A DNA stretch of 64,000 bases from a virus. The position numbers were made by a program, and so were the translations under genes. The notes under the pieces were generated by a model, which saw only the letters and a list, made by a program, of their open reading frames with translations, was not told the DNA's origin and ran no database searches. The DNA is taken from IMG/VR virus record IMGVR_UViG_3300043448_000837, positions 32,001 through 96,000 of that record, one strand, 5' to 3'. Of the stretch, positions 1-64,000 are shown one piece after another. How positions within the stretch are numbered: position 1 is the stretch's first letter; each line of letters starts with the position of its first letter.

Positions 1-321
1 GATGAAAACGTGGTACACCCCGTCATCGCCCTGTGATTTCCAGTCCCCTGTTACGCTCAGGTCAGATAACCCTGAAACGTTTGCAGAAATTGATGCCTGC
101 AGTTCAGAGTTGATTTGACCCGGATCCAGGACGTTCAGAACCTGATCTGCTATCCCGTAGTTTGCTCTCATAACCCGATCGTAGTAACGGGTTTCGACTA
201 CGCTCCGAATTTGCTGCGTTATCAAAGCGTAGTCTACACTTGTCGCTAAATTCCCGTTGACGATAGTCAAAGGGTAAGCCAATCCTCGAATACTCGCTGC
301 TAAAGGCTCGGTTACGCTCAT
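1..321 (-). CDS. Baseplate wedge protein, gp25/GPW-like (3' end runs off window)
   Basis: Hand-translated, absent from ORF track: MSVTEPLAASIRGLAYPLTIVNG...ETRYYDRVMRANYG; resembles the gp25 motif; near sheath gene. Confidence 0.65.
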   Translation of the reverse strand, partial: MSVTEPLAASIRGLAYPLTIVNGNLATSVDYALITQQIRSVVETRYYDRVMRANYGIADQVLNVLDPGQINSELQASISANVSGLSDLSVTGDWKSQGDDGVYHVFI

Positions 322-608
322 CGGTATCTACGGGAAATTTCAAATTCCAGGTTGTTCAACCTTCTGCGAATTTCTTCGGACGGAAGGGAACTCTCAATGA
401 CTTTGTTCACCTCTTGCCGCATTCCGGTGTGGCTCAAGGATCGATAGTAGGAAGGATCAACCAGATCCTCTTCTTGTTTTACGCCGGAAAGAAGGGAGAG
501 GCAAAGGGTTTCAACTGAAACCCCTTGCTCTCTGGCCCTTAGTTCAAGCTGTAGTAGAAGAGAGTCAGGAATCAGTAACGTTAATTCCTTGTTCATTATG
601 ACTCTCAT
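318..608 (-). CDS. Small putative ribbon-helix-helix-like DNA-binding protein
   Basis: N-terminal LTLLIPDSLLLQLELRAREQGVSVETL pattern. Confidence 0.45.
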   Translation of the reverse strand: MRVIMNKELTLLIPDSLLLQLELRAREQGVSVETLCLSLLSGVKQEEDLVDPSYYRSLSHTGMRQEVNKVIESSLPSEEIRRRLNNLEFEISRRYR

Positions 609-613
609 TTAGT

Positions 614-3600
614 TTAGAAACCGGTGTTGTTAGTTCCCAGTCCTTGAGCGTTCAGCTCGTTCTGCATTTGACCAACGGCAACGCGGATCAGATCGATCTG
701 AATTCTTTCCAGAGTCGGGACAGGAGTCACAAACACCTTGGCGTTAATGATTCCGTTCTCGAGTGAGGCAGGAGGGTTGATTCGAGCATCACAGATAACT
801 TGGAAAGCGTCGCTTGGGCGAGCGCCGAACAGAGCACCACGAGAGTACAGCTGGTTCAGAACGCTATTACCAACCGAAATGATCTGGTTGAACGCCACAC
901 CGAATCCATCGATAACGTTGAAGATCTGGCTATCGAAGGCATTTCTCAGCGAACCGTAAACAACGTTCAGAATGACGCGAGTGTTTACGAACTGGTACAG
1001 ACGCTGTTGAGCGTCAGCAGTGTTAACGCGAGTTCTTCCGCCCCAGACAAACACCGCGCTGGTTGGGTAACCAGGCAGGGTACGGATTGCGTTGCAACCG
1101 TCAGGGTTGAGAAGGTTTTGCTGAGCCGAGTTGATCGGAATCTGAGCTGCCACTGCGTCGGCAAGTTGATACTTGACACCAGCAGGCGGGAACTGATATC
1201 CTTCAGCGCGGTAACGACGCAGAGCAATTCCGGTCACGTAAGGTGAAGGAGGAATCCACTGACCCGAAGCGTTCTCGATGTAAGGACCGTAGTAAGCAAT
1301 GAAACCGAAAGGTTGGAAGTACCTTTGGCTATCGTTGTACAGACGGTTGACATTGTCAACGCCAGCCTCAATGAACTCAGCCTGGGGAACACCATTGAAC
1401 CCAACGCCACGGATCGCATCGCTGATGATTTCGGTGGAGGTGATTGGGTCAAAGCGCCAGAGAGCACTCGGAGGAGTTGCCTCAGGGGTGAAGTTCAGAC
1501 CAACTTGTGAGCCGTAGCAAGGTTGACCAACAACACTCAAGTCGCCACCAGCAGGGATAACCACCCAGTCGTAAGCGGTTCCGTTGTAAGTCACGGCGAT
1601 CCGATCACCAACTGCAACCTCAGTTACTCCATCAGGGCCAACGGCGCCAGTAGGAGCCACAGTAACGTTGAAGTAAACCCCTACGAGTTTATCTACAACA
1701 GCTTGAATATCGGTACCGGAGTCGGTTGCTGAGAGACCGGTAGAAGTGACATACAAGGTGGCAGTGTCAAGAACACCCGCAGCAGCAGTGGTATCTGCCT
1801 CGTAGTCACCGCCTTCAATCGGGTCGATGGAAGGAACCAGGAATGCCTGTGAAGCAAAGTTCTGGTCAACGGTTGGGGTGCAGTACCAGTTCTCGAGAGT
1901 TGTGGAAGGAGAACCGGGGGCTGAAAGAGTAAGCTCAGGCAGCCAACCTGCGGTAGAATTCTCACCGAAAGGTGAAATCAAACCAACACCCAGAGCGGTC
2001 AAGCTGTTGTTGAAGAAGATCGAGACTTCAGGGTTGGTTGCGGCAGGAGCAGGAGCTGCAGTTGCAACAGCTGCTTCTGAAGCGATCAGGCCGCTATTCA
2101 GACCGTACTTCCGAGCACGAACAAACGGGATAACCGACAGTTCAGCCAAAGTGGCCGAAGTTGCCTCACCACCAAGAACCTTCGTGTAGAAGATTGTGGG
2201 GCTGGAGACAAAGGAGGTTGTTCCGCTCGGAATCGTTACGAAAGAAGAAGCCGTGTAAGAGGTTAAGCTCTCAGCCAGGCAGAAGGTGTCTGCGTCGATC
2301 ACCTGAACGTAGTAAAGCGCCTCAGAAACTTTAGTCGTTGCACGGAAGAGGTTTACTCCGGCGTTGGTCTTCACCGGCTGAGTGAAGTACAGTTTCTGAC
2401 CACTCGTCAAGCCGTGAGCGACACAAGTAACCCGAGCCGTGCCAGTATAAGCTCCTGTAGAACCAGCCACGGAAGTGTCGGGGTTCAGGATTGTACGAGA
2501 TACGAAGTTCAGACGGTAGTTAGCGGTAGCATCCTGAAGGCTAGCAGGAAGGTGCAGTGTGTTGACATACTGAGCGGCCCCAGTAATGTTCTGCAGAAGG
2601 TTTGAAGTCTGACCGTTAATTGTCTGAGGCAGGCTGTAGAAAGGAACAACGTATGTGAAGTCGCAGGTTCCAGTGGCTCCGCCAAAGTTGATCGCATTGG
2701 CAGGGGTCGTCAGGTTGATTGAACCACCAGCAGCAATGACTTCATCCAGAACGGACACAGCGTTAGGTGCGTCGTAGGCGAAGAACACGTTGTTAAACGA
2801 GTAATCACCGGTTGCCCCCAGATCATACGGGGGAGCAATTACAAAGATCGTTCCATCTTCCCCAATCGTGCTCAGAATGTCACCAGTGGCGTTACTGAAG
2901 GTAACTTCCTGAATCTGATAAGACACAGGCCAGTAGTTCTGAGTTGACAGAACGAGCATTGTGTCGTCAACGGTTGAATCAACCTCGAATGTGGCTGAAT
3001 CCAGCAGGCCAACTTTCTCACCAGCGGCCACAGGAGTTGCACTCCGAGACTGAGAGATAGCGGTTTCTGCCGTGGGGGAAGCAATCAGAGCTTGGTAGGT
3101 GAGCTTGTCGTAAGTGACATCGGTGCCAACCCATTCGTACATGGCATTGTCTACCAGGTACTTGTTTCCGGTGACCAGGTCAGCAGCAGGCTCGTGAGGT
3201 GTGTAGGCGCTGTACTTGTTGATGTCGGTCACAAGGAAAGGACCGGGATCAGCAAGAGCCATCCACTTGTAGTTGTTGTTGGCGCAATGATCGGCAGCAG
3301 CAGCTCCGACAGCAGCACGGCCATCAGCATCAAACTGAGCGTACGCAGTTGGAGTGATCAGATAGCCTTGGTCTTGCTGACCGTCGAAAGCGGTCGCGAT
3401 GCACTGAATGTAATCCTGGGGAACTCGCTCCAGGTTCTGCTGTTGGCCAACGATGTTCTGAATGTCATAAACATTCTGCATCATGACGTACTGAGCACCG
3501 ACTGGCAGAACCAGCGGAACAACGCTCACGTTAGCGTCAAACGTAGCGGCAGCAATGCTTACGAAAGCATTCTCAGAGTTTGAGAGAGGATTGATCGAAG

Positions 3601-4246
3601 TTACCAGACCGAAATCACGAACGTAGACGGAGCTACGAACACTCGGGTTGCTCTCAATCGCCTCTGCAATCGCAATTGCGATAGCCGAAGAAATTCTGCG
3701 GTTGTTAACTTCGTCGCCAGGGATGTAGTCTACGGGAATTGTAACCGGAACACCCAGCCACTCTCCGTCGTTGGTGTAACCTGTAGATCCATCGCCTGCT
3801 ACGAGGCGATTTCCGTTGATTACAAGTTGTGCGTAAACAACGTCTCCAGCCTCGAAGTTCGAGGGAAGACCTGCGTTGCTCTGCTTGGTTCCGTTAGGAA
3901 GAATCTCAATCTCTACGATCTGATCAGGAGTGCCAACGCGAACAACACGCAGATCACCAACCTGAGCATTCTGGAAAAACTCGTTAACGCAGTTGTAGCT
4001 CAGCAAGGGAATCCGGGCCTCAGGAACGCTTCCACCAACGAGGGCGAAATAGTCGTTCAGCGAAGTGATCGGAGTAGGTGTGTTATAAGGGAAAACTGTA
4101 ACCGGCACTGTTTCTTCGGTTTCCACCAGCATGTAAACAGTGCTAAAATTAGCAACGTCAGCGTTTGCGACAACACCGGCACGCTCATTGATGTATACAC
4201 CAGGAGCTCCGGGGGTTGTTCCACCGCCAAGAGAAAATGTGGCCAT
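614..4246 (-). CDS. Contractile tail sheath protein with large inserted domains
   Basis: N-terminal PGVYINE; C-terminal VWGGRT, FVNTRVI, GALFG..AFQVICD, PVPTLERI; start taken at MATFSL. Confidence 0.9.
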   Translation of the reverse strand: MATFSLGGGTTPGAPGVYINERAGVVANADVANFSTVYMLVETEETVPVTVFPYNTPTPITSLNDYFALVGGSVPEARIPLLSYNCVNEFFQNAQVGDLRVVRVGTPDQIVEIEILPNGTKQSNAGLPSNFEAGDVVYAQLVINGNRLVAGDGSTGYTNDGEWLGVPVTIPVDYIPGDEVNNRRISSAIAIAIAEAIESNPSVRSSVYVRDFGLVTSINPLSNSENAFVSIAAATFDANVSVVPLVLPVGAQYVMMQNVYDIQNIVGQQQNLERVPQDYIQCIATAFDGQQDQGYLITPTAYAQFDADGRAAVGAAAADHCANNNYKWMALADPGPFLVTDINKYSAYTPHEPAADLVTGNKYLVDNAMYEWVGTDVTYDKLTYQALIASPTAETAISQSRSATPVAAGEKVGLLDSATFEVDSTVDDTMLVLSTQNYWPVSYQIQEVTFSNATGDILSTIGEDGTIFVIAPPYDLGATGDYSFNNVFFAYDAPNAVSVLDEVIAAGGSINLTTPANAINFGGATGTCDFTYVVPFYSLPQTINGQTSNLLQNITGAAQYVNTLHLPASLQDATANYRLNFVSRTILNPDTSVAGSTGAYTGTARVTCVAHGLTSGQKLYFTQPVKTNAGVNLFRATTKVSEALYYVQVIDADTFCLAESLTSYTASSFVTIPSGTTSFVSSPTIFYTKVLGGEATSATLAELSVIPFVRARKYGLNSGLIASEAAVATAAPAPAATNPEVSIFFNNSLTALGVGLISPFGENSTAGWLPELTLSAPGSPSTTLENWYCTPTVDQNFASQAFLVPSIDPIEGGDYEADTTAAAGVLDTATLYVTSTGLSATDSGTDIQAVVDKLVGVYFNVTVAPTGAVGPDGVTEVAVGDRIAVTYNGTAYDWVVIPAGGDLSVVGQPCYGSQVGLNFTPEATPPSALWRFDPITSTEIISDAIRGVGFNGVPQAEFIEAGVDNVNRLYNDSQRYFQPFGFIAYYGPYIENASGQWIPPSPYVTGIALRRYRAEGYQFPPAGVKYQLADAVAAQIPINSAQQNLLNPDGCNAIRTLPGYPTSAVFVWGGRTRVNTADAQQRLYQFVNTRVILNVVYGSLRNAFDSQIFNVIDGFGVAFNQIISVGNSVLNQLYSRGALFGARPSDAFQVICDARINPPASLENGIINAKVFVTPVPTLERIQIDLIRVAVGQMQNELNAQGLGTNNTGF

Positions 4247-4355
4247 GTTTTTAAGAGGGTGTTCCTTCTTTCCCTTCAGTAGTGCAGGCAAGGATGACTC
4301 CTACGTGGTCTCCGTAGAGCTACTGTTGGGACACAAATGTGTACTAACTTTTACC

Positions 4356-4718
4356 CTACTGAACACCTGTAATCGCAGGCAGGCTATCAAACGAATACCC
4401 GTTGAGAGACTCTCGCAAGACAACGCCTTGCAGAGTATATTTGTTCAACGACGAAACATACTCAGACTCTGAGTCAAACGGAAAGATCTCGTCTGCCTGT
4501 GCCCCTTCAACGTTCCCGGACACAAAAGAAGCTTGTTGCAAACTTCCGGAAGAACTCTCAGGGTTGGGTAGAAGGAGTTGAGCACCAATCGGGGGAAGTT
4601 CAGTAACGTCCCACTGAGGATTCAACTCAAGCACCGCACGGTACTCAAGAGAATTGGTGTAGTACTGGTACCCGAGTTTCCTCCAGGTGAACTGGGGCTG
4701 GAAGGGCAGAGTAATCAT
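4356..4718 (-). CDS. Tail X/LysM-like baseplate protein
   Basis: LGYQYY...VLELNP...LPPIGAQLLLP pattern in tail module. Confidence 0.55.
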   Translation of the reverse strand: MITLPFQPQFTWRKLGYQYYTNSLEYRAVLELNPQWDVTELPPIGAQLLLPNPESSSGSLQQASFVSGNVEGAQADEIFPFDSESEYVSSLNKYTLQGVVLRESLNGYSFDSLPAITGVQ

Positions 4719-4720
4719 TT

Positions 4721-5095
4721 TCAGACCATCTTACGAGAGCGAGCCAAAAGACGAGCGCCAATCGATGTTCCACGATTCAGTTCAAAGCCTTCTTCTTCGG
4801 CCACTTTCTTAGCAGCAGCTTCAAGAACGGCGGGGCTGGTTGGAACGAAAATATCTTCTTCTTGAGTGCGACTCTGCAGTTTCGTGCGAACGTCAGTCTC
4901 AATCTGCTCTTTTTCTACAGCAGGCGCGGCTGGAACTGGATCTTCAGTCAACATTTGAACTTCAATCTCTGCGGGTTCCGGTTGTGCCTCTACTTTCACC
5001 TCTTCAGCTTGCACGTAAGCCTCGTTGACTTGCGGGGTCGAAGTGTCGTCGGCGGTGAAAGTTCCGTCTTCGTTGTGAGCTCTTTTTCTAGCCAT
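4721..5095 (-). CDS. Hypothetical acidic protein
   Basis: Start MARKRAHNEDGTFTADD follows the upstream stop at 5098. Confidence 0.6.
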   Translation of the reverse strand: MARKRAHNEDGTFTADDTSTPQVNEAYVQAEEVKVEAQPEPAEIEVQMLTEDPVPAAPAVEKEQIETDVRTKLQSRTQEEDIFVPTSPAVLEAAAKKVAEEEGFELNRGTSIGARLLARSRKMV

Positions 5096-5097
5096 GA

Positions 5098-5511
5098 TTA
5101 ACGTTTTTGTGTGAGAATGTTTTTCCAAGCGATCGGAACAATCTGCTTGAGAGACTTGTCCGGAACGCCCATCCACGGCCTCGCAGCCATCTTTGAAGTT
5201 CCGAACTGGTGATATACGCCATACGGGGCGGCCTTCACCTCGAAGCCTTCTCCTTTCGGTAAAATCTGGGCTTCGTTTTGCATGAACCCTGTTGCCCGTA
5301 GAATCGGTTGACCAGGGTATTTGCGAAGTTTCGCAATCGCGTACTTTGGTGTGAGGGAAGCCCAAGGTCTTCCCGTAGTGGGATCAGATTCCTGGCGCCA
5401 AGGAACGGCATGATCTTTCAAGAGAATGGGCGCCCACTCTTTCTGTGTAGGTTTCCACCAGTCTAGGTTAAACTGAAGGAAACCGCCCTTCTTAACTTGA
5501 AAACTGATCAT
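5098..5511 (-). CDS. Virion morphogenesis / tail completion protein (Mu gpG-like)
   Basis: YGVYHQFGTSKMAARPWMG motif. Confidence 0.8.
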   Translation of the reverse strand: MISFQVKKGGFLQFNLDWWKPTQKEWAPILLKDHAVPWRQESDPTTGRPWASLTPKYAIAKLRKYPGQPILRATGFMQNEAQILPKGEGFEVKAAPYGVYHQFGTSKMAARPWMGVPDKSLKQIVPIAWKNILTQKR

Positions 5512-5936
5512 CTCTTCCTCGCGTTCTTTTTGATCGCTTGCTCTTGCTTTTCCGCAAAATCTTCAACAATGTTGATCATTGCAAGAATTTTGCTCATCGG
5601 TTGTTTCTCTAACCAGTCTACAGTGCTATCCCAACGTTGTTTGCACAAGTGGAAAGAAACCTCAAGCCAGTTTTCGACCGTTAAGACTTTTTCGTTGATA
5701 ATCTCTTCCCCAATCCACTTGAAGACTTTTTCCGTTTGAGGAAGGGTGAAATACGCTAAGTCGTCGTGATTCTGAATGAGCCGGGAGATCAAAGGGACCA
5801 TCCCGGTTTCTTTGTTTCGCAGGAGTTGCGCAAAATAAAAGTCTTTCGGGCAAAGCTCTCGAACGTGAAGGGAAACACCCTTACCGAAACTTAGCAGATA
5901 CGTGAAATCTTCAAGGTCTTCAACGATTAGTTTGGG
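5508..5936 (-). CDS. Frameshift extension (GT-type) of tail assembly chaperone
   Basis: -1 frame is open from the C CCA AAC heptamer (5930-5936) into ORF 5508..5801. Confidence 0.7.
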   Translation of the reverse strand, partial: PKLIVEDLEDFTYLLSFGKGVSLHVRELCPKDFYFAQLLRNKETGMVPLISRLIQNHDDLAYFTLPQTEKVFKWIGEEIINEKVLTVENWLEVSFHLCKQRWDSTVDWLEKQPMSKILAMINIVEDFAEKQEQAIKKNARKR

Positions 5937-6256
5937 TCGGTGTCTTCCTCATCGGATCCGCTTGCCTTGGCAACGAGGTCGCTGAGTTTCTTGAAGTCTC
6001 TCACGCCGAGGTCAAGAATTTCGTCGTAAGTGATCTTGTCGGAGCCTACAATCAGGCGCTCGATGATCTTCATACCTCGCTCAACGTCACCGGCTTTGCC
6101 AAGTTCTTTCTCCATATACAGGAGATCGCGGCCAGTCATTTCGCGGATTTGAATCTCTCGACCGTCTGAAATCTTAGTGGAGAATGTTTCGAGCTGCTTT
6201 TGTTTTTTGTCCGCTGCCGGAGTTGGTTGTCCAGCATCTGTTGAAATGGTTCGCAT
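5927..6256 (-). CDS. Tail assembly chaperone (G-type)
   Basis: IQIREMTGRDL...EILDLGVRDFKKL; slippery site directly before the stop. Confidence 0.75.
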   Translation of the reverse strand: MRTISTDAGQPTPAADKKQKQLETFSTKISDGREIQIREMTGRDLLYMEKELGKAGDVERGMKIIERLIVGSDKITYDEILDLGVRDFKKLSDLVAKASGSDEEDTDPN

Positions 6257-6264
6257 AGTAATTG

Positions 6265-6489
6265 CTAAGTGAATCTGTCAAGTTTTACCCTCGCGTCAAC
6301 AAGCTGCTTTTCAATCGACTCGGAACCTTCGCCAGGCGGCAGAGACAAGTAAATTTCCTGAGCAGTTTTCCAACTCTGTTTTGCGCCTTCAAGATCTTCC
6401 AGCTTTAGTCGATCCTCGATATCGCATATCCACATGAAGACTATCTCTTTTCGAAAGTAAGGGTCAATTGGAAGGGGGAACGGCGTCAT
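6265..6489 (-). CDS. Hypothetical protein
   Basis: Start MTPFPLP overlaps upstream stop (ATGA). Confidence 0.55.
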   Translation of the reverse strand: MTPFPLPIDPYFRKEIVFMWICDIEDRLKLEDLEGAKQSWKTAQEIYLSLPPGEGSESIEKQLVDARVKLDRFT

Positions 6490-6674
6490 AGGGCGCGAGA
6501 GATCGTGAATGCTTGTTGAGGAGAAAAGTACTCGGAGTTGTAAGCGCAATGGACCGAGGAGGGAATTTCTCGTCCTTTTTTATCATAGGGGGTGACCAGA
6601 TAGTAAACTCCGGCAATACCAACCATGGTTTCCAGTGAAGCTGATGCGACACGTGACTTGCGTGACTTTTTCAT
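6486..6674 (-). CDS. Hypothetical protein
   Basis: ATGA-coupled to the polymerase gene. Confidence 0.55.
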   Translation of the reverse strand: MKKSRKSRVASASLETMVGIAGVYYLVTPYDKKGREIPSSVHCAYNSEYFSPQQAFTISRAL

Positions 6675-9466
6675 TTGATGAGACCTTTCTTGATTGCGTT
6701 GAAACGAGTTGTCAGTTTATCGATGGCCCCAATCTCACTCAGCTCTTTCATCGAGTACTCCAAGCCAGATGGCTCTTTGTCGCCGCCAGGGTTGGAAGGA
6801 GTGACAGTCTTTTCCTTAGGCGACTTACGAATCCGGTTGTCGATTGCAACACTGGAAAAGTAAGCTCGTGACAACGGCAGTTCAGGGATGCCAACCGCAG
6901 AATGAAACAGGGACCAGGTGTACATGTGAGCGATTTGAAACAGAACAGCAAACTGCTCTGCATAACGGTCTGGCGTCATAAACCAGATCTCGTCATGAAT
7001 ACTAAGGATAAACCGTGCCGGAATCTTGTATTCTTCGGTGAGCCAGTGGATGGAGGTAAGGAAGATCGACAGAATTTCAGCGCCGGAGGATTGAATTGTC
7101 CAGTTCACTCGCCCGGTTTTGAAGTCGTCGCCCACGGCAGCCGGACGCATCGCAGTCGAGATCTTGGTACCCAGGCAAGGGAGCTGGGGCACACGAGTTC
7201 GCATTGCGATCTCTTCCATAAAGTTAAAGCAGCCGCTGTCTAAGCCGCCTTCATATAGACCATCTCGTTGCGCTCCTTTCTTGCTCTGTAAGAGCTTGAA
7301 CGCAATGTTTTTTACTTCTTCAGGGGATTTCTCCGGGTATTTGCGACGGATGTATGTCTGCACTGCACGAACACCAGCTCCGTACAGGATAGCGAAACCG
7401 ACGATCTTGGCCGTGTCTCGGTCAATGCCGCAGAGTTTTGCAAGTGCGGAGTGCGGGTCCGTGCCTGCCTCTTTCGAGCCACTCAGGACGTTGTAGCCAA
7501 AGGGTGAACAACCGACGTGGCCGCCTTCCCACTTGTCGCTGTAGATCGAGGCGATCTGCATTTCTTGACCGTCAAAGTCTGCACCAACAATCTTCCAACC
7601 ATCTGGAGCTTTGACTCGCGTTTTGAGTTCAGTGCCGATGCGCCAGTTTTTGGTGGAGCACATCGTAACCATCAACGATTCCACGGTTCTGCGAGTAACT
7701 GTGCCGTGGCAAAGAATCTCCGGCAGAGTGACCAAAGAGTCCTCGCCGTAAGGATTGTTGGCACGCAAGAAGATGCGGTCCATCACACGCTTTCGCACGG
7801 AAGTCCAGTAGGACACGGAGTTGGCAATCTCGAGTGCGCGTTTCGCCTCAGGGAGATCGCTGCTGAGGCGACCAACAGCCATATCTTCGACGAAATCTTT
7901 ACTCAACACCCCGCCAACATTGTCGCCATTGCCTTTCGGGTGTGGGATCTTCGTTAGATTACCGTCTTCGTCATGGTAGCACCACCCGTCATTCTTGGTG
8001 AAGATCATCGGGCTTCCTTCGTACTTGAGCTTCAGCATCAGGTGAGCCAGGTTGGATTTCACGCCGATATGCTGATTCTCGTCCTTGATGAAAGGGCGAA
8101 CCCAGTTTGGAATGTGAGCATACTTGCCTTTCGCAGACTTGACCTTCCAGTCGAGTTGTGAAACCCACGGATCTTTGCGCACCCACTGCTGAGCCTTGAT
8201 GGGATCGTTAAGGTAGAGAACGCGCCAGTCTTCGTAAGTTTTCCACACCAGATCTTTACAGATCTGCGTCATTTCGTCGTTGTATTCTTTGTAAACACGC
8301 TCAACATCCTCAATCCACTCGGACCAGTTATCTACGAGCGGAATGATCGAACCGTTCAGATGATAGTGACCGCAGAGAGCAACCATCGAAGGAGTGCTAT
8401 CCAGGTACTTTGGCCACAGCGCCTGAAAGAGTTCAGCAGTGTAGTAAGCATCCTTCAGGGCGTAATCAAGAGCTTCGGTCAGAACTTGACGAATCTGCGA
8501 GAGGTGAGTCGCATCTACGAAGATGTCACGAACTTTTTTATCCACTGCGCCCAGTTCTTTCACGTCCTCACCAAAATACTTTCGGACGGCTGCCACGTGA
8601 AAGTTGTAGCACTGCACAAGGCTGTTCGTAGCGCCTTTGTCAAGCCACTTCGGAGCATAACGCAACTTGCGCTTCTCCTCTGGCGTCAGACTCTCCGGGT
8701 CTTTTCCTGCGAGAACGTACAGCCAGCGTTGACCACTGGCCAATCCTGACACACCGATGTGAGCGGATAGCGTGTCGAAGTAAAAGTTTTCGGGCGCAGT
8801 CTGATCAAGAGTGTAACCCTCGCGAGCACGAACACGGTCGTAGCTGATGTTGTGGCCCGGAATAAAACGGTTGGTACCAATCGGAATCAGTTCGTGTTGA
8901 TCCCACTGGCTTTCGGGGATGGTTGGATCAATCAGTTCAGAAGCTAGCCAAACATAGGCAGCTTTCGCGCTCAGGGCGGTGCCGATGATCGGAAACGCAC
9001 CGCCGTGAACGTAAGTCTCGGTATCGAACGTGAACGCTTCCTCTTCAGGGAAGTCCACCTTCTCGATGTACCAACCACCGGCAGCGTCATTCTCAACCCA
9101 CTCGTACCGAGTCCAGCCGGATTCAAACCGGAACTCTTCAGGTGGCGGCAGAGGGGGAAGTTTGCACCGGGAGAATTGATCACCGAGCTCTTTGTAGCGG
9201 CCAACTTGATCGCTGGCAATCTTTTCGAAATGATCGCGCAAAAAATCACCCTTCAAGTCTGGAAGCGGCAAAGGGCCATCATACAGACCTGCAGGGTGAT
9301 CTACAGGAACAGAAATATCAAATTCTTTCAGCAGGTTTTCTGCTTTCTGAATGGACAGACGAGACATTTTCTGTGGCTTTTCTGTGCCAAAGATTTTGTC
9401 GTGCAGGTCGTCTGACAGAACGGGGTATCCAAGTTGTGTTTTCTTCACGGACGTTAGGTTTTTCAT
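6671..9466 (-). CDS. Family A DNA polymerase, mitochondrial Pol gamma-like
   Basis: ExoI FDTET, GHNISYDRVR, DTLSAH; GTVTRR; motif A VGADFDGQE; motif B RDTAKIVGFAILYGAG; VNWTIQSSG; motif C SIHDEI. Confidence 0.92.
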   Translation of the reverse strand: MKNLTSVKKTQLGYPVLSDDLHDKIFGTEKPQKMSRLSIQKAENLLKEFDISVPVDHPAGLYDGPLPLPDLKGDFLRDHFEKIASDQVGRYKELGDQFSRCKLPPLPPPEEFRFESGWTRYEWVENDAAGGWYIEKVDFPEEEAFTFDTETYVHGGAFPIIGTALSAKAAYVWLASELIDPTIPESQWDQHELIPIGTNRFIPGHNISYDRVRAREGYTLDQTAPENFYFDTLSAHIGVSGLASGQRWLYVLAGKDPESLTPEEKRKLRYAPKWLDKGATNSLVQCYNFHVAAVRKYFGEDVKELGAVDKKVRDIFVDATHLSQIRQVLTEALDYALKDAYYTAELFQALWPKYLDSTPSMVALCGHYHLNGSIIPLVDNWSEWIEDVERVYKEYNDEMTQICKDLVWKTYEDWRVLYLNDPIKAQQWVRKDPWVSQLDWKVKSAKGKYAHIPNWVRPFIKDENQHIGVKSNLAHLMLKLKYEGSPMIFTKNDGWCYHDEDGNLTKIPHPKGNGDNVGGVLSKDFVEDMAVGRLSSDLPEAKRALEIANSVSYWTSVRKRVMDRIFLRANNPYGEDSLVTLPEILCHGTVTRRTVESLMVTMCSTKNWRIGTELKTRVKAPDGWKIVGADFDGQEMQIASIYSDKWEGGHVGCSPFGYNVLSGSKEAGTDPHSALAKLCGIDRDTAKIVGFAILYGAGVRAVQTYIRRKYPEKSPEEVKNIAFKLLQSKKGAQRDGLYEGGLDSGCFNFMEEIAMRTRVPQLPCLGTKISTAMRPAAVGDDFKTGRVNWTIQSSGAEILSIFLTSIHWLTEEYKIPARFILSIHDEIWFMTPDRYAEQFAVLFQIAHMYTWSLFHSAVGIPELPLSRAYFSSVAIDNRIRKSPKEKTVTPSNPGGDKEPSGLEYSMKELSEIGAIDKLTTRFNAIKKGLIK

Positions 9467-9499
9467 GGTTTAGTATAGCGGTTTACTTGCCTCGTAAAC

Positions 9500-9868
9500 T
9501 CAGTACGCGGTCAGGTTGTCGATCGGCGGCGGGGGGATCGATCCGGTTGTTCCGCAAGGAACGATTGCTCTGATGGGCTTCGTAGGTTGGAAACCACCGG
9601 AGTTAGTCCACCAAATGTTAGTTGGCCGCACGGGGAACCATCTGTATCTAGGGGTTCCATTTGCGTCGTAAGAGTAGACGCAGGGTTGACCCGCGAAAGG
9701 GGTTCCGGGGTTGAACTGCAGATTTTCAGTTCGAGTAAAATAGTTCGCACTGTTGTTTGCCCAACCTCTGTATTGAGGAGCCAGGATGTTACCTAGGAGT
9801 TCGGTATCAATGGATCCGGCGTTGTACTCGGTGACGGCTTTTGCCATCTGAACAGCACGGGGATTCAT
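9500..9868 (-). CDS. Hypothetical protein
   Basis: 122-aa ORF preceded by GGGTAAAA motif. Confidence 0.6.
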   Translation of the reverse strand: MNPRAVQMAKAVTEYNAGSIDTELLGNILAPQYRGWANNSANYFTRTENLQFNPGTPFAGQPCVYSYDANGTPRYRWFPVRPTNIWWTNSGGFQPTKPIRAIVPCGTTGSIPPPPIDNLTAY

Positions 9869-9898
9869 ACACTTTCATCACAGTTGAACAATTTTACC

Positions 9899-10156
9899 CT
9901 AGAACACACAGTCCCAGCAGAGCTTACCGGGTTCCTCATCATAAAGCCCAAGATTTCTTGCCTCGTTGATTGAATCGAGAGTTTCCCGATCATTCTTGAG
10001 ACGACGATGCAACCGCAAACGCCAGAGGACGTACTCCCTCGCATTACGTTCGGAGGGATCTTCAAGGTACTTCTGATATTTCGTTTCGACCGTCTGAACG
10101 ATACCGATACCAACTTTTTCAATAAGGTGGTCGACTTTCTGAAGAGCTCTTGCCAT
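9899..10156 (-). CDS. Hypothetical protein
   Basis: Coupled to upstream gene. Confidence 0.6.
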   Translation of the reverse strand: MARALQKVDHLIEKVGIGIVQTVETKYQKYLEDPSERNAREYVLWRLRLHRRLKNDRETLDSINEARNLGLYDEEPGKLCWDCVF

Positions 10157-10962
10157 TAGTTTACGGAGTTGAAGGAGAACATTTTGAGCTCAAAGTTGCG
10201 AACACCGGAGCTTTCGTAAACGATATCTTTGTTCTTCTTGTAAATCTCGTAAGCGTCGAACACCGAAGAGAAGTGAAGCGGGCGGTCAGCGGGGCTGCTT
10301 CGCCAAAGGAGCATTTCCTGGAGGGACAGTGGAACGTCGATATCCCACTGCTCGTCTCGCGAAGAGTACAGGAGGGGAAGGGCGTCATTCCGCCACCAGT
10401 CGCAGATCTGGGGGCTGTATTCATCCCAGGCCAGAGGATCCGTAAGGTGAGTGTCGCAAGTTTCGCGAATCCAGTTCACGTACTGGCGACCACGCTCAAC
10501 AACAAGTTTGGCACTCGCCGGAACTTCTTCCAGGAAGTAAGCTTCCTCGTCACCACGAACGACCCGCTCAATAACCGAGGGGAACAAGAAGGACTCGGAA
10601 ATAAGGCGGAAGTCCTCAGCACCTTCGCTAACCAAACGCAGAACAACCTCAAGGATCGACATAGTGGTTGCAATCTGAAGCTCTTCACCCGAAGCATTAA
10701 CTTTTGGTTTCTCGTTCGACAAACCTTTTCGCAGGAGGCTCAACTCGCGCTCAAGGCGACGAACCTCTCGACCCATTTCTCTCTCGAGTTTGTTCTTGTA
10801 AATCTCCGACTGGGTTACCAGATTGTCGAATTTGTTGTCGAGTTTCTCCAGCTCGACGTCCAGCTGCTCCACGGATATCTTCAAGTTGGATAATTTTTTC
10901 TTGAGAGAAGTTACCGAAGAGCGTATTGAGTTGGTTGCAAAAATTAGGTTGTCAGCAGTCAT
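10156..10962 (-). CDS. Hypothetical protein with N-terminal coiled coil
   Basis: Heptad-rich N-terminus; coupled genes. Confidence 0.7.
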   Translation of the reverse strand: MTADNLIFATNSIRSSVTSLKKKLSNLKISVEQLDVELEKLDNKFDNLVTQSEIYKNKLEREMGREVRRLERELSLLRKGLSNEKPKVNASGEELQIATTMSILEVVLRLVSEGAEDFRLISESFLFPSVIERVVRGDEEAYFLEEVPASAKLVVERGRQYVNWIRETCDTHLTDPLAWDEYSPQICDWWRNDALPLLYSSRDEQWDIDVPLSLQEMLLWRSSPADRPLHFSSVFDAYEIYKKNKDIVYESSGVRNFELKMFSFNSVN

Positions 10963-11516
10963 CAGATTGGGCGAATCGTTGCTCTTAGTTGGTCAGTGTT
11001 GACGTCGATGACCTCAACGTTAAACGAGTATAGGCTCTCAGGGTCGCTAAGTAAGTGAAAACTCCCCTCAAAGCGGTCACCATCCCGAGAACGCAAGTAA
11101 AAGTTACCAGGCGTGGGTGGCGAGCAGAGTGCAATGTCGCCTGCGAATTCAGGGTTGGACTCTTCAATCGCCGTGACAAGCCTCTGGTAGATTGCAGAAG
11201 CCGCTGCCATCTCACTGTCGTTTGAAAACTGCGCTCTGAGTTCGCCTTCAATCGCTTCCAGACTTGCCGCGATCCCCGTGTCAAGAACAATCTCGAAAGT
11301 TTCGCCTTCGCCCCGAGTCAGGAAACAAACTTCCTCCGAGTCAAAGTTGCATTCTTCCGGGTTATCAAATGCTTGGAAGCCATGCTCCAGAAGCTCGTAA
11401 AAGGTCTCTTTGATTGTTTCAGCGTCAGGGCCACCCAAGTAGTTGGCGATGGCGTGAAAAATACGAGGGTTGGCGAGCAAACGCGCCACCGGGTAAATCA
11501 GCTGTTGTTCGTCCAT
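10962..11516 (-). CDS. Hypothetical acidic protein
   Basis: 184-aa ORF in operon. Confidence 0.7.
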   Translation of the reverse strand: MDEQQLIYPVARLLANPRIFHAIANYLGGPDAETIKETFYELLEHGFQAFDNPEECNFDSEEVCFLTRGEGETFEIVLDTGIAASLEAIEGELRAQFSNDSEMAAASAIYQRLVTAIEESNPEFAGDIALCSPPTPGNFYLRSRDGDRFEGSFHLLSDPESLYSFNVEVIDVNTDQLRATIRPI

Positions 11517-11587
11517 TACAGTGCTCCGCCGAAGCAGTATAACGATCTCGTCGTTTGGTAATCGTTTAACATGGTTTTACCCGGCGC

Positions 11588-13582
11588 TCACAGTTGAACT
11601 TCTTCAAGGTTGGCCACCTTGATTCCTTTCGCCCCAGGGCGACCTTGCTTCACAGTGCTGAGGCTAAGCTCCACCTTCCTCTTGCGTATCGAAACCCAAG
11701 GAACAGAGTAAGAGCCTTCACCAAGGTACACAAACTCAGCCTCGGCGGGTAGCCAGAGTTTGCCTTTGCTGGTTGCTTTGCAGAGGTCTTCGCCACTCAG
11801 CACCAAAGCCTTGAGTTGACCCTCGAGTTTGAAGACACACAGGTACTTCCGCTGAGAAACTTCGGCTTCGCGTTTCGCGAGAGCCACAGGGCCATAGCCC
11901 GTGGAGATTGGACCTTTGAAAGTTGCCCCAACCTTCTTCAAGAAGCCATCCTGGGTCATTAAAACCACTTTTTCCTTCGCGTCGACGACCATAGCACCCC
12001 TTGGCCCCTTGGCCTGTTCAACCATGCCTTTTTTCAAATCAATCTTGAGAAACCGGGGCTTGGGCGGGGCTGGGGGCCTCTTCTCCCCGGTCCTCGGGCT
12101 GACGGCCAGGCTTCCGGCCGGAGGCTCCACCAGGGCGCTCCTGCGGGCCTCTCCGTGGCGTTTGGCGAGCTCAGTGATCTGTGTGTACACCCACTTATGG
12201 CGCACCTCTTTGTTCTTTACCAGCTCGTCTAGAGTTTTCAGGCGTTCCTCAAGGGTTTCCTTCTCGGCTTCCAGTTCAGCCTGGTCAAGACCAGTAAGTT
12301 GACGAAGGCGCATTTCAAGGATTGCTTCGGCTTGGTCTCGTGTGAACTTGAATGGGCGGTCTACAAGGGCAACGAGTGCCTCTTTCTTTGAGGCTGACTC
12401 CTTAATCTTCTTGATGATTGCGTCAATCTTGTCGATGGCCTTGATGAAGCCCATCACGATCTCAAGGCGCTGCTCGGTGAGGTCTAGCTCCTGGGAGAAC
12501 TTTCGCTCCAGGCGAGCCATTCGCCACGAGAACCATTTCTGACAAATTTCAACTGGGCTGAGCTCAACGGGTCGCGTACCGTCAATAACCAGCGTTTTTG
12601 CTGAATAGCGAGTGTCGAGATCGGTGTATGCGTAGAGTTGCTCAACCAGCTGCTCAGTTCCGACATTGGGCTTCGCAACAATCGTGACACGATCTCCGGA
12701 GAGATCAGATTCGTCGATAACTTCTGCGATTCCATCGAGTTTTCCTTTCTCTAGAGCGTCACGAACTTGTTCACCGAGTTTCTCAGGGTTGACCCCAGGC
12801 GGGAAATTCGTGAATGTAAGTGTGCCACGATCTTTTGCCTTGCCACTTCGTTTCTGTACGCCTGACTCGTACTTAGCGCGGCAGCGAATGTTGCCAGAGC
12901 CTGTTTCCTTGTACCTCTTGAGTTCTTCGTCATTAACAATGTCGCAGCCAGTTGGAAAGTCAGGAATTAGGAGTTCGCGTGCTTTCGCCTCCTTCGGGGC
13001 TTTGAACTCGCACGCAAGTTTGGTGGCCTCTACAACTGCCCGCAGAGAATGGGGTGCCAGCTTCGTTGCGAATCCTACGGCAATACCTGTGTCGCCATTC
13101 AGCAACACCGAAGGGATCGCAGTGTTAAACCGTTCTGCCTCTTGGCGAGATCCGTCGTAGTTCGGCCTCGTCTCCCAGGTGGCTTTGTCCTGCAGAAGCA
13201 GTTCAACAGCGGAGGGTCGAAGTTTACACTCGGTGTAGCGAGCGGCTGCAGGACCGTCAACGGTGCTACCGAAGTTTCCGTGACCGTCAACCCACGGAAC
13301 GTTGTTGTTCCAGGTTGTGGCCATGTTGACCAGAGTGCCGTAGCAATCGCCGTGCGGGTGGTAGTAACCCATCGCAAGGCCAGTTACGCGGGCGCACTTC
13401 ACATAGCGTTTGTCTGGCATCAACCCTTCCTCGAACATCGTCTGAAGGACGCGACGCTGGGCAGGTTTCAAACCGTCATACATGTCTGGGATGGCTCGCC
13501 CAAGTAGGACGGCCATCGAGTAAGCCATGTAATCCTCCTTCATCTGGGAGGTTAGATTGGTCGTTGTTAGGTTTTCTGTCAT
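11588..13582 (-). CDS. gyrA: Type IIA topoisomerase subunit A (GyrA/ParC)
   Basis: RAIPDMYDGLKPAQRR, YHPHGD, GNFGS, AAARYTE catalytic Tyr, PDFPTG, QAEAILEMRL. Confidence 0.93.
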   Translation of the reverse strand: MTENLTTTNLTSQMKEDYMAYSMAVLLGRAIPDMYDGLKPAQRRVLQTMFEEGLMPDKRYVKCARVTGLAMGYYHPHGDCYGTLVNMATTWNNNVPWVDGHGNFGSTVDGPAAARYTECKLRPSAVELLLQDKATWETRPNYDGSRQEAERFNTAIPSVLLNGDTGIAVGFATKLAPHSLRAVVEATKLACEFKAPKEAKARELLIPDFPTGCDIVNDEELKRYKETGSGNIRCRAKYESGVQKRSGKAKDRGTLTFTNFPPGVNPEKLGEQVRDALEKGKLDGIAEVIDESDLSGDRVTIVAKPNVGTEQLVEQLYAYTDLDTRYSAKTLVIDGTRPVELSPVEICQKWFSWRMARLERKFSQELDLTEQRLEIVMGFIKAIDKIDAIIKKIKESASKKEALVALVDRPFKFTRDQAEAILEMRLRQLTGLDQAELEAEKETLEERLKTLDELVKNKEVRHKWVYTQITELAKRHGEARRSALVEPPAGSLAVSPRTGEKRPPAPPKPRFLKIDLKKGMVEQAKGPRGAMVVDAKEKVVLMTQDGFLKKVGATFKGPISTGYGPVALAKREAEVSQRKYLCVFKLEGQLKALVLSGEDLCKATSKGKLWLPAEAEFVYLGEGSYSVPWVSIRKRKVELSLSTVKQGRPGAKGIKVANLEEVQL

Positions 13583-14040
13583 GCTACTTTCTTAACGTAC
13601 TTGGTCCAGCGGCCAAACTTGGGACCCCTCTTGCAGTCTGTGATTGTGATGTACCGTTGGTGCTTGTGCTCCTTGAACGGAATGTGAGCCTCAAAGGTTT
13701 CCCCGGTGCTAGGGCGAGTGAAGATTGCCCTAACGTCCCCTGTGCAGTTAGTCACCTTGATCCGCCAACCGTACGCGGTGTACTGACCGTTGACAGGTCC
13801 GTAAGAGGCTGTGATCTTGCAGTTAGATCCGTCGGCAAGATCCCGGCCAGCTACGCTGTCCAATGGAATTCCGTGGCGAACGGAGGACAAAACCTCGTAC
13901 AACCGGGAAACGTCGAGGCACCCCGTTTTAATCAGATGCTCGAGAAGGTCGGGGCTATCATCCATCAGGGACGAGTACTCTGTGAGCAGCCTCCTGCAAA
14001 GAGGCTCGTGAAGCTCGGCAGCGCGGTCAGTTGTGGCCAT
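13579..14040 (-). CDS. Hypothetical protein, possible PD-(D/E)xK-type nuclease
   Basis: GRDLADGSNCK loosely resembles a D...xxK nuclease motif. Confidence 0.35.
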   Translation of the reverse strand: MATTDRAAELHEPLCRRLLTEYSSLMDDSPDLLEHLIKTGCLDVSRLYEVLSSVRHGIPLDSVAGRDLADGSNCKITASYGPVNGQYTAYGWRIKVTNCTGDVRAIFTRPSTGETFEAHIPFKEHKHQRYITITDCKRGPKFGRWTKYVKKVA

Positions 14041-14305
14041 CGTTTGAAGGAAGGTTTTGAATTCGCTCGATCAAGGTGTCTACAGCGTCCACTGTGCAAA
14101 ACCGAATCACATCGTTGGTGATCTCAGTTTCGTACGTCAGGTGCGCGTGCTTGCCCTCATTATGGCTCAGGACGGCCACTTCGTAAAGCGCATCCTCGCC
14201 GACTTCGTATTCCGGGATAACAGAGATTCCGTAACCGTTGTCAAACAGCTCCCTATGCTGGAACCCAGCGGGATGGGGGAAGAGTTTAAGATCTTCGAGC
14301 TTCAT
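14027..14305 (-). CDS. Hypothetical protein (paralog of 42556..42846)
   Basis: Shared FDNGYGxSV...YEVAV...YxTxITxDV. Confidence 0.7.
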   Translation of the reverse strand: MKLEDLKLFPHPAGFQHRELFDNGYGISVIPEYEVGEDALYEVAVLSHNEGKHAHLTYETEITNDVIRFCTVDAVDTLIERIQNLPSNDGHN

Positions 14306-14511
14306 TCTTCAAACAGCTGTGCGTATTCCTCTTGAGTGGACATGTCCTCGATCTCACCGATTAGTTCCTCGTCGGTGTAACTCCCGATGTAATTCAGTTG
14401 GGTATCGACGAAGAATCGCTCAAGGTCGCGAGTGGTCATTCCGTCAAGATAACGCTCAACAAGCCATTCCACAAGATAGGAACGTTTTTCAGGGGTCAAA
14501 ATAGTCATCAT
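14302..14511 (-). CDS. Hypothetical protein
   Basis: Coupled small ORF. Confidence 0.6.
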   Translation of the reverse strand: MMTILTPEKRSYLVEWLVERYLDGMTTRDLERFFVDTQLNYIGSYTDEELIGEIEDMSTQEEYAQLFEE

Positions 14512-14525
14512 TAGTAGTAGCGGGA

Positions 14526-14723
14526 TCAGGCCAGAACGGTTTCGATAACGTTCTCAGAGATGCCGAAGTATTCGCAGATAGCAACGCGACGATTGGTTTC
14601 AGCGGAAACCTCGAAGGCAATATCGCGAACTTCGTCGAGGTTAATATATTCTTCACCGTCAACAAGGCAACCGTTGTCGCTAAACATCAGAGCGTAGGTA
14701 AGCATGGGGGTCGTTTGATTCAC
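14526..14723 (-). CDS. Hypothetical cassette gene (leaderless GTG start)
   Basis: Start 7 nt after TATAGT of the repeat. Confidence 0.6.
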   Translation of the reverse strand: MNQTTPMLTYALMFSDNGCLVDGEEYINLDEVRDIAFEVSAETNRRVAICEYFGISENVIETVLA

Positions 14724-14730
14724 TGTAATT

Positions 14731-14796
14731 ACTATAGCGCGTTTTGCCCGTTCTGTAAAGGGTGCAAACCGCCCTGGCAGGTACGGTTAACCGCCC
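14731..14796 (-). repeat. Cassette/promoter repeat copy 1
   Basis: GGGCGGTTAACCGTAC..GGGCGGTTTG..TTTACA-N17-TATAGT; abuts TGA at 14797. Confidence 0.9.
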
Positions 14797-15129
14797 TCAG
14801 GCACTCTTGAGAACCAGGCGGTCGGCACTGGAGCCGACGCGAAAGGTGCCATTCCAGAGATAAGCACCCCAGAAGTAGGGGTCCTTGTCGGAAACATTCT
14901 GGAACTCGGCGGTAATCGAGCCGTACTGCTTTTGACGATCAACCTCAAACTCCAAGTCACGCAGGTTGCGAACGCCGAAGAACTCTTTCAGGTCTTGCAG
15001 TTTGCTGAAGTACAGATCGCCGACTTTGAACCCAACGAAACGGTTGGCATCGGTCAAGTCCGCACCTTTGCGAACGTATCCGGCTTTGATGACTTGGCCA
15101 GCGACAAGGTTGGAAACGGTTTTCTTCAT
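14797..15129 (-). CDS. Hypothetical cassette gene
   Basis: Exactly bounded by two repeat copies. Confidence 0.75.
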   Translation of the reverse strand: MKKTVSNLVAGQVIKAGYVRKGADLTDANRFVGFKVGDLYFSKLQDLKEFFGVRNLRDLEFEVDRQKQYGSITAEFQNVSDKDPYFWGAYLWNGTFRVGSSADRLVLKSA

Positions 15130-15135
15130 GTAATT

Positions 15136-15201
15136 ACTATAGCGCCTTTTGCCCGTTTTCGAAAGGGGGCAAACCGCCCTCCGAGGTACGGGAAACCGTA
15201 C
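15136..15201 (-). repeat. Cassette/promoter repeat copy 2
   Basis: TTTCGA-N17-TATAGT, ATG 6 nt downstream; abuts TAG at 15202. Confidence 0.9.
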
Positions 15202-15450
15202 CTACTCGGATATTGAAGCGGGGCGGCCCCAGCGGGCGAGCCGCAGGATGCCAGCGTCTCCATCGCCTGCACAGTGCTCAGACCAAAAAGCGATGATTTC
15301 CATTTCCGTCGGCCCCTGCGGCTCGGGCTGGGCCAGAGCGGCGTTGGCTTTAGCTACCAGCGCAGTTTCGTACCCTTCGTACAGGCTGGTGTGCCTGTGA
15401 AGTTCTTGGGTTAGCTCAGCGCACAGCGCACGGAAATTGGGTTCAGTCAT
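15202..15450 (-). CDS. Hypothetical protein, FRALC/QPEPQGP family
   Basis: Paralog of 15447..15752. Confidence 0.65.
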   Translation of the reverse strand: MTEPNFRALCAELTQELHRHTSLYEGYETALVAKANAALAQPEPQGPTEMEIIAFWSEHCAGDGDAGILRLARWGRPASISE

Positions 15451-15752
15451 TGTTGTTCTCCAGTAGTGGCGGGGCGGCCCCAGCGGGCGAGAACGGCGCG
15501 GGCAAAGTCCAACTCTTGTCTGAACTCTTCGGCAAGGAAACCATGGTAACAGGATGTTTCCACTCCGTACAAGCTCATTAGCTCTTCATCTGTTGGCATA
15601 GGCCCCTGCGGCTCGGGCTGGGCCAGGGCGGCGTCAACACGAACAGCAAGCGGTGACTGTTTGATGCGCTCGACTGGAATGCCGGAGTCGATGGCATCCA
15701 TCAGCTCTTGGCACAGCGCACGGAAGTCAGTTTTGGTTTCGTTCGTTTTCAT
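15447..15752 (-). CDS. Hypothetical protein, FRALC/QPEPQGP family
   Basis: Shares FRALC, QPEPQGP and ARWGRPA. Confidence 0.65.
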   Translation of the reverse strand: MKTNETKTDFRALCQELMDAIDSGIPVERIKQSPLAVRVDAALAQPEPQGPMPTDEELMSLYGVETSCYHGFLAEEFRQELDFARAVLARWGRPATTGEQQ

Positions 15753-15758
15753 GTTTTA

Positions 15759-15825
15759 ATCATAGCTCATTTTCGCCCCAGCGAAAAGGGGGCAAACCGC
15801 CCTCCGAGGTACGGTTTCCCGTACC
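15759..15825 (-). repeat. Cassette/promoter repeat copy 3
   Basis: -10 TATGAT, ATG 6 nt downstream. Confidence 0.85.
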
Positions 15826-15838
15826 TGCTTGGACTTTA

Positions 15839-16318
15839 CTACGTGAAAAGATATTCTTTCCACTCGGGAACAATGCTGCTGTTCAACGTTAGAAGAAAAC
15901 GACTGAACGGCGCGTGGGGTCTTCTGTTCAAAGGAACTCCCCACTCTTCTGGCGTTCTGTTGTCCTTTACGTTGTTGCAGGTGTAGCAGCACGCTACCAT
16001 GTTCTCCCAAGTATCTCCGCCTCCCCGCGACTGCGGCAAAACGTGGTCAATCGTAAGGTCACGATCAGAACCGCAATACTGACAAGTGAAACCGTCACGT
16101 TTTAGAATGAGGCTACGAGAAGGTTTCTTTGCGTTGATGCGCCGAATCGGAAGCCGCACGTATGTGAGCAAACGAATGACTTGCTCGGACAGAATCTGTG
16201 CTTTTTTCTTCAGCACGAGCACAATGGCACGTCGCCAGGAGCAGACGTTGAGAGGCTCATAGCTGGCGTTAAGTACGAGAATACTTCTGTCGATGGCTAG
16301 AGTAGTAGGCGATGACAT
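15839..16318 (-). CDS. HNH endonuclease (McrA-like)
   Basis: ILVLNASYEPL, RDGFTCQYCG, TIDHVLPQSRGG, CYTCNNVK. Confidence 0.9.
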   Translation of the reverse strand: MSSPTTLAIDRSILVLNASYEPLNVCSWRRAIVLVLKKKAQILSEQVIRLLTYVRLPIRRINAKKPSRSLILKRDGFTCQYCGSDRDLTIDHVLPQSRGGGDTWENMVACCYTCNNVKDNRTPEEWGVPLNRRPHAPFSRFLLTLNSSIVPEWKEYLFT

Positions 16319-16321
16319 AGT

Positions 16322-16795
16322 TTAACAATCCCCGGTGTAGCAGCCGTCGTAAGGGTCGAAGCCTTGCTCAAGATCCAAGTCCCCTTCCTCCTCGTAGCTA
16401 GGATCCGTATCAATTATAACGTGACCCAGGTAAATCATGCCGTTCTCGTAGCTGCACTCGAACTCCTGAAGTTCTGCGGAGAACTCCAGTATGTGACCCA
16501 GGCCCCTTTCTACGACTTCAGAAAAGTCGGGGTCGCGAATATCGTCGACGCGAATCGCACCAATGGTGCCGGAATCCACCGAGTACTCATTTCCATACGA
16601 ATCCTCGTAGACACCGTCGCCGTAGGCGGTGCCAAACATGAAGAACTTACGACCGTCGGCCAGAATAAACTCGTGCGAGGAGTTGTCGAAAGGAACTAGG
16701 CTGCATACTTCGTCCCATGCGTCGTGCATCACGTAGCACAGATCGCCAATATAGTAACGGACGGGAAGAGAGTTGCTCATTTCGGTTTCGTTCAT
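16322..16795 (-). CDS. Hypothetical protein
   Basis: YYIGDLCYV...TAYGDG..VDSGTIG; leaderless start. Confidence 0.75.
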   Translation of the reverse strand: MNETEMSNSLPVRYYIGDLCYVMHDAWDEVCSLVPFDNSSHEFILADGRKFFMFGTAYGDGVYEDSYGNEYSVDSGTIGAIRVDDIRDPDFSEVVERGLGHILEFSAELQEFECSYENGMIYLGHVIIDTDPSYEEEGDLDLEQGFDPYDGCYTGDC

Positions 16796-16801
16796 GTAAG
16801 T

Positions 16802-16857
16802 ATTATAGGTCAGCTTGGGAGCCAGCGGTCAGAAAGGTAGGCGGTTTGAGAACCGGC
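16802..16857 (-). repeat. Divergent cassette/promoter repeat copy 4
   Basis: TATAAT with ATG 6 nt downstream; degenerate CGG boxes; abuts TAG at 16858. Confidence 0.55.
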
Positions 16858-17049
16858 CTACTCGGCTTCCTGCCAGGCGTTGATGGCGTCTCGGGCGATC
16901 TCGTCGTCGGTCATCTGGGCAGCGTCATAAGGCTGGTCGAGGATGTAGCGGACCTCGGCCTCAGCCGCGTAGCGGCAGTCCCAGCCGGCACCGTGCTCGG
17001 CCCAGGCGTCGACAATAGCCATGATCAGTTCGAATCGGTTCATTTCCAT
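16858..17049 (-). CDS. Hypothetical cassette gene
   Basis: Start MEMNRF 6 nt after TATGCT. Confidence 0.65.
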   Translation of the reverse strand: MEMNRFELIMAIVDAWAEHGAGWDCRYAAEAEVRYILDQPYDAAQMTDDEIARDAINAWQEAE

Positions 17050-17055
17050 GCTATA

Positions 17056-17121
17056 AGCATAGCTCATTTTGCCAGTTCTGCAAAGGGGGTAAACCGTCCT
17101 CCCAGGTACGGTTAACCGCCC
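17056..17121 (-). repeat. Cassette/promoter repeat copy 5
   Basis: Supplies the TAA stop of the kinase gene (..QGG*). Confidence 0.9.
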
Positions 17122-17864
17122 TGCGCCTCAGCGAGTAGGCGAGTCAGCAGGCGGTCTACCTCCGGCCACTGGGCGCTGGGCCGGTACTTGCGCAGGCGGA
17201 CCACGTGCGACATCTCAGCTGCCAGGGCCTGGGTCCACAAGGGTTCCCCCAGCCTTTGGCGAAGGTGGGCGCACAGAGGCGCAGGGTCGCCACCTGGGTG
17301 TGAGTTGAACAACCGGTGGTAATCGCTGTGCACAGACTGAAGTAATTTACCCAAGTCGAGCACGTAAGACTGGAACAAATTTTGCTTGAAGTTAGGGTCG
17401 ATCAGAACGATGCCCCCGTTATTTTCTACAATGATGTTTTCAAGCGTCAGATCTCCGTGTGAGAACGAGGATGGTAGTGGCTCAATTTCGTCGAGGATTT
17501 CGAAAGTTCGACGAACTATATCACTGTCCGCCAGAGCGACGTGCTCTGAGTGAAGACGATCTTTGTAAGAAACCCAGTCTGCATTTCGCGTTGCTGGGAC
17601 CGTTGACCACAGAAGAATCTGGTCTACCAACGTGTCAATCAGGCGAGTCGATTCAATCTGCGTGCCGCAAACTCCTTCGACAAACTCAATATCGTACTCG
17701 GAACTGGACACGCAAATGGTTTGAGGAAGTCGAATCCCTGGTGTCAAAGTGTACCGCGAGGCAGTACGAAACCAGTCGCACTGCTCAGCGGCATCCTTAC
17801 ACTTCTTTCGTATGAAATCCCCGGAGAAATCCAGGGTCGCACCACTACTTCCCTTCACGAACAA
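17112..17864 (-). CDS. APH/choline-kinase-family phosphotransferase
   Basis: HGDLTLENI, LIDPN, DLGKLLQS. Confidence 0.85.
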   Translation of the reverse strand: MFVKGSSGATLDFSGDFIRKKCKDAAEQCDWFRTASRYTLTPGIRLPQTICVSSSEYDIEFVEGVCGTQIESTRLIDTLVDQILLWSTVPATRNADWVSYKDRLHSEHVALADSDIVRRTFEILDEIEPLPSSFSHGDLTLENIIVENNGGIVLIDPNFKQNLFQSYVLDLGKLLQSVHSDYHRLFNSHPGGDPAPLCAHLRQRLGEPLWTQALAAEMSHVVRLRKYRPSAQWPEVDRLLTRLLAEAQGG

Positions 17865-18558
17865 GCTCCCGAATCCGAGCGCAATCGGCCTCGTAAGTTA
17901 GATCGCCCCAAGTTACACCCAGGGAAGAAAGCGAGATTGCCTCCCGAGTCTTGGCCATGTTGATCATATCGGTGATTTCAACCTCGCCACGATCACTCTT
18001 ACGCAGCTCACCAATCGTGTTCAAGTAACCAGCTGGAAAACGCGCGAAGCCGCAGAAGTAACGACCTTCCAGTTGGCCATGAGGTTTTTCAACTACGTAA
18101 TCTTCAATCACGGTAGCCAGCTGCAGGTTTCGCGGACTCAGTGATTTGTGCAGGAAGGTGAAATAAACTGAATTGTCAAGATCTGAACTCAGCAGAACTC
18201 GTTCTGCAATTGGCATTACCCCTTGATAGTAGTTGTCCCCAAACAATACGGTAAACGGTCCGTCAATCACACCGGCCCACGTTGTAATGGCAGCGCCAGG
18301 ACCATAGGTGTCTTCACTCTGGAAGCGCACGATCGGATCACAAATCTTTGATACTTCGTCAAGAACCGGGTGGTAGATCCGTGTCCCGTCCGTTTTCACT
18401 GCCGACCTTGAAAGTGTCAGGTAAATGTTCTCGGCTCCGTTATCCAGAGCGAACAGTGCCGCCAAGTAGGGAAGCGACATGCCATCAAACTTCTCCTCAA
18501 GTTTATTTCGGCCGAACCGAGTGCTACGACCGGCAGCAAGAATGAGTGCGTTCTTCAT
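17845..18558 (-). CDS. Sugar-phosphate nucleotidyltransferase (RmlA-like)
   Basis: ALILAAGRSTRF..K, FGDN, VEKP, SDRGEVEITD. Confidence 0.88.
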   Translation of the reverse strand: MKNALILAAGRSTRFGRNKLEEKFDGMSLPYLAALFALDNGAENIYLTLSRSAVKTDGTRIYHPVLDEVSKICDPIVRFQSEDTYGPGAAITTWAGVIDGPFTVLFGDNYYQGVMPIAERVLLSSDLDNSVYFTFLHKSLSPRNLQLATVIEDYVVEKPHGQLEGRYFCGFARFPAGYLNTIGELRKSDRGEVEITDMINMAKTREAISLSSLGVTWGDLTYEADCARIRELVREGK

Positions 18559-18911
18559 TGTGCGATTTCTTTGTATTTTGCGGAGAACTGAGCGGGTGTC
18601 ACCGCTTTGTCGTCAACGTAGTACGCCGCCCACGGTTTTCCAATCTGAATGGAATCGTAAGGCACATCGTATTTAGTGCAGAATTTTTCGATTTCCTCGA
18701 TAACTTCTTGCCTCACACTTTCGATATTTCCGTTTGAGCGCCCCATTCCACGAGCCGTATGAAGAATAATCGTCCACCCTGCCTCCTTCATTGCTCGCAT
18801 ACCCGTGATAACTTCCATCTTTGGGCGCGAGTTCTCGTAGTCCCTGTTTACCGTGATAAGGATTGTGTCGTCAACGTCGAAGACAATGGTTTTCTTTGGG
18901 TCGGGAATCAT
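18555..18911 (-). CDS. HAD phosphatase (capsule-biosynthesis type)
   Basis: FDVDDTI, HTARG, GKP, YVDDKA. Confidence 0.88.
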   Translation of the reverse strand: MIPDPKKTIVFDVDDTILITVNRDYENSRPKMEVITGMRAMKEAGWTIILHTARGMGRSNGNIESVRQEVIEEIEKFCTKYDVPYDSIQIGKPWAAYYVDDKAVTPAQFSAKYKEIAQ

Positions 18912-18932
18912 AGAGAGTCAGGAGCTGATCTA

Positions 18933-18976
18933 AACATAGGTCGCGAGAGCTGCAAGTAAAGGGCGGAAACCCGCCC
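18933..18976 (-). repeat. Partial cassette/promoter repeat copy 6
   Basis: GGGCGGGTTTCCGCCC then TTTACT and TATGTT. Confidence 0.5.
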
Positions 18977-18982
18977 AGTTTC

Positions 18983-19807
18983 TCACACAGGAATGACTTC
19001 TGTCGTCAGAGTTTTTAGGCGAATCTCAGCGTATCGAGAAAGCCACTCGTCCTTCGTCCGTCTGGTCTTAGGTGTTGCCAGCTCAGAGAACTCAGCGCAG
19101 ATTCGCTCAACCGTCTCGTTGTTGGTTTGAAGTTTCCGTTCCAGGTCTTCGCAAGTGCCACCACCACCGGTGTGTTGCTTTGCCTTGACGCAAACGTTGT
19201 CGAACCGTAGGGTTCCCTTTCCGTGCACAGTGTGGTACAGCGACAGGAAGTAATCGTCTTTCATGCTGTACTCCGTGATTCGATCAAACGCTGGGTCGCC
19301 AGCGTAGAAACCGAAGGCGTGGCCCATAATGAACTTAAGACCCACGGTGATCTTAGGGTGGAGGAAGCCTTTGTTACGCACTGCGTAGAAACCCCAGAGG
19401 CCGACATCTCGTCGCCCGCTCATTCGAAACCCTCGCTCAATCAGCTCGGACATATTTTCCACCGAGTTTAGGCGGCTCGGGTGGTCCAGCGGCTTTTGCG
19501 TCCCGGTCAGCGGGGCAAGCAGTTCGAGTTCCTCAACGGCGCTAACATCGTCGTCAAATGAAAAAACAGCTGTTCCCTTGTCGTAATAGTTGGAAATGAA
19601 GCGACGTTGATTCGTCAATCCTTTCTCACCAACAACAATCTTGTACTGCGGGTTTGAACTTTGATATTTTTCCAACTCCTGGTCGTTGGCCACGAACAAA
19701 GTCACTCGGGACAGATCGACGTCGGTTTTTTCAAGATAATTCAGAGTCAGTTTTCGGACGCCGTCTGGGCGCCCGTAAGTTGGTATGGCAATCTGGTAAT
19801 CAAGCAT
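18983..19807 (-). CDS. GT-A glycosyltransferase (TET-associated/GREB1-like)
   Basis: Start MLDYQIAIPTYGRP; FDDDV; KDDYFLSL; GGG; overlaps the dioxygenase stop. Confidence 0.8.
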   Translation of the reverse strand: MLDYQIAIPTYGRPDGVRKLTLNYLEKTDVDLSRVTLFVANDQELEKYQSSNPQYKIVVGEKGLTNQRRFISNYYDKGTAVFSFDDDVSAVEELELLAPLTGTQKPLDHPSRLNSVENMSELIERGFRMSGRRDVGLWGFYAVRNKGFLHPKITVGLKFIMGHAFGFYAGDPAFDRITEYSMKDDYFLSLYHTVHGKGTLRFDNVCVKAKQHTGGGGTCEDLERKLQTNNETVERICAEFSELATPKTRRTKDEWLSRYAEIRLKTLTTEVIPV

Positions 19808-21164
19808 TGGGAGTAACGTCGGGTTGTCCTTTGATGTTGGTGTTGGAGCAGCGCTCCATCTTTTGAAGCTTCTTGTACTCATCCCACTCAGGGCTGCACC
19901 ACATTCCGGGGAAGGAACCGTTCCACTTCGGCTCACCTGTTCCTCGCTCAGGGTGGTTGGTTGTAACCCATTCCATGAAGGATCGTCGGCAAGCTTCACA
20001 TTCCAGGTCATCCAGGGTAACGATTGCGTCCCGTGAGTAAAACACAAGAACAAGGTTCTCAGCATCCTCGCTCAGTGGAACGAATGGAGTTTGACCGTGA
20101 ACAAAGCCCTGGTTGTCTCCAATCAGAATGTCACCGTGGCGCATGTGGAAACCAAGGCCAAGTTGAGGCATCACAAAGTCAACGCCATCGTAGGAACCCC
20201 GGTCCATACAAACGAGAGCGGCCACAGCGTCCTTTGCGTTCTGACCGTCGTAATGCCAGCAGGTGGAAAAGTTGTAGTTACAGGTGATTGAGGAGAAGAC
20301 CGTGTCAAACAGGCTGTAACGGGTATCTGCGATATCCTTGTACCTATTTCGCAGGATCCCCCACTCCCTCGGAAAGAGGTCTTTTGTCAGAGAATCAACT
20401 TCCTTGTAGAAAGGTGCGAAAGAAGCGAAGTCGTCGTACCGCTCCATCGTCGGGGCAGTCAACCGGGCAAAGGGTGTTCTCCCTGAGCGAGTGATTGTGC
20501 CTAGAACGGCTGAGAAAACTTTCTGCCCCCGAGGTTGCTTCGTTACGTAACGTGCTTTCCCTGCGATCGCAGCCGCTTTCCGGTCCCCAGAGGGAGCCCA
20601 CTCTCGAACCAACCAATTGTCGAACCACGCCAGTTTGGCAGCATTTCTGTTCAAGATGGCCGTCTGTTTCAGGTCAAACGGCGTGCTCTTTTTTCGGACG
20701 AGGCTGTCCCACTTTTCAATCTCGTCGAGATCCACTAAACCATCCGTTTCGACTTTTCCTACAAAGTAGGTTGTTCTAGAAACGCGAGTATCAGCGGCGA
20801 CGATTGCTCTGGCTTCTTCCAAGTCGGCCACAAGGCCCTTCACAGCCTTACTGAAGAACACTTTCTGACCTTCGGTTAGCCGGATTTCCACGTTCGTGGT
20901 GATTTCCGAACCAGCGGCGTTCCCGCGTTGATCTGACAGAAGGGACTTACAGGCCCAGCGCCAGTACTCAAATTCTTTGCTGTTGGGTCGGATATTGGCT
21001 GCTGCTTTCAGACCTTTTTTGCGAAAAGCGACGGCAAGTGAACCATCGGGGCGGTACACGTTGCAATCTTCATCGATAAGTTCAAGGAAATCCGTCGATG
21101 AAGGCACTCCACCAAGTCGTTTGTCGTCAAACGGAACTAGCGCGTCTAAGTAAATTTCTCTCAT
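19800..21164 (-). CDS. TET/JBP-family 2OG-Fe(II) dioxygenase
   Basis: FSSITCNYNFSTCWHYDGQN (HxD), GDILIGDN..VHGQT (distal His), LVFYSR. Confidence 0.8.
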   Translation of the reverse strand: MREIYLDALVPFDDKRLGGVPSSTDFLELIDEDCNVYRPDGSLAVAFRKKGLKAAANIRPNSKEFEYWRWACKSLLSDQRGNAAGSEITTNVEIRLTEGQKVFFSKAVKGLVADLEEARAIVAADTRVSRTTYFVGKVETDGLVDLDEIEKWDSLVRKKSTPFDLKQTAILNRNAAKLAWFDNWLVREWAPSGDRKAAAIAGKARYVTKQPRGQKVFSAVLGTITRSGRTPFARLTAPTMERYDDFASFAPFYKEVDSLTKDLFPREWGILRNRYKDIADTRYSLFDTVFSSITCNYNFSTCWHYDGQNAKDAVAALVCMDRGSYDGVDFVMPQLGLGFHMRHGDILIGDNQGFVHGQTPFVPLSEDAENLVLVFYSRDAIVTLDDLECEACRRSFMEWVTTNHPERGTGEPKWNGSFPGMWCSPEWDEYKKLQKMERCSNTNIKGQPDVTPNA

Positions 21165-21201
21165 GATGTTTAAGGAGTAACCTCACAGTTTTACCCACCT
21201 C

Positions 21202-21253
21202 ATTATAACGGTTCGGGTCAGCGGTAAGCAAAATAAAAGGCGGTTTCCCGCCC
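21202..21253 (-). repeat. Partial repeat copy 7 / promoter of the modification operon
   Basis: GGGCGGGAAACCGCC ... TATAAT, followed by GGGTAAAA. Confidence 0.5.
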
Positions 21254-21275
21254 ATCCGACCAACAAGTTAAGGTC

Positions 21276-21890
21276 TTACTGCGTGTATTCGCAGAGGATA
21301 TCGGACTCTTGGTCAAAGGCGCAGTTGAGCAATTTTCGCATTTGGCGGGCGACATCAAGGTCTTTACCGAGGTAAAGAGTCGTTTTCAGAAGGTCGCTGT
21401 ACACAACCGGTTGCTCTTTGGTGATTTCCTCGTCATAGAAGTTGACTCGGTAAGCAACGCCATTTGATTCGCAAAGTTCGTTTATTCGCTTTGCGTGCAG
21501 AATGAAATTCTCTCCGTGACCCTTGATTCCATCATCAAGATTCTTCATGTCGAGATAAGCGTGAAGCATCTCGTGAAGCAAGGTGCTGCGAACTTCCAGG
21601 GGATCTTTCGCAGCGTGGCGGGCGAGTTTGATTTCCCCAGTTCCTCCGTTATTTGGCTTGTAAGTCCCCCACTTAGTTCTGTAACGACCTTCCCACTTGA
21701 GACGCGGATACGAGTTCCAGGTCTCTCCGTTTTCGTCGGTGCGAGAGACAACCTTGGGGACCGGGAGTTCTCCGTTGAAATACTTCGCATTGAACTCGGC
21801 GTACAACTCGCCAAGGTCATAAATCGCGCAAGGGTTGGGGCAGAACCGTTCAAGAAACGAGTTTGAAACTACCGTTTTGAATTCCGTCAT
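21276..21890 (-). CDS. SprT-like zinc metalloprotease
   Basis: FNAKYFNGELP, TLLHEMLH, HGENF. Confidence 0.85.
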   Translation of the reverse strand: MTEFKTVVSNSFLERFCPNPCAIYDLGELYAEFNAKYFNGELPVPKVVSRTDENGETWNSYPRLKWEGRYRTKWGTYKPNNGGTGEIKLARHAAKDPLEVRSTLLHEMLHAYLDMKNLDDGIKGHGENFILHAKRINELCESNGVAYRVNFYDEEITKEQPVVYSDLLKTTLYLGKDLDVARQMRKLLNCAFDQESDILCEYTQ

Positions 21891-22132
21891 CAGTCGCGAG
21901 CGGAGTGGATGGACTCGTTGATCTTCGCGGCGTAGGCCGTGGGGCTCATGCCGGTGACGGCGGACCTCCACTCCAGGAAGGCCACCTCGGCCCGGTCGCA
22001 GAGGTCTTCGTACTTGGCGATGGCATGCGGTGCCCAGGGGCTGGCCATGGCACCCTGCTTGTGGTAGAAGGCCAGCTTGACCTGGGTGGCTTCTTCGTAG
22101 AGGGCTTTGAGTTGGGTTTGAACGTCTTTCAT
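21890..22132 (-). CDS. Hypothetical cassette gene
   Basis: Leaderless start after repeat. Confidence 0.65.
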   Translation of the reverse strand: MKDVQTQLKALYEEATQVKLAFYHKQGAMASPWAPHAIAKYEDLCDRAEVAFLEWRSAVTGMSPTAYAAKINESIHSARD

Positions 22133-22138
22133 GCTTTA

Positions 22139-22204
22139 ATTATGGCTCATTTTGTCGCGTTTGTAAAGGGGGCAAACCGCCCTCCCAGGTACGGTTAACC
22201 GCCC
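22139..22204 (-). repeat. Cassette/promoter repeat copy 8
   Basis: Abuts TGA at 22205; ATG 6 nt after -10. Confidence 0.9.
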
Positions 22205-22456
22205 TCACATCCACCAGCCGATCTCGCGATCGCCATTCATTTGCTCCAGCTGGTAATCGTGGAAGGTTTCGCAAACGTATTCAACAGTAGCGTTATCCGG
22301 CAGTTCGTCGCGGCAGATTACGTACACTTCGTTGTAAAGATTGTCAAAGGCTTCTTTGTCACCATCGTAACCGGCGTAGCAGCAATCGTTGAGAAGCTCC
22401 TTGTGAAGCTGAAAGCTGGCGGCGAGGGCTTTCTGGGAGAGGTCGGTTTTCTTCAT
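22205..22456 (-). CDS. Hypothetical cassette gene
   Basis: Exactly bounded by repeats. Confidence 0.7.
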   Translation of the reverse strand: MKKTDLSQKALAASFQLHKELLNDCCYAGYDGDKEAFDNLYNEVYVICRDELPDNATVEYVCETFHDYQLEQMNGDREIGWWM

Positions 22457-22462
22457 GTAATT

Positions 22463-22529
22463 ACTATAGCGCCTTTTGCCCGTTTTCGAAAGGGGGGCAA
22501 ACCGCCCTCCCAGGTACGGTTAACCGCCC
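22463..22529 (-). repeat. Cassette/promoter repeat copy 9
   Basis: Consensus copy; overlaps TAG at 22529. Confidence 0.92.
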
Positions 22530-22756
22530 TAGTCCAGCTTGGATTCAGGTTCGTTAAACTGGTCGAGCAATTCGGGGGCGTAATCTTCAGCCAGGTCCCA
22601 CAGATCCGTCCAATCTTGCCAAACTGTTTGCTCGTAGTGCAGATCCCAAACAATCTGACGAAGCTGCTCTAACGTCAACTGGGAGACCAATCCGTCTACG
22701 ATCGCGGAAACAACCTCTTCGCGATCTTCTTCAATCCACTCAGTAGGACGATTCAT
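22529..22756 (-). CDS. Hypothetical protein
   Basis: Coupled ORF ending at repeat. Confidence 0.65.
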   Translation of the reverse strand: MNRPTEWIEEDREEVVSAIVDGLVSQLTLEQLRQIVWDLHYEQTVWQDWTDLWDLAEDYAPELLDQFNEPESKLD

Positions 22757-23040
22757 ACCACTCCGTAGTCGACACGAGATTGTTGCATCAGGGCAACTTT
22801 GTACAGAATCAGGTACCCGATCAGGTCAGAAGTTACATCCTCGTCTTCATCCTCTTGGGCGTTTCTCAGCCGGGAAAGTTTATCATCTAGACGAACTTTG
22901 ATCTGCTCAAGGGTGCTTGCTTTGCTGAAGACTCGGACCGGGCGCAAAGCCGAGTCCCCGTATTTACGGTTCTTTTCAAGAAGCAACTCACGTATTTCAT
23001 CGCAAACTTGGGCAATGTCTTGTTGAGACTGAGTGATCAT
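22753..23040 (-). CDS. DUF1599-like nucleotide-modification-associated all-alpha protein
   Basis: EKNRKYGDS...RLDDKLSRL...DLIGY. Confidence 0.7.
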   Translation of the reverse strand: MITQSQQDIAQVCDEIRELLLEKNRKYGDSALRPVRVFSKASTLEQIKVRLDDKLSRLRNAQEDEDEDVTSDLIGYLILYKVALMQQSRVDYGVV

Positions 23041-23176
23041 GATTGGGGCAGAATTGAACGGTAGTACGCTTGGTAGCGGGCGAATCTGTGCACGGAGGGT
23101 TCAAACCCGAGCGACCAGCAACATTCACAGTACGAGAGAAACTCAAACCACGGAGTTGTCGGGTCGAGGGCAGGCA

Positions 23177-23389
23177 TCACAGTTTTCCACCAACCACGCT
23201 ATCATAGCTTTTGCTACTGTCGGGAAAACCGTCTTGCTCGGCTTTGAGGTACCACCGTGTTGCTTCAACGCACTGTTCCTCAGTCAGGGAAGTTAGGAGC
23301 TCTCTTCCGCTTTTGTGCATGGACACGAAAGTGCCCCAGCGTTGTTTCTTGATGTAGAAACAATCGTCAATCAGTGTTTGCTCAATCAT
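23177..23389 (-). CDS. Hypothetical cyanophage protein
   Basis: Coupled ORF ending VVGGKL. Confidence 0.65.
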   Translation of the reverse strand: MIEQTLIDDCFYIKKQRWGTFVSMHKSGRELLTSLTEEQCVEATRWYLKAEQDGFPDSSKSYDSVVGGKL

Positions 23390-23699
23390 GCTGTAACCAA
23401 TCGTTTTCTTTATCTTGCCGGAACCATTCGGCCAAGTCCACCGGGTTTTGCGGCCCGATAAGGTGGTTGGAAGGGTCGGGGTCGCCCAAATCCATTACAT
23501 CAAGAAGTTCGTCAAGGGAGCCTTTCTCGGGCTCGCCGTTGATTGCTCGGCGCCGTGCTCTCCTCAGAATTTCAGCAGCCGAGCGGTTCGCATTCGCCCA
23601 CTTCTGGGCAAATTGCATTTCTTCGAAGGAAACGCTCAAGCCACCCGAAATTCGAGCGGCAATGTCTTCTAGGCGAATCCGTGTTTGAGTTGAGAGCAT
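23382..23699 (-). CDS. Hypothetical cyanophage protein
   Basis: MLSTQTRIRLE...LGDPDPSNH. Confidence 0.7.
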   Translation of the reverse strand: MLSTQTRIRLEDIAARISGGLSVSFEEMQFAQKWANANRSAAEILRRARRRAINGEPEKGSLDELLDVMDLGDPDPSNHLIGPQNPVDLAEWFRQDKENDWLQHD

Positions 23700-23727
23700 T
23701 TTACTTTTCCCGTTGGATAATTTTACC

Positions 23728-24009
23728 TCACCTGCCGTGTTTGTTGATCGTGTCCCTCCAGAAATCGGATGTCATTTCCTGAGAGCCTGTCATTTTGGCA
23801 ACGGGCACGCCATCAACCAGTGCGATAAGAGTTGGAGTCGCTTCAACTTCGCACTGTTTTGCAAACTCGGACCACTCTCCGTTCTCTTTGGCGGTGGTAA
23901 TAGTAACGACACTTTCCCAGTTGGGAACCTTCTTCAGTTGTGTTTCGGCGTACATACAGGGTCGGCACCCTTCTTGTACGAATAGGTGGATTTCAGTACC
24001 GATAGCCAT
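23728..24009 (-). CDS. Glutaredoxin/thioredoxin-like protein
   Basis: CRPC and ATPTL. Confidence 0.8.
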   Translation of the reverse strand: MAIGTEIHLFVQEGCRPCMYAETQLKKVPNWESVVTITTAKENGEWSEFAKQCEVEATPTLIALVDGVPVAKMTGSQEMTSDFWRDTINKHGR

Positions 24010-24844
24010 GGTAGTTGCAAGAGGGGCAGTGGACGTTGTACTGGGGCGGATAAGATGTCAGCATGACACTTGGGCTCGAATCCCACAGTTCGTTTCCGCA
24101 AAGTGGGCACGCGATGCCATTCGGTGCGGGGGATCCCCACCGAGCTCGCTGAACTTCAAAGTTGTGCTCTTCCAGGGACTTGAGATTGTTGAGTTTGGTC
24201 ATGTCAACCTCCAACGTCTCCGCTCACAACGACGGGCTCCACATCGCCACAGAGGACCTCGACCTCAATTCGGCCCATGATACTCAGGACATGGTCTCTC
24301 ACCCGCTCTCTCGTTTCCTTTGTGAATCCCTCGTAGTTGGAAATCCTCAAACTCTTGTTGAGCGTGTCAGCGATCACCATCAAGTCACCGGCGGATAGTT
24401 TCATTGTTACTCCTCCCTCACAACTACAAAGTGGCGTTGCGCCTCTGCGGGCAACTGATCGTAAACTTTCTGCTCGTCTCGCAGGGACTTATTCCAGGCT
24501 TGCACCATCAGCAGGTAAATGCAGAGGGAGAGTTCATACGTGGTAATGTCAGGTTTGGGGCGATACTTGAAACTTCGCCCATCCTCAAGCGCCTCCTGCA
24601 GGGAGGTATCCCCAAAGAAGTGAGCGAAGAAGTTAGCGGTGGCGCGATCGGTGTCAGTCATTGCTATCAGTGTGAAGACGCCAGTTTACATCACGAGCGG
24701 TTGGAATCTTGAGAGCCATCCGCAGCGTGTTGTTTTCGTGAATCAGCAGCTTGACCATGTCGAGCGTTGTAACCTCGCACTCGGGAAACTGCTTGCCCAC
24801 TTCGTGAGCGATTCGCATGTATTCGGTTTTGTAGTCAAGTTCAA

Positions 24845-25201
24845 TCATTCGGGCAAAGCCTCCAGTGCGCGGCGGATGTTGGCAAGATCTTTCATCTGGT
24901 CACTGAAGAATTCTCCCGTTGCTACAAGGCGTTTGAGTCCCTCCAGTGCTACCTCCTTCAAGCTCGGTGGCCTTGGACGGCGATAGTTGTAGAACTCAAT
25001 CACATCTTCTTCCTCCCACCCAGCACACTGCTTGAGGTAATTTCCGCAAGCCAGTAGCTCCTGATCTGCGCCCCATTGGGCGGCACTGGCAGCCAAGTGC
25101 AGATCGCTTTGCGCTACTCGCACTGGCGTGCCTTCATGCCAGATCTCGCCAATCCATTTCTCTACGATCTCCGGCGGTGGGGTAAGTTTGGGGTCAGTCA
25201 C
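24845..25201 (-). CDS. Hypothetical protein, TPPP/QWGAD/PPSLKE family
   Basis: Paralog of 29787 and 40676 ORFs; GTG start. Confidence 0.65.
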   Translation of the reverse strand: MTDPKLTPPPEIVEKWIGEIWHEGTPVRVAQSDLHLAASAAQWGADQELLACGNYLKQCAGWEEEDVIEFYNYRRPRPPSLKEVALEGLKRLVATGEFFSDQMKDLANIRRALEALPE

Positions 25202-25377
25202 TACATGCCTCCTCTCGAAGTTCAGTTGTAATCCAATCAATCTGAGGACCAAACGCCTCCTCCAACCATATCGCCACTTCTCGAATAGCAGCGCGAGCTT
25301 CCGGTTGGCCAGTAGTTTTTGAACGTGCGTATTCAACGTAGATTGCGTGTTGAACCCGATTCACTAACGAGTCGTAG

Positions 25378-25986
25378 TCACTCATTTCCCGAACCCTCAC
25401 CTCCCTTCAGTGCCATGAAGGCGTCCCTGAACCCCCACCATCGCATTTCGTACTCCCCGGCCCCCCACTCACCATACTTTTCGTAGTAGGCTTTCAAAGC
25501 CGGGGACAGTTCGTATTTCACGCAGTAGTCGTCGTACAAGTCAAAGACTTTGTTGATAGCGGCCTTGCAAGGATCATCCAGCTCGTACTCTTCGTGTTCT
25601 TCCACGAATTCCAGCATATCCTTAAGAGCCGCAACCTCATCTTCGTTAAAACTGCAAGAAATCTCACCTTGCTCGTAACTCGGAATCAGTTCCGCCTCCA
25701 GCGCCTCGTCAGTCATGATTGGTTGCATATTTGCAAACAGGTGTTTAGCTACTTCTTTGCTTTGCTCTTTGATGTTTGCCTGGGCTCTTGCCATCGCGAT
25801 TCCTTTGGCAAGGTAACCCCAGTCGCGCACTTCGGTGACGGGTTTCGTTTCACCGCAAACCTCACATTGCCCTTCATAGATGCTTGAGCACCCGACAGAA
25901 TACTTGCCGTATGCTTGACCGCAATCTTTGCACACAACGTCGGCTTGGGTCAGCCTTGTGACTAGGTTTTCACTCAAGGGTTTCAT
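25378..25986 (-). CDS. Hypothetical protein with N-terminal CxxC..CxxC
   Basis: CKDC...CEVC. Confidence 0.65.
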   Translation of the reverse strand: MKPLSENLVTRLTQADVVCKDCGQAYGKYSVGCSSIYEGQCEVCGETKPVTEVRDWGYLAKGIAMARAQANIKEQSKEVAKHLFANMQPIMTDEALEAELIPSYEQGEISCSFNEDEVAALKDMLEFVEEHEEYELDDPCKAAINKVFDLYDDYCVKYELSPALKAYYEKYGEWGAGEYEMRWWGFRDAFMALKGGEGSGNE

Positions 25987-26382
25987 CTGCCTTGCTCCTG
26001 GTTTTGATTGTAATAGTAAGGAAAGAGTTCTCTCAGAATTGTGTCAACGGCGTTGTAGGTTTTACCTCCAATCTTGCAACTCTCAAGCTGGTAACGGCGA
26101 AGGAGTTGGTAAAGGGTACGGTACTCAGAGGGGGTCATAGTTTCTTTGTGCAGCGCACAGAAATTGGGCTCAGTCATTTCTTCTCCTTAAGCTTCAGGTA
26201 ATTATACTCCGTGGCGCACTGTTTGGGTTGTTCGGTGCAGTAGATGATTCCGGCGTTTCTGCCACGTTCGATGTTACCTTTCTCTGGCAGAGTTGCGCCG
26301 ATAGAAATTAACATTCCCGAAACCACAAGGACGATAAAGCATGTCATAAATCCGACAAACACTGATTCTCCTTCTGTTCTTA

Positions 26383-26625
26383 TCATTCTCCACCCTCCAG
26401 TTCGTCGGCGATGAGCTCCAGGGTGCTTGCGCGGATGTACTCAACGCCGCCTATGAACTCAGTGTCTACCCGCCAATCGTTTGCAACAGCTCGCAGTGAA
26501 GCGGCGATAGTGGATGCCATCCGCGCTGCTTCATTGGAAACGTCGCAAGGATTAAGGTCGTATTCCTTGCGTATAGCTGCTGCAAGCACCGCATGCGCGG
26601 CGGGGGAGAGTTCAATCATTGGCAC
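26383..26625 (-). CDS. Hypothetical protein, LSPAA/IADELEG family
   Basis: Paralog family. Confidence 0.6.
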   Translation of the reverse strand: MPMIELSPAAHAVLAAAIRKEYDLNPCDVSNEAARMASTIAASLRAVANDWRVDTEFIGGVEYIRASTLELIADELEGGE

Positions 26626-27017
26626 CCTCCAGCTCCTCGGCGATCAGGCGGATCTGGGAGGAATCCACAGCGCGGACACCAAGAACGTCGTAACCAAGTT
26701 GCTCGTCAAGGGCACGCAGTGCGGCGGCAAGAGCTTTGCGATCGGTTTCGAACGAAGGCTCATTGTAAAGGCCAATTCGGTTGAAGGCAGTGTAAACTGC
26801 AAGAGCTTGAGAAGTCATTCGGGCAAAATAAAGTCAATGTCGGAGGCGATTGCGTTGAGAATCGCGGTCTCTTCCCACAGAAGAGTGCCGTAGTCGCGGG
26901 AACCCTTCTCGCAGGCACGATTGCACTCGTGGGTCAGATTGTGCGCCTCGTTGCGAAGGGCTTGGATCACACGCTCCCAATCGGCGCGGCAGAGGGTGAA
27001 GGTGTACAAAGGTTCCA

Positions 27018-27296
27018 TCAGTTGAAACCCTCCAGTTCGTCGGCGATGGCGAGGATTGCCTCACGGATTGAGTCACTTCTTGCCTCCATTCCTTGGTCCC
27101 ACTCGATGTGGCCAGTGAATGAGGCATAGTCATCGGGTGCTACCTGATCAGCAGCAGCTCGCAGAGCGGCGGCCACTTCCAATCGCGTGCATTGAAAAGC
27201 AACGATTTCGGTTTCCGGGTGACAAACGGAAGTTGCTGCATTCAGCACCGCCTGCGCGGCGGGAGAGAGAGTGGTCACAGCGGTTTCGTTTTCCAT
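27018..27296 (-). CDS. Hypothetical protein, LSPAA/IADELEG family
   Basis: Leaderless start after repeat. Confidence 0.65.
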   Translation of the reverse strand: MENETAVTTLSPAAQAVLNAATSVCHPETEIVAFQCTRLEVAAALRAAADQVAPDDYASFTGHIEWDQGMEARSDSIREAILAIADELEGFN

Positions 27297-27302
27297 GAAT
27301 TA

Positions 27303-27370
27303 ACTATAGCGCCTTTTGCCCGTTTTCGAAAGGGGGGCAAACCGCCCCATCAGGTAGGGGAAACCGTCCC
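27303..27370 (-). repeat. Cassette/promoter repeat copy 10
   Basis: TTTCGA-N17-TATAGT, ATG 6 nt downstream. Confidence 0.88.
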
Positions 27371-27802
27371 TCGGATGGGACCGTCGCCTTTGCCTTCCAG
27401 AGACTTTACAAGTAGCTCGGTGAACTTCTCTTGAGCCTCGGAATCGTACGCCATCATATTGCCGTTCAGCTCTCGAAGTAATTCGGTCAGATCCTTCCAC
27501 TCCTCTTGCTCCATGTTTCGTCCTCAATCAAAAAACATCGTTTGGTGTGAATACTAGGCTAGCGTCTGCTGCCCACTCCACGATTCTATCTCCCAAGTCA
27601 AGTGCTTCTTCCGGGGATAGAAGAATCTCCTCAAAGTCACCATACTCAGATCGCCGCCCCAGAATATAGCGAGCAGCGTGTACAACTCGCTTCCAGAACG
27701 GTAACGGGCTTAGGTGTATTTCGATAAACAGGTCTTCGGTGTCCGAGGTAACTACGAGCGAATGCTGAATACTTCCGCAGCGGCAAAGGTATAGCGTTCG
27801 CT

Positions 27803-28195
27803 TCATCGCTTCACGTGAATTACAGGAACGTTGTTCCTCTGCAGCATCTCGATATTCCCAGCGTTATCGTCAGCCCAAACAAGCGGATCACCGTAGAACG
27901 AACGGATCCTGTTTAGGTGATCTTCCTTGATAACGTGATCCGGAACTCCCTCTTGATCGTCTGGGCGCATGAAGATTTGAATCGGAAGAAGGCCGCGCAT
28001 CTTCAACCATTCGGTTGTTTGTGGGCGCAGTCGTTCAGGGCGAGCGGTCGAGATTAGCAGAGGACGTTCAGCCTGGAGGGCGATTGCCACAAGAAGCATC
28101 GCGGCATTTTCTCTCAGGGTTAGGAGGTTGTTCTCGTCGTAATGCTCTGAGGTAAGGGTGCCATCAATGTCAAAGACAACAGGTTGTTTTCTCAT
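27803..28195 (-). CDS. HAD phosphatase, T4 PseT 3'-phosphatase-like
   Basis: Start MRKQPVVFDIDGTL; STAR; FMRP..D; DD. Confidence 0.8.
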   Translation of the reverse strand: MRKQPVVFDIDGTLTSEHYDENNLLTLRENAAMLLVAIALQAERPLLISTARPERLRPQTTEWLKMRGLLPIQIFMRPDDQEGVPDHVIKEDHLNRIRSFYGDPLVWADDNAGNIEMLQRNNVPVIHVKR

Positions 28196-29380
28196 ACCAA
28201 TTTTGCTTGCAGTTTGTCCAGGGTCTGAAGAAGGTTGTTCATTCGGTTTGCCTCTTGCTGAGCCTCGTCCAGTTGCCCCCTCGTAACGTAGGTGGCGATT
28301 GTTTTCGAGCGCCCCGCGCGATAAGTTTCTGCGTAGGCGTCGGCGCATAGTGCCAGAATCGCCCACTGTTCGTTGGTCAGGGTTACCGAGCGACTGATTT
28401 CGTTCTCAGGCTCTCCTGCGAAAACAACTAGCTCTGTGTCAGTCAACATTTTCTCTCTCTTTGAAGAATTCCGCTGCGATTCTGTCCGCGTTTCGCTTTA
28501 TTTCGTAGCGCACCCATGGGCTGTCCGGGTGATAGCGAACCTTGAACCAGAAACGTTGAAGCTCGATGCGGAGGAGCTTGGATTGCAACACTAACCAGTC
28601 ATACACGTTGCTATCTTGAACAACAACGTAAACGAGGCAAGCGCCAATCGTGAACCAAGTTAGTGTGGCGACGTTCATAGTATATTTGCCGAGTCAACTA
28701 CTACAAGAGTTGAATCGATAGCAACTAGCCACGTGTTCAACAGTTTTTTCAGTTTATCGTTATCAACGTTCTCACCGTTGATGTTTAGGTTGAGGTCAGT
28801 GTCGTGATCGCCGTTGTAAGACCGGTAGGAAAAGTCAACGGTGTTCTTTTCAGAGCTCATTTTGTTTCTTGATGTTGAGTAGGAGAAGGAAGCCTTCGTA
28901 TTTTGAGAAGGTGGCAACAGGTTGCCAGTGGTTCAGATAAGAGGTCGAAAGATACCACTCGTCGTCTTTTTTGTAGACGCGAGCGACAGGAACACCCCCA
29001 TAACTAGCAGCGTAAATCACCTCCGCTTCCGAGGAGGAGACGATCCACAATGGTGACTGATAGTCCAAGGGTTTACCGTACTCGACGAATGTTCTCCCAG
29101 TAAGGAGAGTCTGGACGTTCATTGGGTTGCACCTTGATCGGAGTGAGAGTTGCTTTGCGACGCTTGAGAATTTCCCAGAGTCCCGCTTTCAATCGCGGGT
29201 CGGTAGTAGTATTATAGGCAGTCACGAGTTTCGTAAATGCCTCGTCGCGTTCGGGAATGCGGAGGTTTTCACGCGAGAGAATGTCTTTCGTGAGGTCAAG
29301 ATCGCCAGGTTTGCCTTGAACTTTTGCCCTGCCGAAATTGCCGGTGTGAACGCCAGTAGTTCGTAGTCCGTGATTTGCCA

Positions 29381-29587
29381 TCAGTTAGCACCCTCCAGCT
29401 CGTCGGCGATGGCGAGGAGGATGTCAACAGGGACTACCTCAATCGTTTTATTTACCGCTACGTCGGCAAAGGTACTTTGTTTTGCAGCAGCTCGCAGCAC
29501 GGCGGCAACCGACAGCCTGTTGTCGCAAGGTGCTTTCAGGTAGGCATCCAGTACCGCCTGCGCGGCGGGGGAGAGAGGTTCAGTCAT
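29381..29587 (-). CDS. Hypothetical protein, LSPAA/IADELEG family
   Basis: Start MTEPLSPAAQ. Confidence 0.6.
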   Translation of the reverse strand: MTEPLSPAAQAVLDAYLKAPCDNRLSVAAVLRAAAKQSTFADVAVNKTIEVVPVDILLAIADELEGAN

Positions 29588-29786
29588 AGATTTGAAAGAA
29601 AAACGAGTAGTTGTGCGATCAGAAGCAAAGTCAGGCCTATCGGGCCCATAATGACAAAGTAGGCGTAGAAAATCAACAGCATCATTGCGTCTACAAGTTC
29701 CATGCCTCTGATCCAATGGCGCTCGCTGAACGCGAAAATCAAGCACGAAAAGATGCCAGCGATGATCCAGAGGGTGGTGCTGCCAG

Positions 29787-30131
29787 TCATTCAGGCAGCG
29801 CCTCCAGTGCGCGGCGGATCAGGTCAGAGTCCCCGCCAGATGTTTCAAATGCCGCTGCAAATGACTCAAAGTGGATCAGCGCCTGCTCCTTCAAGCTCGG
29901 CGGCTTGGGGCGGCGAATCATACGAAGATCTGTTGAAACATGCTTGCCGTCGCAAATCAATTCACGGGCAAGCACCTCGCAGCACGCCTCCAGCTCAGTG
30001 TCGGCGCCCCATTGAGCGGCGCGATCAATCATGTAATCTTCGCGCTCAACGCTAATAACCTTGAACGGCGACTCTGATAGCCATTCACACCGCAGCTCCG
30101 GCGGTGGGGTGATGGGGTGTTGGTTAGTCAT
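29787..30131 (-). CDS. Hypothetical protein, TPPP/QWGAD/PPSLKE family
   Basis: Paralog family. Confidence 0.65.
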   Translation of the reverse strand: MTNQHPITPPPELRCEWLSESPFKVISVEREDYMIDRAAQWGADTELEACCEVLARELICDGKHVSTDLRMIRRPKPPSLKEQALIHFESFAAAFETSGGDSDLIRRALEALPE

Positions 30132-30384
30132 GTTGGTTAATTCAGTTGCCAGGAAAGGTGATCGTGAGCTCATCGCTCCAGAGAGCAGAACTTTCACAGC
30201 GAGACAGGTGCATCACGCAGCCTCCGCCAACCATTGTGAAGTCAGGGTCAAGTCGAACTAGGAAAGGTTGGTTGGAGTATTCAACTCGGCAGCAAAGGTA
30301 GTGACCCGGTGCGGTAGGTCTGTTGCGAGGTTTAAGGGTTAGGTTCGTTGTGAGGGGCACGGGGTCGTTTTCGTTCATGAATTA

Positions 30385-30450
30385 ACTATAGCGCCTTTTG
30401 CCCGTTTTCGAAAGGGGGCAAACCGCCCTCCCAGGTACGGTTAACCGCCC
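30385..30450 (-). repeat. Cassette/promoter repeat copy 11
   Basis: Consensus copy; overlaps TAG at 30450. Confidence 0.92.
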
Positions 30451-30578
30451 TACTCGTGATAACCGATAATCACGTATCCTTGCTTCCTCAGGTCGTCCAA
30501 AGCGTGTTTCCCCCAGGGAACCCATCGCCACTCAGTTTTTCCACCTGTAAGAAGCAAGTGAACGCACATGTACCTCAT
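30450..30578 (-). CDS. 42-aa hypothetical protein (not in ORF track)
   Basis: MRYMCVHLLLTGGKTEWRWVPWG...; fills the gap and ends at the repeat. Confidence 0.5.
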   Translation of the reverse strand: MRYMCVHLLLTGGKTEWRWVPWGKHALDDLRKQGYVIIGYHE

Positions 30579-30579
30579 C

Positions 30580-31461
30580 TCAGCACCCAAGTGTCTGCAG
30601 GATTTTACCTTTGCGCTTCAACATCTGCTTGAACTCAAGCGCCTCGAAGAGCGCCTCGACGTGAAGGGGAATGGGCGGACTCGACGCAAACCAGATCAGA
30701 TCCGGAACGTCGTGCTCCAGCGTTACCAAACGCAGGTTAGCGAGGAAAGTCCCGGCATTGTCTTTCACCTTCGGGTGAAGGCAAATTCGGTCGGCACCGG
30801 TGAGTCCCGAGAAAACGTCCTCCTTGGGGCGACTTTCCTCGATAATTTTGACGGCAGTCTTCGGACCGATCTTAGGAATCCCTGCCACGTTATCGCTGGA
30901 ATCACCGCTGAGCGCCTTGAAGTATTTGACCTCTGCCGGGAACACACCGAAGTGATTAAGCACGCCGTCAATGTCAACAAGCTCGATCTTCTTCGTCGAG
31001 CTAAACAGCAGGACCTTCACCCTGTTGCTAACTAACTGAAGCAAATCTTTGTCACAAGTTAAGATGTGAATTTCGTCGTAGGCCGTTGAATGACGTGAAA
31101 TATGCGCGATTACGTCGTCAGCCTCGTAGCCTGGTGCCTTCGCGATCGTCATGCCCAGCGTGGGCAAAACTTCATCCAGCAGCAGGCTTTGATCGGCGTA
31201 GTGGGCAATGTCGCCACCCTCACGATTGGCCTTGTAGGCAGTTGACTCTTTCTTGCGCCAGTTGTTTCCACCTTCGGCGCAGGGAATCACGCAGCTATAC
31301 TCTTCCTTCGCCATGATGGCAAAGAGTGCGTTTAGGAACCCCATTGTCCCGGTAACGGGAATTCCGGCCGAAGTTGTGAGCTCACCGCAGGTGCGTGTGA
31401 GTGCAGATCGCGAGCGGTGGAACAGGGCGGAGCAGTCGATTAGCAGCAGGCGGTTCTTCAT
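30580..31461 (-). CDS. 5'-3' exonuclease / flap endonuclease (Pol I N-terminal-like)
   Basis: LLIDCS, YKANR, YEADDVIA, DKDLLQL, GDSSDNVAGIPKIGPKTA. Confidence 0.92.
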   Translation of the reverse strand: MKNRLLLIDCSALFHRSRSALTRTCGELTTSAGIPVTGTMGFLNALFAIMAKEEYSCVIPCAEGGNNWRKKESTAYKANREGGDIAHYADQSLLLDEVLPTLGMTIAKAPGYEADDVIAHISRHSTAYDEIHILTCDKDLLQLVSNRVKVLLFSSTKKIELVDIDGVLNHFGVFPAEVKYFKALSGDSSDNVAGIPKIGPKTAVKIIEESRPKEDVFSGLTGADRICLHPKVKDNAGTFLANLRLVTLEHDVPDLIWFASSPPIPLHVEALFEALEFKQMLKRKGKILQTLGC

Positions 31462-32153
31462 TGAGGGTCGGTTTCGATCTGAAAGAAGGTGTCTTGGGTG
31501 GCGTTGTAGGCAGTTAGCACTCCGGTTTTGTACGCAAGAGTGTCAATGCAAATACCGTTCGGAATTCGGTAGGGCAATGCGCCTTTCGGAGTGTGACCGA
31601 AGACAACTTTCTTGAGGTTCGGGGTCCACTTTTCAAATTGCGGCCCATCGTCCAGAAAGGGTTTCCGCATCCATAGAAATTGCTCTCGAAGGAAGTGCGT
31701 CCCCATCATCGTTTGGGGATCCTCACCAGGCGGGCACCCTGCGTGCGTAAACAGTGTGTCACCGATTACAGCGTAGTACGGCAGCTCGCGAAGCCATTCG
31801 GCGTGTTTCCGTAGTTTTTCGAAATCTTCCCAGTTTCCACCATTCTTGACCCAGTCTTCCCACCCGCAACCCTCGTCAGCGTTTAGAAACATCTGCTCGT
31901 GATTGCCACGAATCACGGTGAATGCCTCAAGACCGTTGCGAGTGGGATCCTCGAGAAGGCAGCGAGTGAGTTCCAGGACGACCAAGTCCTCCCCGCCACG
32001 ATCAATCAAGTCGCCAAGAAGAATGACATGGGCTCCGCTGTCGCGAACCCAGTCAAGAAACATTAGGTAAGGTTCTGCAGTTGCGTGAATGTCACCAACG
32101 GCGATCACGTCGCCGGGATTGATAACATCGCAGAAGTTAAAAATATCCATCAA
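31458..32153 (-). CDS. Calcineurin-like metallophosphoesterase (Ser/Thr phosphatase type)
   Basis: GDIH, GDLIDRG, GNHE, HAG, GHT, IDT. Confidence 0.9.
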   Translation of the reverse strand: MMDIFNFCDVINPGDVIAVGDIHATAEPYLMFLDWVRDSGAHVILLGDLIDRGGEDLVVLELTRCLLEDPTRNGLEAFTVIRGNHEQMFLNADEGCGWEDWVKNGGNWEDFEKLRKHAEWLRELPYYAVIGDTLFTHAGCPPGEDPQTMMGTHFLREQFLWMRKPFLDDGPQFEKWTPNLKKVVFGHTPKGALPYRIPNGICIDTLAYKTGVLTAYNATQDTFFQIETDPQ

Positions 32154-32608
32154 AAGATAAAGTTGATTCGATCAAAAGATTCGTTATAGATGTTCTTCAG
32201 AGAAGCGTTCAGCTTCTGGTGCATGGTGCGAATCACATGCTCGGGAACTTTGCGAGTCCGAGAAGCGTTGCGCTTCAGGCAGGTTTCAACAGTCGGGTTG
32301 ACGACCACGGCTTCAATCTTGGTGTAACCGTAAGACTTCAGAAGAGCGATAGCCTCCTTCCGATAAGACGCTCGATAATGAGTACCGTCCAGAATAACAG
32401 GCATACCGCAAGCTTCAGAAACCAGTTCCTCAATTCGGTCCTGGATTTCCACCCAGTTGCCCTGGATATCAGCGGACCCGTAGAGTTCAGCGCGGATGTC
32501 GTCACCGGAGATAACAAAAGCATTCTCAGACTCTGCCAGTTCGGAAGCAAAGGTGGATTTGCCGGAGCCAGGAGCTCCAACCATCACGTAAGCGCGGAAT
32601 TCGTTCAT
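32150..32608 (-). CDS. P-loop polynucleotide kinase (AAA_33)
   Basis: GAPGSGKST, DDIR, CLKRNASR; start MNEFRAY after repeat. Confidence 0.85.
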   Translation of the reverse strand: MNEFRAYVMVGAPGSGKSTFASELAESENAFVISGDDIRAELYGSADIQGNWVEIQDRIEELVSEACGMPVILDGTHYRASYRKEAIALLKSYGYTKIEAVVVNPTVETCLKRNASRTRKVPEHVIRTMHQKLNASLKNIYNESFDRINFIF

Positions 32609-32614
32609 GGTATA

Positions 32615-32680
32615 ACTATAGCGTTTTTTGGCCGAAAGGTAAAGGGGGCAAACCGCCCTCCCAGGTACGGTTAACCGCCC
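32615..32680 (-). repeat. Cassette/promoter repeat copy 12
   Basis: Supplies TAA stop of upstream gene (..KGG*). Confidence 0.9.
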
Positions 32681-32860
32681 TTTCGAGAAGCTTCGTAGAA
32701 CCGCCAACGATCGAGCCACTCCTTCCAAGGGTTGGAATCGTCGATTACTCCTTGATCAAGGTTCACAAAGTCTTGAACGATTCGCGCAGCGTCCTGAAGA
32801 TCTTCGTCACTCCATGGTTCTTTCGGGAAAATGTTCTGGTTAGGAGTTGCGAGTAGGAGG

Positions 32861-33427
32861 TTACGCAGCTTGGACTTTAGAATTTCTGTTGTCACGGTGA
32901 AGCTCCTCTTTACGAAGGATCATAGCCAAGGCAGTCGCGTATTCATCTCCACCGTACAGACCGATAAGATCCTGGAGGAATTCCTCCGCATCGATGAAGA
33001 ATCGCATTTGCGTCGAAGAGTTGGTTCGGCGGTTGATGATTGTCGGACAGTCATAGACTTCTCCGAGTTTTCTCGCCATTTCCTGCTGATCGGAACCGAG
33101 AACAATCGCGGCTTCCTTCCAGTAGGAAGATTCTACAGCTTTTGAGACTGCTTCGTACGGGCTCTTGGCTTTGTTAAAGTATACCCGATTCATGTCCAGT
33201 TTCGCTTCTCGGCATAGGTGCGTTAGAAGAAGCACACGAAGGTCCCAATCGTTGTTTTTCACTCCGTCGGACACGTAAACGTGGGCTTCATCGCCGTGGG
33301 CGAGCATCATTTGAATAAGCTCAATATGCCCCGAATGAGGTATATTCATCCGAGCAAAAGTTACGGTGCGCTCATAACGGATGGGTTGTTGTTTCAAGAT
33401 CGTCTTTTCTCTAACTATAGTAATCAT
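32861..33427 (-). CDS. HxGH cytidylyltransferase-like protein
   Basis: TFARMNIPHSGH, VLGSD, SSTQMR; start codon uncertain. Confidence 0.75.
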   Translation of the reverse strand: MITIVREKTILKQQPIRYERTVTFARMNIPHSGHIELIQMMLAHGDEAHVYVSDGVKNNDWDLRVLLLTHLCREAKLDMNRVYFNKAKSPYEAVSKAVESSYWKEAAIVLGSDQQEMARKLGEVYDCPTIINRRTNSSTQMRFFIDAEEFLQDLIGLYGGDEYATALAMILRKEELHRDNRNSKVQAA

Positions 33428-33488
33428 ACCGCGAAACGGTGTCTAAGTAAAGGCGGGTTTACCGTCTGTCTTGGGCGGTTAACCGCCC
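33423..33488 (-). repeat. Cassette/promoter repeat copy 13
   Basis: GGGCGGTTAACCGCCC..TTTACT..TATGAT. Confidence 0.75.
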
Positions 33489-34322
33489 CTTCACCCATCC
33501 TAAGGGTTCTTCACCAGGGATGAACATTTTTTCGACAACTTGCTTCAGGTTTTTGTACCACCTCATGCTCTTAGTTTTAGGTTCCACCCCAAACATAGGG
33601 TTATTGCTCCCGGCGACGGCCAAACTTTTCAGTTTACGGGTCTCCTCCAAGATAGGTTTTCTCCCGTTCCTCCACCCCTCGGGTAAATCGGAGTTTGGGG
33701 GTATCATTGTTTCTCGCTCACCATTGGTAATCCACACCCATTCATCAATCCTGAAGCAGTTTTCTCTCATTTTTTGGAGGGTCTCTTCTGAGGCTTTTTT
33801 GCCCTTCCTGCCTAGTCCGATTTTTCTTTTTCTCTCCTCCGAGTGGGGTCCTCGGATTTGCCCTCGATTTTTTGAGCCACCTGTCTTACCCATTTCGGAG
33901 TAAAATTCAAAAGATCGTTTCGGGAAGTTCGCTGTTCTGTTATGGTGGGCCTGCCACTTTACACGTAGTGTTTCAAACAACGGGGGAAGAACTTCCCTAG
34001 GCACCATAGCAAAGCATTTCCTGCCGGTAACTTCACTCTGGATAACACCGGCAATCCAATGCTGATAGGTTGTTAGTGACTGAGAGTTTAATGGAGTCAG
34101 TAAACCTCCCTCGCAGTCAGGGACTTCAATATGATGAATTTCTCTACCGTACCAATCCCAATCTTCTTCTGATAAGCGAAGGTTAGCAATGTGGCAATCG
34201 TACAAAAAGTCGCTGTAAATGTCTTCTACAGAACGCATGACATCAGAATAACTAACGTTATTATACCCGTGTCCGGTATGAGGTAAGTTAAAGTCTGTGC
34301 TAGCCGCCCTCCTCACTGTCAA
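33459..34322 (-). CDS. Free-standing homing endonuclease (HNH-like with NUMOD3 repeats)
   Basis: IHHI..P..GG...N..LT..QH; HSEERKRKI, SEETLQKM, WITNG, NPMFG. Confidence 0.75.
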   Translation of the reverse strand: MTVRRAASTDFNLPHTGHGYNNVSYSDVMRSVEDIYSDFLYDCHIANLRLSEEDWDWYGREIHHIEVPDCEGGLLTPLNSQSLTTYQHWIAGVIQSEVTGRKCFAMVPREVLPPLFETLRVKWQAHHNRTANFPKRSFEFYSEMGKTGGSKNRGQIRGPHSEERKRKIGLGRKGKKASEETLQKMRENCFRIDEWVWITNGERETMIPPNSDLPEGWRNGRKPILEETRKLKSLAVAGSNNPMFGVEPKTKSMRWYKNLKQVVEKMFIPGEEPLGWVKGRLTAQDRR

Positions 34323-34981
34323 ACGTGAAATACTCGTAGATTTCGCTCATAACGCATTGCTCGATGTGCGCTATGATTGACCCTTCGTTCGGATTTTCCA
34401 CGTGTTTGTGGGCTCGTGCGTATCCCCGTCTCACACCCTGCTCGATTGCCATCTCCAGGATGACTCTAGTCTTCGGTTTCATCGTCGTCTCCCCACCTTA
34501 GAACAAGGTGATCATAGGTTCCTGCGAAGTAGTGGTAAAGTTGTCTGGCGAAGATCTCGTACGGCTCGCCTTGCCCTTCGATTGCGGAAGTTACCGCCAC
34601 TTGCCAGAAGATTCGAAGGTGGTCTTTTTCAGGGAGTGGTTTCATCGTACCCTACTATCAAAGATTTTCTTGAGTTCGTTATGAACTGTTCGCAGTTCAT
34701 CGTACCCATTGTTAATAGTCAATAAATCTTTATTGTGCCCAAAAAGACTGAAAAGTTGTCGCAGTTGCTCTTCTGAGAGTGTGAGTTTGTAGTTCTTTTG
34801 GATTTCAATCATAGTTTATTCCTGTAAGTGTATGTAATTTCTCCAGTTTCCTTATTCATCAGGTGTGCCCAGTCAGTTGGAAGTGTATCACAACAATCCC
34901 GAAACTTTTCAGTTGAAGATACTTCCATCACAATAGGAAGATTGTTAGAATGATGATAAAAGATTGCTACAAGAGTCATAA

Positions 34982-35061
34982 GAGGTTCCTGTGTGTATGA
35001 GAATATTATAAGGCACTCACAGGGTCTGCGGTGAGGTCTTGTGCCAGTTCTTCAAGTGTCA
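34982..35061 (-). repeat. Second repeat family (GACACT-N5-AACTGGCACA...TATAAT) copy A
   Basis: TGACACTTGAAGAACTGGCACA...GCCTTATAAT. Confidence 0.8.
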
Positions 35062-35261
35062 AGTCGTTCCCAAAACATATCAATCATACCACAATTTACT
35101 GATGTCCAGAAAACTTGATAGGATTTTCCATCAATAAACATAGTCGTGCCAGTTTGGTTCCTAATCTCATCAGGGTCAAGAATTTCTTGGGTTATCCAAA
35201 ACTTCCAATCATTAAAGCATCTTATAAAATCACACATTAAAGTTCCTTTGTTTGTCCTACT

Positions 35262-35319
35262 ATTATAAGGCATTTACAGGGTCTATGGTGAGGTCTTGTG
35301 CCAGTTTAGGGAGTGTCCA
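35262..35319 (-). repeat. Second repeat family copy B
   Basis: GGACACTCCCTAAACTGGCACA...GCCTTATAAT. Confidence 0.8.
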
Positions 35320-35806
35320 GAAGTGCCTTGAGTGCTTCTTTGAGTTTCTTATTTTCTTCCTCAAGTTCTTTAACTTTTTGAGAAAGAGAAGTATCATCTT
35401 GAGTTTCTTCTTTCTTCTCAAGAATAGTTCCAGTTACATTAGCACCCTCAAGGTTAGCACACCTAAGGTTAGCATACTCAAGGTAAGCACCCCGAAGGTA
35501 AGCACCCACAAGGTTAGCATCCCTAAGGTTAGCATACCTAAGGTTAGCACCCCGAAGGTTAGCATCCACAAGGTCAGCACCCCGAAGGTTAGCACCCACA
35601 AGGTTAGCACCCCGAAGGTTAGCATCCACAAGGTCAGCACCCACAAGGTTAGCACCCCGAAGGTTAGCATCCACAAGGTCAGCACCCCGAAGGTTAGCAC
35701 CCACAAGGTTAGCACCCCGAAGGTTAGCATCCACAAGGTCAGCACCCCGAAGGTTAGCACCCACAAGGTAAGCACCAGGTTTGATTTCGTATCCGTTGAT
35801 TTTCAT
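35306..35806 (-). CDS. Pentapeptide repeat protein
   Basis: Tandem A(N/D/Y)Lxx repeats; start MKINGYE. Confidence 0.92.
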
Positions 35807-35807
35807 A

Positions 35808-35889
35808 AGAGGTGTCTGTGTGTATGAGAGTATTATAAGGCAAAACACACTCCATCACAAGGAGGAGTGTGCCAGTTTAGGGAGTGTCC
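35808..35889 (-). repeat. Second repeat family copy C
   Basis: GGACACTCCCTAAACTGGCACA...GCCTTATAAT..CTCATACACACAG. Confidence 0.8.
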
Positions 35890-37160
35890 TGATAATACAT
35901 ATCCTCTTCATATTTTACATAATCACTTTGAAGATAGTTAAAGAACTCTCCGTCTTCACTTCTCATAGTATAGCACCACTCATCAAAGATTTCTCCAATC
36001 CAATACCACCCGACTTGGATTTTTTCAAAGAAGTTCATAGGACGATTGTAGAGTTTAGTCATTTATCGTGAAACCAATTGTAAGCAATCATCCACAATAC
36101 TCCCCAAGCAGTTCCAAACATAAACCACAAAACATACTGTGGAAAGAACAAAGCAACTAACAGAACACCAAACCAAAGTGAAGGAACATAGATTGTTTTT
36201 AGAGATTTGATGTATTTGAGTAGTTTAGTCATTCTTCATCCTCATTATAAAACTCATCCCAATCAGGATGAGGAAGTCCAGCAACTACCATTTCACCACA
36301 TTCAGGACAGTGAAACATACCAATAGGAGCATCTTTGTAGATGTCTGCTGTTGGGTCAAAAGTGCATTTAGTCATTTCAATTTTGTAATTAGTCATAAGT
36401 CTTTAAATAGTATGATACGAACTTAGGTGTTCATTAACATAAGCAATCGCTTTCTTAATATCTCCATTTGTTGAGTATAATGCCTTCTTGCAATCCATTA
36501 TCCCGGCACCAGTTATTTCACGCAACTCTTTAATTAACTTAGGGTCTTTATGAGGTTCAGTCATTTCAAGTTATCCATAAGAAATTGTTTGTAATCATCT
36601 TGTCCTTTATAATACTCATCGGAATAATCAGGATTATCAATTGTATAATCGGGCAACCACTCCTTCAGTAGTTTTATCATTTCTATGACAAACCTTGGGT
36701 CGTGTAGTCCTCCCGTTTTTTTAAGATAATAGAAAAAGAAAGATTCTTTGTTTATACTCATTTTTTCACCTCACAAGAAGCAATAAGTTTTACGATGTGA
36801 TAGTATTCTTTGTAGTGCTCTGTATTATTCCATTCTTCATAGGCATCTTCTATTGTAAGATAAATGTGCTGATTGGTCTTATGTAAATCAGCATAGACTT
36901 TACCATCCTGCCTCTTCAACATAATCACATAGAATTCAGTCATTCTTCATCCTCTGCAATTTTCCAGTGTTTGTCCTGCAAGTTTCCGAAACGGTTGGAT
37001 CCAGTCCGAGTAGACACCCAGAAGAAGTATTTGCGGTTCTCGGATGCCAGAAACAACTCACCGCCAGTGTCCTGTTCGACAATGCACAGTGGGTTGCCAT
37101 CCATTGAGTTTGCTAGGCGATTCTTCGCCTTGGCGCTGAGTGCTTCGACTCTGACTTTCC

Positions 37161-37763
37161 TCATTTAAAACTAATCACAGTGGGCATCGGAGCGTTGTAG
37201 GCAAGCTCCTTCAGGTTGAGACGCTTCGCGTCGTGAGCGTAGTGGAAGAACCCGCTGTTGGTTCCTTGCCACATGCGGGTAGGATTGCAAGCATGCTTAT
37301 CAGCAAGGTTGCCAGACTGAGCACGCATAGCTTTCAGGGCGCGAGCACACTCGTCGTATGACAGATTCAGGTCGGTTTCAACACGCCACAGCAGGCGGTA
37401 GGATTGGTTGCGGAAACGACCGTCGTTGGAAAAGGTGAAGTAACCGAGCCAAGGCTTCATGTCGAAGTAGTTAAACCACTGGACCATATCGTTACCGGAA
37501 ACTTCGCAAACGTCAAAGTCGAGACCGACAAGCGTTTGAGTGCGCCAGCAGAGCTTTTCAAACTGGAGTTCCATCAGATCGCGACCGTTCAGGAGACCAC
37601 CGTAAAAAGGGCAACCTTTCTCGGTCACAAGGCGAATGAATTCGTGCTCGTGCAGCGCCTCCCAGGGACGCTGAATCATACGCTCGCGGAGCTTACCGTA
37701 CTCCTGGAGAGTTTCGGGCTTGGACTGACGGGGATCGCCGAGGTGGCAGAGGACTTTGTTCAT
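37161..37763 (-). CDS. Possible primase-polymerase-like N-terminal domain protein
   Basis: LDFD, YFTFS...YRL, D..C.NPTR. Confidence 0.5.
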   Translation of the reverse strand: MNKVLCHLGDPRQSKPETLQEYGKLRERMIQRPWEALHEHEFIRLVTEKGCPFYGGLLNGRDLMELQFEKLCWRTQTLVGLDFDVCEVSGNDMVQWFNYFDMKPWLGYFTFSNDGRFRNQSYRLLWRVETDLNLSYDECARALKAMRAQSGNLADKHACNPTRMWQGTNSGFFHYAHDAKRLNLKELAYNAPMPTVISFK

Positions 37764-37769
37764 GATATA

Positions 37770-37836
37770 ACTATAGCGTGGTTTGGCTGTTTTGGAAAGG
37801 GGGGCAAACCGCCCTCCCAGGTACGGTTAACCGCCC
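37770..37836 (-). repeat. Cassette/promoter repeat copy 14
   Basis: Abuts TGA at 37837; ATG 6 nt after TATAGT. Confidence 0.9.
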
Positions 37837-38640
37837 TCACGGCAAAGTAAGTTCAAGAAGTGGGTTAAAGTCTGGATTAAGATCGCTGGAGTTTACCCCG
37901 GTGTAGTAACCACGCGGATTACATATTACACGACAATCGCCGATGTTGTAATCGAATGAGTTATGTGTGTGTCCGTGCGACCAAACTTTAATTTGAGGGT
38001 GCGCCAAGATGTAATCGTTCATGTCGGTAACATACGCCCCGTTCGCAATACCTGCAGAACGATATTTCGGGTGAACGGACTGGTAAGAAGGGGCATGATG
38101 TGTCATTACCCATATTTTTCTCATCTTCATCTCGTTGAGTTTCTCTGTCAGAAATTTGCGAGATCTTTTATGAAAAGACAAAGTATCGTCCGGGGTCATC
38201 TTTCGGTATTTTGATGTTATTCGAACGGTCTTATAGTCGTTCATGCACTGAGCCGCCTCCATCATTTCCAGTGCATTCTCGTTGCGAAAATCTGTCCAAA
38301 ACGTTGAACCAATGAACATCCAGTCTTCGACCTCAGCGATGTTGTCTTCCAGCAACTCAATACCTTTGGGAAGGTTATCGCGAAGAGCAACCCAGGTTCC
38401 CTCGTAGTTGTATCCGTAGTGCTCGTGATTTCCAGCGATGTAAAGAACCCGATCAAAGTTTTTCAGACACTTATCCAGAAAGTCAAGATAGACTTTCCGA
38501 AGGGGTCCGTTTGTTTTCAGGTGCTTTGCGCACAGAATGTCTCCCCCGAGAACCAGAACATCGCCGGTGCCGAGGTCAGGAACTTCCCCACCACTACAAA
38601 ACTCGAGGTGCAGATCGGATACGACTCTTACTGTTGTCAT
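37837..38640 (-). CDS. Metallophosphoesterase
   Basis: SDLHLE, GGD, GNHEHY, THHAPS, HGHTH, NPRGY. Confidence 0.9.
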   Translation of the reverse strand: MTTVRVVSDLHLEFCSGGEVPDLGTGDVLVLGGDILCAKHLKTNGPLRKVYLDFLDKCLKNFDRVLYIAGNHEHYGYNYEGTWVALRDNLPKGIELLEDNIAEVEDWMFIGSTFWTDFRNENALEMMEAAQCMNDYKTVRITSKYRKMTPDDTLSFHKRSRKFLTEKLNEMKMRKIWVMTHHAPSYQSVHPKYRSAGIANGAYVTDMNDYILAHPQIKVWSHGHTHNSFDYNIGDCRVICNPRGYYTGVNSSDLNPDFNPLLELTLP

Positions 38641-38768
38641 TTCACTAGCTCAAATTTCTTCTTCAGTGCATTGAGAGATTGTTTTCGTGCGCGAATTTGC
38701 CCTTTGCACAAACCTTTCGTCTGCTTACGCTTTCCGGAGTTATGCAGCCAGTTCGGTACTCTTTTCAT
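38637..38768 (-). CDS. 43-aa basic protein (not in ORF track)
   Basis: MKRVPNWLHNSGKRKQ...; leaderless start and ATGA coupling. Confidence 0.65.
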   Translation of the reverse strand: MKRVPNWLHNSGKRKQTKGLCKGQIRARKQSLNALKKKFELVK

Positions 38769-38774
38769 GCTTCA

Positions 38775-38843
38775 AGCATAGCTCAAAAGGCGGTCCCCGT
38801 AAAGCCGGGAAACCGCCCTAAGAAGGTAGGGGAAACCCTACCC
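38775..38843 (-). repeat. Cassette/promoter repeat copy 15
   Basis: TTTACG..TATGCT with ATG 6 nt downstream. Confidence 0.75.
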
Positions 38844-38894
38844 GTCGAAAACAGCCTGCAGCGGGCCTCAACCGGTGGCTAGGCCCACCGTCCC

Positions 38895-39137
38895 TCACAC
38901 AGCGGCAGGCTCCGCAGCGGGCTCCTCGGTGGCCTCAGGGAGCGTCAGGCCGAAGGCCTCAAGGATGTCAGGGTAACCAGCTTGAACGATCGCACGGAGA
39001 AGTCCGTCGTCGTCCATTTGGCTTACAGCAGCTTGGACAGCTTCGCTGTAAACACGAATCAGCTCGCGCAGGGGAGCGTTTTCACAAACGCGGGAAACGA
39101 GAACGTTTACCACGTCGTCACGATTTTCGATAGCCAT
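38895..39137 (-). CDS. Hypothetical protein
   Basis: 80-aa ORF. Confidence 0.6.
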   Translation of the reverse strand: MAIENRDDVVNVLVSRVCENAPLRELIRVYSEAVQAAVSQMDDDGLLRAIVQAGYPDILEAFGLTLPEATEEPAAEPAAV

Positions 39138-39192
39138 AGTATGTTGTTACTAAGATTGTAAATTGGGTAGTTACGGGGAAGTTCGTAACTAA

Positions 39193-39278
39193 CGGAGAGA
39201 ACAGGACTCGAACCTGCGAAGGGTTTTATCCCCCGACCGCTCTCGAAACGGCGTCCTCGACCGAACCGGACTCTCTCC
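39193..39278 (-). tRNA. tRNA-Ser(CGA)
   Basis: Cloverleaf, loop TTCGAGA, long variable arm. Confidence 0.85.
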
Positions 39279-39282
39279 AAGG

Positions 39283-39364
39283 TGTCCCCTGCCGGACTTG
39301 AACCGGCACGACTACTGTCAGCGCATTTTAAGTGCGCCGCGCCTACCAATTACGCCAAGGGGAC
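39283..39364 (-). tRNA. tRNA-Leu(TAA)
   Basis: Loop CTTAAAA. Confidence 0.9.
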
Positions 39365-39368
39365 AAGG

Positions 39369-39441
39369 TGCTCAGTGCGAGGATCGAACTCGCCTGTATC
39401 CGATTATGAGTCGGGTGCTTTCACCAGATAGCTAACTGAGC
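39369..39441 (-). tRNA. tRNA-Met or Ile2 (CAT)
   Basis: Loop CTCATAA. Confidence 0.85.
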
Positions 39442-39469
39442 AAAACTTGTGTTGAACTCCGAAAACAGT

Positions 39470-39769
39470 TTAGCTAGAACTCACGAGCCGGTAAATTGGG
39501 CCGATTCGGTTTCGGAACATGAGCTCGATCGTTGCAAGTTCTGGCGACCTTTCAGCTTTCTTGCGAGATTGAGAATCCTTCCAGAAGATTAACGTCTCGA
39601 CCATTCCCCCAGGGTTGACTGAGTGGGTCTTGCGCAAGAAGCCACGTTGACGTTGAAGCCAAGGGAGCCAGACTTGATTGTCGGCGGTGATGAAATCTTC
39701 TACAAGGTGGGGCGTAACCTGGAATAGCAGACGCTCAATTTCCACGCTTCCACTCCTCCCACTTGTCAA
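39470..39769 (-). CDS. ABM-like dimeric alpha/beta barrel protein (cyanobacterial type)
   Basis: IERLLFQV..DNQVWLPWLQRQRGF. Confidence 0.55.
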   Translation of the reverse strand: MTSGRSGSVEIERLLFQVTPHLVEDFITADNQVWLPWLQRQRGFLRKTHSVNPGGMVETLIFWKDSQSRKKAERSPELATIELMFRNRIGPIYRLVSSS

Positions 39770-39998
39770 CGGGGCACCGCATATTGGCTGACGCAGTCTT
39801 CAGCGGCATGAAACAACCGCAAACCTCACAGGTTTGACTGTCGCTGCGGTAACGGTCGCAGCTTTCACAGATTGCCATCCGCTCTTTCGCCACGGCGCGA
39901 GGGGCAATCGTTGGATCCTCGAGAAGTCGCTTCGCCGTGTCTTTGATCGAGGCTGCGAAACTTCGACGACAACAATCCGGATCGTTCACATCCCCCAT
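39735..39998 (-). CDS. Cys-rich small protein
   Basis: ERMAICESC..CEVCGCFM..CPVDKW. Confidence 0.65.
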   Translation of the reverse strand: MGDVNDPDCCRRSFAASIKDTAKRLLEDPTIAPRAVAKERMAICESCDRYRSDSQTCEVCGCFMPLKTASANMRCPVDKWEEWKRGN

Positions 39999-40675
39999 GC
40001 TTTTCTCCGTTGAGCGTTTTCAGGGTCGCAATTTTTCGCGTATTCCATTGGAGTAACCATGAGCCATTCCCCCGAGTTTTCTCCAGAAATTAGAGGGAGA
40101 GTTTCGTCGTGGGTTAAATTCTCGTATTCGGATCCGTCTCGCATTCTGACTCGATAAAGAGGTTCACCCATCAGTCCCAATACGAATGAAGTGTGCGAAG
40201 ATGCGAGAGTATTATACCGTCCTCGACAGAGCGGTAAACTGAGGGCAGCTTTCCGTGTTGCTTGTAGTATGCCAGCTCAGAAACAACGGCACGAGTCACG
40301 GTGCAATCGGCAACCCACTCACGAAACCAGAAACAATCGAACTTTTCAATATACCGCCAAGTGGGATCTTCGTGGGTCCACGCTCTGCCATAACCATCGT
40401 ACTTACTAGAAAGACTCCAGCCCAGATCGTCGCAAATCCAGGCATCGTAACGCTCAGGGTCGTCGATAGTGAGGACCTGTTTATACTCTTCGGATCCGCC
40501 CTTTGCTTGACACCAGACGAAGTCTTCGCCGGGATCGTTTGAACGACTGCATTTGAAAACGCAGTTGACTATCATGTAGGGGACATTGGGCCACGGTTTA
40601 GGCGACTCCGAGGTACGAAAGTCCACCCGAAGGTTTGTGATTTGCAAAGCCATGATTTATCTCTCAGAAGAATAA

Positions 40676-41026
40676 TCAGTCATCGAGTTGCTCCAGTGCG
40701 CGGCGGATAAGTGCGAGCTCTTCAGGGCCAAACGTGACATAGGCTCCGTCTGTTCCCGCTGGTTTTGCCAATTCCAACGCTTGTTCCTTCAAGCTCGGCG
40801 GCTTGGGACGGCGGGCGGCGCGGAGGGCAGGGATGGCCATGCCGTCTTCGCCCCAATAGCCCATGCGCTTCATCCATTCAATGACGGCATCCAGCTCCTG
40901 GTCGGCACCCCATTGGGCGGCTTTTCTGGCAACGTAGTGTACTACCGATTTCTTTTTGTTTGAAGCTTCGTCCATCCACTGGTGCAGCAAGTTTACCGGT
41001 GGTGGGGTGATGTTGTAGTCAGTCAT
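40676..41026 (-). CDS. Hypothetical protein, TPPP/QWGAD/PPSLKE family
   Basis: Paralog family. Confidence 0.65.
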   Translation of the reverse strand: MTDYNITPPPVNLLHQWMDEASNKKKSVVHYVARKAAQWGADQELDAVIEWMKRMGYWGEDGMAIPALRAARRPKPPSLKEQALELAKPAGTDGAYVTFGPEELALIRRALEQLDD

Positions 41027-41304
41027 TGGAACCCTCGAGAATCGCCTTGAAGAAAGCTAGCCGATCGGACGTGTAAGAACCGTCCACACCGTGACGAGCG
41101 CAGAACGCCAAAATAGCCTTGGTGGTTTCGCTTGGGTAAGGACTGGCGAAAGGACCGTACTCGATGTGATCGAGGAACTCTTGGCGCATGATTTTGCGCA
41201 GAGTTGCGATGTCGTCTTGATCCACGGTGATGGATCGTTCGCGCGGAGCGTAGCCGTAAAAGGTAATTTGCATTGCGGTAGAAAGTGATGTGGACGCAGT
41301 TGGG

Positions 41305-41712
41305 TCACTTGTTCATTTGCAGAGTAGGAACAGGCATTCCACCTTCAGTGGGAACGTAGATGGTTACGTTACCTTTGTTGGAACCTTCTTCCAGTCCAGT
41401 GATGTACAGATACTGGAGGTACTCGCGATTGTCCTTCAGAGAATCGCCAATGATCTGGTTTGCCTTGGCAACACCAGAAGCACGGATGATTTCGGCATCA
41501 GCAAGTTGTTGTGCAGAATCTTTCTTTGCTTGTGCTTCCAGAACTGCTACCTGGCGAGTGTATTCTGCCTTCTGAAGTTCTGCCTTACCGGCAAGAGATT
41601 GTTGCCACACATTATATTGTGGACCACCAATGAATACGATGGCAGCAAATACACCTACACCAAGCAAAATAGCAGCAACGGTGGGGTCAATAAATCCGTT
41701 TTGAGTTTTCAT
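41305..41712 (-). CDS. Membrane-anchored protein (SPFH-like coiled coil)
   Basis: TM helix then PQYNVWQQSLAGKAEL...IYVPTE. Confidence 0.65.
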   Translation of the reverse strand: MKTQNGFIDPTVAAILLGVGVFAAIVFIGGPQYNVWQQSLAGKAELQKAEYTRQVAVLEAQAKKDSAQQLADAEIIRASGVAKANQIIGDSLKDNREYLQYLYITGLEEGSNKGNVTIYVPTEGGMPVPTLQMNK

Positions 41713-42022
41713 GGTTTAGTGAGTAATAACGACAAGTTTTTCTTGGGGAATCAGACTCAGAATCTCATTCATCGTGGTAGATTCTTTCTCACCCAGAAAC
41801 TCTTTACAAATTTCCCCATAGTTTAGTCCAAATTCGTGAGTGAATACAGGACGACCCAGTGACTTCTCAACTGCTTCGTGAAAGACATCGAAGGGGCAAC
41901 AAAGTTCTTTTGTGAAAAGTTGAAATTCAGCAATTTCACGATAAGACTTTTCTTTCCACCACTCAGTATCATACAATGCAATTGCCTTTTCCGCACCAAT
42001 AGAATTTTTAGGAGACATATTT

Positions 42023-42559
42023 TCAGATTGCCTCCGTAACGATCTTGGCACCCTTGAACTTAGAGCGAGCACCTTTGTTCTTGGTGTCAACGCCGGTCAC
42101 CACCGCAACTTGCGGCGTGGCGGAACCAGTGTGCAGCAGAATATCACCTTTCTTCAGAACATCGGGAGTGCCGATGTAATGGATTTCCTTGCCATTGATA
42201 GAGGCGCTGAAGGTGTAAGGCACAACTTCTTCCAGTTGGTCCTTATCCAGAACGTGGATGGCACCGGTGGTCTTTTCCTCAATCAGATACTTGTTCTGAC
42301 TGTTGGTACCGATGTGAACGCCGTATGCGGTTTTGCCGTCAACAGTGAAGGAGTACAGGTTTTTGGTGTCAGTCATTTCAGTTTCTTGTTCGTAGGGTTT
42401 CAGGTCGATGCCGTAGGCATAGAAGGTTTGGCGAGAGTCTTGGTAGACGCACTTGTAGTAACCTTGCATATTGGCTTCTTGACGCCAAACTACTTCTGCG
42501 GGTTTTTTGCCGTTGGACTTGGTGACGAGGTCACCGATTTGAAATTTCATGGTGGTCAC
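42023..42559 (-). CDS. Hypothetical protein
   Basis: 178-aa coupled ORF. Confidence 0.7.
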   Translation of the reverse strand: MTTMKFQIGDLVTKSNGKKPAEVVWRQEANMQGYYKCVYQDSRQTFYAYGIDLKPYEQETEMTDTKNLYSFTVDGKTAYGVHIGTNSQNKYLIEEKTTGAIHVLDKDQLEEVVPYTFSASINGKEIHYIGTPDVLKKGDILLHTGSATPQVAVVTGVDTKNKGARSKFKGAKIVTEAI

Positions 42560-42846
42560 AGGTTTTCAACTTCGTAAAGGAGGACTTCAACTTCTTCCTC
42601 AGATAGATGCCCAAGAACATCATCAGTGATAGGAGTATCATAGCAGATATTCCAATCATCTTCAATTCCTTTGATGACTGCTACCTCATACATTCCTTCA
42701 TCAGCACCATATGAACCGCCAAATCCAAAAGGACTTGTAAAACGGACAACACTTACACCATATCCATTATCAAAGAATTGACGGGCAGCAATACCACGAT
42801 CAGGATAGTTAGTGTGGGGTTGAAAATTAAGATCCGAAAATTTCAT
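42556..42846 (-). CDS. Hypothetical protein (paralog of 14027..14305)
   Basis: Shared motifs. Confidence 0.7.
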   Translation of the reverse strand: MKFSDLNFQPHTNYPDRGIAARQFFDNGYGVSVVRFTSPFGFGGSYGADEGMYEVAVIKGIEDDWNICYDTPITDDVLGHLSEEEVEVLLYEVENL

Positions 42847-42904
42847 GTCGATTTATCTTGGGAAAATTTGTTGTTTCGAAGAACGGGGGGCCGAAGCCCC
42901 AGGC

Positions 42905-43738
42905 TCAGACCGCAGCGAGTTCGGTCAGCACGCGCATCGCACGCTGGTTGATGCGAGAACCTTGCCCAAAGTTGGCGTAGTTGAAGCGACCAGCGGCAGA
43001 CTTCCGCGAGTAGTTGGAAGCGTATTCGGTCACAGCGTTGAACGCATCGTAGAAGGTGCGACCTTCGTTACCGCGACCCGTGTAGAACAGGCCGTTCAGT
43101 TGGGTCACAAAGGAGTCACGCATGGTGTCAACATCTTTCTGGTAGATCGCCTCCAGAGCGTTACGGAACTGCGCCTGAGAGCAAGGCGTAACGGCCAGCT
43201 TATCCACGTACTCGGCGTATTTCTTCATCGCACCGTTGACGTAGTCAACCACAGCGGTGGATTCAAGCACACGCTCGTTCACACCAGCCTGGTGGCGGTA
43301 CTTCTCGCTCAGGTCAGAGTAGGCCATTGCGAAGGTGTTACCGCAGATGACGCGAGTGGCCGAAGGGCCGATTGCAACGCTGGCGTTACCAACGTGGCCG
43401 TTCAGAAGGGTGATGTAAGCCTTGTAGTTCTCGCCGATGACTTTGAACTCTTGGTTAACTTGGGCTTGGGCGAAGACCCGAGCACCGTTGTTCAGGTAAC
43501 CCATGTTCTCAACGGAGAGCAAACCTTCTTCAACCATGGGGTTGATCAGTTTCAGAAGGTCGCTGTTTTGAACCGTCTCGTAATTGGGGGACACGGAGCC
43601 AAGGCACTTACCGTTGTCATCGCGGACGACGGCAACCTTCTCGTCCCACTTGATGGGCTGACCGTCGTTCCCGGTGAAGAACAGGGGACGGTGAGACACG
43701 GTCCAGTCGAGGTTGTTGGTGACAGCAAAAGCAGGCAT
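42905..43738 (-). CDS. DUF932-family protein
   Basis: LDWTV, LGSVSPNYETVQN, NGH.G, RVICGNT, FNAVTEY; start MPAFAV. Confidence 0.8.
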   Translation of the reverse strand: MPAFAVTNNLDWTVSHRPLFFTGNDGQPIKWDEKVAVVRDDNGKCLGSVSPNYETVQNSDLLKLINPMVEEGLLSVENMGYLNNGARVFAQAQVNQEFKVIGENYKAYITLLNGHVGNASVAIGPSATRVICGNTFAMAYSDLSEKYRHQAGVNERVLESTAVVDYVNGAMKKYAEYVDKLAVTPCSQAQFRNALEAIYQKDVDTMRDSFVTQLNGLFYTGRGNEGRTFYDAFNAVTEYASNYSRKSAAGRFNYANFGQGSRINQRAMRVLTELAAV

Positions 43739-43769
43739 GTTGTTTTCGGAAGTTGTTTGAACTGTAAGT

Positions 43770-43836
43770 ATTATAGCGGGTTTTGGGACGGAAGTAAAGC
43801 GGGTAAACCGCCCCGGCAAGGTACGGTTAACCGCCC
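43770..43836 (-). repeat. Cassette/promoter repeat copy 16
   Basis: TTTACT-N17-TATAAT; abuts TGA at 43837. Confidence 0.88.
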
Positions 43837-44278
43837 TCAGCGCACGCAGTAGTCGCGCGAGCGAGTCCAGCCGATGGGGCAGGTTTCTCCACCATTGTAG
43901 AAAACTTGGGTGTTACCTTCAGGAACGCAGGCACCACCGGACGCAAACGTTCGGATTGGGCAGCTGCCAAATTTCTGCACAGGAATGCTCTGTGCCAGGA
44001 CAACTTGGCCGAAGATCACAGAGCTGAGGCAAAACAGAAACGGTTTCATTCTGAGAGATTCAGGTCGTTTACGAACAGAAAAGAAAGACCAGCGTCGCAA
44101 GCGTCCGCCATGAAAAGACCTTCGTGGCGAAGCAGTTCCGCATCAGCATGGTTTCCTTGTTTATAGAGGAACTCAACCTGATCAGCCATGTCTTCAAGAC
44201 GACTCGCAACGAGCGTCTGAAGTTCAATTCCGCGCATATTTTCGAATTCCTCGATGAAATAAGAGTGTTCGGTGTGGT

Positions 44279-44419
44279 TCACAGGTACTTGAGCTCCAGG
44301 GCTTGAATGATCGGCTCAATCTCACGAGCAGTGTAAGCAGTGGCGCTGTAAACACCGTCAACGTAAATGTCGTATCGGGGGCCGAGGTGGGTACGGCGAA
44401 CCTTGGTAGTGATCTTCAT
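44279..44419 (-). CDS. 46-aa protein (not in ORF track)
   Basis: MKITTKVRRTHLGPRYDIYVDG...; leaderless start. Confidence 0.65.
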   Translation of the reverse strand: MKITTKVRRTHLGPRYDIYVDGVYSATAYTAREIEPIIQALELKYL

Positions 44420-44425
44420 GTTATA

Positions 44426-44491
44426 ACTATAGCTGGTTTTGGCACGGGAGTAAAGGGGGTAAACCGCCCTGGCGTGGGCGGGTAACCGCCC
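44426..44491 (-). repeat. Cassette/promoter repeat copy 17
   Basis: TTTACT-N17-TATAGT; TGA at 44493. Confidence 0.88.
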
Positions 44492-45281
44492 CTCAGGCGT
44501 CCCCGAACTCTTTCTTCAGGCGTTCGTACTCCTGGCGACGACTGTTTCGAATGAACTCTTCTCTTTTGAGACGAGCGTTAAATTCCTCGTCATTTTCCTC
44601 CCTTTGCTTGGTTACCGTAAAGATTGCGGTAACGCAGTCGTAATATCCTCGCTCGGCTTCCAGTTCCACTTGCGTGAAACCTTGTTCCATCGCTTCCGTC
44701 AAATTTGCAATAGCTGTTTGGATGGAACAATAGTCGATGTCGAGTTGACGAGTCTCGGTAATTTGTTGACGTTTTTGTGCAGTCATTGTTTTGTAATTTT
44801 AGGTTTTAGTAAGGGCTTGTTTTTGAGCCTCGATCCAGCGGCTCTCAAAAAACTCTCTCATCGCGTCGCGAAAGGCGAGGATGGCTTCTTGCTGAGCTTT
44901 ACTGTGCAGAGAGTCTGCCAAGTAAGTCGCGTGGCGATGAACCAAGCTCTCGAAGTCTCTCGCCCCGGCTTCGTACGCCTTTGCGTAGAACTCTTTCAGG
45001 TCGGATGTCAGTGAATCGATGGCGTCAGTCATTGTTGTCCCAGTCAGCAACTGTGGTATAGGTTTCGATAAGAACAAGTGTTTGTCCTAACAATCTGTGG
45101 TTTTGATAGTCTGCAAACGCTTCTTCGCGAGTCGGATAACCATACGTGTTGAAGACATATTCACCCCAACTGGTTTGGGGGTCTAGCAGATGCCCCTCTT
45201 TAGAGAGAAGCTTCCAGCAGTAGCTGATTTCGACTTTTGTTTTCATTTTGCGGGGTTCATAAACAACAAGTGGCATTGTGA

Positions 45282-45995
45282 TCAAGCTCGAATTTCAACG
45301 AGTTCCTTCCGGTGGCAGTCCCAGAGGACCAGGGCAGGCGACTCTTCGCAGAACCACGACCGCTTGACCCCACCGCAACCGGCATCGAGCACCAAAGAAT
45401 TTTCGGTTGAACAAACCACGTGGTAGTGTCCGGCGACGCGCACCCAGGGCCGCTCGCTGGCGTGCTCCCACCAGAATACACGACCTTTCCCTTCTTTACT
45501 GTTCGGTCCGTACATCATCAGGCTCTTCGCCTTCTTCGGCACGTCAAATACCATGTGAAACAGCGGGTATTCAGGCACTTCGAGCCAGGAAGGGAAGTAT
45601 GCGTGTGAGCATCTGTACTCCTGGTTTGAATCATCGCGAAAACAGAAGCCGTAAGGCATCGTTTCCAGCCACTGGCCCACCTCCGACAGCGGAATCTCAG
45701 CCGCCGCGAAATCCTCAATCGTGCGAGCCAACTCAGGCGAAACGTGAACGTTATTTCCGCGAATGTATCGCTCCAGCTTGTCCTGGTGGTTGGAACGCAG
45801 AACAATCGCACCCAGTTCTTTCTGAGCTTGCTTCAGCAGCTGGTACACACCAGCGGAATCGCTGAAGTCGCAGCGGGAGTCAAACACATCGCCCAGAATT
45901 ACGGGAATCAGAGCGTTGGTTTGGCAGTATGCGAGCGCCTCCCACAGAGGGCGATACTGCGAGTGAATATCGCCGATCAGAGCGTAGCTACGCAT
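45282..45995 (-). CDS. Metallophosphoesterase (PNKP/Ap4A-hydrolase-like)
   Basis: Start MRSYALIGDIH; GDVFDSR, SNHQDKL, HAY, GHYH, LDAGC. Confidence 0.85.
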   Translation of the reverse strand: MRSYALIGDIHSQYRPLWEALAYCQTNALIPVILGDVFDSRCDFSDSAGVYQLLKQAQKELGAIVLRSNHQDKLERYIRGNNVHVSPELARTIEDFAAAEIPLSEVGQWLETMPYGFCFRDDSNQEYRCSHAYFPSWLEVPEYPLFHMVFDVPKKAKSLMMYGPNSKEGKGRVFWWEHASERPWVRVAGHYHVVCSTENSLVLDAGCGGVKRSWFCEESPALVLWDCHRKELVEIRA

Positions 45996-46213
45996 GTCTA
46001 GCCCACCTCCACTTCTTTGATCTTGTAGTAATCGTATTCTCTCAAGTCGCCATCGCAATCTACGAAAGAACCGTCTTTCAACGATTCCCCATAGTTCTTC
46101 GCATCTTCCTTATTCATGAAGACCGACACCGAGTATTCTACATCCTCACCCTCGTAGTCCATGCCACCGCAAACCACGTAAACCACCATCCCTTTCTTCA
46201 TTTCCATACCTTT

Positions 46214-46280
46214 AGTATAGCTCATCCTGCCGGTTTTCGAAAGGGGGGCAAACCGCCCTCCCAGGTACGGTTAACCGCCC
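46214..46280 (-). repeat. Cassette/promoter repeat copy 18
   Basis: TTTCGA..TATACT; abuts TGA at 46281. Confidence 0.9.
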
Positions 46281-47372
46281 TCACAGGCCCAGCAAGGCGT
46301 CCAGCTGCTTGGGCTTCATTTTCCCCACGAATTCCATGAAGTTCGCGTACTTGCCGGCACGAATGCCGAACATTGCACCGGAAACATTCGGGTGGTTTTC
46401 GAGGACAATGCCCGCAAATTCCTTCTGGGAGTAACCTTCGTACAGTCGCACGAAGCCCTCAACCATGAACCCGATATCGCCGATACGATCGCGCAAAGCG
46501 TTGAACTCTGCGGAATAGTCGGGGAAGTGCAGCAGGAACTCGTCCAGATCGTCGTTCAGGTACAGCTCGGAGAAGTCAGGATCCCCGTTACCGCGAACGC
46601 GATGCAACTGAACGTAAACGTCGGACTTGACCTTGATTCGGTTACCGTTCGCGTCGCAAACGATGAAGCCTTCGTGGTCGGCACCGCGAGCGTTGACTGC
46701 GTCAACGATGTTGTCAGCACCGAAATTGAAGGACTCAGCCACCCAGAATACGCGGGAGAAATCACCCAGCGGCAACTCTACGAAATCGTTCGCACGATCC
46801 CGCACTGCCAGCAGCCGTAACATCGGCTCGTCGTACTTCACAACGATCCGGTTCTCGGCAGCGCACAACTCAAACACGTAGCAGTAATTCGGGTTCAGAT
46901 CGAAAGCGTTATAGCGCATGTACCGGAAGGTATCCCAGAACAGCTCTTCAAACGACATACCGGAATCACCAACGCTGCCAGCACCGCCGACAGAACCGGA
47001 GGTAGAAACAACCCACTGCACACCGTTCCAGAACAGTTTAATCAGCGAGCCATCATACTTCTCGTATACGTTCGCGGAGGACCAATCAATCTCATCAGCT
47101 TCAGCTTCGCCCAGGTTGAAGAAACGGTCGAAAGCGTAAGCAACCAGGCGAAAGTACGGCGAATGATCACCGTCGTTATCCACTCGCTCTACGACGGCAC
47201 CACGGCAAGCACGTACGATCGGGTTACCCTTGTCGGTACCAATTACTCCGTACTTCAGGTTGAACAAACCAGGGAAACGGTCGTCCGTAGAAACGCGGAT
47301 GTCCAGGTCCGCCAGGGGACCCAGCCCATAGTCGTTCAGCCAGTTGATCAGGTTGTTTCGCAAGTTATCCAT
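46281..47372 (-). CDS. RNA ligase, T4 Rnl1-like
   Basis: CRG, RFFN, EKYDGSL, FEL..ENRIVV, EGFIV, KVKS; single-gene cassette. Confidence 0.9.
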   Translation of the reverse strand: MDNLRNNLINWLNDYGLGPLADLDIRVSTDDRFPGLFNLKYGVIGTDKGNPIVRACRGAVVERVDNDGDHSPYFRLVAYAFDRFFNLGEAEADEIDWSSANVYEKYDGSLIKLFWNGVQWVVSTSGSVGGAGSVGDSGMSFEELFWDTFRYMRYNAFDLNPNYCYVFELCAAENRIVVKYDEPMLRLLAVRDRANDFVELPLGDFSRVFWVAESFNFGADNIVDAVNARGADHEGFIVCDANGNRIKVKSDVYVQLHRVRGNGDPDFSELYLNDDLDEFLLHFPDYSAEFNALRDRIGDIGFMVEGFVRLYEGYSQKEFAGIVLENHPNVSGAMFGIRAGKYANFMEFVGKMKPKQLDALLGL

Positions 47373-47378
47373 GCTATA

Positions 47379-47444
47379 AGCATAGCGCTTTTTGGCCCAG
47401 GGGTAAAGGGGGTAAACCGCCCTCCCAGGTACGGTTAACCGTCC
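47379..47444 (-). repeat. Cassette/promoter repeat copy 19
   Basis: Supplies TAA stop (..DG*); ATG 6 nt after TATGCT. Confidence 0.9.
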
Positions 47445-47620
47445 ACTTTCTCTTTCTTGAGCTCTTCCAACGTTCTTTCAATTGAAACCAAACGATTTCC
47501 GATTTGCATCAAAAGGTCGGTTAAACCCTCGATCTCTTCGTGAATATCCTGATGGTGAAACCGCAAGGGTTTCTGAATAATTTTTCTGAGCTTTGCTTTT
47601 TTCATTTTACAGAAAAAACA

Positions 47621-47692
47621 TACTCCCAGCCAGATTTGAACTGACGACATCCCACTTGTAAGGAGGGCGCTCTACCGCTGAGCTATAGGAGC
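47621..47692 (-). tRNA. tRNA-Val(TAC)
   Basis: Loop CTTACAA. Confidence 0.88.
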
Positions 47693-47764
47693 TGGCGGCC
47701 CTTTTGTTGACGGAGTGAAGCCGAACTCCGAGGGTACTTGCAAGTTTGGACCTTACTTTCCCCG

Positions 47765-47839
47765 ATCCGCCGTGCGGGAATCGAACCCGCTATCGATCTC
47801 CCTTGTCGGGGTGTCATTGCCATTTAGACTACCGACGGA
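47765..47839 (-). ncRNA. Degenerate tRNA / tRNA-like element
   Basis: Acceptor stem and T-arm intact, anticodon arm irregular. Confidence 0.55.
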
Positions 47840-47934
47840 AGGAGCCGCTTACGGCGGCAAGTCGTCACACGGAAGGGGATTTACCACCTCGAAAGGGGGT
47901 GGAACCACCCCGGAAAGGGGTGGAAGCGACTAGC

Positions 47935-49431
47935 TCAGAAGGTGAACTTCGTTTGAATTACGCCACCAAAGTTAGACGAAGCGCCGGTGAACGCTTGGTT
48001 GTTGGTTACGTAGAAGACAGCGGGAGTGATCGAGATGTTGTCGCTCACACGGTACTTGTAGAAGGCTTCCCACATCAGAGCATCCTTGGAAAGACTTGCG
48101 GCATTTCCAGGTTGGCCGATAGCGAAACCAGCACCGTTGCCTTTCGCGAAGACGTCACTCCACTGAAGGCCAGCGTACCACGATTCAGCGTTGGTTGCAC
48201 CTGCAGGAGTGGTCTTGTTTTGAGCGGTCAGGCTCACAGTGTTCCAGCCGTAGCCAGCGCTCACAGAGGGCACGATTCCAGACTTGGAAGGTTGCCAGTA
48301 GGCGCTGATTGCGTAGCCGTTGGAAGTTTGACCGGGAGCAAGAACGCCAGAACCACCGTTCAGAGCGTTAAAAGTGCGAACCCGAGTTCCTTCCGTACCG
48401 TAGCGGTAACCGAACGCAACACCGTAATTAGAAGCACGGTAGCCAACTTGAGCCATCGTGTTCAGGGCGCCGGATTCGTTGAACTCACCCTTGGTGGAAT
48501 CGTTTCCATTCTGGGCAACGTAGTTCAGACCAGCCACGAAACCTTTCTTGCCGGGCTGCCTCCACTGGGCGCCGAAACCTGCACCGGTTGCCTTGTTGTA
48601 AACACCAGGCGCACCAGCAAGCTGGAAGAAGTCAAGGATTTCCGACTTGTACGCGGAAGGAATCCAGGCCATCTCCGTGTTACGAACCAGGGGGCCAGCG
48701 GTCAGGGTTAGACCCTTCGTGAAGGCGGGGAACTGGTAGTACAGGCGATCCAGTTTGACAGTGTCGGCGGTGCTTTCAGCCTTGTCCAGCTTGAACAGCG
48801 AGGAGCTTGATCCGAAAGGTTGAGCCGAGAAGTTACCGGAACGCAGGCGAGTGCGCAGCAGATCTTTGCCGGTGAACGACGTGTCGAAGTTCAGGCGAAG
48901 GTCGTAGTTGAAGGCGGTTTCCCCAACGTTCGTGCTGGGAGCGTTTTTGCCAACACCGGGAGTCTTGGCGCCATCAACTCCACCCAGAATGAAATTTGCT
49001 TCACCGCGAAGTTTGGTGGTGGTTGAGAACTGAGTTGCTTCCAGTTGACCAACCTTGGCTTCCAGCTTACTCACGCGACCGCGAATCACGGCCAGTTCAG
49101 CGGCGAACTCACGGGCAAGACGATTGAGTTCGTCCGTGACTTCAGTTACGCGATCCAGGCAGGCATTCAGCAGGGCGGCAGCTTCGTAACGGGTCATCGC
49201 TTGACCGCCACCGTAAGTTCCGTCCGGGTAACCTGCAACGCAACCGTAGTTTTCTACGAGTTTTTGCAGAGCACCGTACGCCCAGTCGGTAGGCTTGACG
49301 TCTGAGAATTGAGCAATGCTCGTCACTTGCTCGGAAGAGTATTGATTGACTGCGGCGATATTAAGATCAGCTGCAGATGCTACCAGCGGCGTCGTAACAA
49401 CAGCACCGGCAACAATAAAAGATTTGATCAT
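47935..49431 (-). CDS. Cyanobacterial SomA/SomB-type porin (SLH + OprB-like)
   Basis: Signal peptide; FSDVKPTDWAY..YGCVAGYPDG..TRYEAAA; QFSTTTKL; C-terminal FTF. Confidence 0.93.
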   Translation of the reverse strand: MIKSFIVAGAVVTTPLVASAADLNIAAVNQYSSEQVTSIAQFSDVKPTDWAYGALQKLVENYGCVAGYPDGTYGGGQAMTRYEAAALLNACLDRVTEVTDELNRLAREFAAELAVIRGRVSKLEAKVGQLEATQFSTTTKLRGEANFILGGVDGAKTPGVGKNAPSTNVGETAFNYDLRLNFDTSFTGKDLLRTRLRSGNFSAQPFGSSSSLFKLDKAESTADTVKLDRLYYQFPAFTKGLTLTAGPLVRNTEMAWIPSAYKSEILDFFQLAGAPGVYNKATGAGFGAQWRQPGKKGFVAGLNYVAQNGNDSTKGEFNESGALNTMAQVGYRASNYGVAFGYRYGTEGTRVRTFNALNGGSGVLAPGQTSNGYAISAYWQPSKSGIVPSVSAGYGWNTVSLTAQNKTTPAGATNAESWYAGLQWSDVFAKGNGAGFAIGQPGNAASLSKDALMWEAFYKYRVSDNISITPAVFYVTNNQAFTGASSNFGGVIQTKFTF

Positions 49432-49486
49432 GCTCTATATAGTTAGAGTGTTTTGTACAAAACCCCCGATTAGAGTGATCGGGGAA

Positions 49487-49558
49487 AGCGGAATACCGGG
49501 ATCGAACCGGTGACATCTTGCTTGGAAGGCGAGCGTTCTACCGCTGAACTAATTCCGC
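49487..49558 (-). tRNA. tRNA-Gly(TCC)
   Basis: Loop CTTCCAA. Confidence 0.9.
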
Positions 49559-49938
49559 GAATTTCTGTAAGTTCGAGTGGACTTACCTTTGTTTAAATTC
49601 CTAAAGTTAGGTGTGAGCGAATGGCAGTTTGGACACAGCAACTCAAGGTTGGACGGGTTGTTGTTTGTAGCGTCCCCATCGATGTGATTGATTTCTAGGG
49701 GAACGTTTCTGGTGACAGGGTGAACTTCACCCCACCCGCACCTTGGGCAACGGTTGTTGGCCTGCTCAAGTAAGAACCTCCGAATGTGATTTGATTGCTT
49801 AACCTGTGAGCCCAGGGTTATCTCACCGGATAACCACTTACGGATGGCCTCTTGATACTGATAATCTATCTGACAGCGGTTGCTGCAGTATTTGTTAGTT
49901 TTTCGGCGGCAGGTTGCCCCGCAAGTTAAGCAAGTCAT
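49549..49938 (-). CDS. HNH endonuclease between two tRNA genes
   Basis: Start MTCLTCG; LEINHIDG..NN..NLELLCPNCH. Confidence 0.88.
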   Translation of the reverse strand: MTCLTCGATCRRKTNKYCSNRCQIDYQYQEAIRKWLSGEITLGSQVKQSNHIRRFLLEQANNRCPRCGWGEVHPVTRNVPLEINHIDGDATNNNPSNLELLCPNCHSLTPNFRNLNKGKSTRTYRNSRN

Positions 49939-49947
49939 AATTGAAGG

Positions 49948-50019
49948 AGCCCCCGACATGATTTGAACACGCGACATCCTCATTACAAGTGAGGCGCTCT
50001 ACCACTGAGCTACAAGGGC
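49948..50019 (-). tRNA. tRNA-Thr(TGT)
   Basis: Loop CTTGTAA. Confidence 0.9.
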
Positions 50020-50071
50020 AGAAGAAAAGGTGCTTTCGCACCTAGCATAGTCACAAGCGAAGTTCGTAAAC

Positions 50072-50440
50072 TTAGGCTCGCGAGTAACACACGTTAATGT
50101 GGCCACGGCCAGGATTTGCCAGCGCCTGGAAAGCAGCGTAGGAGAGATCAAGGTCTCGCCCAGCCACGAATGGGCCACGATCGTTGATTCGCACGACGAC
50201 CGAACGGCCCCCGTGAGTTACTCGAAGTCGGGTTCCGAACGGAAGATTACGGTGTGCCGCTGTCAAGGCATAGGTGTTAAACCGTTCTCCGCTCGCTGTA
50301 GTTTGACCGTGATAACCGTCACCTACTCCATAATAGCTGGCGCCAGAGCATGACGAAGCTAGAGAAGGCGATGGAGCCAGGAAAGTCATTCCGGCAACGG
50401 CGGCCAAACCAAACAAACCCTTCAGTTTCGAAACAAGCAT
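50072..50440 (-). CDS. rlpA: RlpA-like (DPBB) lytic transglycosylase
   Basis: [31 protein letters not shown]. Confidence 0.9.
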
Positions 50441-50612
50441 TTAATTAGATAGAAATCAACATCCACCTCGCAAAGTGTGGGTCCGTGTTTCAACGGCACT
50501 TGTGGGTGGCTCTAGGAGTTTAAGGAATGACTGCATTCCCGAGTTGCTCCCCGCAGTGTATCGTGGGGCCGACCTCATAAATCGGTGTTAAAAGCAACGC
50601 CGCTATTATAAC

Positions 50613-50640
50613 GGAAAAAAGGGAGGCGTAAACCTCCCCG
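50613..50640 (-). terminator. Intrinsic terminator after tmRNA
   Basis: GGGAGG-TTTACG-CCTCCC-TTTTTT. Confidence 0.85.
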
Positions 50641-50825
50641 TTCGCTCAGAGTGTGTTGCTCAAACGGCAACAGCAGTCCTGCGGAATGAAACGATGTTGT
50701 TGAGATTTATTCTCACTTCACCCTGCACGGTCGATAACCAGTTTACCCCCGTGAAGTGGAGGTAAGGCGATTCGAACGCCTGTGTCGCACAGAGCGCCCC
50801 AGTTTATAGTCTTGTGAGAGGACTG
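50641..50825 (-). ncRNA. ssrA: Circularly permuted (two-piece) tmRNA
   Basis: T-arm and 3' acceptor strand precede GGGGGTA 5' strand; G3-U70 pair; tag (A)LNNIVSFRRTAVAV* at 50660-50704; outer ends approximate. Confidence 0.88.
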
Positions 50826-50828
50826 ATT

Positions 50829-51329
50829 TCAGCGTAATTTTCTACCTTTACGGTAATTTTCTGGGATAGGGTCACCTACCCTTATCTTCAAGTTTTTCTC
50901 CCCATTGGTAACCCACATAGTGCCGAATTGAGAATTTCTCTCCCCTTGTTGGTGTTTCATTTCAGCAAGAGTTTTTCGTCTCTTAGCTTTAGCCTCAGGA
51001 GATAGGGCAGCTTTTACGGCTAGAAGTCTATTCTTGCGTAGATTATTTAGCTGGTTCGATCTGTATTCTTCGTCGTTTTTCCACAGGAACGAAGTTCTCT
51101 CCCACATCTTCTCTAAGCCGCCGCTATTTCGAGCAAGTTGGTTAATAATTTCTTCTTTTCCAATTTCTCCTACCAATCCCTTCCACGCAATAAAATCACG
51201 TTTGTCTCCCCATAGTTGCCAGTTGCAGTAATGAAACATTGCATGTTGAGTTACCGAGACCTCGACTAGGTTTGAAAGATCATCGGTTCCCCCTTTATAC
51301 TTCGGCAGAATGTGATGTTTGTGGGTCAT
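50829..51329 (-). CDS. HNH homing endonuclease
   Basis: HKHHILPKYKGG..NLV..HAMFH; NSQFGTMWVTNG. Confidence 0.85.
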   Translation of the reverse strand: MTHKHHILPKYKGGTDDLSNLVEVSVTQHAMFHYCNWQLWGDKRDFIAWKGLVGEIGKEEIINQLARNSGGLEKMWERTSFLWKNDEEYRSNQLNNLRKNRLLAVKAALSPEAKAKRRKTLAEMKHQQGERNSQFGTMWVTNGEKNLKIRVGDPIPENYRKGRKLR

Positions 51330-51412
51330 TGTAATCGGTAATCCGATTACTTTTACCCCAACGCTAGAATCGAACCTCTATTGAAACGGAGTTGTTACCA
51401 CCCGAAGGTAGA

Positions 51413-51484
51413 TTGGCGATACTGGACTTGAACCAGTGACTTCTTCCGTGTCAAGGAAGTACTCTACCTCTGAGTTAATCGCCC
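51413..51484 (-). tRNA. tRNA-Val(GAC)
   Basis: Loop TTGACAC. Confidence 0.88.
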
Positions 51485-51574
51485 TGGCGGAAGATACTGG
51501 ATTCGAACCAGTGGTGCCGTTACCGACACAACGGTTTAGCAAACCGTCGCCTTAAACCACTCGGCCAATCTTCC
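51485..51574 (-). tRNA. tRNA-Ser(GCT)
   Basis: Loop TTGCTAA, CCA encoded. Confidence 0.92.
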
Positions 51575-51578
51575 AAGG

Positions 51579-51652
51579 TGCCCCCTGTAGGATTCGAACC
51601 TACGACTTCCTGGTTCGAAGCCAGGCGCTCTACTCCACTGAGCTAAGAGGGC
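51579..51652 (-). tRNA. tRNA-Arg(TCG)
   Basis: Loop CTTCGAA. Confidence 0.9.
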
Positions 51653-51655
51653 GAA

Positions 51656-51729
51656 TGAGAGATGGTGGATTTGAACCACCGACCATAGGCATATGAGACC
51701 CGTACTCTGCCAGACTGAGCTAATCTCTC
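51656..51729 (-). tRNA. tRNA-Met or Ile2 (CAT)
   Basis: Loop CTCATAT. Confidence 0.82.
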
Positions 51730-51747
51730 AAATTCCCTTTCGGGAAA

Positions 51748-51828
51748 TGCCCCCAGTCGGACTTGAACCGACAAACCTTTCGGCGGCTGATTTTGAATCA
51801 GCTGTGTTTACCATTTCACCACAAGGGC
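51748..51828 (-). tRNA. tRNA-Leu(CAA)
   Basis: Loop TTCAAAA. Confidence 0.9.
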
Positions 51829-51832
51829 AAGG

Positions 51833-51905
51833 CACCCTCGGCAGGATTTGAACCTGCGACTAACCGCTTAGAAGGCGGATGCTCTAGCCACTGAGCTACG
51901 AGGGC
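51833..51905 (-). tRNA. tRNA-Arg(TCT)
   Basis: Loop CTTCTAA. Confidence 0.9.
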
Positions 51906-51908
51906 AAA

Positions 51909-51982
51909 CGCTCTCTGTAGGATTCGAACCTACGACCTTCTGATCCGTAGTCAGACGCTCTAATCCGCTGAGCTAAGAGAGC
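51909..51982 (-). tRNA. tRNA-Arg(ACG)
   Basis: Loop CTACGGA. Confidence 0.92.
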
Positions 51983-51983
51983 A

Positions 51984-52057
51984 TGGCACCGAAACAAGGA
52001 CTTGAACCTTGGATAACAGTTTTGGAGACTGTCGTGTTACCACTACACTATTTCGGT
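51984..52057 (-). tRNA. tRNA-Trp(CCA)
   Basis: Loop CTCCAAA, CCA encoded. Confidence 0.9.
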
Positions 52058-52077
52058 AAAGTTGCCCGTCAGGGCAA

Positions 52078-52151
52078 TGTCCGTGAGAGGACTCGAACCT
52101 CCAACAACTACCACCTCAAAGTAGCGCGTCTGCCAATTGCGCCACACGGAC
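52078..52151 (-). tRNA. tRNA-Leu(GAG) with short variable loop
   Basis: Loop TTGAGGT. Confidence 0.82.
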
Positions 52152-52153
52152 AT

Positions 52154-52228
52154 TGGTTCTGGAGCTAGGACTCGAACCCAGGAATGGCGGGACCAAAACC
52201 CGCTGCCTTACCACTTGGCTACTCCAGA
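52154..52228 (-). tRNA. tRNA-Gln(TTG)
   Basis: Loop TTTTGGT, CCA encoded. Confidence 0.9.
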
Positions 52229-52247
52229 TTACTTGGCACGAGGCCAA

Positions 52248-52319
52248 AGTTTCGGGTCGGAATCGAACCGACGCATGAAGGTTTTGCAGACCTTCGCCTT
52301 ACCACTTGGCTACCGAAAC
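52248..52319 (-). tRNA. tRNA-Cys(GCA)
   Basis: Loop CTGCAAA. Confidence 0.9.
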
Positions 52320-52321
52320 GG

Positions 52322-52394
52322 GGTGGTCGATGAGATTTGAACTCACATGAACCAGATCCACAATCTGGCGCATTAACCATTATGCTACGACCAC
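52322..52394 (-). tRNA. tRNA-His(GTG)
   Basis: Loop TTGTGGA. Confidence 0.9.
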
Positions 52395-52396
52395 AG

Positions 52397-52481
52397 CGGA
52401 GAGGGTGGGATTCGAACCCACGGAGGCTTTCACCTCGCTAGTTTTCAAGACTAGAGCCATCAACCACTCGACCACCTCTCC
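52397..52481 (-). tRNA. tRNA-Ser(TGA)
   Basis: Loop CTTGAAA. Confidence 0.92.
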
Positions 52482-52485
52482 AAGG

Positions 52486-52557
52486 AGCGGATGAAGGGAT
52501 TTGAACCCTCGACTTTCTCCTTGGCAAGGAGATGCTCTACCACTGAGCTACATCCGC
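52486..52557 (-). tRNA. tRNA-Gly(GCC)
   Basis: Loop TTGCCAA. Confidence 0.92.
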
Positions 52558-52577
52558 GAACGTTCCCGAAGGAACGA

Positions 52578-52650
52578 TGGAGAATAGGAGACTCGAACTC
52601 CTGACATCCTGCTTGCAAAGCAGGCGCTCTACCAGCTGAGCTAATTCCCC
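52578..52650 (-). tRNA. tRNA-Ala(TGC)
   Basis: Loop TTTGCAA, G3-U70. Confidence 0.93.
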
Positions 52651-52855
52651 GAGCAGGGCGAGAGTATCTGCCTACGATTAACGACTTGCGTAAAGATTAG
52701 AACTGAGTCACGCAACTTGGTCGCCTAACCCAGACTTTGCTTTGTCGCAGTACCGTTACTTTACGATGCAGCTTACGGGACTCTTCATTTAATGCAACAT
52801 TCCTCGTTGCACCCTCTTTGGCCTCCTTCCTGGCTATCTGCCAGACGAGTACCAA
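52651..52855 (-). ncRNA. ~200-nt structured RNA, manA RNA candidate
   Basis: Non-coding inter-tRNA segment with helices; resemblance to cyanophage manA RNA is from recall. Confidence 0.5.
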
Positions 52856-52927
52856 AGCCATCACTGAGGCTTGAACTCAGGACCTCCATCTTACCAAGAT
52901 GGCGCACTACCACTGTGCTATGACGGC
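52856..52927 (-). tRNA. tRNA-Thr(GGT)
   Basis: Loop TTGGTAA. Confidence 0.9.
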
Positions 52928-52931
52928 GAAG

Positions 52932-53013
52932 TGGGAAAGACTGGATTTGAACCAGTGTAGGCAGAGCCAAAGGTTTTACAGACCTCCTCCTTTAACCACT
53001 CGGACACTTTCCC
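52932..53013 (-). tRNA. tRNA-Tyr(GTA)
   Basis: Loop CTGTAAA. Confidence 0.92.
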
Positions 53014-53267
53014 AAAATCCCCTTGCGGGGGGATTTGACGGTCTCTGCAGAGTAGATTGTCAGTTCAATACCTTCAATCACCGTCGTCCGCCCAGTTACC
53101 AGCTGGGCGGTGTAGCATTCAGTAACCCATGAGAATGCCAGCGGGGACCACTCGTATCAGGTCATTAGCCTCCCTTTTGCCTCAGGAGCTCGGCGCACGG
53201 CATACTCTCCGTACTGGAGTCGCACTTTTTGGTCAAGGCAGCAAAACTCCTTGTTGCCCGAAGGCAA

Positions 53268-53341
<74 letters not shown>

Positions 53342-53344
53342 TGA

Positions 53345-54232
53345 TGGCCCCATTTAACACGTGAAACGCTTCAAGAACGCACAGAGGTGGGGGCTCGTGG
53401 CTTCCAGCAGGGCTCGCATATTGGCCGGTAAGAGTGTTTCATCCAGCAGCACCAACGGCAAGACAGCCCTCAAGGAAGCACCACACATTAACGACTGTAT
53501 GAGTGGCCGTGTCGGGAACTTAACGACGTATTCCATACGACTCCGGTGTCTAGAACGGAGGGGTTGGTAGGAGGGGCGGCCTCCTGAGTGCGTCACCGCC
53601 CGCTTTTGCGTCACCCAGCCAGTGACCGGGGAGAGGCATTGCACTTCCTACGTTTGCCGGTTTTCAACCGGCCCCTGGAATGAAATCCAGGATGCTTCGT
53701 TCTCCCTTGAGCGATCCGAAGAACGCGGGACGGTGATTGCAGACCGCAGCCCGATGCTATGCCCGGACATTTCCGGACCACGCAGAGCGGGAACGCGAAC
53801 CAGCGAACTGGCCGCACCACACCGACAGAGCAGTGTGGGTGGTTGGTGAGGCAGGTGTCTCTACGCTGTACTTCCACAAGTGTCTACGCTATACGTTACA
53901 CAAGTGTCACGAACAGTTCAACTCCTTTTGCTTTCCTTACCTCGGCAGGGTGCCGCTACCTCCCTTGTTGCGGCGTGTTTGTACGTTTCGTTCATCCAGG
54001 TACGTTACTAGACCTAGGACACTTTTTCTTTTCCCGCATCAAGTCGTCAGTGTCGTTAACGCTTGAGCATGGAATGGGAGTTCACCCATTCGTAACTTAT
54101 TTGGGAGCCTGAACTATGACTCTTACAGGCAGTTTGGCATTTTTCTCGCTCCCGGACTACGCAAACTGCCAAATGGCATCCGGGCACAAGCCTACTCCCC
54201 CCTCGTCTAGTAGGCATCGCATGGACGAGGGA
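53345..54232 (-). ncRNA. Large (~890 nt) structured non-coding RNA candidate
   Basis: No credible ORF; serial pseudoknots and hairpins; lies between tRNA-Asn and tRNA-Pro. Confidence 0.65.
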
Positions 54233-54233
54233 A

Positions 54234-54305
54234 CTGGCCCGGCAGGGATCGAACCTGCGACAACTTGATTAACAGTCAAGCGTTCTACCGCTGAACTACA
54301 GGCCA
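54234..54305 (-). tRNA. tRNA-Asn(GTT)
   Basis: Loop CTGTTAA. Confidence 0.92.
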
Positions 54306-54346
54306 TTGTGGGAGTGTCTTTAGGGCGCATCTCATTCCCAAAAGCG

Positions 54347-54488
54347 TACCGAGTGATGGAATCGAACTATCACCGTTCTTTCAGTGAGTTACCATCTCAC
54401 CTAGGTTTCCGCAGCATTCATCTGACGACTGGTTAAGTCAACAAATCAAATGCTCGTCCACCTGAACTACCTACCCTTAGAACTCGGC
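54347..54488 (-). ncRNA. tRNA-like RNA (acceptor + T arm, expanded core)
   Basis: GCCGAG/CTCGGT stem and TTCGATT T-loop enclosing ~110 nt. Confidence 0.55.
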
Positions 54489-54514
54489 TTATGCTGAAGT
54501 TTGCCTTACGGCAA

Positions 54515-54588
54515 TGGCGGAGGCAGGATTCGAACCTGCGACCTCCAGGTTATGAGCCTGGCGAGCTACCGGACTGCTCTACTCCACG
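54515..54588 (-). tRNA. Initiator tRNA-fMet(CAT)
   Basis: C1xC72 mismatch, A11-U24, loop CTCATAA. Confidence 0.88.
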
Positions 54589-54702
54589 ATTCAACCCCCA
54601 GTTGTAACAAGCGTTGCCAGCTGGACGCACTTGAAACCGGATTTTACAACGCTAATGGCCCCAGGGGCGGTGACCGGCGTTGTGCCCACCAAAATGGGCA
54701 AA

Positions 54703-54776
54703 TGGGAACTGACGGATTTGAACCATCGACACCACGGGCTTCAACCGTGTGCTCTACCAAGCTGAGCTAAGTCCCC
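54703..54776 (-). tRNA. tRNA-Phe(GAA)
   Basis: Loop TTGAAGC. Confidence 0.9.
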
Positions 54777-54780
54777 GAGG

Positions 54781-54852
54781 TGGAACCGACAAGACTTGAA
54801 CTTGTGACCGCTCGGTTATCAGCCGAGTGCTCTACCACTGAGCTACGGTTCC
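54781..54852 (-). tRNA. tRNA-Ile(GAT)
   Basis: Loop CTGATAA. Confidence 0.92.
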
Positions 54853-55027
54853 ATGATTGGGCGGGATTGCTGCTAACTGTTACTTTCACTGACGGAAAGA
54901 ACTCCCAGCAGTCCCTAACAGTTTTAGTCTTGTTTAGGACTCCCATGCGGGCAGCTCACTTTCGTATCACTCTTGCAGAACCAAGAGGTATCAGATGAGC
55001 GGTGCAGTTTTGTGTCATGCCGGACAA

Positions 55028-55099
55028 CGACCCTAACGGGATTTGAACCCGTGATACTACCGTGACAGGGTAGCGTGATCACCGCTTCACTATAGGGTC
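55028..55099 (-). tRNA. tRNA-Asp(GTC)
   Basis: Loop CTGTCAC. Confidence 0.92.
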
Positions 55100-55121
55100 A
55101 AGACGAGGTTTGTAACCTCTA

Positions 55122-55193
55122 TGGGTCGTCTGAGATTCGAACTCAGGGCCAATCGGTTAAAAGCCGAGTGCTCTACCGCTGAGCTAACGACCC
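55122..55193 (-). tRNA. tRNA-Lys(TTT)
   Basis: Loop CTTTTAA. Confidence 0.92.
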
Positions 55194-55594
55194 GTGGATC
55201 TCTGGCTGGGATGGTACCGCCGTCATTAACCTCCTACCCAGAGGTTACCAGAGATGTTGTTCGCTTTCGTGGGCCTGAGAACGGATTGGTTACCGCCAGG
55301 TGTACCTTTCTCGTGCGGCGCTGAAACGGATTGGTTACCGCCAACTTACCGCCTCTTGTCTTTCCGAAGGAAAGTATCAGGCGAATGGACTCTTGGCTGG
55401 GGCGATGCGTCCGTCATTAACCAGCTGTTCACTGATTACCAAGAGGCGGGCGTCCCTAGTCCCCGCGATTTGCCAGAACTGATGAAGTGGCCGGAGACCG
55501 AAGTCATAACCCACCTCTCGTTTCGAGTGCGTTTTAGCTCTTAAACTACGCTACTGAAGTAGCGGTGGGTCTGACACCACACGTTTCACTCTAA

Positions 55595-55666
55595 TAGTCC
55601 CAACGGGATTCGAACCCGTGCTACAACCTTGAAAGGGTTGTGACCTAACCGCTAGTCGATAGGACC
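55595..55666 (-). tRNA. tRNA-Glu(TTC)
   Basis: Loop CTTTCAA. Confidence 0.92.
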
Positions 55667-55755
55667 ATTTGAAAACCTTTGGCTCAGTTCATGCCGTGCG
55701 ATTTACCCTGGACCGCATATCCAGGCACCAAAGGTTTTTGGTAATTTCTATTGAG

Positions 55756-55767
55756 TTTTCAAGTTTC
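55756..55767 (-). promoter_or_regulatory. boxA-like antitermination site (variant)
   Basis: GAAACTTGAAAA about 40 nt downstream of the promoter. Confidence 0.6.
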
Positions 55768-55806
55768 GTGTGACCTTGGAGAAGAACCTCTTTCAACCAC
55801 CCTTTT

Positions 55807-55872
55807 ATCATAGCGCCTTTTGCGCCAGAAGTAAAGGGGTGGAAACCGCCCAGAGAGGGCGGGAAACCGTCC
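55807..55872 (-). repeat. Cassette/promoter repeat copy 20 (tRNA operon promoter)
   Basis: TTTACT-N17-TATGAT. Confidence 0.85.
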
Positions 55873-55929
55873 TAGTGACTGAAGCGTCGGCAGCGCCGAC
55901 CTGGTCACGCACGGAGGTGGGTTTTTCAC

Positions 55930-55958
55930 TTTTCAAGGTTCGGGGCGAGGCTTTCCTC
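55930..55958 (-). promoter_or_regulatory. boxB-like hairpin + boxA
   Basis: GAGG-AAAG-CCTC then GAACCTTGAAAA. Confidence 0.7.
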
Positions 55959-55970
55959 AACCACCCTTTA

Positions 55971-56036
55971 ACTATAGCGCCTTTTGCGCCAGAAGTAAAG
56001 GGGTGGAAACCGTACCGAGGGTACGGGAAACCGCCC
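55971..56036 (-). repeat. Cassette/promoter repeat copy 21
   Basis: TTTACT-N17-TATAGT. Confidence 0.85.
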
Positions 56037-56038
56037 TA

Positions 56039-56119
56039 TGCCCTCCGGGAGACTCGAACTCCCACGCACAAGGCACTGGTACCTAAAACCAGGGCGTCTA
56101 CCAATTCCGCCAGGAGGGC
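56039..56119 (-). tRNA. tRNA-Leu(TAG)
   Basis: Loop TTTAGGT. Confidence 0.92.
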
Positions 56120-56133
56120 AAATAAGACTGGAA

Positions 56134-56219
56134 TGGAATGAACGGGAATCGAACCCGTCACTGAAGAGTTCCTTCTGGAGGTTTTTCTCTCCGAGCACCG
56201 CCGAGGCACCCCACGTTCC
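56134..56219 (-). ncRNA. Atypical tRNA-like RNA
   Basis: Perfect T-arm, 7-bp D-like stem, A-rich 8-nt loop in anticodon position. Confidence 0.55.
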
Positions 56220-56230
56220 AGTCTATCGAA

Positions 56231-56259
56231 TTTTCAAGGTTCGGGGCGAGGCTTTCCTC
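56231..56259 (-). promoter_or_regulatory. boxB-like hairpin + boxA
   Basis: Identical to 55930-55958. Confidence 0.7.
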
Positions 56260-56271
56260 AACCACCCTTTA

Positions 56272-56334
56272 ACTATAGCGCCTTTTGCGCCAGAAGTAAA
56301 GGGGTGGAAACCGCCCAGAGAGGGCGGTAACCCG
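56272..56334 (-). repeat. Cassette/promoter repeat copy 22
   Basis: TTTACT-N17-TATAGT. Confidence 0.85.
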
Positions 56335-56420
56335 GTGGTTGTGTCCGGGTCCACACAAGAGAATCCCCGGACCGGTGACCCGCCAGCCGTAAAGCCGACG
56401 GAGCACCCAACCACCCTTTA

Positions 56421-56485
56421 ACTATAACCCGTTTAGGGGCTCGAGTAAAGGGGGCAAACCGGCCTTTTCAGGCGGTTAACCGCCC
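56421..56485 (-). repeat. Cassette/promoter repeat copy 23
   Basis: GGGCGGTTAACCG..TTTACT-N17-TATAGT. Confidence 0.85.
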
Positions 56486-56603
56486 TTTCGTCGCTCTTGC
56501 TCGTAAATATACTGCAGTCCAAGCATTGGAACAACAATTACACCAAACCCGCAGAGTCCGAGCCAAATGGGACTGTCGGCAAGTGTGCGTACGAGGTGAA
56601 GCA

Positions 56604-56858
56604 TTAGGCTCCCTGGAAGTATTCAAGCGTTGGCCACTTATCCTCGATCCATATCATGGTTTTCACGATATCTGCGCGAGCTTTCATCTTTGTAGGTGCG
56701 ATTCCGTTGTGCATGTGAGTTCCCCATGGTCCTCCATCTTCCCAAACAAGACACCAGTGCCACTCTTGTTTTCCTTCGCACCACCACACCTCTGCCGAGC
56801 AGTTTCGACTGTCAAGGCGAACGGTGGTCACATGTCTGTTTCCAGAACCGGTAATCAC
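56604..56858 (-). CDS. Hypothetical protein
   Basis: Coupled ORF. Confidence 0.6.
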   Translation of the reverse strand: MITGSGNRHVTTVRLDSRNCSAEVWWCEGKQEWHWCLVWEDGGPWGTHMHNGIAPTKMKARADIVKTMIWIEDKWPTLEYFQGA

Positions 56859-56864
56859 AGATCG

Positions 56865-57080
56865 TCAATCCGATACTTCGACTGAAGTAGCAGGTCGAGC
56901 TCCGTCTTCAACCTTTCGGAAGACGATTTGCTTGTGAACGGCATAAATTTCGAGAGTGTCTCCTTCACCCCAGCCGAGGGCATCAAGGAGCTCGTCAGGA
57001 AACGGAAAAACGAGGTTACCTTCGTCATCTTCTTCAAGGGTGATCGTGAATGAGTCGGGATCTGTGTTAAACCCAGGCAT
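56865..57080 (-). CDS. AbrB/MazE-like DNA-binding protein
   Basis: GNLVFPFPDELLDALGWGEGDTLEI. Confidence 0.75.
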   Translation of the reverse strand: MPGFNTDPDSFTITLEEDDEGNLVFPFPDELLDALGWGEGDTLEIYAVHKQIVFRKVEDGARPATSVEVSD

Positions 57081-57470
57081 TGTTCTCTGAAATGATGATT
57101 GTTTTCGTAGGGTTCACAATGAGAATGTCGTTTCGCATTGTGTGCATCCTTTCTCGATTTCTCGACGAAGTTGGAAGCTCTTGTAGTAGAAGTTTAGTTC
57201 CATTGGGATCAACCTCGTACATTTGCAAGATCCCTGGGGGGAACGAACGCGGCGGAATCACTTGGGACCTCTGTAATCGTTAGCCATTTGGACTCCAAAT
57301 CCTCGCCGTTTTCGTGAAGGGAACGAACTGCTCGTCCGATGGTGCAGAACACTTTCCCCCTCTCCCCCCAGGCGCACCCGGTCCAGAATTTTCCGGACAC
57401 GTTTTCAACCAGGAACATTTCGAGTTAAGTCGCACTGAGCTCAGCATAGGTGCCGAGCTGGCGGGTAAAC

Positions 57471-57908
57471 TCAGTGACCTGCGAAAGCTTGGAGTAGATA
57501 CAAATCGCTCAGAATTGATTCTGCCATCGCCTGCATGTGACTACCGATTCCAACGAGCCGGGGGTCTTGACTGTTTTCTTCGCAGAACTTGTAAAAAATA
57601 CCAACGGCGCTATTAAGAGCCATAAGGTAATCAAGATTAAGCTCCACCAGGGACTGCGCATCAAAAAACTCCATAGAGATTCCTGGACCTGAAAACAGAC
57701 TGAAATCCGGGTCAAACCCACATGCGCGAAGGGTTTCAACAAGGCCGTCCATCAGTTCTCCGAGATCGTTATAGATTCTCTCGAAAAGAAGGTGGGCCTC
57801 ATAGAAGTTCGGACCCCGTACATTCCAATGCGAAAGACGGGCAACGATTATGGCGTCGTTCAGGTATTTTACCGATTTGTTGGAGTAGACCGTAAATTCT
57901 TCGTTCAT
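57471..57908 (-). CDS. dps: Dps/ferritin-like protein
   Basis: HWNVRGPNFYEAHLLFERIY; start taken at MNEEFT. Confidence 0.8.
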   Translation of the reverse strand: MNEEFTVYSNKSVKYLNDAIIVARLSHWNVRGPNFYEAHLLFERIYNDLGELMDGLVETLRACGFDPDFSLFSGPGISMEFFDAQSLVELNLDYLMALNSAVGIFYKFCEENSQDPRLVGIGSHMQAMAESILSDLYLLQAFAGH

Positions 57909-58111
57909 GTTAGGGTTCCTCACTTGTTTATGATCGGTGGCTATGTTCAGGGTCACGATCAGGTTTTACCCTTTTCCGACACTCTTTGACATGCTCTGCC
58001 AACTCTTTCAGGTCGCAAATTAAAGAACCACTTTCTTCGTTGCATCCGATCACGAGGCCGCAAAGCGGGCACCGAAACTTGGATTTTATGTAATTATCTT
58101 CGAGTTTCATT

Positions 58112-58405
58112 TTATTTCCTATACACTTGTCGAGAATGGGCGTAAAGCTCCACCGAAACTGAATCCCCGTGCTGATGAACGGCCAGGTATTCTCTGTTCG
58201 GGTCGTAATTTGCCAGTGTTTCCGTCAACTTCTCAGCGAATACGTCCTCGGTGTCCCTTTGAGGCAGAGAACGAAGAAACTTGAAAACTTCTTCCCAAGT
58301 CAGAAAATTGCAGGCTTCCGAGTCATAGAAGTGGCATCCTCTTTGACCGATATGTTTTTGAAAGCTACGCGAGAGGTGATTCATCTTGATACCGCATTGG
58401 AACAA
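58112..58405 (-). CDS. Hypothetical protein
   Basis: ANYDPNREY. Confidence 0.55.
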   Translation of the reverse strand: MFQCGIKMNHLSRSFQKHIGQRGCHFYDSEACNFLTWEEVFKFLRSLPQRDTEDVFAEKLTETLANYDPNREYLAVHQHGDSVSVELYAHSRQVYRK

Positions 58406-58554
58406 GAGCGCCTCTTACCCTTCTCTTCAAAACTGGCCGAGAATCGCTGATCATCTTCGCAGTGCGATACGACGCATCCTTGCCATTCAACTCCGAAGAG
58501 CCTTCACATGGGTGCGTTTCATCGTATTTTGATGACGTATCGCTCATAGGAACC

Positions 58555-59175
58555 TTAATAGGAAATCTGCCAGTTGCCGTCTTTCTTCTCGGAGATTGTA
58601 AAGGAAAACTGCTTCGCCTTCTCGCCCGGTGCGGCGTCGTAGAAGATACCGCTGAAGGATTTACCGTCGTCCGCCATCAGATAGTTGTTGGCTTCATTCG
58701 GAGGGTTACCTTCGCTGTCGGTGATATCGGTTACGCCATCCAGGTACACGCTTGCGATAACTTTCTTCAAGAAAGTTTCCATCTTGGCGCTCAAATCGCC
58801 CTCAGCAAACTCAAACTCGTTGAATTCTACGGGCTCGGGCTCAATCTGAAACTCAAGCTTGTCTGCTTGAACCTGCAGAACCGAATCTGGATCAGGCCAC
58901 TGGGAAGGATCCACACTCAGCAAAGCATCAACAACCTCGCAGTATTCGTCGTAGGTTGCTTCAGGGCCAAGATCGATACGGTCGATCAACTCGAGCATCG
59001 AGATACGACCATCTGCGAAATCGTGCCGCAGAGTCTGCAGGTAAGAACGTGGGAATTCCGAGAAGTTTCCCCCTGTTGTCTCCCACAGGAGATCAGTTAC
59101 ACGTTTTGCGCTTTCGGAGAACGACTGGTCCGCCCCGAACTTCGGATTTCGATCGAACACCATGGGAAGAGGCAA
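58555..59175 (-). CDS. Hypothetical acidic protein
   Basis: Preceded by GGGTAAAA motif. Confidence 0.7.
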   Translation of the reverse strand: MPLPMVFDRNPKFGADQSFSESAKRVTDLLWETTGGNFSEFPRSYLQTLRHDFADGRISMLELIDRIDLGPEATYDEYCEVVDALLSVDPSQWPDPDSVLQVQADKLEFQIEPEPVEFNEFEFAEGDLSAKMETFLKKVIASVYLDGVTDITDSEGNPPNEANNYLMADDGKSFSGIFYDAAPGEKAKQFSFTISEKKDGNWQISY

Positions 59176-59449
59176 TACTTTCCCTTATTTTACCCTCTTT
59201 TGACCACGAGTAAACTACATTTCAGGTTCTTGCAATCGCGGGTTCCTTCTTCCACCGCTGAAATCAATCGACTTGAGCCGGATGCCGAGATCGTAATAAT
59301 GATCGAAGATATCGACCATTCGTCGAGCTTTGATCACATCGGTGACACCGTCTCTACGGACAACGATGTAACAATCGTTGGTTAGATTTTTAGGGTCGAT
59401 GTCACTCAGAAGGACATCTTGTGCGATAACTCGAATCTTTTCCAAGGGA

Positions 59450-61165
59450 TTAGCGGCTGATTTCTTCCCAGTCCATGCTGGCGTAAACAAGCTGGCTGGC
59501 GTTTGCTCCGGCAACCGCAACCGATAGCGTGTACGGGGTTCCCGTCAAACCGTCGCGCTCAAGCTGAAAGGCAAACAGAGCCTCTTTCAGAATGTCGATT
59601 GAAGGTGAGCCCTGGTTTGAGGCAGAGGTGTAACCCGAGGCAAGAACTCTGCCACCGGTGATTTCAGTACCTGTTAGATTGTATTCCACGGAAGAACTAT
59701 CCCCGGCACTCACCCAAGTCCCGCCCGCAATTGTTCCGCTTGCAACTACGCGCCAGTTGTAAACCTCGTTATTTCCGCTCCCTAGAATCGAGATCGCAGT
59801 GAGAATTGCGATTGCATCGAGTCGAGAAGTTTTCAGTTGAAGAGACACAACCGGGTAGTAGGTTCCTGCCACGGTTAAAGCTTTTGGCGCTGTGATCGCA
59901 GTTCCGACGCTCTGCTGAGATCCTCGCAGTTCGTAACCACCTTCTGAGATTACCGTCGTGCAAATTTGCTTCAGAGTGCTTGCTGACGCTGTCACCCCTA
60001 TGTTAGCAACCTCGTAACGCATCGGCAAAGAAGCCGAGGTAATATAGGTGGAAGCAATCAGGTTAGCGTGTTGAAATTGGTGGCACAGGATGAATGTTCC
60101 GTCAATCACGAAACCGAGGCGAACTGTTCCGACACCCAGCCATTCCATGTCGAGGAATAGAATCTGCGCCTTTGTTGGGTCCAGGGTCAACCCTGAAGGA
60201 CCTGTTCCGTTCAACGGGTCAACGTTCCAGCCAGTGTCGCTCGGTCCGTATACACCTCCGGCTTGACTGATTTTCGTTTCGACTAAGGAACCGGTAACGG
60301 AACTTCTTTCGACGAAACAAAGGCTGTTCGTCGTACCGCCTAGCTCAAGGTAGTAACCATTGGCAGAACCGTAGTAACCAACTCGTTGGCGAAGATTGGT
60401 CTTGGGTGTGTTGAACACAAATGTGTCCATCACTAGCAGAGACTTACCGGGTTGATATGAGAAAACTTTCGTGGTTTCTCGAATTACTTCGGCGCCCGAT
60501 GCCGTGGTTACGTTCAAGTCGACCAAACCTTGGGCGGCGTTGAAAGATGTAGAACCGCCGGTTACAGTCGCGGTGCTCCAAAGATTGTTGTCTGCGTAAC
60601 GATGGCTGGAGTCAAACAGCGTGTATGGGGCGGAAGTGCGCAGGCGCCCGAAAGCGTCTGTCGACATATAAGGAAATGCCGTAACAGTTGAAGTCGTCGT
60701 AACGTTCCCTGAAACAACCCAAGGAGAAGTTCCCTGGTTGGCGGTAACTGTGCCGCTGATTGGCAGAGGGTTACCAGCGTCGTTTTTAACTTCGACTTCA
60801 CCAGTAATAGAAACCGCGCCGTTGATGTTCTGGGACGCAGGCCAGTTTGTGACTGCAACGTTTGATGCTGGTCCGCTACCTCCCCCGGAGTACAGATCGT
60901 ACATCACAATCTGCAGCTCGTCAGCGGAATTGCAGAACGAAGTGTTTTGACGAAGAGTTAGAGTGGTGGCAACTCCATCGTCTGTCAGAATGATCGTCGC
61001 TTCGTACTCCTCAGGGTCGAAGAAAGGAATATTTCTTGTTAAGTTCGTGATGTGAGCGAATTGCTCAATTGTATAGACGCCAGGAATCTCGATTGTGCCT
61101 TCCCCTTCATTTCCAGGAGTAAATGTCCAATTTTGAAGAACGTACATGGGGGAAGGTTTCATCAA
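59450..61165 (-). CDS. Virion structural / tail-associated protein
   Basis: DAFGRLRTS, YQPGKS, EWLGVGTVRLG, MDWEEI; next to fibre genes. Confidence 0.7.
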   Translation of the reverse strand: MMKPSPMYVLQNWTFTPGNEGEGTIEIPGVYTIEQFAHITNLTRNIPFFDPEEYEATIILTDDGVATTLTLRQNTSFCNSADELQIVMYDLYSGGGSGPASNVAVTNWPASQNINGAVSITGEVEVKNDAGNPLPISGTVTANQGTSPWVVSGNVTTTSTVTAFPYMSTDAFGRLRTSAPYTLFDSSHRYADNNLWSTATVTGGSTSFNAAQGLVDLNVTTASGAEVIRETTKVFSYQPGKSLLVMDTFVFNTPKTNLRQRVGYYGSANGYYLELGGTTNSLCFVERSSVTGSLVETKISQAGGVYGPSDTGWNVDPLNGTGPSGLTLDPTKAQILFLDMEWLGVGTVRLGFVIDGTFILCHQFQHANLIASTYITSASLPMRYEVANIGVTASASTLKQICTTVISEGGYELRGSQQSVGTAITAPKALTVAGTYYPVVSLQLKTSRLDAIAILTAISILGSGNNEVYNWRVVASGTIAGGTWVSAGDSSSVEYNLTGTEITGGRVLASGYTSASNQGSPSIDILKEALFAFQLERDGLTGTPYTLSVAVAGANASQLVYASMDWEEISR

Positions 61166-61232
61166 TAGTTGATTTTACCCTCGAAGTGCTTCTTTACTGC
61201 GAGTTTCACCGAGATCTGGTACACAAAGCGTA

Positions 61233-62339
61233 TCAGTAGTCGGCCTCCAGGTAGCAGCTCATCAAGGCGATGCCGATCACGCTGCTGGTGCCGCCAACGC
61301 TCATCCAGCCGCGTTGGGTCAGAAGCGTGGTGGTGGTTGGCATGTTAGTGTTGATCGTGCCAGAGGTTGTGGCTCCGGTGCCGAGATCGGTCACGGCGTA
61401 GCTGACTGACTGCGTGCTGCCTGGGGGCGAGAACATAACCAGCTCATAGACCTTGGTGCGATCCGTTGTCGGTACGGGGAAGCTGGCGCCGAGGTCGACC
61501 TTGGTGATTGCAGCAGTGCCCCGGTGCATGATCTGGATGTTGGCGTCTGCTGCGTCCCAGCCCATGCCGATGATGTTGGTGATCGTGCTCGGCTGAACGT
61601 CGGTCGGCGCAGCAGTGGTGTTGGCCATGCCGACAAAAGCACGGTTGGTGGTGGTTGCGACGCCGGTGGCTGGTCCCCAGCGGCAGACATAGAAGAAGCC
61701 GCCTTCGTCCGCAGCAGCGCCGCCAACAGTCCAGCCGAGGTTTGGGTAGCGCCAGCCAGCAACCGCTGAGGTTGATGCAGTGGTGACGAGATACTCAACA
61801 CGCTGCGTTCGCGTGTATCTGTTGGTGGTGGCGATTGCAGCGGAGGTCGCAGTGCCTGTTGCAGTAAGGGCAACGGTCCCCATGACTGCAGGCGCGTTGG
61901 AGCCACTCACGCCCGACCACAGCATCACCCGGTTTTGAGCCAGTGTCGGCTGCAGTGCAGCATCGGCCGATGTAGTGCTGTTTTTGAAGGCCACCAAAGA
62001 TCGCCCGCCGATTGATAGCGAGGTGATCTTTACGCCTGCAGTTGGAGTCGTAACTGTGGCGTTATCAGCGAGAACAAGATCGCCGTCGTGGATGGTTACA
62101 TCGCTAGCGCCACCAAACGCTCCAGCGTTGTTATACTGCACTTGGCCACTACTTCCAGCAGGGCTTCCCCCTCCGCCACCCGCTCCGACCTCAACAATGC
62201 TTTGTACTCCAGAAACGTCTTTCTTCAGAAAGAGTTTTCCGTCGTAGGTGTTAATCGCAAGCTCACCTAGGGCCAGCTGCGCAGTAGTGGGAACTGCCCC
62301 TTGAACGGCTGAGCGCCGTAATTTAATTGTCTGTGCCAT
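61233..62339 (-). CDS. Tail fibre protein
   Basis: IKLRRS..VP..LALGELAINTYDGKLF; QVQYNNAGAFGG. Confidence 0.8.
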   Translation of the reverse strand: MAQTIKLRRSAVQGAVPTTAQLALGELAINTYDGKLFLKKDVSGVQSIVEVGAGGGGGSPAGSSGQVQYNNAGAFGGASDVTIHDGDLVLADNATVTTPTAGVKITSLSIGGRSLVAFKNSTTSADAALQPTLAQNRVMLWSGVSGSNAPAVMGTVALTATGTATSAAIATTNRYTRTQRVEYLVTTASTSAVAGWRYPNLGWTVGGAAADEGGFFYVCRWGPATGVATTTNRAFVGMANTTAAPTDVQPSTITNIIGMGWDAADANIQIMHRGTAAITKVDLGASFPVPTTDRTKVYELVMFSPPGSTQSVSYAVTDLGTGATTSGTINTNMPTTTTLLTQRGWMSVGGTSSVIGIALMSCYLEADY

Positions 62340-62387
62340 GTGGCTATCCTCTTAGTTGCTATATAGCAGGATAAATGTGAAGTAAAC

Positions 62388-64000
62388 TCAGTATGTTCCG
62401 CCGTCAATCGTGTTGGTCCAGGTCGGAACGTTCGACGAGTTTACAGAAAGAATTGTACCAACACCGTTTGTAGCATCCCAAGTTCCAGCGGCTGTAACTC
62501 CTGCAGCACTCGTACCGTTGCCATAGACAACGCCATTCGCTGTCAGGGACGTTAAACCAGTTCCACCGTTGGCAACGACCACAGTTCCAGTAACGTTTGC
62601 CGCAGTTCCAGTGATGTTTGAATCAGTGAAGGCAATCGTTTTGGTTGCGGTTCCGTTGTAGAACTTGATGGTTCCGGAGTTGTTCCAGGAATCTCCGCTG
62701 GCTGGGGTTGTTGGGTCAGCAACACCTGTGCCGTAGTTAATACTGGCGGTGGCTGCAGAGGCGTTCACCAGAGTGATCTTGCCAGTCATCGTGCCGCCGC
62801 TTCTTGCCAGCGCAGCGTTGGCTAGATCGTAGGCAGTCTTGACCGAGTTCGGTGAAGCAGCAGTTGTGATCGAAGTCGAGGCGACTGAATCAGTAACCTG
62901 CAGAATACCGGCGACAGAAGTCGTGCCACCCCGGACATCTGCCGAAACAGTTCCCGTTACGCGACCGTAAGCATCAATCGTCTGGGACTGAACAAAGTTG
63001 ATTCCAGCAGTTCCCGACGTGTTAGTTTGAGAAACTGTGGCAAGGTCAACTTGGTCCGAGCCGTTGATGACAGTGCGGCCTGCGGCAACGTTGACGTCAA
63101 GGGTGTTGCCTGTTTTGGTGAGACCGTTTCCAGCGGTAATTTGGCCCGCACCCGAGAATTGAGTGAACGAGATTGAGTCTCCGGTGAAGGTTGTGTAACC
63201 CGCTCCCGAAACTCCCATCCGAATCGGAGAGTTCTGAGTTTGAACGAATCCGTTTCCGCCGTTAGTTGTACCCGACGTTACAAAGATGAAGTCACCAGGC
63301 GAGATTTCCCCAGTGGGTGCGTTGTCGAAGTCAGTCGCACGAGTCCATACACCGTTTGCGCCGGTTCCGATCGTAGTAATCGTGTAAACGCCGTTGTACG
63401 CAGCAGTTGTGTGATCTTTGACAAGGATTCTCAGTCCTGTTGCGGCGAATGTTCCAGAACCGTCTAGGCTGTTCGGCGTTCCAGTTAGTGTTGCCCCAAC
63501 ACCAGGGTTACCAATAACACCGATGCTCAGACCAGTTCCGTTAGTGAGAACAGCGTTCACACCGCCATAAGTGGCCGAAACTTTAACTTGATTACTTGCC
63601 GGAACAGCCGTGACGTAATAAGTCGTGTTGGCGGTAAGACCGGTTCCTGTTACAGTGTTACCGGTGCGAAGCTGCGAGTTAACCAGAAGACCGTGATCGG
63701 CACTGAAGGTGATTGTATCTGTGCCCGTAATCGTGGTGATTGTGAGCGCAGTACCACCCGACACGTAGGTGTAAGAAACTGCCGTGGTAGTGGCGTAATC
63801 TGCGGCAGCGTGAACGTTTAGGCTTTGGGCAATGGCGTCAGCGTACTGCTTTGTGACGGCATCGTTGGCAGCAACAGGTGCGCCAACCAGGGTGATTCTG
63901 GCGCCGTTGACATCAACTACACCAGTACCGTTGGGAACAAGGTTGACGTTCGTGTTAGTTCCACCTGCGGTGAATGTTAGAGCGCCGGTGCCGGTGATTG
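62388..64000 (-). CDS. Tail fibre protein (5' end outside window)
   Basis: Frame open to window edge; DAVTKQYAD, NGVY..WTRATDFD, QFSGAG, IDGGTY. Confidence 0.85.
   Translation of the reverse strand, partial: ITGTGALTFTAGGTNTNVNLVPNGTGVVDVNGARITLVGAPVAANDAVTKQYADAIAQSLNVHAAADYATTTAVSYTYVSGGTALTITTITGTDTITFSADHGLLVNSQLRTGNTVTGTGLTANTTYYVTAVPASNQVKVSATYGGVNAVLTNGTGLSIGVIGNPGVGATLTGTPNSLDGSGTFAATGLRILVKDHTTAAYNGVYTITTIGTGANGVWTRATDFDNAPTGEISPGDFIFVTSGTTNGGNGFVQTQNSPIRMGVSGAGYTTFTGDSISFTQFSGAGQITAGNGLTKTGNTLDVNVAAGRTVINGSDQVDLATVSQTNTSGTAGINFVQSQTIDAYGRVTGTVSADVRGGTTSVAGILQVTDSVASTSITTAASPNSVKTAYDLANAALARSGGTMTGKITLVNASAATASINYGTGVADPTTPASGDSWNNSGTIKFYNGTATKTIAFTDSNITGTAANVTGTVVVANGGTGLTSLTANGVVYGNGTSAAGVTAAGTWDATNGVGTILSVNSSNVPTWTNTIDGGTY

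Follow-up and report, generated by a model that had tools for sequence, protein, structure and literature searches.

A PeSL-like, putative composite terminator/promoter repeat of an uncultured cyanophage-like genome is also a probable hotspot of homologous recombination

Introduction

The T4-type phages possess intergenic motifs called promoter-early stem-loops (PeSL) (Arbiol et al. 2010, PMC2839356; Comeau et al. 2014, PMC4122927). Like these, the repeat described here is an intergenic composite: it combines the stop codon of the preceding gene with a stem-loop and an early promoter of the sigma-70-like kind. Both types of motif cluster in hyper-variable regions populated by small ORFan genes. 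In each case close relatives differ at the motifs, and one chimeric motif is found where a relative has two flanking a gene; neither system involves a dedicated recombinase. However, the upstream region of PeSL is AT-rich and the stem-loops are variously placed relative to the -35 and -10 boxes, whereas here this region is GC-rich, stands at a fixed position and contains a near-invariant 15-nt box. Furthermore, in PeSL a Shine-Dalgarno sequence precedes the start codon, whereas the repeat here has neither a leader nor a Shine-Dalgarno sequence because its ATG lies 6 nt past the -10 box. The promoter and terminator activities and the mini-circles of PeSL were shown by experiment, whereas the repeat here is described from its sequence. 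Finally, PeSL phages are T4-type, whereas this phage is not T4-like as judged by its nearest named relative (Aokuangvirus).

Leaderless expression of phage genes is known from lambda cI transcribed from PRM, many actinobacteriophage genes and the middle and late genes of Thermus phage phiYS40. In those genes the start codon follows the -10 box by 6-7 nt, so that the transcript starts with AUG, as is predicted here. In contrast, the start codon here belongs to a repeated mobile unit and opens the first gene of about 14 early units. In a full-text literature search we found no report of leaderless expression in cyanophages, and the "leaderless" matches that we examined were citations of a gene finder.

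Integrons also resemble this locus in that arrays of mostly single, unrelated genes in the same orientation are separated by structured repeats (attC). However, integron cassettes are promoterless and are recombined by the tyrosine recombinase IntI at a fixed point in the folded attC.

An earlier note on the 64,000-nt stretch analyzed here (the window) drew both the PeSL and the attC analogies and proposed that cassettes are gained and lost by recombination at the repeat.

Results

The record examined is a 114-kb metagenome assembly and is incomplete (CheckV 51%). The relatives compared with it likewise all come from metagenome assembly, a process that can join sequences wrongly at repeats.

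The 37-nt consensus given in the earlier note had nine matches at three or fewer mismatches, six of them exact and all on the minus strand. The same search of 100 shuffled sequences gave no match, and thus none is expected by chance. An nhmmer profile trained on 18 copies detected 16 full-length copies at 14715-47447 (E 1e-5 to 1e-26), two or three degenerate copies at 14.7-47.4 kb (including 16785-16862 and 18949-18977) and a few fragments. It also recovered the four further copies that had been reported at 55.8-56.5 kb (55790-56490) and one copy beyond the window (genome 99118-99199). All copies are on the minus strand. The repeat family is real and has about 21 copies in the early region of this genome. 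The count of 19 in the earlier note is fair when partial units are included, but slightly exceeds the number of full units. The reported length of about 66 bp has to be corrected: the conserved unit is about 90 bp (about 87-95 nt) because it includes the start codon and the gene's first three to four codons. The copies in the window, detected with the nhmmer profile, are given below; "leaderless" marks a start codon predicted to lack a leader.

14715..14801, minus strand: repeat copy (78 bits); TGA of ORF 14797-15129, hairpin, -35/-10; GTG 7 nt past the -10 box, conserved ATG of the next gene at 14705
15119..15205, minus strand: repeat copy; perfect 7-bp first hairpin; leaderless ATG 15129, 110-aa ORF
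15741..15827, minus strand: repeat copy; first hairpin with inverted loop (GAAA); leaderless ATG 15752, 101-aa ORF
16785..16862, minus strand: degenerate copy (E 0.05); -10 TATAAT, 6 nt, ATG 16795, 157-aa ORF
17038..17123, minus strand: repeat copy; loop TAA ends ORF 17112-17864; leaderless ATG 17049, 63 aa
18949..18977, minus strand: partial, ancestral-type copy (E 0.19); one perfect 6-bp GC hairpin, then the -35 box; leader before the gene that starts at 18911
22122..22208, minus strand: repeat copy; TGA of ORF 22205-22456; leaderless ATG 22132, 80 aa
22446..22533, minus strand: repeat copy; TAG of ORF 22529-22756; leaderless ATG 22456, 83 aa
27286..27373, minus strand: repeat copy; leaderless ATG 27296, 92 aa
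30367..30454, minus strand: repeat copy; TAG of ORF 30450-30590; leaderless ATG 30378, 78 aa
32597..32684, minus strand: repeat copy; loop TAA ends ORF 32671-32895; leaderless ATG 32608, 152-aa AAA_33 kinase
33416..33492, minus strand: weak copy (21 bits, and promoter scan); hairpins and TTTACT-17-TATGAT upstream of ORF 32861-33427
37752..37841, minus strand: repeat copy; TGA of Metallophos ORF 37837-38640; leaderless ATG 37763, 200 aa
38757..38844, minus strand: variant copy (50 bits); -35 box in the hairpin loop, then TTTT; leaderless ATG 38768, 43 aa
43755..43841, minus strand: repeat copy with leader; -10 TATAAT, 24-nt leader, ATG 43738, DUF932 gene
44411..44495, minus strand: repeat copy; perfect 6-bp first hairpin; leaderless ATG 44419, 46 aa
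46198..46285, minus strand: repeat copy; TGA of the RNA ligase gene; leaderless ATG 46207, 69 aa
47363..47447, minus strand: repeat copy; loop TAA ends ORF 47435-47650; leaderless ATG 47372, 363-aa RNA ligase
55790..55876, minus strand: repeat copy without ATG (62 bits); predicted promoter inside tRNA operon
55953..56039, minus strand: repeat copy without ATG (60 bits); predicted promoter inside tRNA operon
56254..56334, minus strand: repeat copy without ATG (58 bits); predicted promoter inside tRNA operon
56408..56490, minus strand: repeat copy without ATG (60 bits); predicted promoter inside tRNA operon

The stop codons that the earlier note had assigned to 13 copies are all at the correct coordinates: in ten copies a TGA or TAG directly adjoins the first G-run, and in three a TAA lies in the hairpin loop. 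The genes described there as bounded exactly by two copies (14797-15129, 22205-22456 and the RNA ligase gene 46281-47372; Pfam RNA_lig_T4_1, E 7e-19) are indeed so bounded.

Conservation of the unit across the phage clade was observed directly. The 64 related IMG/VR loci contain 206 copies in total; this genome and these loci together give 141 unique copies, of which 125 could be parsed. The 15-nt core is retained in distant contigs of up to 277 kb. The motif did not occur above chance level in 185,579 prokaryote genomes.

The anatomy of the unit was read directly from 18 aligned copies. On the minus strand, the order is stop codon, GC-rich hairpin(s), -35 box, 17 nt, -10 box, 6 nt and ATG. 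The TTT directly 3' of the hairpin doubles as the start of the -35 box, and the -10 box is TATAGT-like, so the promoter is predicted to be of the sigma-70 type. The 17-nt spacer is found in 122 of the 125 parseable copies and the 6-nt spacing between the -10 box and ATG in 115; within the window, ATG is exactly 6 nt past the -10 box in 14 of 16 full copies, a spacing that the earlier note had not pointed out. All 13 ATGs at this position in the window open ORFs (43-363 codons), and the random chance of 43 open codons is about 0.13 for each. Counted from the ATG at 32608, the AAA_33 domain starts at residue 8. Because the ATG is exactly 6 nt past the -10 box, a sigma-70-type polymerase should initiate at the A of ATG. 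Thus, the ATG is at the predicted first transcript base and leaderless mRNAs are predicted.

The 62 nt ending at the -35 box have a minimum free energy of -19 to -30 kcal/mol. They can form one long imperfect hairpin across both G-rich boxes or, if the first arm is self-complementary, two hairpins; the commonest sequence form gives the single long hairpin, with the two boxes paired. The arm pairs of the first hairpin occur in four sequence versions, each fully complementary, and the column pair 12-21 alternates between C-G (114 copies) and G-C (8 copies). While this first hairpin varies freely, the second G-rich box (15 nt) is near-invariant across very divergent phages; it resembles a protein-binding site more than a freely covarying hairpin. 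Only two copies pass a scan for classical intrinsic terminators because the T-run is only 3 nt long.

The nearest named phage is Synechococcus phage S-CBWM1 (GyrA, 52% identity). A hairpin-promoter motif of this phage was found in L068 (about six copies seen in 20 kb); we know of no published description of it. As in the window, a GC hairpin directly precedes the -35 box, which is TTTACA-like, and about 17 nt separate this from a -10 box of TAAAGT or TAAGCT; the motif stands upstream of small early genes beside topoisomerase and polymerase genes. However, the S-CBWM1 motif mostly has a single perfect hairpin and leaders of about 25-45 nt, whereas in the clade of the window the box is double and the start codon is at +1. 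The copy at 18949-18977, the top terminator-like match in the scan, has the same design as S-CBWM1.

We compared the early region with about 20 close relatives (86-97% identity) and counted 40 distinct indel or replacement events. Both ends lie in repeats in 12 events, one end in three and neither in 25; the last group includes microhomology at paralogous-gene ends, a homing-endonuclease gene and a low-GC island. Polymorphism is moderately enriched at repeat junctions (12/18 versus 29/77 at other junctions; Fisher, odds ratio 3.3, one-sided p=0.025). Because repeat junctions are the only roomy intergenic sites, tolerance of change could inflate this count. Most events were found in contigs from at least two samples. 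The entire unit at the 14715..14801 junction is missing in four relatives (alignment A2), and relatives L016, L019 and L031 have an additional cassette of 220-320 nt at 22446..22533. The copy at 16785..16862 borders a cassette replaced in L005 and L041, that at 30367..30454 borders a replacement in L006 on one side, and that at 46198..46285 is a boundary of a replacement (288 versus about 1250 nt) in L038 and L050. The copy at 38757..38844 borders a hotspot with at least five alleles, and that at 33416..33492 adjoins a NUMOD3 endonuclease ORF missing from six relatives.

At three polymorphic cassette sites, single chimeric repeats were directly observed. In L005 and L041, a single copy joins the left half of the 15741 copy of the window (the upstream partner) to the right half of the 15119 copy (the downstream partner), and 15210-15785 is deleted by the crossover (alignment A1). 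Conversely, the window's 44411 copy is a chimera of two copies flanking an extra 389-nt cassette in L038 (alignment A3), and its 37752 copy is a chimera of two copies flanking an extra cassette in L061 and L038 (alignment A4). Such a single chimeric repeat is the signature of a crossover between two copies. At these junctions the overlap between alignments is 40-65 nt, and the crossover lies at the 5' edge, in the middle core or between the boxes in the three resolved events. In the hairpin part, orthologous copies are 95.5% identical and paralogous copies 83.8%; therefore, there is no genome-wide homogenization.

Thus, gene order across the repeats is not constant among relatives: cassettes are lost, gained and replaced with junctions inside repeats. 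The proposal that breakpoints map to repeats, and that cassettes are gained and lost by recombination there, is partly borne out: by the chimeras and by the 15 of the 40 events that touch a repeat, but not by the 25 events elsewhere.

No integrase, resolvase, RecA, ERF or RecT was found in the 114-kb record, and neither Phage_integrase nor Resolvase was matched.

Discussion

The repeat is best read as a PeSL-like composite terminator/promoter family that is also a homologous-recombination hotspot; it is not integron-like. We consider it likely that the repeat serves as a portable early-gene expression unit whose copies also recombine homologously and thereby move genes. The PeSL analogy holds for the composite stem-loop and sigma-70-like promoter, the hyper-variable early region and the junctions inside repeats. 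Promoter activity, the transcript start at ATG, terminator function and the recombination enzymes are what we infer from the sequence. On the minus strand, the repeat would provide the stop codon of the upstream gene; the strong GC-rich stem-loop that follows may attenuate, terminate or stabilize the upstream transcript, and the host sigma-70-type polymerase would then start at the A of ATG, giving a leaderless mRNA. About 20 copies in the same orientation, near-identical over 40-90 nt, separate non-essential genes. General homologous recombination between copies could therefore delete, insert or swap the intervening genes, whether inside a single genome or among co-infecting relatives. A moved gene would arrive with stop, promoter and translation start ready in place. 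Relative to the known PeSL kind, the GC-rich and leaderless design and the Aokuangvirus-like cyanophage lineage are new.

The structured repeats in one orientation that bound cassettes, together with the incompleteness of the record, outside which a recombinase gene could sit, might suggest a site-specific, attC-like recombination site served by a dedicated enzyme encoded elsewhere. This is extremely improbable, and we rejected an integron-like system: every cassette has its own predicted promoter, the crossover position differs among the three resolved events, other indels rely on unrelated microhomologies, and neither a tyrosine nor a serine recombinase was found in the 114-kb record. Mis-joins at repeats during metagenome assembly are a very unlikely source of the cassette polymorphisms, even though only assembled UViGs were compared and the repeats have up to 37-60 identical bases in common. 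The junctions recur across samples (for example L005/L041, L027/L057 and L016/L019/L031), and most extra cassettes have no homologue in this genome. Typical final assembly k-mers would also be longer than the identical stretches of the repeats, which counts against artefacts.

It is rather unlikely that the repeat is only a promoter/terminator family marking operon boundaries and does not itself promote recombination, with indels gathering there because no other sites are non-coding and tolerant of change. The 25 events outside repeats, the modest site-level enrichment, the conservation of orthologous copies to the same degree as their flanks, and the overlap or tight packing of most other gene junctions would all fit such a family. 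However, tolerance alone would not make chimeric copies, and the exact left/right chimeras, with the crossover inside the shared core and alignment overlaps of 40-65 nt, argue for recombination between copies. A possible but less favoured reading is that the chief role of the invariant 15-nt G-rich/C-rich box next to the -35 box is to bind a transcription factor of the host or the phage, as an operator or activator site co-regulating all early units; stem-loop potential would then be secondary, and recombination at the repeats would be compatible with it. The near-invariance of the box in the 141 unique copies and very distant contigs beside a freely variable first hairpin, the paucity of classical terminators, and the same 8-nt word occurring twice, 22 nt apart, in the commonest form are consistent with such a site. 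On the other hand, no candidate binding protein was found, the two boxes pair with each other in that commonest form, and both S-CBWM1 and the copy at 18949-18977 have a perfect hairpin of different sequence at the same position.

A minus-strand unit that joins a stop codon, hairpins and a predicted promoter

The earlier note had described a repeat of about 66 bp in 19 copies plus 4. Its 37-nt consensus gave 9 matches at 3 or fewer mismatches (6 of them exact), and 0 in shuffled sequences. Using a profile of 18 aligned copies, we found 16 full copies at 14715-47447 and 2 degenerate copies, all on the minus strand, and 1 minus-strand copy beyond the window. Thus, the existence of the repeat was confirmed. 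The four further copies, at 55790-56490 (-), were also recovered by the profile; they are located inside the tRNA operon and do not possess the ATG. A minus-strand chain was used as the gene model. The stop codons that had been reported in contact with the repeat were right at 13 of 13 coordinates, and three genes, one of which encodes an Rnl1-type RNA ligase, are each bounded by two copies as claimed. The parts of the unit (about 87-95 nt) are listed below; individual copies are named by their left coordinate.

Parts of the repeat unit, in order
Part 1 (-): TGA or TAG against the first G-run, or TAA within the first loop
Part 2 (-): first palindromic element
Part 3 (-): about 5 variable bases
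Part 4 (-): 15-nt box GGGCGGTTTRCCCCC, nearly invariant
Part 5 (-): TTT opening the -35 hexamer (TTTACA, TTTCGA and similar)
Part 6 (-): 17-nt spacer
Part 7 (-): -10 hexamer (TATAGT, TATGCT, TATGAT or CATAAT)
Part 8 (-): 6 nt, then ATG, then A-rich codons

We also checked whether the unit shuts every reading frame, and dropped this view because most copies close only two.

Predicted leaderless start

In 14 of 16 full copies, ATG or GTG is present at a fixed distance past the -10 box. The 13 ATGs at this position open ORFs of 43-363 codons, including an AAA_33 kinase whose domain begins at residue 8. Small downstream ORFs mostly have no Pfam match (9/10). Among 125 parseable unique copies, the arrangement of TTTNNN, a 17-nt spacer and a TATAGT-like box is kept in 122, and the spacing of -10 box, 6 nt and ATG in 115. 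The 43755 copy deviates and has a 24-nt leader. From their sequences, the -35 and -10 boxes are predicted to act as a promoter. Because base -1 is a pyrimidine and the A of the ATG is the seventh base past the -10 box, the 5′ end of the transcript would be expected at this A, and the mRNA would be leaderless. A Shine-Dalgarno sequence has no room, since the ATG lies only 6 nt past the -10 box.

At 38757-38844 (-), a variant unit carries its -35 box within the loop of a strong hairpin that is followed by TTTT. This variant is kept in at least 8 relatives and is predicted to drive a leaderless ORF of 43 aa, which lies just upstream of three tRNA genes (Ser, Leu and Met; 39193-39441).

The stem-loop and the 15-nt box

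When the 62 nt ending at the -35 box were folded, the minimum free energies were -19 to -30 kcal/mol. Copies with a self-complementary first arm form two hairpins. In the commonest version, the opening bases of the 15-nt box recur in the first arm, and both boxes pair as one long imperfect hairpin. RNAalifold on all 141 copies gave a consensus of just 2 bp, because these two alternative architectures coexist; therefore, pairs were counted under two explicit models. The first element occurs with four distinct arm pairs, every one fully complementary, and column pair 12-21 alternates between C-G and G-C. Given these four complementary versions and the C-G/G-C switch, a stem is under selection.

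A scan for classical terminators (a GC-rich hairpin with at least 5 T in 8 nt) recovered only the copies at 32646-32658 and 15790-15802 and the partial copy at 18961-18976. The T-run after the hairpin is just TTT, and hence few copies are recovered. By analogy with the promoter-early stem-loop (PeSL) cassettes of T4-type phages, the hairpin may nevertheless serve in termination or attenuation. The 15-nt box shows hardly any variation among copies and may be a protein-binding site. An NtcA-type site (GTA-N8-TAC) in the first hairpin was considered by eye and rejected, as the two halves are spaced by 10 nt and the 5′ GTA is missing from most copies. Rfam contains no family matching the repeat, and only tRNAs were recovered by this search.

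Gains and losses of cassettes in close relatives

We compared the window with about 20 related loci of 86-97% identity, all of which are metagenome assemblies. Distinct indels or replacements of at least 60 nt at 13.5-47.7 kb were taken from chained alignments, and contact with a repeat was defined as 45 nt or less. In these 34 kb there were 40 distinct events, of which 12 contact repeats at both ends, 3 at one end and 25 at neither. Breakpoints lie at repeats in 27 of 80 cases, as compared with 19% of gene junctions that carry a repeat (p=0.0013). Counted by site, polymorphism was seen at 12 of 18 junctions with a repeat and at 29 of 77 without one (one-sided Fisher p=0.025; odds ratio 3.3). 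Thus, the proposal that breakpoints map to repeats holds for 15 of the 40 events, whereas the remaining 25 occurred elsewhere. Although real, this enrichment is moderate, since the early region is plastic throughout. Most junctions were found again in contigs from different samples. Since most of the extra cassettes of the relatives have no homologue in this genome, the differences are true gains or losses.

Chimeric copies at the junctions

Base-level alignments gave the decisive evidence and resolved three crossovers. In L005 and L041 (related IMG/VR loci), the segment 15210-15785 is missing and one repeat is left at the site; the left half of this repeat matches the 15741 copy of the window and the right half the 15119 copy. 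The 44411 copy of the window consists of the upstream flank of one copy of locus L038 and the body of the next, and a 389-nt cassette separates those two copies in L038. The 37752 copy is a chimera of two copies of locus L061 that flank an extra small cassette; this cassette is also present in L038, there behind a different upstream gene. At a fourth junction, the 14715 unit is wholly missing from four relatives, in which the two genes adjoin.

Of the three crossovers, one lies at the 5′ edge, one in the core and one between the boxes. Because the position varies between events, exchange at the repeats fits homologous rather than site-specific recombination. The note had seen no recombinase in the window, and this extends to the 114-kb record, which may be incomplete: neither a tyrosine integrase nor a serine resolvase was found there, nor were RecA, ERF or RecT. 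A FEN-type 5′-3′ exonuclease is encoded in the record. The enzymes behind the recombination we can only infer.

Concerted evolution, in which paralogous copies would be closer than orthologous ones, was not seen globally. Conservation of orthologous copies equals that of their flanks, and paralogues resemble each other less; hence there is no global homogenisation. Only a small number of orthologues show patchy replacement of the hairpin part: the 43755 copy, for instance, is 84% identical to those of L038 and L046 (another relative), with flanks at 98-99%.

Comparison with PeSLs and integrons

The repeats had been likened both to PeSLs and to the attC sites of integrons. PeSLs are characterised by a sigma-70-like promoter, a stem-loop and the stop codon of the upstream gene; they occur among ORFans in hyperplastic regions, and where relatives differ by indels, the motifs are chimeric (PMC2839356, PMC4122927). 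At the sequence level, the unit has sigma-70-like boxes, a stable stem-loop and a fused upstream stop codon. It is intergenic in a hyperplastic region upstream of ORFans, and indels and replacements of close relatives map to it, with chimeric copies at the junctions. In contrast, the stretch upstream of the -35 box is AT-rich in PeSLs and GC-rich here, and the start codon is preceded by a Shine-Dalgarno sequence in PeSLs but not in the unit. Moreover, PeSL phages are T4-like myoviruses, whereas the nearest named phage here is S-CBWM1, of the genus Aokuangvirus. The integron comparison fares differently. An adjacent IntI would be expected, whereas the 114-kb record (possibly incomplete) has no PF00589 match; integron cassettes are promoterless, whereas each unit here has its own predicted promoter; and the crossover point of attC is fixed, unlike that of the three resolved crossovers. 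Thus, the PeSL analogy is largely right and the integron analogy is wrong. The distinctive features are the leaderless start, as predicted, and a clade-wide invariant box. In the T4-like cyanophage S-PM2, PeSLs were judged too sparse to account for the acquisition of genes (PMC4503421).

Distribution, lineage and likely host

The parent record is linear (114,040 bp; CheckV completeness estimate, 51%), and 32 tRNA genes are present in the window. Megablast of 20 kb against deposited phages gave zero nucleotide matches. A GyrA-like protein is 52% identical to its homologue in the Synechococcus phage S-CBWM1, and both genomes share the layout of a tRNA block, many small early genes, and then topoisomerase and polymerase. 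The phage encodes an SLH+OprB porin, whose closest Atlas clusters are cyanobacterial iron-uptake porins. The host is therefore likely a cyanobacterium.

An exact-pattern scan of IMG/VR gave 67 loci, and the profile found 206 copies in 64 of them. S-CBWM1 shares the hairpin/-35/-10 design, with leaders of 25-45 nt. In very distant contigs, which reach 277 kb, the box and promoter persist, with leaders in some and leaderless starts in others. On these grounds, the composite hairpin/promoter design is ancestral, and the predicted start codon at +1 is a trait of the window's clade. An origin of the motif in host genomes was considered and rejected: among 185,579 prokaryote genomes, the promoter-length pattern had 0 matches and the 19-nt core just 6 scattered ones.

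The densest array seen belongs to a more distant relative (L003:5184-13386 and L012:27-5839), in which about 15 units are spaced 200-600 bp apart in 8 kb. All first hairpins there are perfect and almost each small gene has its own unit.

Implications for early gene expression

One reading, which seems to us improbable, goes beyond a PeSL analogue: the unit would define a dedicated early regulon, with leaderless translation and an invariant factor-binding box of 15 nt common to over 20 transcription units. The conservation of the box in a wide, mostly undescribed clade of phages from aquatic habitats, with contigs reaching 277 kb, would then point to a clade-wide regulatory code. If this reading were true, early genes would be expressed via a translation route apart from the normal mRNAs of the host, usable for example while the phage alters ribosomes or initiation factors, and any captured ORF could be expressed without evolving a ribosome-binding site. 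In the part of the cyanophage full-text literature that was covered, "leaderless" occurs only within citations of a gene finder.

Because of the leaderless design, a mobile unit would bring all that is needed for expressing a newly acquired ORF, and the early region may be regarded as a natural plug-and-play expression array. The finding extends the PeSL idea, according to which the regulatory repeats of a phage serve at the same time as recombination sites for shuffling accessory genes, beyond T4-type phages to a poorly known cyanophage lineage; the evidence stems from natural populations sampled in many metagenomes, not from a single isolate pair. For picocyanobacterial genetics, the unit is a candidate promoter/terminator part of compact size. 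For gene callers, a rule for this clade would be that the first gene of each unit begins 6 nt past the -10 box.

Events away from the repeats and other variable genes

A family of small paralogous genes (24842-30200 and 40673-41026) has conserved ends of 35-40 nt (repeat families D10 and D14-D16). The junctions of two deletions in relatives, 26415-26623 and 40686-41016, lie within these identical ends. The paralogue ends are a second substrate for homology-driven shuffling. A NUMOD3-motif ORF (287 aa, 33459-34322 (-)), probably a homing endonuclease gene, is missing from six relatives; at its site, these carry 73-233 nt together with a full repeat copy. An HNH endonuclease ORF is present at 15839-16318.

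The most indel-rich stretch of the region is a low-GC island at 34300-37200 (43% GC versus about 51%) with very small ORFs; the main repeat takes part in none of its events. The island has a repeat type of its own (34985-35070 and 35242-35327), with TATAAT and a 25-nt leader containing an AGGA motif, and an ORF at 35379-35828 that is made up of a 15-bp tandem repeat in about 30 copies.

Besides cyanobacterial families named "iron uptake porin", the SLH/OprB protein (498 aa, 47935-49431 (-)) has a mostly viral cluster among its nearest Atlas neighbours; at its site, loci L050 and L052 hold a different, shorter segment. Within the tRNA region, a 166-aa ORF (50829-51329 (-)) is cleanly deleted in L029, L050 and L052. 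A homologue in L039:448-1369 (47-77% amino acid identity) lies at another position, that of the tRNA cluster at 39.1 kb, and the ORF may be a mobile gene. At 30580-32608 (-), one unit comprises genes for the FEN-type exonuclease, a Metallophos phosphoesterase and the AAA_33 (polynucleotide-kinase-like) kinase, and the RNA ligase gene (46281-47372 (-)) is a single-gene cassette. These four proteins are a possible RNA-repair set, similar in logic to T4 Pnkp/Rnl1 tRNA repair and here encoded beside the 32-tRNA set.

Follow-up and report, generated by a model that had tools for sequence, protein, structure and literature searches.

A predicted TET/JBP dioxygenase and glycosyltransferase cassette with its own sugar-donor genes in a lake cyanophage

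A lake cyanophage carries a dioxygenase of the TET/JBP family (TET), a glycosyltransferase (GT) and three putative sugar-activating enzymes side by side, which raises the question of whether the five act together on phage DNA and, if so, on which base and with which sugar. The genes are five minus-strand open reading frames at 17112-21164 of the window, by which is meant the whole 64,000-nucleotide stretch analysed (positions 32,001 to 96,000 of IMG/VR record IMGVR_UViG_3300043448_000837); these positions are as given in a first-pass annotation. That annotation named a TET/JBP dioxygenase, a GT-A glycosyltransferase, a HAD phosphatase, an RmlA-like nucleotidyltransferase (NT) and an APH-like kinase, and all five identities proved right by Pfam, PHROG and NCBIfam matches, folds and motifs. 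Values of dN/dS against relatives of 0.06-0.12, where dS is unsaturated, indicate from sequence comparison that all five are real genes, and that they are under purifying selection.

The dioxygenase (454 aa; 19800..21164, minus strand) was assigned to the TET/JBP-family 5-methylpyrimidine dioxygenases (5mYOX) by Pfam Tet_JBP (7e-14, 51.8 bits; cut-off 34.9), by its catalytic triad and by an AF2 model. The HxD...H triad, H304-x-D306...H356, is invariant across 20 homologues, and full-length homologues number more than 120. The top structural matches of the model (pLDDT 91.5) are TET2 (Z 20.2), CMD1, NgTET1 (Z 18.4) and CcTet, with AlkB/FTO far below them and no prolyl hydroxylase at the top of the match list. 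The oxygenase thus groups with the TETs and not with the prolyl hydroxylases, the alternative that the first-pass annotation had raised. It is a long form whose DSBH core carries a large insertion of helices and whose C-terminus is extended by a Cys-containing segment. Where TET2 has R1896, the canonical Arg for 2-oxoglutarate binding, it has Asn370, so cofactor binding would be non-canonical or the activity altered; the same position is Ser in relatives L015 and L005 and falls in 'ER' in the cultured Synechococcus phage S-CBWM1, L022 and L067. Burke et al. (2021) reported that ParB-less clade C1/D phage TETs were inactive in E. coli, and no ParB was found near the genes or anywhere in the window's own record.

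The five genes are kept together in four further records (L002, L003, L004 and L012), partly in L011, and in S-CBWM1, where they are gp8-gp12 and misannotated. In the collinear relative L015, both flanks align to the window by blastn at 86-99% nucleotide identity with no match inside the cassette, and the 4.2-kb sugar cassette is replaced by TET'-GATase-unk-unk-AADT-EndoVII-P-loop kinase. The exchangeable unit spans 17119..21345 (no strand assigned), and its right-hand breakpoint is marked by a repeat unit of ~80 bp (17043..17122, minus strand) directly downstream of the kinase stop, delimited by the blastn breakpoints and dispersed repeat matches. A terminator/promoter repeat unit, with a GC hairpin and T-run followed by a -10 TATAAT, was recognized by sequence reading and a terminator-like match; its motif has 14 occurrences in the window, where 0.47 would be expected. 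One copy (21200..21253, minus strand) heads the TET and GT genes, and a second (18920..18976, minus strand) sits between GT and HAD, dividing the cassette, as read from its sequence, into a TET-GT module and a HAD-NT-kinase module.

The base on which TET acts is most likely thymine, which would be hydroxylated to 5-hydroxymethyluracil (5hmU). The first-pass annotation had left the substrate open between T and 5mC, and genomic context narrows this to favour thymine because of the absence of a C5-methyltransferase, the sister TETs of AADT type and the L015 cassette swap. As that annotation had stated, no C5-methyltransferase (PF00145) is found in the window, and the same holds for the whole 114-kb record, which is ~51% complete by CheckV. 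The search covered 30 records, including two complete genomes (S-CBWM1 and the L067 phage); PF00145 was absent from S-CBWM1, from four cassette-bearing records and from 24 further records, 20 with the same TET family and four with a ParB-linked parallel TET cassette. ThyA was also looked for here and was absent. Downstream of other TETs of this family (38-55% identity) lie genes for AADT, GATase and P-loop nucleotide kinase 3, all of them thymidine-hypermodification machinery, and in the tree the sugar-type TETs are nested among the AADT-type TETs. The same criteria were applied by O'Toole et al. (PNAS 2026, PMC13229309) to define phage T-dioxygenases.

The same pathway could instead start from 5mC, made by host methylation or by a methyltransferase in the unsequenced half of the genome, with TET forming 5hmC and GT glycosylating it as in clade A/B phage TET systems. 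Every chemically shown phage TET and GT product so far is on 5hmC (Burke 2021; Pyle 2023), TET89 acts on both T and 5mC (Burke 2021), and TET Asn309, the counterpart of TET2 N1387 in the alignment, could accommodate cytosine; the host could in principle methylate cytosine itself and so provide the base, and about half of the genome is missing from the record. We nevertheless consider this unlikely, though not far-fetched: an adjacent C5-methyltransferase is the norm for phage 5mC-TETs and none occurs in the 30 records, and sister TETs pair with AADT and P-loop kinase machinery in cassettes that exchange at one locus.

The sugar module begins with a small cap-less, AfhF-like HAD phosphatase (118 aa; 18555..18911, minus strand) with all of the catalytic motifs DxDxT, T, K and DD. 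It matches PDB 1xpj (6e-20), HAD-IIIA and TIGR01689, 'capsule biosynthesis phosphatase' (3.6e-26, under that model's cut-off); homologues occur in 394 phage records, including RB69-like HX01 gp142. It is predicted to act on a sugar 1,n-bisphosphate, stripping off its distal phosphate. The NT (237 aa; 17845..18558, minus strand), whose first 4 nt lie within the end of the HAD gene, has the fold of RmlA/GlmU/MurU-type sugar-1-phosphate nucleotidyltransferases. Evidence for this is a match to Pfam NTP_transf_3 (1.9e-5, slightly under the cut-off), weak NCBIfam matches to RmlA/GlmU-type enzymes and ESM Atlas neighbours that are NTP_transferase clusters; it is predicted to form the NDP-sugar. The kinase (248 aa, GTG start; 17112..17858, minus strand) matches Pfam APH at the cut-off (4e-5), its HGDxxxxN (HGDLTLEN) and IDPN motifs are invariant among homologues, and its AF2 model (pLDDT 93) resembles FN3K, APH, choline kinase and maltokinase. 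By hhalign it is weakly homologous to the kinase half of AfhE-like HX01 gp141 (75% probability, E 2.4e-5), and it is predicted to be an anomeric (C1) kinase of a sugar phosphate.

Gene fusions in relatives link the three enzymes, at the level of sequence, as one sugar pathway: among 145 kinase relatives, 92 have the kinase fused to a HAD and one (P0180) has it fused to an NT, with an N-terminal half that is 38% identical to the cassette NT. No isomerase, including SIS isomerase, was found here that would point to a particular sugar. The trio could alternatively tailor a DNA-borne sugar, for example by phosphorylating or nucleotidylating glucosyl-5hmU made from host UDP-glucose, or the kinase could activate 5hmU itself. 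A kinase does act on DNA-borne 5hmU in thymidine hypermodification, and the fold matches of the cassette kinase would allow different substrates. Those DNA kinases, however, are P-loop and not APH-fold enzymes, and free sugar phosphates are the substrates both of the fusions and of the AfhE/AfhF and contig-53 pathways that have been demonstrated, so that tailoring appears highly improbable.

The GT (274 aa; 18983..19807, minus strand) is a TET-associated, JGT-like GT-A enzyme. It starts at the ATG at 19807 and not at 20065, and this start overlaps the TET stop by 8 nt. Comparison with TET_JBP and TET-associated GT families, as the first-pass annotation had suggested, placed both enzymes over their cut-offs. 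The GT matches Pfam TAGT PF20691 (4e-9, 37.1 bits; cut-off 27.5) across the N-terminal half of the profile only, phrog_842 (beta-glucosyl-HMC-alpha-glucosyltransferase, 2.9e-10) and phrog_25200. Its R...DDD...DDYF motifs, read directly from the translation, agree with the motif set of Pyle et al. (2023, bioRxiv 2023.12.21.572611), and it is 62% identical to S-CBWM1 gp9. Its predicted role is to attach the sugar to the oxidised base at the hydroxymethyl group.

The same GT and sugar genes could belong to a system that does not act on DNA, supplying an NDP-sugar for the glycosylation of a protein of the virion or of a surface polymer of the host, with TET as an independent neighbour. The HAD falls in a capsule-related subfamily, and distant relatives of the GT are found, with no clear function, in the genomes of mycobacteriophages and Arthrobacter phages. 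HAD-kinase genes of other phages lie next to TET in 5 of 50 records and next to divergent ThyA homologues in 14; the other 31 have neither, and the sugar module is therefore not exclusive to DNA modification. Against this stand the GT overlap with TET, the GT matches to TAGT and to a T-even HMC glucosyltransferase PHROG, the adjacency of TET and GT, which holds for every sugar-type locus and also for the unrelated L067 cassette, and the exchange of the entire unit for a DNA-modifying AADT cassette. We regard a non-DNA role as rather improbable.

Taken as a DNA-modifying system, the genes form, with reasonable probability, a two-module, phage-encoded, post-replicative hypermodification cassette. 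TET, with Fe(II) and 2-oxoglutarate, would hydroxylate the C5-methyl of thymine in phage DNA to 5hmU, and the translationally coupled GT would add a sugar to that hydroxyl, giving a base-J-like O-glycosyl-5hmU. In the second module, a host sugar phosphate would first be phosphorylated at C1 by the kinase and then lose its distal phosphate to the HAD, and the NT would convert the resulting sugar-1-phosphate into the NDP-sugar donor; we infer this order, which follows the logic of the AfhE/AfhF UDP-arabinofuranose route. The product would likely shield phage DNA from host nucleases. The earlier proposal that an oxidised pyrimidine is glycosylated with a phage-made NDP-sugar is thus supported by homology and gene fusions, by the conserved gene order and by precedents in the literature.

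Systems of this type have already been published (Burke 2021; Pyle 2023; O'Toole 2026), and calling the modification 'novel' was an overstatement: clusters of 5mYOX, GT and HAD/APH/nucleotidyltransferase genes are catalogued and one, contig 53, has been reconstituted, its HAD-APH enzyme, nucleotidyltransferase and GT yielding heptosyl-5hmC in E. coli (Pyle 2023). That system likewise joins a dioxygenase and a DNA glycosyltransferase to HAD, APH-like kinase and NT activities, but with a C5-methyltransferase, a fused HAD-APH, a cytidylyltransferase-type NT and a GT-B; the window has no methyltransferase, three separate sugar genes, an RmlA/MurU-type NT and a TAGT GT-A, its base is probably T and its sugar may differ. 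The heptose pathway offered as an analogy stays one option only; the RmlA/MurU-like NT places the trio nearer to the arabinose logic of AfhE/AfhF, and an isomerase is missing.

In that pathway, from RB69/DLP3/HY126-type phages (NAR 2026, PMC13326640), an APH-fold kinase generates a sugar 1,n-bisphosphate, as is predicted here, which then loses its distal phosphate to a small HAD with the same best PDB match, 1xpj, before a MurU-like NT forms the NDP-sugar used to glycosylate DNA; the two phosphatases are detectably homologous (30-38% identity). Those phages rely on a ThyA-like 5-hydroxy-dCMP synthase that acts before replication, on arabinosyltransferases of GT-B type, on a fused NT-kinase and on an arabinose-5-phosphate isomerase; the window instead has TET and a GT-A, keeps its sugar enzymes as separate genes and lacks an isomerase. 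The thymine dioxygenases of 5mYOX clades C1/C2 (PMC13229309) share the TET/JBP fold, the absence of a neighbouring C5-methyltransferase and the predicted role in post-replicative priming for bulky hypermodification; C2 shares the GT association, and C1 the AADT/GATase/P-loop kinase machinery, here found with sister TET genes. They are roughly 280-320 aa, whereas the window TET is 454 aa long, has a far larger insertion and the Cys-containing extension, lies in a record without ParB and has Asn at the 2OG-Arg position. In kinetoplastid base J synthesis (JBP1/2 and JGT), the two steps proposed here take place on the same base: a TET/JBP hydroxylase turns T in DNA into 5hmU, which a GT-A of the TAGT family then glycosylates. 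Base J is a regulatory mark of eukaryotes, draws on host UDP-glucose and occupies ~1% of T, in contrast to the phage cassette, which brings a predicted donor pathway of its own and probably serves defence. The presence of the same cassette in a cultured relative, S-CBWM1, makes its DNA product testable.

The cassette consists of five tightly packed minus-strand genes at window positions 17112-21164, and the identities given to them in the first-pass annotation, namely a TET/JBP dioxygenase (TET), a glycosyltransferase (GT), a HAD phosphatase, a nucleotidyltransferase (NT) and a kinase, were all borne out by Pfam, motifs and models. The TET gene (19800-21164, minus strand; 454 aa; Pfam Tet_JBP) scored 51.8 bits against PF12851, above the cut-off of 34.9, and 54.5 bits in the search of the genome, and more than 120 full-length environmental homologues were found. 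Its HxD...H iron-binding triad, H304, D306 and H356, is invariant across 20 homologues and aligns with H1382, D1384 and H1881 of TET2. An AlphaFold model made from 20 homologues (pLDDT 91.5) has TET2 as its top structural match (Z 20.2, 254 aligned residues, rmsd 3.1), followed by CMD1 (Z 19.1), NgTET1 (Z 18.4) and also CcTet, with AlkB/FTO far lower at Z 12-14. In addition to the double-stranded beta-helix core (residues 1 to ~380), the protein has a large insertion of helices and, at its C-terminus, a conserved extension that contains Cys. A prolyl-hydroxylase-type oxygenase, which the first-pass annotation had named among the findings that would speak against its reading, was ruled out because TETs rank first among the structural matches. 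Judged from the model, the window protein is a true TET/JBP enzyme, with a predicted double-stranded beta-helix closest to those of TETs.

The cofactor site appears to depart from the TET2 arrangement. R1896 of TET2, the canonical Arg for the 2-oxoglutarate C5 carboxylate, is aligned, at low score, with Asn370 (window 20053-20055). In the same low-scoring alignments this position is Ser in the related viral loci L015 and L005, which stand for clades B and C, two sister clades, and Arg in the cultured Synechococcus phage S-CBWM1, in L022 (type D TETs) and in L067 (ParB-linked TETs). R342 and Y376-x-R378 are conserved in these low-scoring alignments, and R342 and R378 may stand in for the missing 2-oxoglutarate Arg.

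The GT (18983-19807, minus strand; 274 aa) has its true start at 19807, overlapping the TET stop. Comparison with the TET-associated family TAGT (PF20691), of a kind that the first-pass annotation had suggested as a check, gave 37.1 bits (cut-off 27.5) over only half of the profile (positions 1-94 of 205), and the protein also matches the PHROG of the T-even beta-glucosyl-HMC alpha-glucosyltransferase. The GT-A motifs R...DDD...(E/D)DY/F are present in its translation as QRRF, FDDDV and KDDYF, in agreement with the R...DDD...DDYF set described for JGT-like phage DNA glycosyltransferases (Pyle 2023). A phmmer search of PDB sequences returned no match for the GT or for the kinase. From the overlap with the TET gene and the conserved adjacency of the two, the acceptor is predicted to be a hydroxymethylpyrimidine in DNA.

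The three remaining genes, all on the minus strand, encode a HAD phosphatase that has the full set of four HAD motifs (18555-18911; 118 aa), an RmlA/GlmU-type NT (17845-18558; 237 aa) and an APH-fold kinase with invariant HGDxxxxN and IDPN motifs (17112-17858; 248 aa), the model of which matches fructosamine-3-kinase, APH, choline kinase and maltokinase. The window kinase is unrelated to the pfkB-type 'carbohydrate kinase' of the T4-like cyanophage S-CAM1. When it was used as query in an exhaustive profile search, 1484 representatives were recovered. Among the best 145, 92 carry an N-terminal fused domain that is 33-50% identical to the window HAD, and one, P0180, is an NT homologue (38% identical to the window NT) fused to a kinase. 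Together, the HAD-kinase and NT-kinase fusions link the three enzymes as parts of a single pathway, and they define a widespread phage module for sugar activation: HAD-kinase genes were found in more than 329 viral contigs. Homologues of the window HAD occur in 394 phage genomes. A viral-contig scan with P0180 as query gave no match. In a sample of 50 HAD-kinase records, a TET is present in 5 and a divergent ThyA homologue in 14, frequently as a neighbour. Among loci with HAD-kinase fusions, the closest (L027-L033 and others) carry a divergent thymidylate-synthase homologue (45-92 bits) within ~1-2 kb, which suggests that the same sugar-activation module is coupled there to modification of pyrimidines before replication.

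Two characterized donor pathways were compared with the window trio. In RB69, DLP3 and HY126-type phages, the NT-kinase fusion AfhE adds a phosphate to C1 of arabinose-5-P; the small HAD AfhF, with best PDB match 1xpj, takes off the 5-phosphate, and the NT domain of AfhE then yields UDP-arabinofuranose (PMC13326640). The window HAD is homologous to AfhF, sharing 1xpj as best PDB match and showing 30-38% identity to RB69-like phages by tblastn (E about 1e-9 to 1e-10), including gp142 of phage HX01, a gene that adjoins an A5P isomerase and a 561-aa NT-kinase. The window kinase gave a weak alignment with the kinase half of gp141, the AfhE-like protein of HX01 (hhalign; 75% probability, E 2.4e-5, 155 columns, catalytic motifs aligned), and BLASTP of the NT against gp141 recovers the N-terminal glycine-rich motif only. 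Moreover, an SIS or SIS_2 domain, expected for an arabinose-5-phosphate isomerase, is absent from the 114-kb record that contains the window, from complete S-CBWM1 and from the cassette-bearing L002 and L012. The arabinose pathway in its published form therefore does not apply to the window, and the substrate here would have to be an unmodified host sugar phosphate. By analogy, the kinase would act at C1 of this sugar phosphate, the HAD at the distal phosphate, and the NT last.

The second comparison is with heptose transfer to 5hmC in E. coli, for which a HAD-APH bifunctional enzyme, a cytidylyltransferase and a GT are all needed (Pyle 2023, bioRxiv 2023.12.21.572611). The heptose-pathway likeness claimed in the first-pass annotation stands in part: HAD and APH are separate genes in the window, but the homologous HAD is fused in the kinase relatives counted above, as in the contig 53 system of that study. 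The other components differ, since contig 53 has a cytidylyltransferase-type NT and a GT-B, whereas the window has an NTP_transferase/MobA-like NT and a GT-A TAGT; an ADP-heptose route would also call for an HldE-type enzyme, and the window NT is RmlA/MurU-like. A phosphocholine pathway of LicA/LicC type was rejected as well, as the transferase is a GT-A TAGT rather than of LicD type. Overall, the window system would work like base J synthesis (JBP + JGT), with the addition of a donor pathway like that of AfhE/AfhF or contig 53.

Which base is oxidized was approached through the genomic company of the TET. The first-pass annotation had noted no C5-methyltransferase in the window; none is encoded in the whole 114-kb record either, and the domain was found in 0 of 30 records (this record, complete S-CBWM1, four other cassette-bearing records and 24 further, of which 20 have the window TET family and 4 a ParB-linked parallel TET cassette). 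Most 5mYOX-GT contigs are likewise without a methyltransferase (Pyle 2023, bioRxiv 2023.12.21.572611). Pre-replicative hydroxymethylation of the ThyA type was rejected, because the window's own record has no match to PF00303. The same record has no match to ParB (PF02195), and the ORFs upstream of TET in relatives have neither a Pfam match nor a ParB, so that the window TET, if it is a T-dioxygenase, would be ParB-independent. AADT, GATase and P-loop kinase are known thymidine-hypermodification enzymes acting on 5hmU. O'Toole et al. assigned phage T-dioxygenases by their association with these three enzymes and the lack of a C5-MT, and enzymes assigned in this way were shown experimentally to make 5hmU (O'Toole 2026, PMC13229309). 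Members of the window TET family are linked in the same manner to AADT, GATase, P-loop kinase or to GTs. A maximum-likelihood tree groups the sugar-type TETs in one clade, whose sister is an AADT-type clade, and the S-CBWM1 TET is distant yet joined to the same GT-HAD-NT-kinase module. TETs and downstream chemistries have thus been shuffled, and the simplest account of the shuffling is that all share the intermediate 5hmU. On these associations, thymine is quite probably the oxidized base, provided that the system acts on DNA. Burke et al. reported that TET89 is active on both T and 5mC, and that several ParB-less clade C/D TETs are inactive in E. coli (Burke 2021).

The window TET family is found at 24 viral loci with several cassette types. 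The sugar type, as in the window, is present in L002-L004, L012, part of L011 and S-CBWM1. The commonest type, at eight loci (L005:3887-8121, L006-L010, L018 and L021), combines TET and AADT with a myo-inositol-1-phosphate-synthase-like protein (Pfam Inos-1-P_synth 9e-23), followed by two or three ORFs that have no assignment; this combination may represent an undescribed thymidine hypermodification. Four loci have a GATase-AADT-P-loop kinase type, and three (L022:9953-18929, L025 and L020) a two-TET type with R2K ATP-grasp, GATase, AADT, GT4 and P-loop kinase, in which the tandem TET/JBP genes are 45% identical to each other. Rarer forms also occur. Outside this family, L067 (IMGVR_UViG_3300025137_000002), a complete 54-kb unrelated phage with terminal repeats, carries at 5693-9450 a ParB-linked parallel of the window cassette: ParB, TET (313 aa), a TAGT-like GT, a HAD/kinase fusion and a cytidylyltransferase (CTP_transf_like).

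Replacement of one type by another was captured in L015, in which both flanks run collinear with the window (86-99% nucleotide identity). Window 17119-21345 is replaced there (L015 9810-15235) by the locus's own TET, only 42% identical to the window TET, with GATase, AADT, endonuclease VII and P-loop kinase; L016 is likewise. Of the observations that bear on the oxidized base, this replacement speaks most clearly for thymine. This exact sugar-for-AADT exchange in nearly identical backbones shows how phages trade DNA-decoration chemistries. Directly upstream of TET lies a SprT-like zinc metalloprotease gene (window 21276-21890, minus strand; HEMLH motif; Pfam SprT-like 2e-12), which is found in most loci regardless of cassette (L002-L004, L011, L015-L017, L020, L022, L023, L025 and L026) and in S-CBWM1 as gp6, annotated 'transcription elongation protein'. 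The gene follows the genomic backbone, its identity in L015 being 87% compared with 42% for the TET, and a functional link to the cassette, such as clearing DNA-protein crosslinks at oxidized bases, is possible.

The right breakpoint of the swap coincides with a repeat unit at 17122-17043. Such units, a GC hairpin with a T-run followed by a -10 box, also lie ahead of TET at 21253-21200 and between GT and HAD at 18976-18920, which divides the cassette into two transcription modules, TET-GT and HAD-NT-kinase. The motif has 14 copies in the window against 0.47 expected. Dispersed units of ~80 bp, each a hairpin plus a promoter-like element, extend over window 14700-47500 (for example at 15783, 22488, 27328, 37795 and 46239, minus strand) and lie between the small gene modules of the accessory region. 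Immediately downstream of the kinase, between two promoter repeats, is an acidic 69-aa ORF (16858-17067, minus strand) with no family match, the DNA of which is partly conserved in L015 and L004. Cassette genes have dN/dS of 0.06-0.12 against relatives where dS is unsaturated. Against L003, dS is 0.30 for NT and saturated for TET, and this uneven divergence agrees with recombination between modules.

The window phage is an uncultured relative of the cyanomyovirus S-CBWM1; its record has an estimated completeness of ~51%, and its gamma-type DNA polymerase is 57% identical to the S-CBWM1 enzyme. The window also has an OprB-family carbohydrate porin with an SLH domain (47935-49431, minus strand), a phage-borne gene with an architecture typical of cyanobacterial outer-membrane porins. 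In S-CBWM1, gp8-gp12 correspond to the cassette gene for gene and in order: TET (36% identical; annotated 'SNF2 DNA repair protein'), GT (62%; hypothetical), HAD (41%; 'capsule biosynthesis phosphatase'), NT (49%; 'glucose-1-phosphate thymidylyltransferase') and kinase (45%; hypothetical). Megablast of the cassette against cultured phages gave no match, nor did PADLOC for any cassette protein, and the part of the literature naming S-CBWM1 that was consulted makes no mention of DNA modification.

The first-pass annotation put the hypermodification forward as a candidate novel one, and this did not hold, as the cassette falls within a class already described, that of phage 5mYOX-GT hypermodification clusters (O'Toole 2026; Pyle 2023), with GT, HAD and APH among the domains that co-occur with 5mYOXs (O'Toole 2026, PMC13229309). 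What is new is a long-form TET family that lacks ParB, a donor pathway split over three genes with an NT of RmlA type, the occurrence in a cultured cyanophage, and the clean exchange of one cassette for another in near-identical phages. The phage-TET publications compared contain no report of a chemically characterized glycosylated 5hmU from a phage TET pathway. We tentatively propose, at slightly less than even confidence, that virion DNA of S-CBWM1-like phages contains an undescribed 5hmU O-glycosylated with a phage-activated non-glucose sugar (pentose, hexose or heptose), made via a long-form ParB-independent thymine dioxygenase, and that near-identical phages carry alternative cassette 'alleles' (sugar versus amino-acid/AADT) at a single locus with promoter/terminator repeats at its borders.

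Post-replicative thymine hypermodification in phages has been demonstrated only recently, and the same five genes in the cultured, fully sequenced S-CBWM1 provide a concrete testable case. If the proposal is true, the modification would explain restriction-enzyme resistance in the sequencing and cloning of cyanophage DNA, and thymine decoration would be something that phages can swap quickly in their arms race against the nucleases of the host.

Follow-up and report, generated by a model that had tools for sequence, protein, structure and literature searches.

A reduced, circularly permuted tmRNA gene of picocyanobacterial type at the end of a phage tRNA operon

A circularly permuted tmRNA gene was read on the minus strand at positions 50614-50825 of the window, the 64,000-nt stretch of viral DNA analysed here. 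The parent form is the two-piece tmRNA of picocyanobacteria (RF01851 cyano_tmRNA), and the element is a genuine and probably functional tmRNA. We consider it likely, from sequence comparison, that a phage lineage captured a picocyanobacterial gene, pared it down and uses it with the host machinery as a working two-piece tmRNA. The comparisons below establish homology to the cyanobacterial two-piece form, an intact tRNA-like domain that covaries and keeps G3·U70 and the discriminator A, conservation of the joining helix P2, constraint on the tag frame at the level of the peptide, a stop codon carried in an H5-like helix and a terminator-closed position at the end of a tRNA operon. The first-pass annotation had proposed a miniaturised permuted phage tmRNA; Rfam matches, covariation and comparison with hosts bear out that the gene is phage-encoded, circularly permuted and reduced from the picocyanobacterial type, and each element listed there was found on the minus strand at the place given. 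The small size, the lack of room for pseudoknots, the leucine resume codon and the AV tag end singled out at that stage are all real. The interval proposed, 50641-50825, holds those elements and stops short of the end of the gene at about 50614, which leaves the terminator outside.

In 5' to 3' order the gene comprises the P2 5' strand, the T-arm, the acceptor-stem 3' strand with the discriminator A, a 6-nt linker, the acceptor-stem 5' strand with G3·U70, a D-loop analogue, the P2 3' strand, the tag frame LNNIVSFRRTAVAV with its stop codon and a terminator. Within one transcription unit, the acceptor 5' strand thus follows the T-arm and the acceptor 3' strand, and the tmRNA measures roughly 190-200 nt. 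A 5' leader (50808-50825) carries a small hairpin of AGUC (50821-50824) with GACU (50808-50811), which probably forms the 5' end region of the acceptor piece and which we infer to belong to the mature RNA. Hosts have an analogous hairpin at the leader position (GUCCGG...CCGGAC in the RF01851 alignment), and a hairpin there may cap the 5' end of the acceptor piece. Most relatives have a conserved hairpin UUGYCC-N4-GGRGCAA between the upstream tRNA and P2 (L041:10620-10650, with equivalents in L018 and L002-L004), from which the window leader hairpin (AGUC...GACU, 50808-50824) differs.

P2 pairs CGCUCUGUGCG (DNA CGCTCTGTGCG; 50786-50796) with CGUGCAGGGUG (DNA CGTGCAGGGTG; 50719-50729) over 11 bp, comprising seven Watson-Crick and four G·U pairs. 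The junction ACAC connects its 5' strand with the T-arm (AGGCG, loop UUCGAAU, CGCCU; 50765-50781), which fits the Rfam tmRNA T-arm consensus. The 7-bp acceptor stem is formed by UACCUCC, followed by the discriminator A (50757-50764), and GGGGGUA (50744-50750), with G3 (50748) opposite U70 (50760) as the alanine identity pair. Between the two strands is the linker CUUCAC (DNA CTTCAC; 50751-50756), and linkers across the mini-tmRNA relatives are 5-6 nt of variable sequence. CCA is absent from the gene, the 3' end after the discriminator not being encoded, and UCCA was invariant in 18 of 18 sequences. The D-loop analogue AACUGGUUAUCGAC (DNA AACTGGTTATCGAC; 50730-50743) aligns to the Rfam consensus aCUGGUU.UCGAC, with UCGAC invariant in the homologue alignment; this region contacts SmpB in known tmRNAs.

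A 14-nt spacer AAGUGAGAAUAAAU (50705-50718) ending in AAUAAAU precedes the tag, and within it GAGAAYAAAU is conserved in relatives. The spacer carries U(-5)A(-4) and a GAGA able to pair with UCUC over the resume codon. The tag frame (50660-50704) opens at the resume codon CUC (Leu; 50702-50704) and runs CTC AAC AAC ATC GTT TCA TTC CGC AGG ACT GCT GTT GCC GTT TGA, giving 14 amino acids that end in AVAV. An imperfect H5-like helix (50643-50683; 92.7% paired) covers the 3' half of the tag and includes the stop codon, placed in or near the apical loop. The gene closes with the hairpin GGGGAGG-UUUACG-CCUCCC (50620-50639) followed by U6 (50614-50639 in all), an intrinsic terminator or 3' stabilising hairpin, and a hairpin at this position is kept in all relatives. 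A promoter-like site TTTACG-16-TATAAT (10 of 12 matches; 50605-50632, minus strand) overlaps the terminator and is a possible restart for downstream genes.

Neither of the pseudoknots PK1 (before the tag) and PK2 (after the tag) was seen in the window tmRNA, and there is no space for them since only 14 nt separate P2 from the resume codon and 20 nt the stop codon from the terminator. At most a 4-bp GAGA/UCUC hairpin is left before the tag, which is weak and absent in L059 and L005. A complementarity of UCUCAC in the leader with GUGAGA before the tag was specific to the window and was dropped, not being conserved in relatives.

The window belongs to an IMG/VR viral contig of 114 kb and about 51% completeness, from a lake cyanophage, that encodes a tail sheath, a T4-type DNA polymerase, topoisomerase II and an RnlA-like ligase. 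Its porin gene (47935-49431, minus strand) is 75% identical to the porin of S-SRM01, a freshwater Synechococcus jumbo phage of the Kyanoviridae. By porin identity S-SRM01 is the closest relative in culture, and since no copy was found in it, the element is dispensable. The tmRNA is the last RNA gene in the window's stretch of the tRNA operon, and the interval back to the upstream tRNAs showed no σ70-like promoter. An HNH-like (homing endonuclease) ORF (50829-51329, minus strand) separates it from tRNA-Val(GAC) (51413-51484); in the near-identical relatives L002-L004 the tRNA-Val directly abuts the tmRNA leader, and the ORF looks like a recent mobile insertion within the operon. A second HNH ORF lies at 49549-49983, and an RlpA-like DPBB lytic transglycosylase is encoded at 50072-50440 (minus strand); in the cyanophage S-CRM01 an RlpA-like gene likewise adjoins the tmRNA. 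The phage encodes a tRNA-Leu(GAG), the reader of CUC, as called by ARAGORN. SmpB (PF01668) was not found in the 114 kb contig or in five related ones, each of which is partial, and a CCA-adding enzyme (PF01743) was not found in the partial 114 kb contig.

ARAGORN reported 32 tRNAs on the minus strand and called no tmRNA, and Rfam at gathering score returned tRNAs only, with no tmRNA in the window region. The permuted tRNA-like domain was matched under permissive Infernal settings by beta_tmRNA (positions 76-169; 33.3 bits, E=1.5e-8), and RF04321 tmRNA_permuted scored 32.2 bits (E=1.3e-4 locally, E=3.9e-6 over the 114 kb contig). The element is below the gathering scores of both RF04321 (47 bits) and RF01851 (70 bits). 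The ARAGORN and Infernal check suggested in the first-pass annotation had a divided outcome, with no ARAGORN call and sub-gathering Rfam scores on one side and permissive matches to two tmRNA models on the other. As the matching Rfam models are independent of the family model built here, the tRNA-like resemblance is not a chance one.

Pattern scans of IMG/VR gave about 30 contigs with the compact element, representing 26 or more distinct sequences. Many of these elements sit directly between two tRNA genes, and in L041 the tmRNA gene fills the whole 196-nt gap between tRNAs at 10548-10619 and 10816-10889. A tag-core pattern with 14 specified bases produced mostly chance matches, from which three real marine phage copies emerged. 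A scan of metagenome assemblies for the CCA-tailed junction (...CTCCA-CCA) was too generic and matched the 3' ends of ordinary tmRNA genes, none of the 80 junction loci fitting the family model. Among GenBank phages, blastn gave no match for the 1.1 kb region, the L059 element or the L072 element, and the L041-type query alone reached S-CRM01 and S-CAM3.

A covariance model of the mini tmRNA was built from nine diverse members. Full-length scores were 126-211 bits for the mini-form copies, 103 for L072, 83 for S-CRM01 and 63 for S-CAM3, while ordinary alpha- and beta-type phage tmRNAs matched in the tRNA-like domain only (33-50 bits). Covariation was assessed in 24 sequences aligned by fitting to the model, which favours the structure; 92.8% of the proposed-pair cells were base-paired, as against 42-49% with partners slid by 1-3 columns, double-sided changes occurred at 26 of 35 pairs, and 0 of 500 shuffles reached any observed measure. 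The T-arm was 100% paired with covariation at 5/5 pairs, and P2 had double-sided changes at 10 of its 11 pairs. The acceptor stem was also 100% paired, with four covarying pairs (pairs 4-7) next to G1-C, G2-C and G3·U, which were invariant in 24/24 sequences. Its variants in relatives were GGGGGUA/UACCUCC, GGGGAUG/CAUCUCC, GGGGAUA/UAUCUCC, GGGGUAU/AUACUCC, GGGCCAU/AUGGUCC and GGGGCAU/AUGCUCC, G3·U70 being kept in every one found.

Unguided RNAalifold recovered P2, the T-arm, part of the acceptor stem and the terminator, together with a small hairpin over the resume codon and a helix around the stop codon, and single-sequence minimum free energy (MFE) folds of L005, L059 and L062 recovered the three-way core. 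Both results agree with the structure from the model-fitted alignment. The MFE fold of the window sequence contained neither the T-arm nor P2, a lineage-specific competing hairpin being preferred by 4 kcal/mol; the comparative evidence overrides this fold, the gap being only 4 kcal/mol.

The tag LNNIVSFRRTAVAV is found in the window and most copies, with the variants ANNIVSFRRTAVAV in L005 (which has a GCG resume codon), LNNIRKFERIAVAV in L018, LNNIVKFERTSVAV in L008, LNNIVSFTRQTVLV in L059 and LNNIVRFERVAVAA in L072. Changes across relatives were largely synonymous or conservative. All three sites that differ between the window and the L041-type tag are synonymous (3/3), Arg9 is kept through AGG, AGA and CGC, and the terminal Val through GUU, GUA and GUC; the stop codon is UGA or UAG. 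Since synonymous and conservative changes dominate, the tag behaves as a translated type of sequence, and the aligned copies place it under peptide-level constraint, or purifying selection. Tag ends other than VAA were frequent in phage-borne cyanobacterial-type tmRNAs (VAV, VLV, ALV and AAL; L059:3878-4065, L436:1730-1926, L075), and the VAA end was kept in the host-like phage copies S-CAM3, L422, L425 and L072.

The resume codon followed a different pattern. CUC stood at the resume position in 32/32 family loci, with no synonymous variant, in a search made within the conserved context; apparent GTC, GCA, GGC and TTG resume codons proved to be the starts of ordinary genes, reading GGAGAATAA-ATG. 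Because no synonymous variant occurs and L059 keeps CUC without a GAGA partner, this conservation looks like a constraint at the RNA level, and CUC invariance would not by itself prove decoding as leucine. The GAGA/UCUC hairpin as a full explanation of CUC was ruled out by the same L059 copy.

Two-piece tmRNAs of picocyanobacteria are established (Gaudin et al. 2002, as cited in PMC3968760), and those of Vulcanococcus, Cyanobium, Synechococcus and Prochlorococcus scored 296-313 bits over all 288 RF01851 positions. Their tags have the form ANNIV[RSA]FSRQ.APVAA, with GCG or GCU (Ala) as resume codon. Hosts and window have in common the permuted order, the 5' hairpin, P2, the T-arm, a 7-bp acceptor stem with G3·U70, the discriminator A, a CCA that is not encoded, U(-5)A(-4) before the resume codon, the NNIV.F tag core, a helix-borne stop codon and a 3' terminal hairpin. 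The 6-nt linker is neither unusual nor a phage peculiarity, since linkers in hosts span 5 to about 60 nt, with Vulcanococcus L177 and Prochlorococcus L191 having ones of 5-6 nt.

Other parts of the gene differ from the host form. P2 has about 17 bp in hosts and 11 bp in the window. The distance from UCGAC to the resume codon is 52 nt in hosts, including a 5-bp hairpin (PK1 region), and 25 nt in the window, so the host pre-tag hairpin or PK1 region is gone. After the stop codon, hosts have about 60 structured nt (a pseudoknot) before the terminal hairpin whereas the window has 20 nt. CUC (Leu) occupies the position of the host GCG/GCU (Ala) after the same U(-5)A(-4), the context being UAACA or UAACU before GCG in hosts and UAAAU before CUC in the mini form, and the host tag of 16 amino acids ending in PVAA is replaced by one of 14 ending in AVAV. 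The family model gave 36-64 bits on host tmRNA genes against 126-211 for family members, and the mini/CUC form was not found in the 151 picocyanobacterial genomes sampled (family model <=64 bits).

One picocyanobacterial genome, G041, has a second compact permuted tmRNA (L252:~1540-1740, minus strand; C1 ~926.9 kb). Its linker is 5 nt and its pre-tag spacer 25 nt long, the resume codon is GCC and the tag reads ANNIKRTERTLAIAA. An HNH gene adjoins this copy, a tyrosine integrase is found at a distance of about 1 kb and the normal tmRNA is 1 Mb away; the copy probably belongs to an integrated mobile element with its own mini tmRNA.

Rfam scores were graded from the host to the mini form, falling from the host values through S-CAM3 (127 bits, RF01851), S-CRM01 (74 bits, RF01851) and L072 and L008 (52-61 bits) to the window (32 bits). 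L072 and L008 just pass RF04321, and L041, L059, L018, L005 and the window gave no match at gathering score; the marine contigs L422 and L425 resemble the host form, and a third, L436, is intermediate. Like the window element, the tmRNAs of S-CRM01 and S-CAM3 are phage-borne, of cyanobacterial descent and located beside tRNA genes, with linkers of 5-6 nt (6 nt in S-CRM01). Unlike it, they pass Rfam gathering scores and were ARAGORN-called in a published survey (PMC9004378). Their pre-tag region is about 42-43 nt with a hairpin (43 nt in S-CRM01; 25 nt in the window), they resume at GCA (Ala) where the window has CUC, and their tags, ANNVVKFRRTAVTSLVAAL in S-CRM01 and ANTSDSAANNIVAFSRSTVAA in S-CAM3, are longer than that of the window. 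The two are intermediate forms between the host and the mini tmRNA.

Phage-encoded two-piece tmRNAs, including those of S-CAM3 and S-CRM01, are already published. In the survey of Buchholz et al. (2022), 402 phage genomes out of 18,146 had tmRNA genes, with 133 unique tmRNAs of which 53 were two-piece, 50 of the 53 from marine or aquatic phages; their tree has a cyanobacterial lineage to which cyanophages also belong, and their Table S1 lists permuted tmRNAs of the cyanomyophages S-CRM01, S-CAM3, S-CAM1 and S-SSM7 (PMC9004378). The novelty of a phage-encoded permuted tmRNA that the first-pass annotation implied does not hold in view of these 53 isolate-phage examples (PMC9004378). A 2025 tmRNA database holds 79 phage sequences, and the RF04321 model spans the tRNA-like domain only (PMC11915505). 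What is distinctive in the window form is the missing room for PK1 and PK2, the CUC resume codon and the VAV tag end. Phage tmRNAs are known, and to our knowledge none has a tested function.

Two-piece forms typically have PK1 ahead of the tag and PK2 behind it (PMC3985003). Two-piece tmRNAs go on tagging with fewer pseudoknots, a small hairpin can substitute for PK1, and the stop codon is carried by H5 (PMC3968760); PK1 and PK2 are thus typical without being strictly defining, PK1 being replaceable by a hairpin. The U(-5)A(-4) context fits the known frame-setting rule (PMC3985003, PMC3968760). Resume codons are mostly Ala and sometimes Gly (PMC3968760), and other codons exist and are tolerated, as with GUA (Val) in H. 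pylori and GUA or GUC at that position in E. coli (PMC2862035). A limited literature search turned up neither a resume codon that is Leu or otherwise non-G-initial nor a pseudoknot-free phage tmRNA that encodes a tag. The mitochondrial (jakobid-type) tmRNA RF02544 is, like the window element, permuted, very small and pseudoknot-free (PMC3985003, PMC11915505); it has no tag reading frame, whereas the window keeps a conserved tag, and permissive Infernal listed no RF02544 match for the window region. The tmRNA-like RNA of mycobacteriophage DS6A, reduced to the tRNA-like domain (TLD), is likewise a phage-encoded tmRNA derivative (PMC11915505), in standard order, without a CDS and acting as an inhibitor, in contrast to the permuted order and full tag frame of the window.

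If the element works as a two-piece tmRNA, it would be transcribed together with the tRNA array. RNase P would cut 5' of G1, at the 3' side of the linker, and free a coding piece of about 137 nt beginning GGGGGUAAACUGG; the acceptor piece would be trimmed from the 5' side of the linker to the discriminator and would then receive CCA from a host enzyme, so as to end in ...UACCUCCACCA. The two pieces would be held together by the acceptor stem and P2, charged with alanine by host AlaRS and delivered by host SmpB and EF-Tu to stalled ribosomes in the infected cell. Translation would resume at CUC, appending A-LNNIVSFRRTAVAV, and the ribosome would be released at UGA. It may be speculated that the VAV end and the Leu start alter host protease handling of the tagged products. 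The first-pass suggestion of a ribosome-rescue back-up, or of a tag with altered protease targeting, is plausible. Several observations weigh against a functional reading, namely the missing ARAGORN call, the sub-gathering Rfam score, the absence of PK1 with a weak 4-bp hairpin in its place, the Leu resume codon, undocumented in the literature found, the competing MFE fold of the window, the absence from S-SRM01, and the SmpB and CCA-adding enzyme genes not found. In E. coli tmRNA, PK1 is required unless a hairpin takes its place (PMC3968760).

A bolder version of the functional reading is possible, if doubtful. A freshwater cyanophage lineage would have the smallest natural tag-encoding tmRNA (about 190 nt, two pieces, pseudoknot-free), resuming at CUC and ending in VAV instead of the host Clp degron; it would rescue ribosomes during infection, for example after mRNA damage by host or defence nucleases, without product degradation, and outcompete the host tmRNA for SmpB. 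The altered tag end offers a direct test of whether phage trans-translation serves rescue without proteolysis.

It is rather unlikely that the element acts instead as a decoy or competitor, a matured and perhaps charged RNA that diverts SmpB, AlaRS or EF-Tu from the host tmRNA, so that host trans-translation is blocked or the degradation tag is exchanged for a poorly recognised one that spares rescued products. The DS6A RNA does inhibit endogenous tmRNA when expressed in E. coli (PMC11915505), phage-borne tags often deviate from the host VAA (to VAV, VLV, AAL or ALV), other candidate decoy RNAs lie in the tRNA operon, and relatives have abiF RNA. Yet a pure decoy needs no synonymously kept tag frame, no H5-like stop helix and no frame-setting context, and the version with a non-degradable tag is a sub-case of a functional tmRNA and no true rival to it. 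Matches above gathering score to abiF RNA (RF03085) and wcaG RNA (RF01761) were seen in the same tRNA regions of mini-tmRNA relatives (L018:748-784, L008:409-445 and L008:3777-3887).

Decay offers a very improbable account, in which a captured host tmRNA gene lost its pseudoknots and Ala resume codon and has no function. The scores below detection thresholds, the lost structural modules, the absence from S-SRM01 and the degenerate T-loop of L066 would suit such a relic. They are set against conservation over diverged phage lineages, compensatory changes in three core helices with G3·U70 invariant, purifying selection on the tag and a compact gene that fits precisely between tRNA genes. Least credible of all is a piece of host ssrA left by integration or imprecise excision as an attP-like sequence with no RNA gene, for although tmRNA genes are frequent integration sites (PMC9004378) and a compact copy lies beside an integrase in G041, the window holds a complete permuted gene and no 3' fragment, strongly diverged from host tmRNA (36-64 vs 126-211 bits with the family model) and located in the tRNA operon of a T4-like, lytic-type myovirus.

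On the preferred reading of a working, host-assisted tmRNA, the family would represent a natural minimal form, stripped to the tRNA-like domain, P2, a short spacer that sets the frame, the tag and an H5-like helix. If functional, it would show in nature both of the things suggested by E. coli mutagenesis, namely that the pseudoknots can be dispensed with and that the upstream context determines the choice of resume codon, with no need for Ala or Gly.

Most family members fall into a detection blind spot, being missed by ARAGORN and by Rfam gathering thresholds; a local ARAGORN run made a permuted-tmRNA call for just 3 of 26 copies, with a spurious tag each time. Surveys of phage tmRNAs therefore undercount, the more so as the copies of cultured phages are mis- or unannotated. 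The S-CRM01 tmRNA (L075:1480-1683; HQ615693 88328-88531, minus strand) has no GenBank feature, and that of S-CAM3 (L076:1479-1690; NC_031906 183029-183240) is overlapped in GenBank by a 'hypothetical protein' CDS, BOW87_gp053.

Follow-up and report, generated by a model that had tools for sequence, protein, structure and literature searches.

Non-tRNA RNAs of phage tRNA clusters have been known since T4 RNAC and RNAD, and GOLLD and ROOL have made it clear that such RNAs can form striking assemblies. Consecutive H-type pseudoknots beside a tRNA-like structure also make up the upstream pseudoknot domain (UPD) of the tobamovirus 3' UTR. T4 RNAC and RNAD (species 1 and 2) are small non-tRNA RNAs, of unknown roles, from the tRNA region of the phage (PMC3014915), and both have been validated by northern analysis (PMC9697503). 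In GOLLD the 3' region is conserved and the 5' region variable, the linker at times contains tRNAs, and the RNA lies near phage tRNA islands (PMC12286853), and the theta ribozymes are minimal HDV-like ribozymes located at the 3' ends of phage tRNAs, mostly in gut phages (PMC10879173).

The locus analysed here is an 892-nt spacer at positions 53342-54233 of the window (the whole 64,000-nt stretch of viral DNA that was studied), on the minus strand, running from tRNA-Asn (54234-54305) to tRNA-Pro (53268-53341); in RNA coordinates, q1 is window position 54233. It resembles T4 RNAC and RNAD in its position within a tRNA cluster, in the size of its cassettes and in its probable co-transcription with the tRNAs, but it shows no sequence similarity to them by blastn, and here many consecutive pseudoknot-based cassettes are exchanged between phages. 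Like GOLLD and ROOL, it is encoded by a phage close to tRNA islands, occurs in lake metagenomes and is rich in pseudoknots. The likeness to GOLLD is one of layout only, the 3' 221 nt being 99% conserved and widespread and the 5' part a mosaic, always inside tRNA arrays; however, its conserved unit comprises ~220 nt, as against the 416 and 574 model positions of GOLLD and ROOL, respectively, and its parts, unlike those of GOLLD and ROOL, occur independently of one another. The likeness to the tobamovirus domain is in form only; that UTR belongs to a eukaryotic RNA virus and acts in translation and replication, and the Rfam UPD families gave no match to the spacer.

Searches with Rfam of the window region and three homologous loci, at both gathering and permissive (E≤10) thresholds, rendered tRNAs only. 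The GOLLD model RF02032 had no hit at E≤10 over the full length of the 114-kb source record, and a permissive cmscan of 52900-54700 was also empty; the ROOL model RF03087 likewise had no match at E≤10 in the record, a result that is weak alone, since the control genomes were also blank, and cmscan was negative as well. No standard or permuted tmRNA was found by ARAGORN, and Rfam gave no tmRNA or RNase P RNA match. The suggestion, made in an earlier note on this DNA, that the RNA might be GOLLD-like was therefore not borne out. That note had also regarded the lack of an Rfam hit, together with covariation, as support for novelty: no family matched, and the covariation described below is clear.

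A non-coding spacer in a cyanophage tRNA operon

The source contig is a 114-kb IMG/VR viral record, about 51% complete. Its gamma-type DNA polymerase is 57% identical to the counterpart in Synechococcus phage S-CBWM1, and the interior of its tRNA array holds a cyanobacterial SLH/OprB porin gene, which together identify it as an uncultured freshwater cyanophage; the phage, a myovirus, is of the S-CBWM1 lineage and no relative of T4. The minus strand carries 32 tRNA genes, 29 of them within 49487-56120. Other features of the array and its surroundings are the following.

55807-56449, minus strand: four sigma-70-like sites (TTTACT, 17 nt, TATAGT or TATGAT), inside 80-100-nt repeat units
53014-53267, 54306-54513, 55194-55593 and 55668-56037: further long tRNA-free gaps of the array, in which models R1-R3 found no copies
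50829-51329 and 49549-49983, minus strand: two HNH homing-endonuclease-like ORFs, scattered among the tRNAs
50072-50440, minus strand: DPBB lytic transglycosylase ORF, among the array tRNAs
47935-49431, minus strand: porin ORF of 498 aa with SLH and OprB domains, in the tRNA array, conserved in about 180 related viral contigs
46281-47372, minus strand: T4 Rnl1-type RNA ligase, immediately downstream of the tRNA array

The four repeated promoter-like sites are located upstream of the tRNA array, from 56449 to 55807 on the minus strand, and minus-strand terminator-like sites first appear at about 50620; neither promoter-like nor terminator-like sites were found within 53342-54233. This arrangement places the spacer in one predicted transcription unit, on the same strand as the tRNAs and downstream of four tandem promoter-like sites. 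The promoter-bearing repeat units recur in two related loci, L004 and L047 (related contigs are designated here by L numbers). The porin is a predicted auxiliary gene pointing to a cyanobacterial host. T4 Rnl1 mends tRNA cleaved by a host anticodon nuclease, and by analogy the phage appears to be invested in tRNA protection. Since models R1-R3 have no copies in the other four long gaps, those gaps contain different elements. The HNH ORFs and the lytic transglycosylase ORF may be drivers of cassette and tRNA shuffling.

The spacer is non-coding and has no conserved ORF, as the earlier note had stated. The longest ORFs comprise 117 aa (plus strand) and 96 aa (minus strand), and no spacer ORF has a Pfam match at E≤0.1 other than one of 109 aa, whose hit to BRCA2_TR2 (E 0.027, 14.9 bits) is far below the cutoff of 27. 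In close relatives the ORFs are disrupted by indels of 1, 1 and 2 nt, a 126-nt deletion and block replacements. The folding energy of the entire spacer is modest, with MFE z-scores of -2.25 for the minus strand and -1.31 for the plus strand. G.U pairs are common when the helices are read on the tRNA strand, where the opposite strand would have C.A mismatches, and these, together with a hairpin tip that is a UUCG tetraloop in one relative, fix both the molecule as RNA and the strand. That a structured non-coding RNA is encoded here, another proposal of the earlier note, and that it lies on the tRNA strand, is supported by the covarying helices and the G.U pairs. Relatives are present in RNA libraries, and we regard a structured RNA under selection as highly probable.

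Cassettes of the spacer and their helices

When the neighbouring porin gene was used as bait, 80 related loci were retrieved, only three of which contain the spacer, and motif scans of viral and metagenome contigs rendered about 25 extra contigs. The cassettes turn up in some 30 contigs of uncultured freshwater phages. A blastn search of 53200-54400 against 50,697 GenBank phage records gave tRNA matches only; matches in S-B43 and RB11-B were rejected, as they consisted of unrelated tRNAs separated by ORFs. In two scans, the core motifs of cassettes M5 and M1a had no match among 185,579 species genomes, and nine of 21 viral hits to a 16-mer were discarded as chance matches in coding DNA. In S-CBWM1, models R1 and R2 found a noise hit only (E 0.33).

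Because a MAFFT alignment mixed two hairpin types, the RNAalifold consensus from it was poor, and hand-drawn structures and model-based realignment were used instead. MAFFT also misregistered helix S1 of L127 and L134, which was corrected with model R1, and the pair counts for helices S1 and Hb of M1a and for the two helices of M6 come from model-fitted alignments. The covariation sets comprise 16-19 distinct sequences per cassette, which are few and closely related. The covariation scores of M1a, the M5 core and M6 were each reached by none of 500 shuffles, and slid controls were 30-55% paired. From the 5' end of the RNA, the spacer contains the following elements, all on the minus strand.

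54124-54233 (q1-110), minus strand: M1a, a double pseudoknot (model R1, pair count)
54224-54231/54200-54207 crossing 54209-54215/54190-54196, minus strand: PK1 (8 bp + 7 bp)
54180-54184/54151-54155 crossing 54162-54170/54128-54136, minus strand: PK2 (5 bp + 9 bp)
54072-54091, minus strand: perfect 7-bp hairpin GAATGGG/CCCATTC, invariant in six close variants
54018-54066, minus strand: PK3 (5+6 bp), present, at chance level and unsupported
53996-54017, minus strand: 6-bp hairpin with a 10-nt loop, in compensated versions
53947-53974, minus strand: PK4 (5+4 bp), invariant, at chance level
53922-53942, minus strand: purine-rich 21-nt motif GGTAAGGAAAGCAAAAGGAG, found alone after tRNAs or M6 in L086, L097 and L108
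53796-53921, minus strand: variable block M2, with a 24-nt tandem duplication at 53860-53908
53748-53795, minus strand: M3a
53689-53747, minus strand: M3b
53564-53688, minus strand: M4, two hairpins and a domain closed by GUAGGA/UCCUAC
53399-53563, minus strand: M5 (alignments A1 and A2, 17 distinct sequences)
53556-53560/53541-53545, minus strand: M5 P1, with the invariant loop UUCUAGA
53531-53534/53515-53518, minus strand: invariant M5 hairpin, GGAA (12 nt) UUCC
53511-53514/53492-53495 crossing 53500-53506/53481-53487, minus strand: M5 H-type pseudoknot, newly found
53474-53479/53400-53405, minus strand: outer helix of the long M5 hairpin P4
53342-53396, minus strand: M6, a 55-nt module that ends 4 nt upstream of tRNA-Pro
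53390-53394/53347-53351 (outer) and 53376-53379/53367-53370 (inner hairpin), minus strand: M6 helices

The four pairs of interleaved helices reported in the earlier note are all present where it had placed them. The first two, PK1 and PK2, exceed chance and covary: one pseudoknot with stems of ≥7/≥7 bp (the PK1 class) was observed as against 0.04 in shuffles, and three with stems of ≥5/≥9 bp (the PK2 class) as against 0.07. Model R1, a covariance model built from six near-identical M1a copies, recovers the divergent copies of L097, L127 and L134. Over the four helices of PK1 and PK2, 97% of the cells are paired and 15 of the 29 pairs have changed on both sides, a score found in 0/500 shuffles, with slid controls 30-53% paired; the two of these helices left unmodelled in the fit covary too, one pair showing four Watson-Crick types. 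This comparison shows both helices of each to be kept by compensatory change, as predicted for H-type pseudoknots. A PK2-type pseudoknot also occurs as a free-standing motif of ~55 nt (L126:501-583, L126:968-1021 and L047:6369-6502), with the pattern CCNGG ... GGUUU ... CCNGG ... A-rich ... AAACC, and is spread wider than M1a. Two T-arm-like motifs (GGTTCGATTCC) lie in the spacer of L084 (880-1295), which also has a further PK2-type copy, a divergent one, at 1129-1228 (E 2.5e-4); they may represent tRNA-like fragments in the cassette chain, uncalled by ARAGORN.

The third and fourth of the proposed pseudoknots, on the other hand, remain at chance level, the 5+6 and 5+4 classes being frequent by chance in shuffles. 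The second helix of PK3 has a C.A mismatch in three variants (L005, L084 and L088), and the geometry of PK4 leaves 1 nt only to span a 5-bp stem; at 53947-53974 a plain GCCGC/GCGGC hairpin is more likely than a pseudoknot. The hairpin at 53996-54017, lying between PK3 and PK4, exists in three compensated versions (CTAGGT/ACCTGG, CCAGGT/ACCTGG and CTGGGT/ACCCAG). Block M2 is poorly conserved among relatives, being swapped for an unrelated 91 nt in L004, L005 and L084, and the tandem duplication of ~24 nt noticed earlier within it is real (period 24, 2.1 copies). M3a and M3b are parted by other cassettes in L087, L108 and L127, and it is in L108 that the M3a hairpin is shortened to a UUCG tetraloop. 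M4 is missing in the closest relatives and present again in L127 and L097, as detected by blastn, and its closing motif was spotted by eye in L113 and L106.

As judged from the alignments, the 3' ~220 nt (53342-53563, M5-M6) is the best conserved unit, and M5 its best conserved part. Most sequences have the same 48-nt core in M5, and most of its positions are invariant over all 17. In the pair count over these 17 sequences, 94% of the cells are paired and seven pairs have changed on both sides (0/500 shuffles). The putative H-type pseudoknot of M5, which was absent from the earlier list, is shown by these changes to be kept by compensation, one of its pairs being AU in eight sequences, CG in six and UA in two, and never broken. 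Hairpin P4 exists in two alternative, unrelated versions, each internally compensated. The invariant P1 loop contains the palindrome UCUAGA. Pairing of the M5 loops with the rest of the operon transcript was considered and rejected, as 11 matches of 8-9 nt were found where about 19 are expected by chance. All 18 metagenome hits to M5 lie in tRNA arrays, in Asn-Pro, Met-Pro, Cys-Arg, Lys-Arg and Asp-Pro contexts.

Model R3 gave 21 matches to M6, several of them without M5; in these cases M6 is located upstream of tRNA-Pro, of tRNA-His (2 nt before) or of tRNA-Ile (about 84 nt before). In the M6 pair count 99% of the cells are paired and three of the four inner pairs have changed on both sides (0/500 shuffles), and in one pair U.G is the commonest state (11 of 19 sequences). 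In L097 and L116 a hairpin is inserted in the outer helix, which in L126 takes a GCCCAA/UUGGGC version. Two other identities for M6 were rejected: a sigma-70 promoter (TTGA.., TTAAAT), by inspection, for its spacing of 11-12 nt, and a permuted tmRNA or tRNA (GCCCCC-ACC ... GGGGC), since it has neither a T-arm nor a coding piece and gives no signal with ARAGORN or Rfam. Right behind M6 in L126 (1236-1880) there is a tRNA-like 5' half, with acceptor and D-arm, and the called tRNA-Pro follows ~560 nt further; this half may represent a tRNA that is split, interrupted or decayed, and intron models gave no match to it. Taken together, the comparison shows at least three cassettes (M1a, M5 and M6) with compensated helices, including three predicted H-type pseudoknots.

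Exchange among phages and presence in RNA libraries

The earlier note had treated the spacer as a single RNA of ~890 nt, which does not agree with its relatives. Their Asn-Pro spacers range from 383 to 953 nt and contain subsets of the same blocks in other orders, and single cassettes occupy other tRNA gaps; in L097, a tRNA-Lys lies between the 5' cassettes (M1a, M2b and M4) and M5-M6. Even the closest loci differ block by block: in L004 and L005, q1-312 and q439-545 are about 95% identical to the window and q672-892 is 99% identical, whereas q313-438 has given way to an unrelated 91 nt and q546-671 is missing. The spacer is thus quite probably a mosaic composed of eight or more cassettes, each separately exchangeable, and not one giant conserved RNA.

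The cassettes are far more conserved than the adjacent genes, and their loops are invariant over lineages whose genes are 74-85% identical. Between L005 and the window the porin DNA is 78% identical, the Asn-spacer-Pro block about 95% and the last 221 nt 99%, and in L005 these 221 nt adjoin a different tRNA-Pro allele, elsewhere in the array. The cassettes are absent from L047 (74% identical), from low-GC relatives and from S-CBWM1, which, together with the transfer pattern of L005, indicates that they are accessory and swapped as units. Part of the extreme conservation may come from recent transfer instead of constraint.

About a quarter of the sequence words were present in six lake metatranscriptome runs, and the M1, M3, M5 and M6 cassettes of sister variants are represented by unitigs that come from four studies and reach a depth of 137, although these runs are assembled contigs that may include DNA and show presence in RNA libraries and not ends, strand or stability. 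One unitig of 604 nt, of an L004-type variant, spans M1 to M5. The uncovered stretches 53000-53215 and 54350-54511 and the unitig ends, several of which fall at strain polymorphisms, were not used as evidence.

Processing, possible roles and alternative explanations

We favour, with a rough probability of 0.6, the reading that the spacer is a string of autonomously folding RNA cassettes of ~20-165 nt in a polycistronic tRNA operon, which constitute accessory stable RNAs. Release of the RNA by tRNA processing, as the earlier note had supposed, is a sound deduction from the established tRNA maturation pathway: the operon transcript would be cut by RNase Z after the discriminator of tRNA-Asn and by RNase P at position +1 of tRNA-Pro, and the 3' end of the freed RNA would be the M6 helix with a 4-nt overhang. 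The freed RNA, intact or further cut, could then act in trans as a stable structured RNA, its invariant single-stranded loops (UUCUAGA, ACGUCGUUAAG) possibly binding a protein or another RNA. Such a trans-acting accessory role, suggested by the invariant loops and by a distribution that is patchy and mobile, is put forward tentatively, at somewhat under even odds. A distribution of this kind would mark the function as accessory and not core, comparable to that of T4 RNAC and RNAD or, among larger RNAs, of GOLLD and ROOL.

The main rival, above all for M6, is a role in cis in processing or stability, in which the cassettes would serve as folding insulators, nuclease barriers or processing guides of the tRNA transcript and have no role once excised. 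Pseudoknots are recognised exonuclease barriers. M6 is usually just upstream of a tRNA, 2-7 nt from its 5' end at most loci, which fits a role in cis at least as well, and M1a starts 0-2 nt past the tRNA 3' end in three contexts (tRNA-Asn, tRNA-Gly and tRNA-Asp); in L134 it begins at the first base past tRNA-Asp, and in L127 M1a by itself exactly occupies the 112-nt Gly-Ser gap. However, most array tRNAs are 0-20 nt apart without any such element, and close relatives and the nearest cultured phage are entirely without cassettes. The 5' side of M5 never adjoins a tRNA, the M1a copy of L097 lies behind a leader and not a tRNA, and no tRNA follows M6 in L123 and L086. On this balance a purely cis-acting function is rather unlikely.

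A single GOLLD-like RNA of ~0.9 kb, its 3' domain conserved and its 5' half variable, folding and acting as one molecule that might form oligomers, would have a layout like that published for GOLLD (PMC12286853) and could account for the T-arm-like motifs in the middle of the L084 spacer; the palindromic UCUAGA of the P1 loop is a potential kissing contact, and the 604-nt unitig, spanning several cassettes, is compatible with a long multi-domain molecule too. It is nonetheless improbable, as the GOLLD and ROOL models are silent, no covarying long-range helix joins the two halves, the 3' unit is found without M1 and M1a without the 3' unit, a tRNA separates the halves in L097, and the order of the cassettes varies among relatives. 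Also improbable is the idea that M5-M6, with or without variable 5' cassettes, might represent a novel class of ornate phage RNA, self-associating through its invariant palindromic loop and targeting, in trans, host translation, tRNA metabolism or an anti-phage nuclease; if so, the chain of cassettes would serve as a multivalent RNA for counter-defence or takeover, swapped among phages.

That M1a might be a new self-cleaving ribozyme making the tRNA 3' end is suggested by its likeness to the HDV-like theta ribozymes, located at phage tRNA 3' ends (PMC10879173): it is knotted, its 5' stem starts right past the tRNA and is sequence-free but always paired, as is P1 of HDV-like ribozymes, and the tRNA-Asn gene has no encoded CCA. 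It is, however, very improbable, given that PK1 lacks a P3/L3 hairpin, with a single nt separating the second 5' strand from the first 3' strand, as well as P1.1, P4 and the catalytic cytosine, the J4/2 position reading GGG; moreover, the Rfam ribozyme families, including the HDV type, have no match, and the L097 copy of M1a does not follow a tRNA. Least probable of all is non-functional filler, be it genes in decay, leftovers of mobile DNA or a neutral spacer that the homing endonucleases of the array have reshuffled, to which the mosaic structure, the indels, the tandem duplication, the two HNH ORFs and the poor conservation of M2 would point, but interleaved helices kept by compensatory changes are meaningless for DNA, loops invariant over divergent lineages and a hairpin tip swapped for a UUCG tetraloop also speak against it, and the covariation argues against it for M1a, M5 and M6, though not for M2 or PK3/PK4.

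With accessory RNA cassettes as the favoured reading, the locus adds at least three covariation-supported candidate RNA families without an Rfam match, including three pseudoknots, and points to a new organisational rule, by which small folded RNA cassettes are exchangeable gene-like units in the tRNA operons of freshwater cyanophages. The short, defined cassettes (110, 165 and 55 nt) are handy for structure determination, processing assays and pull-downs, and could make the function of the RNAs of phage tRNA clusters open to experiment.
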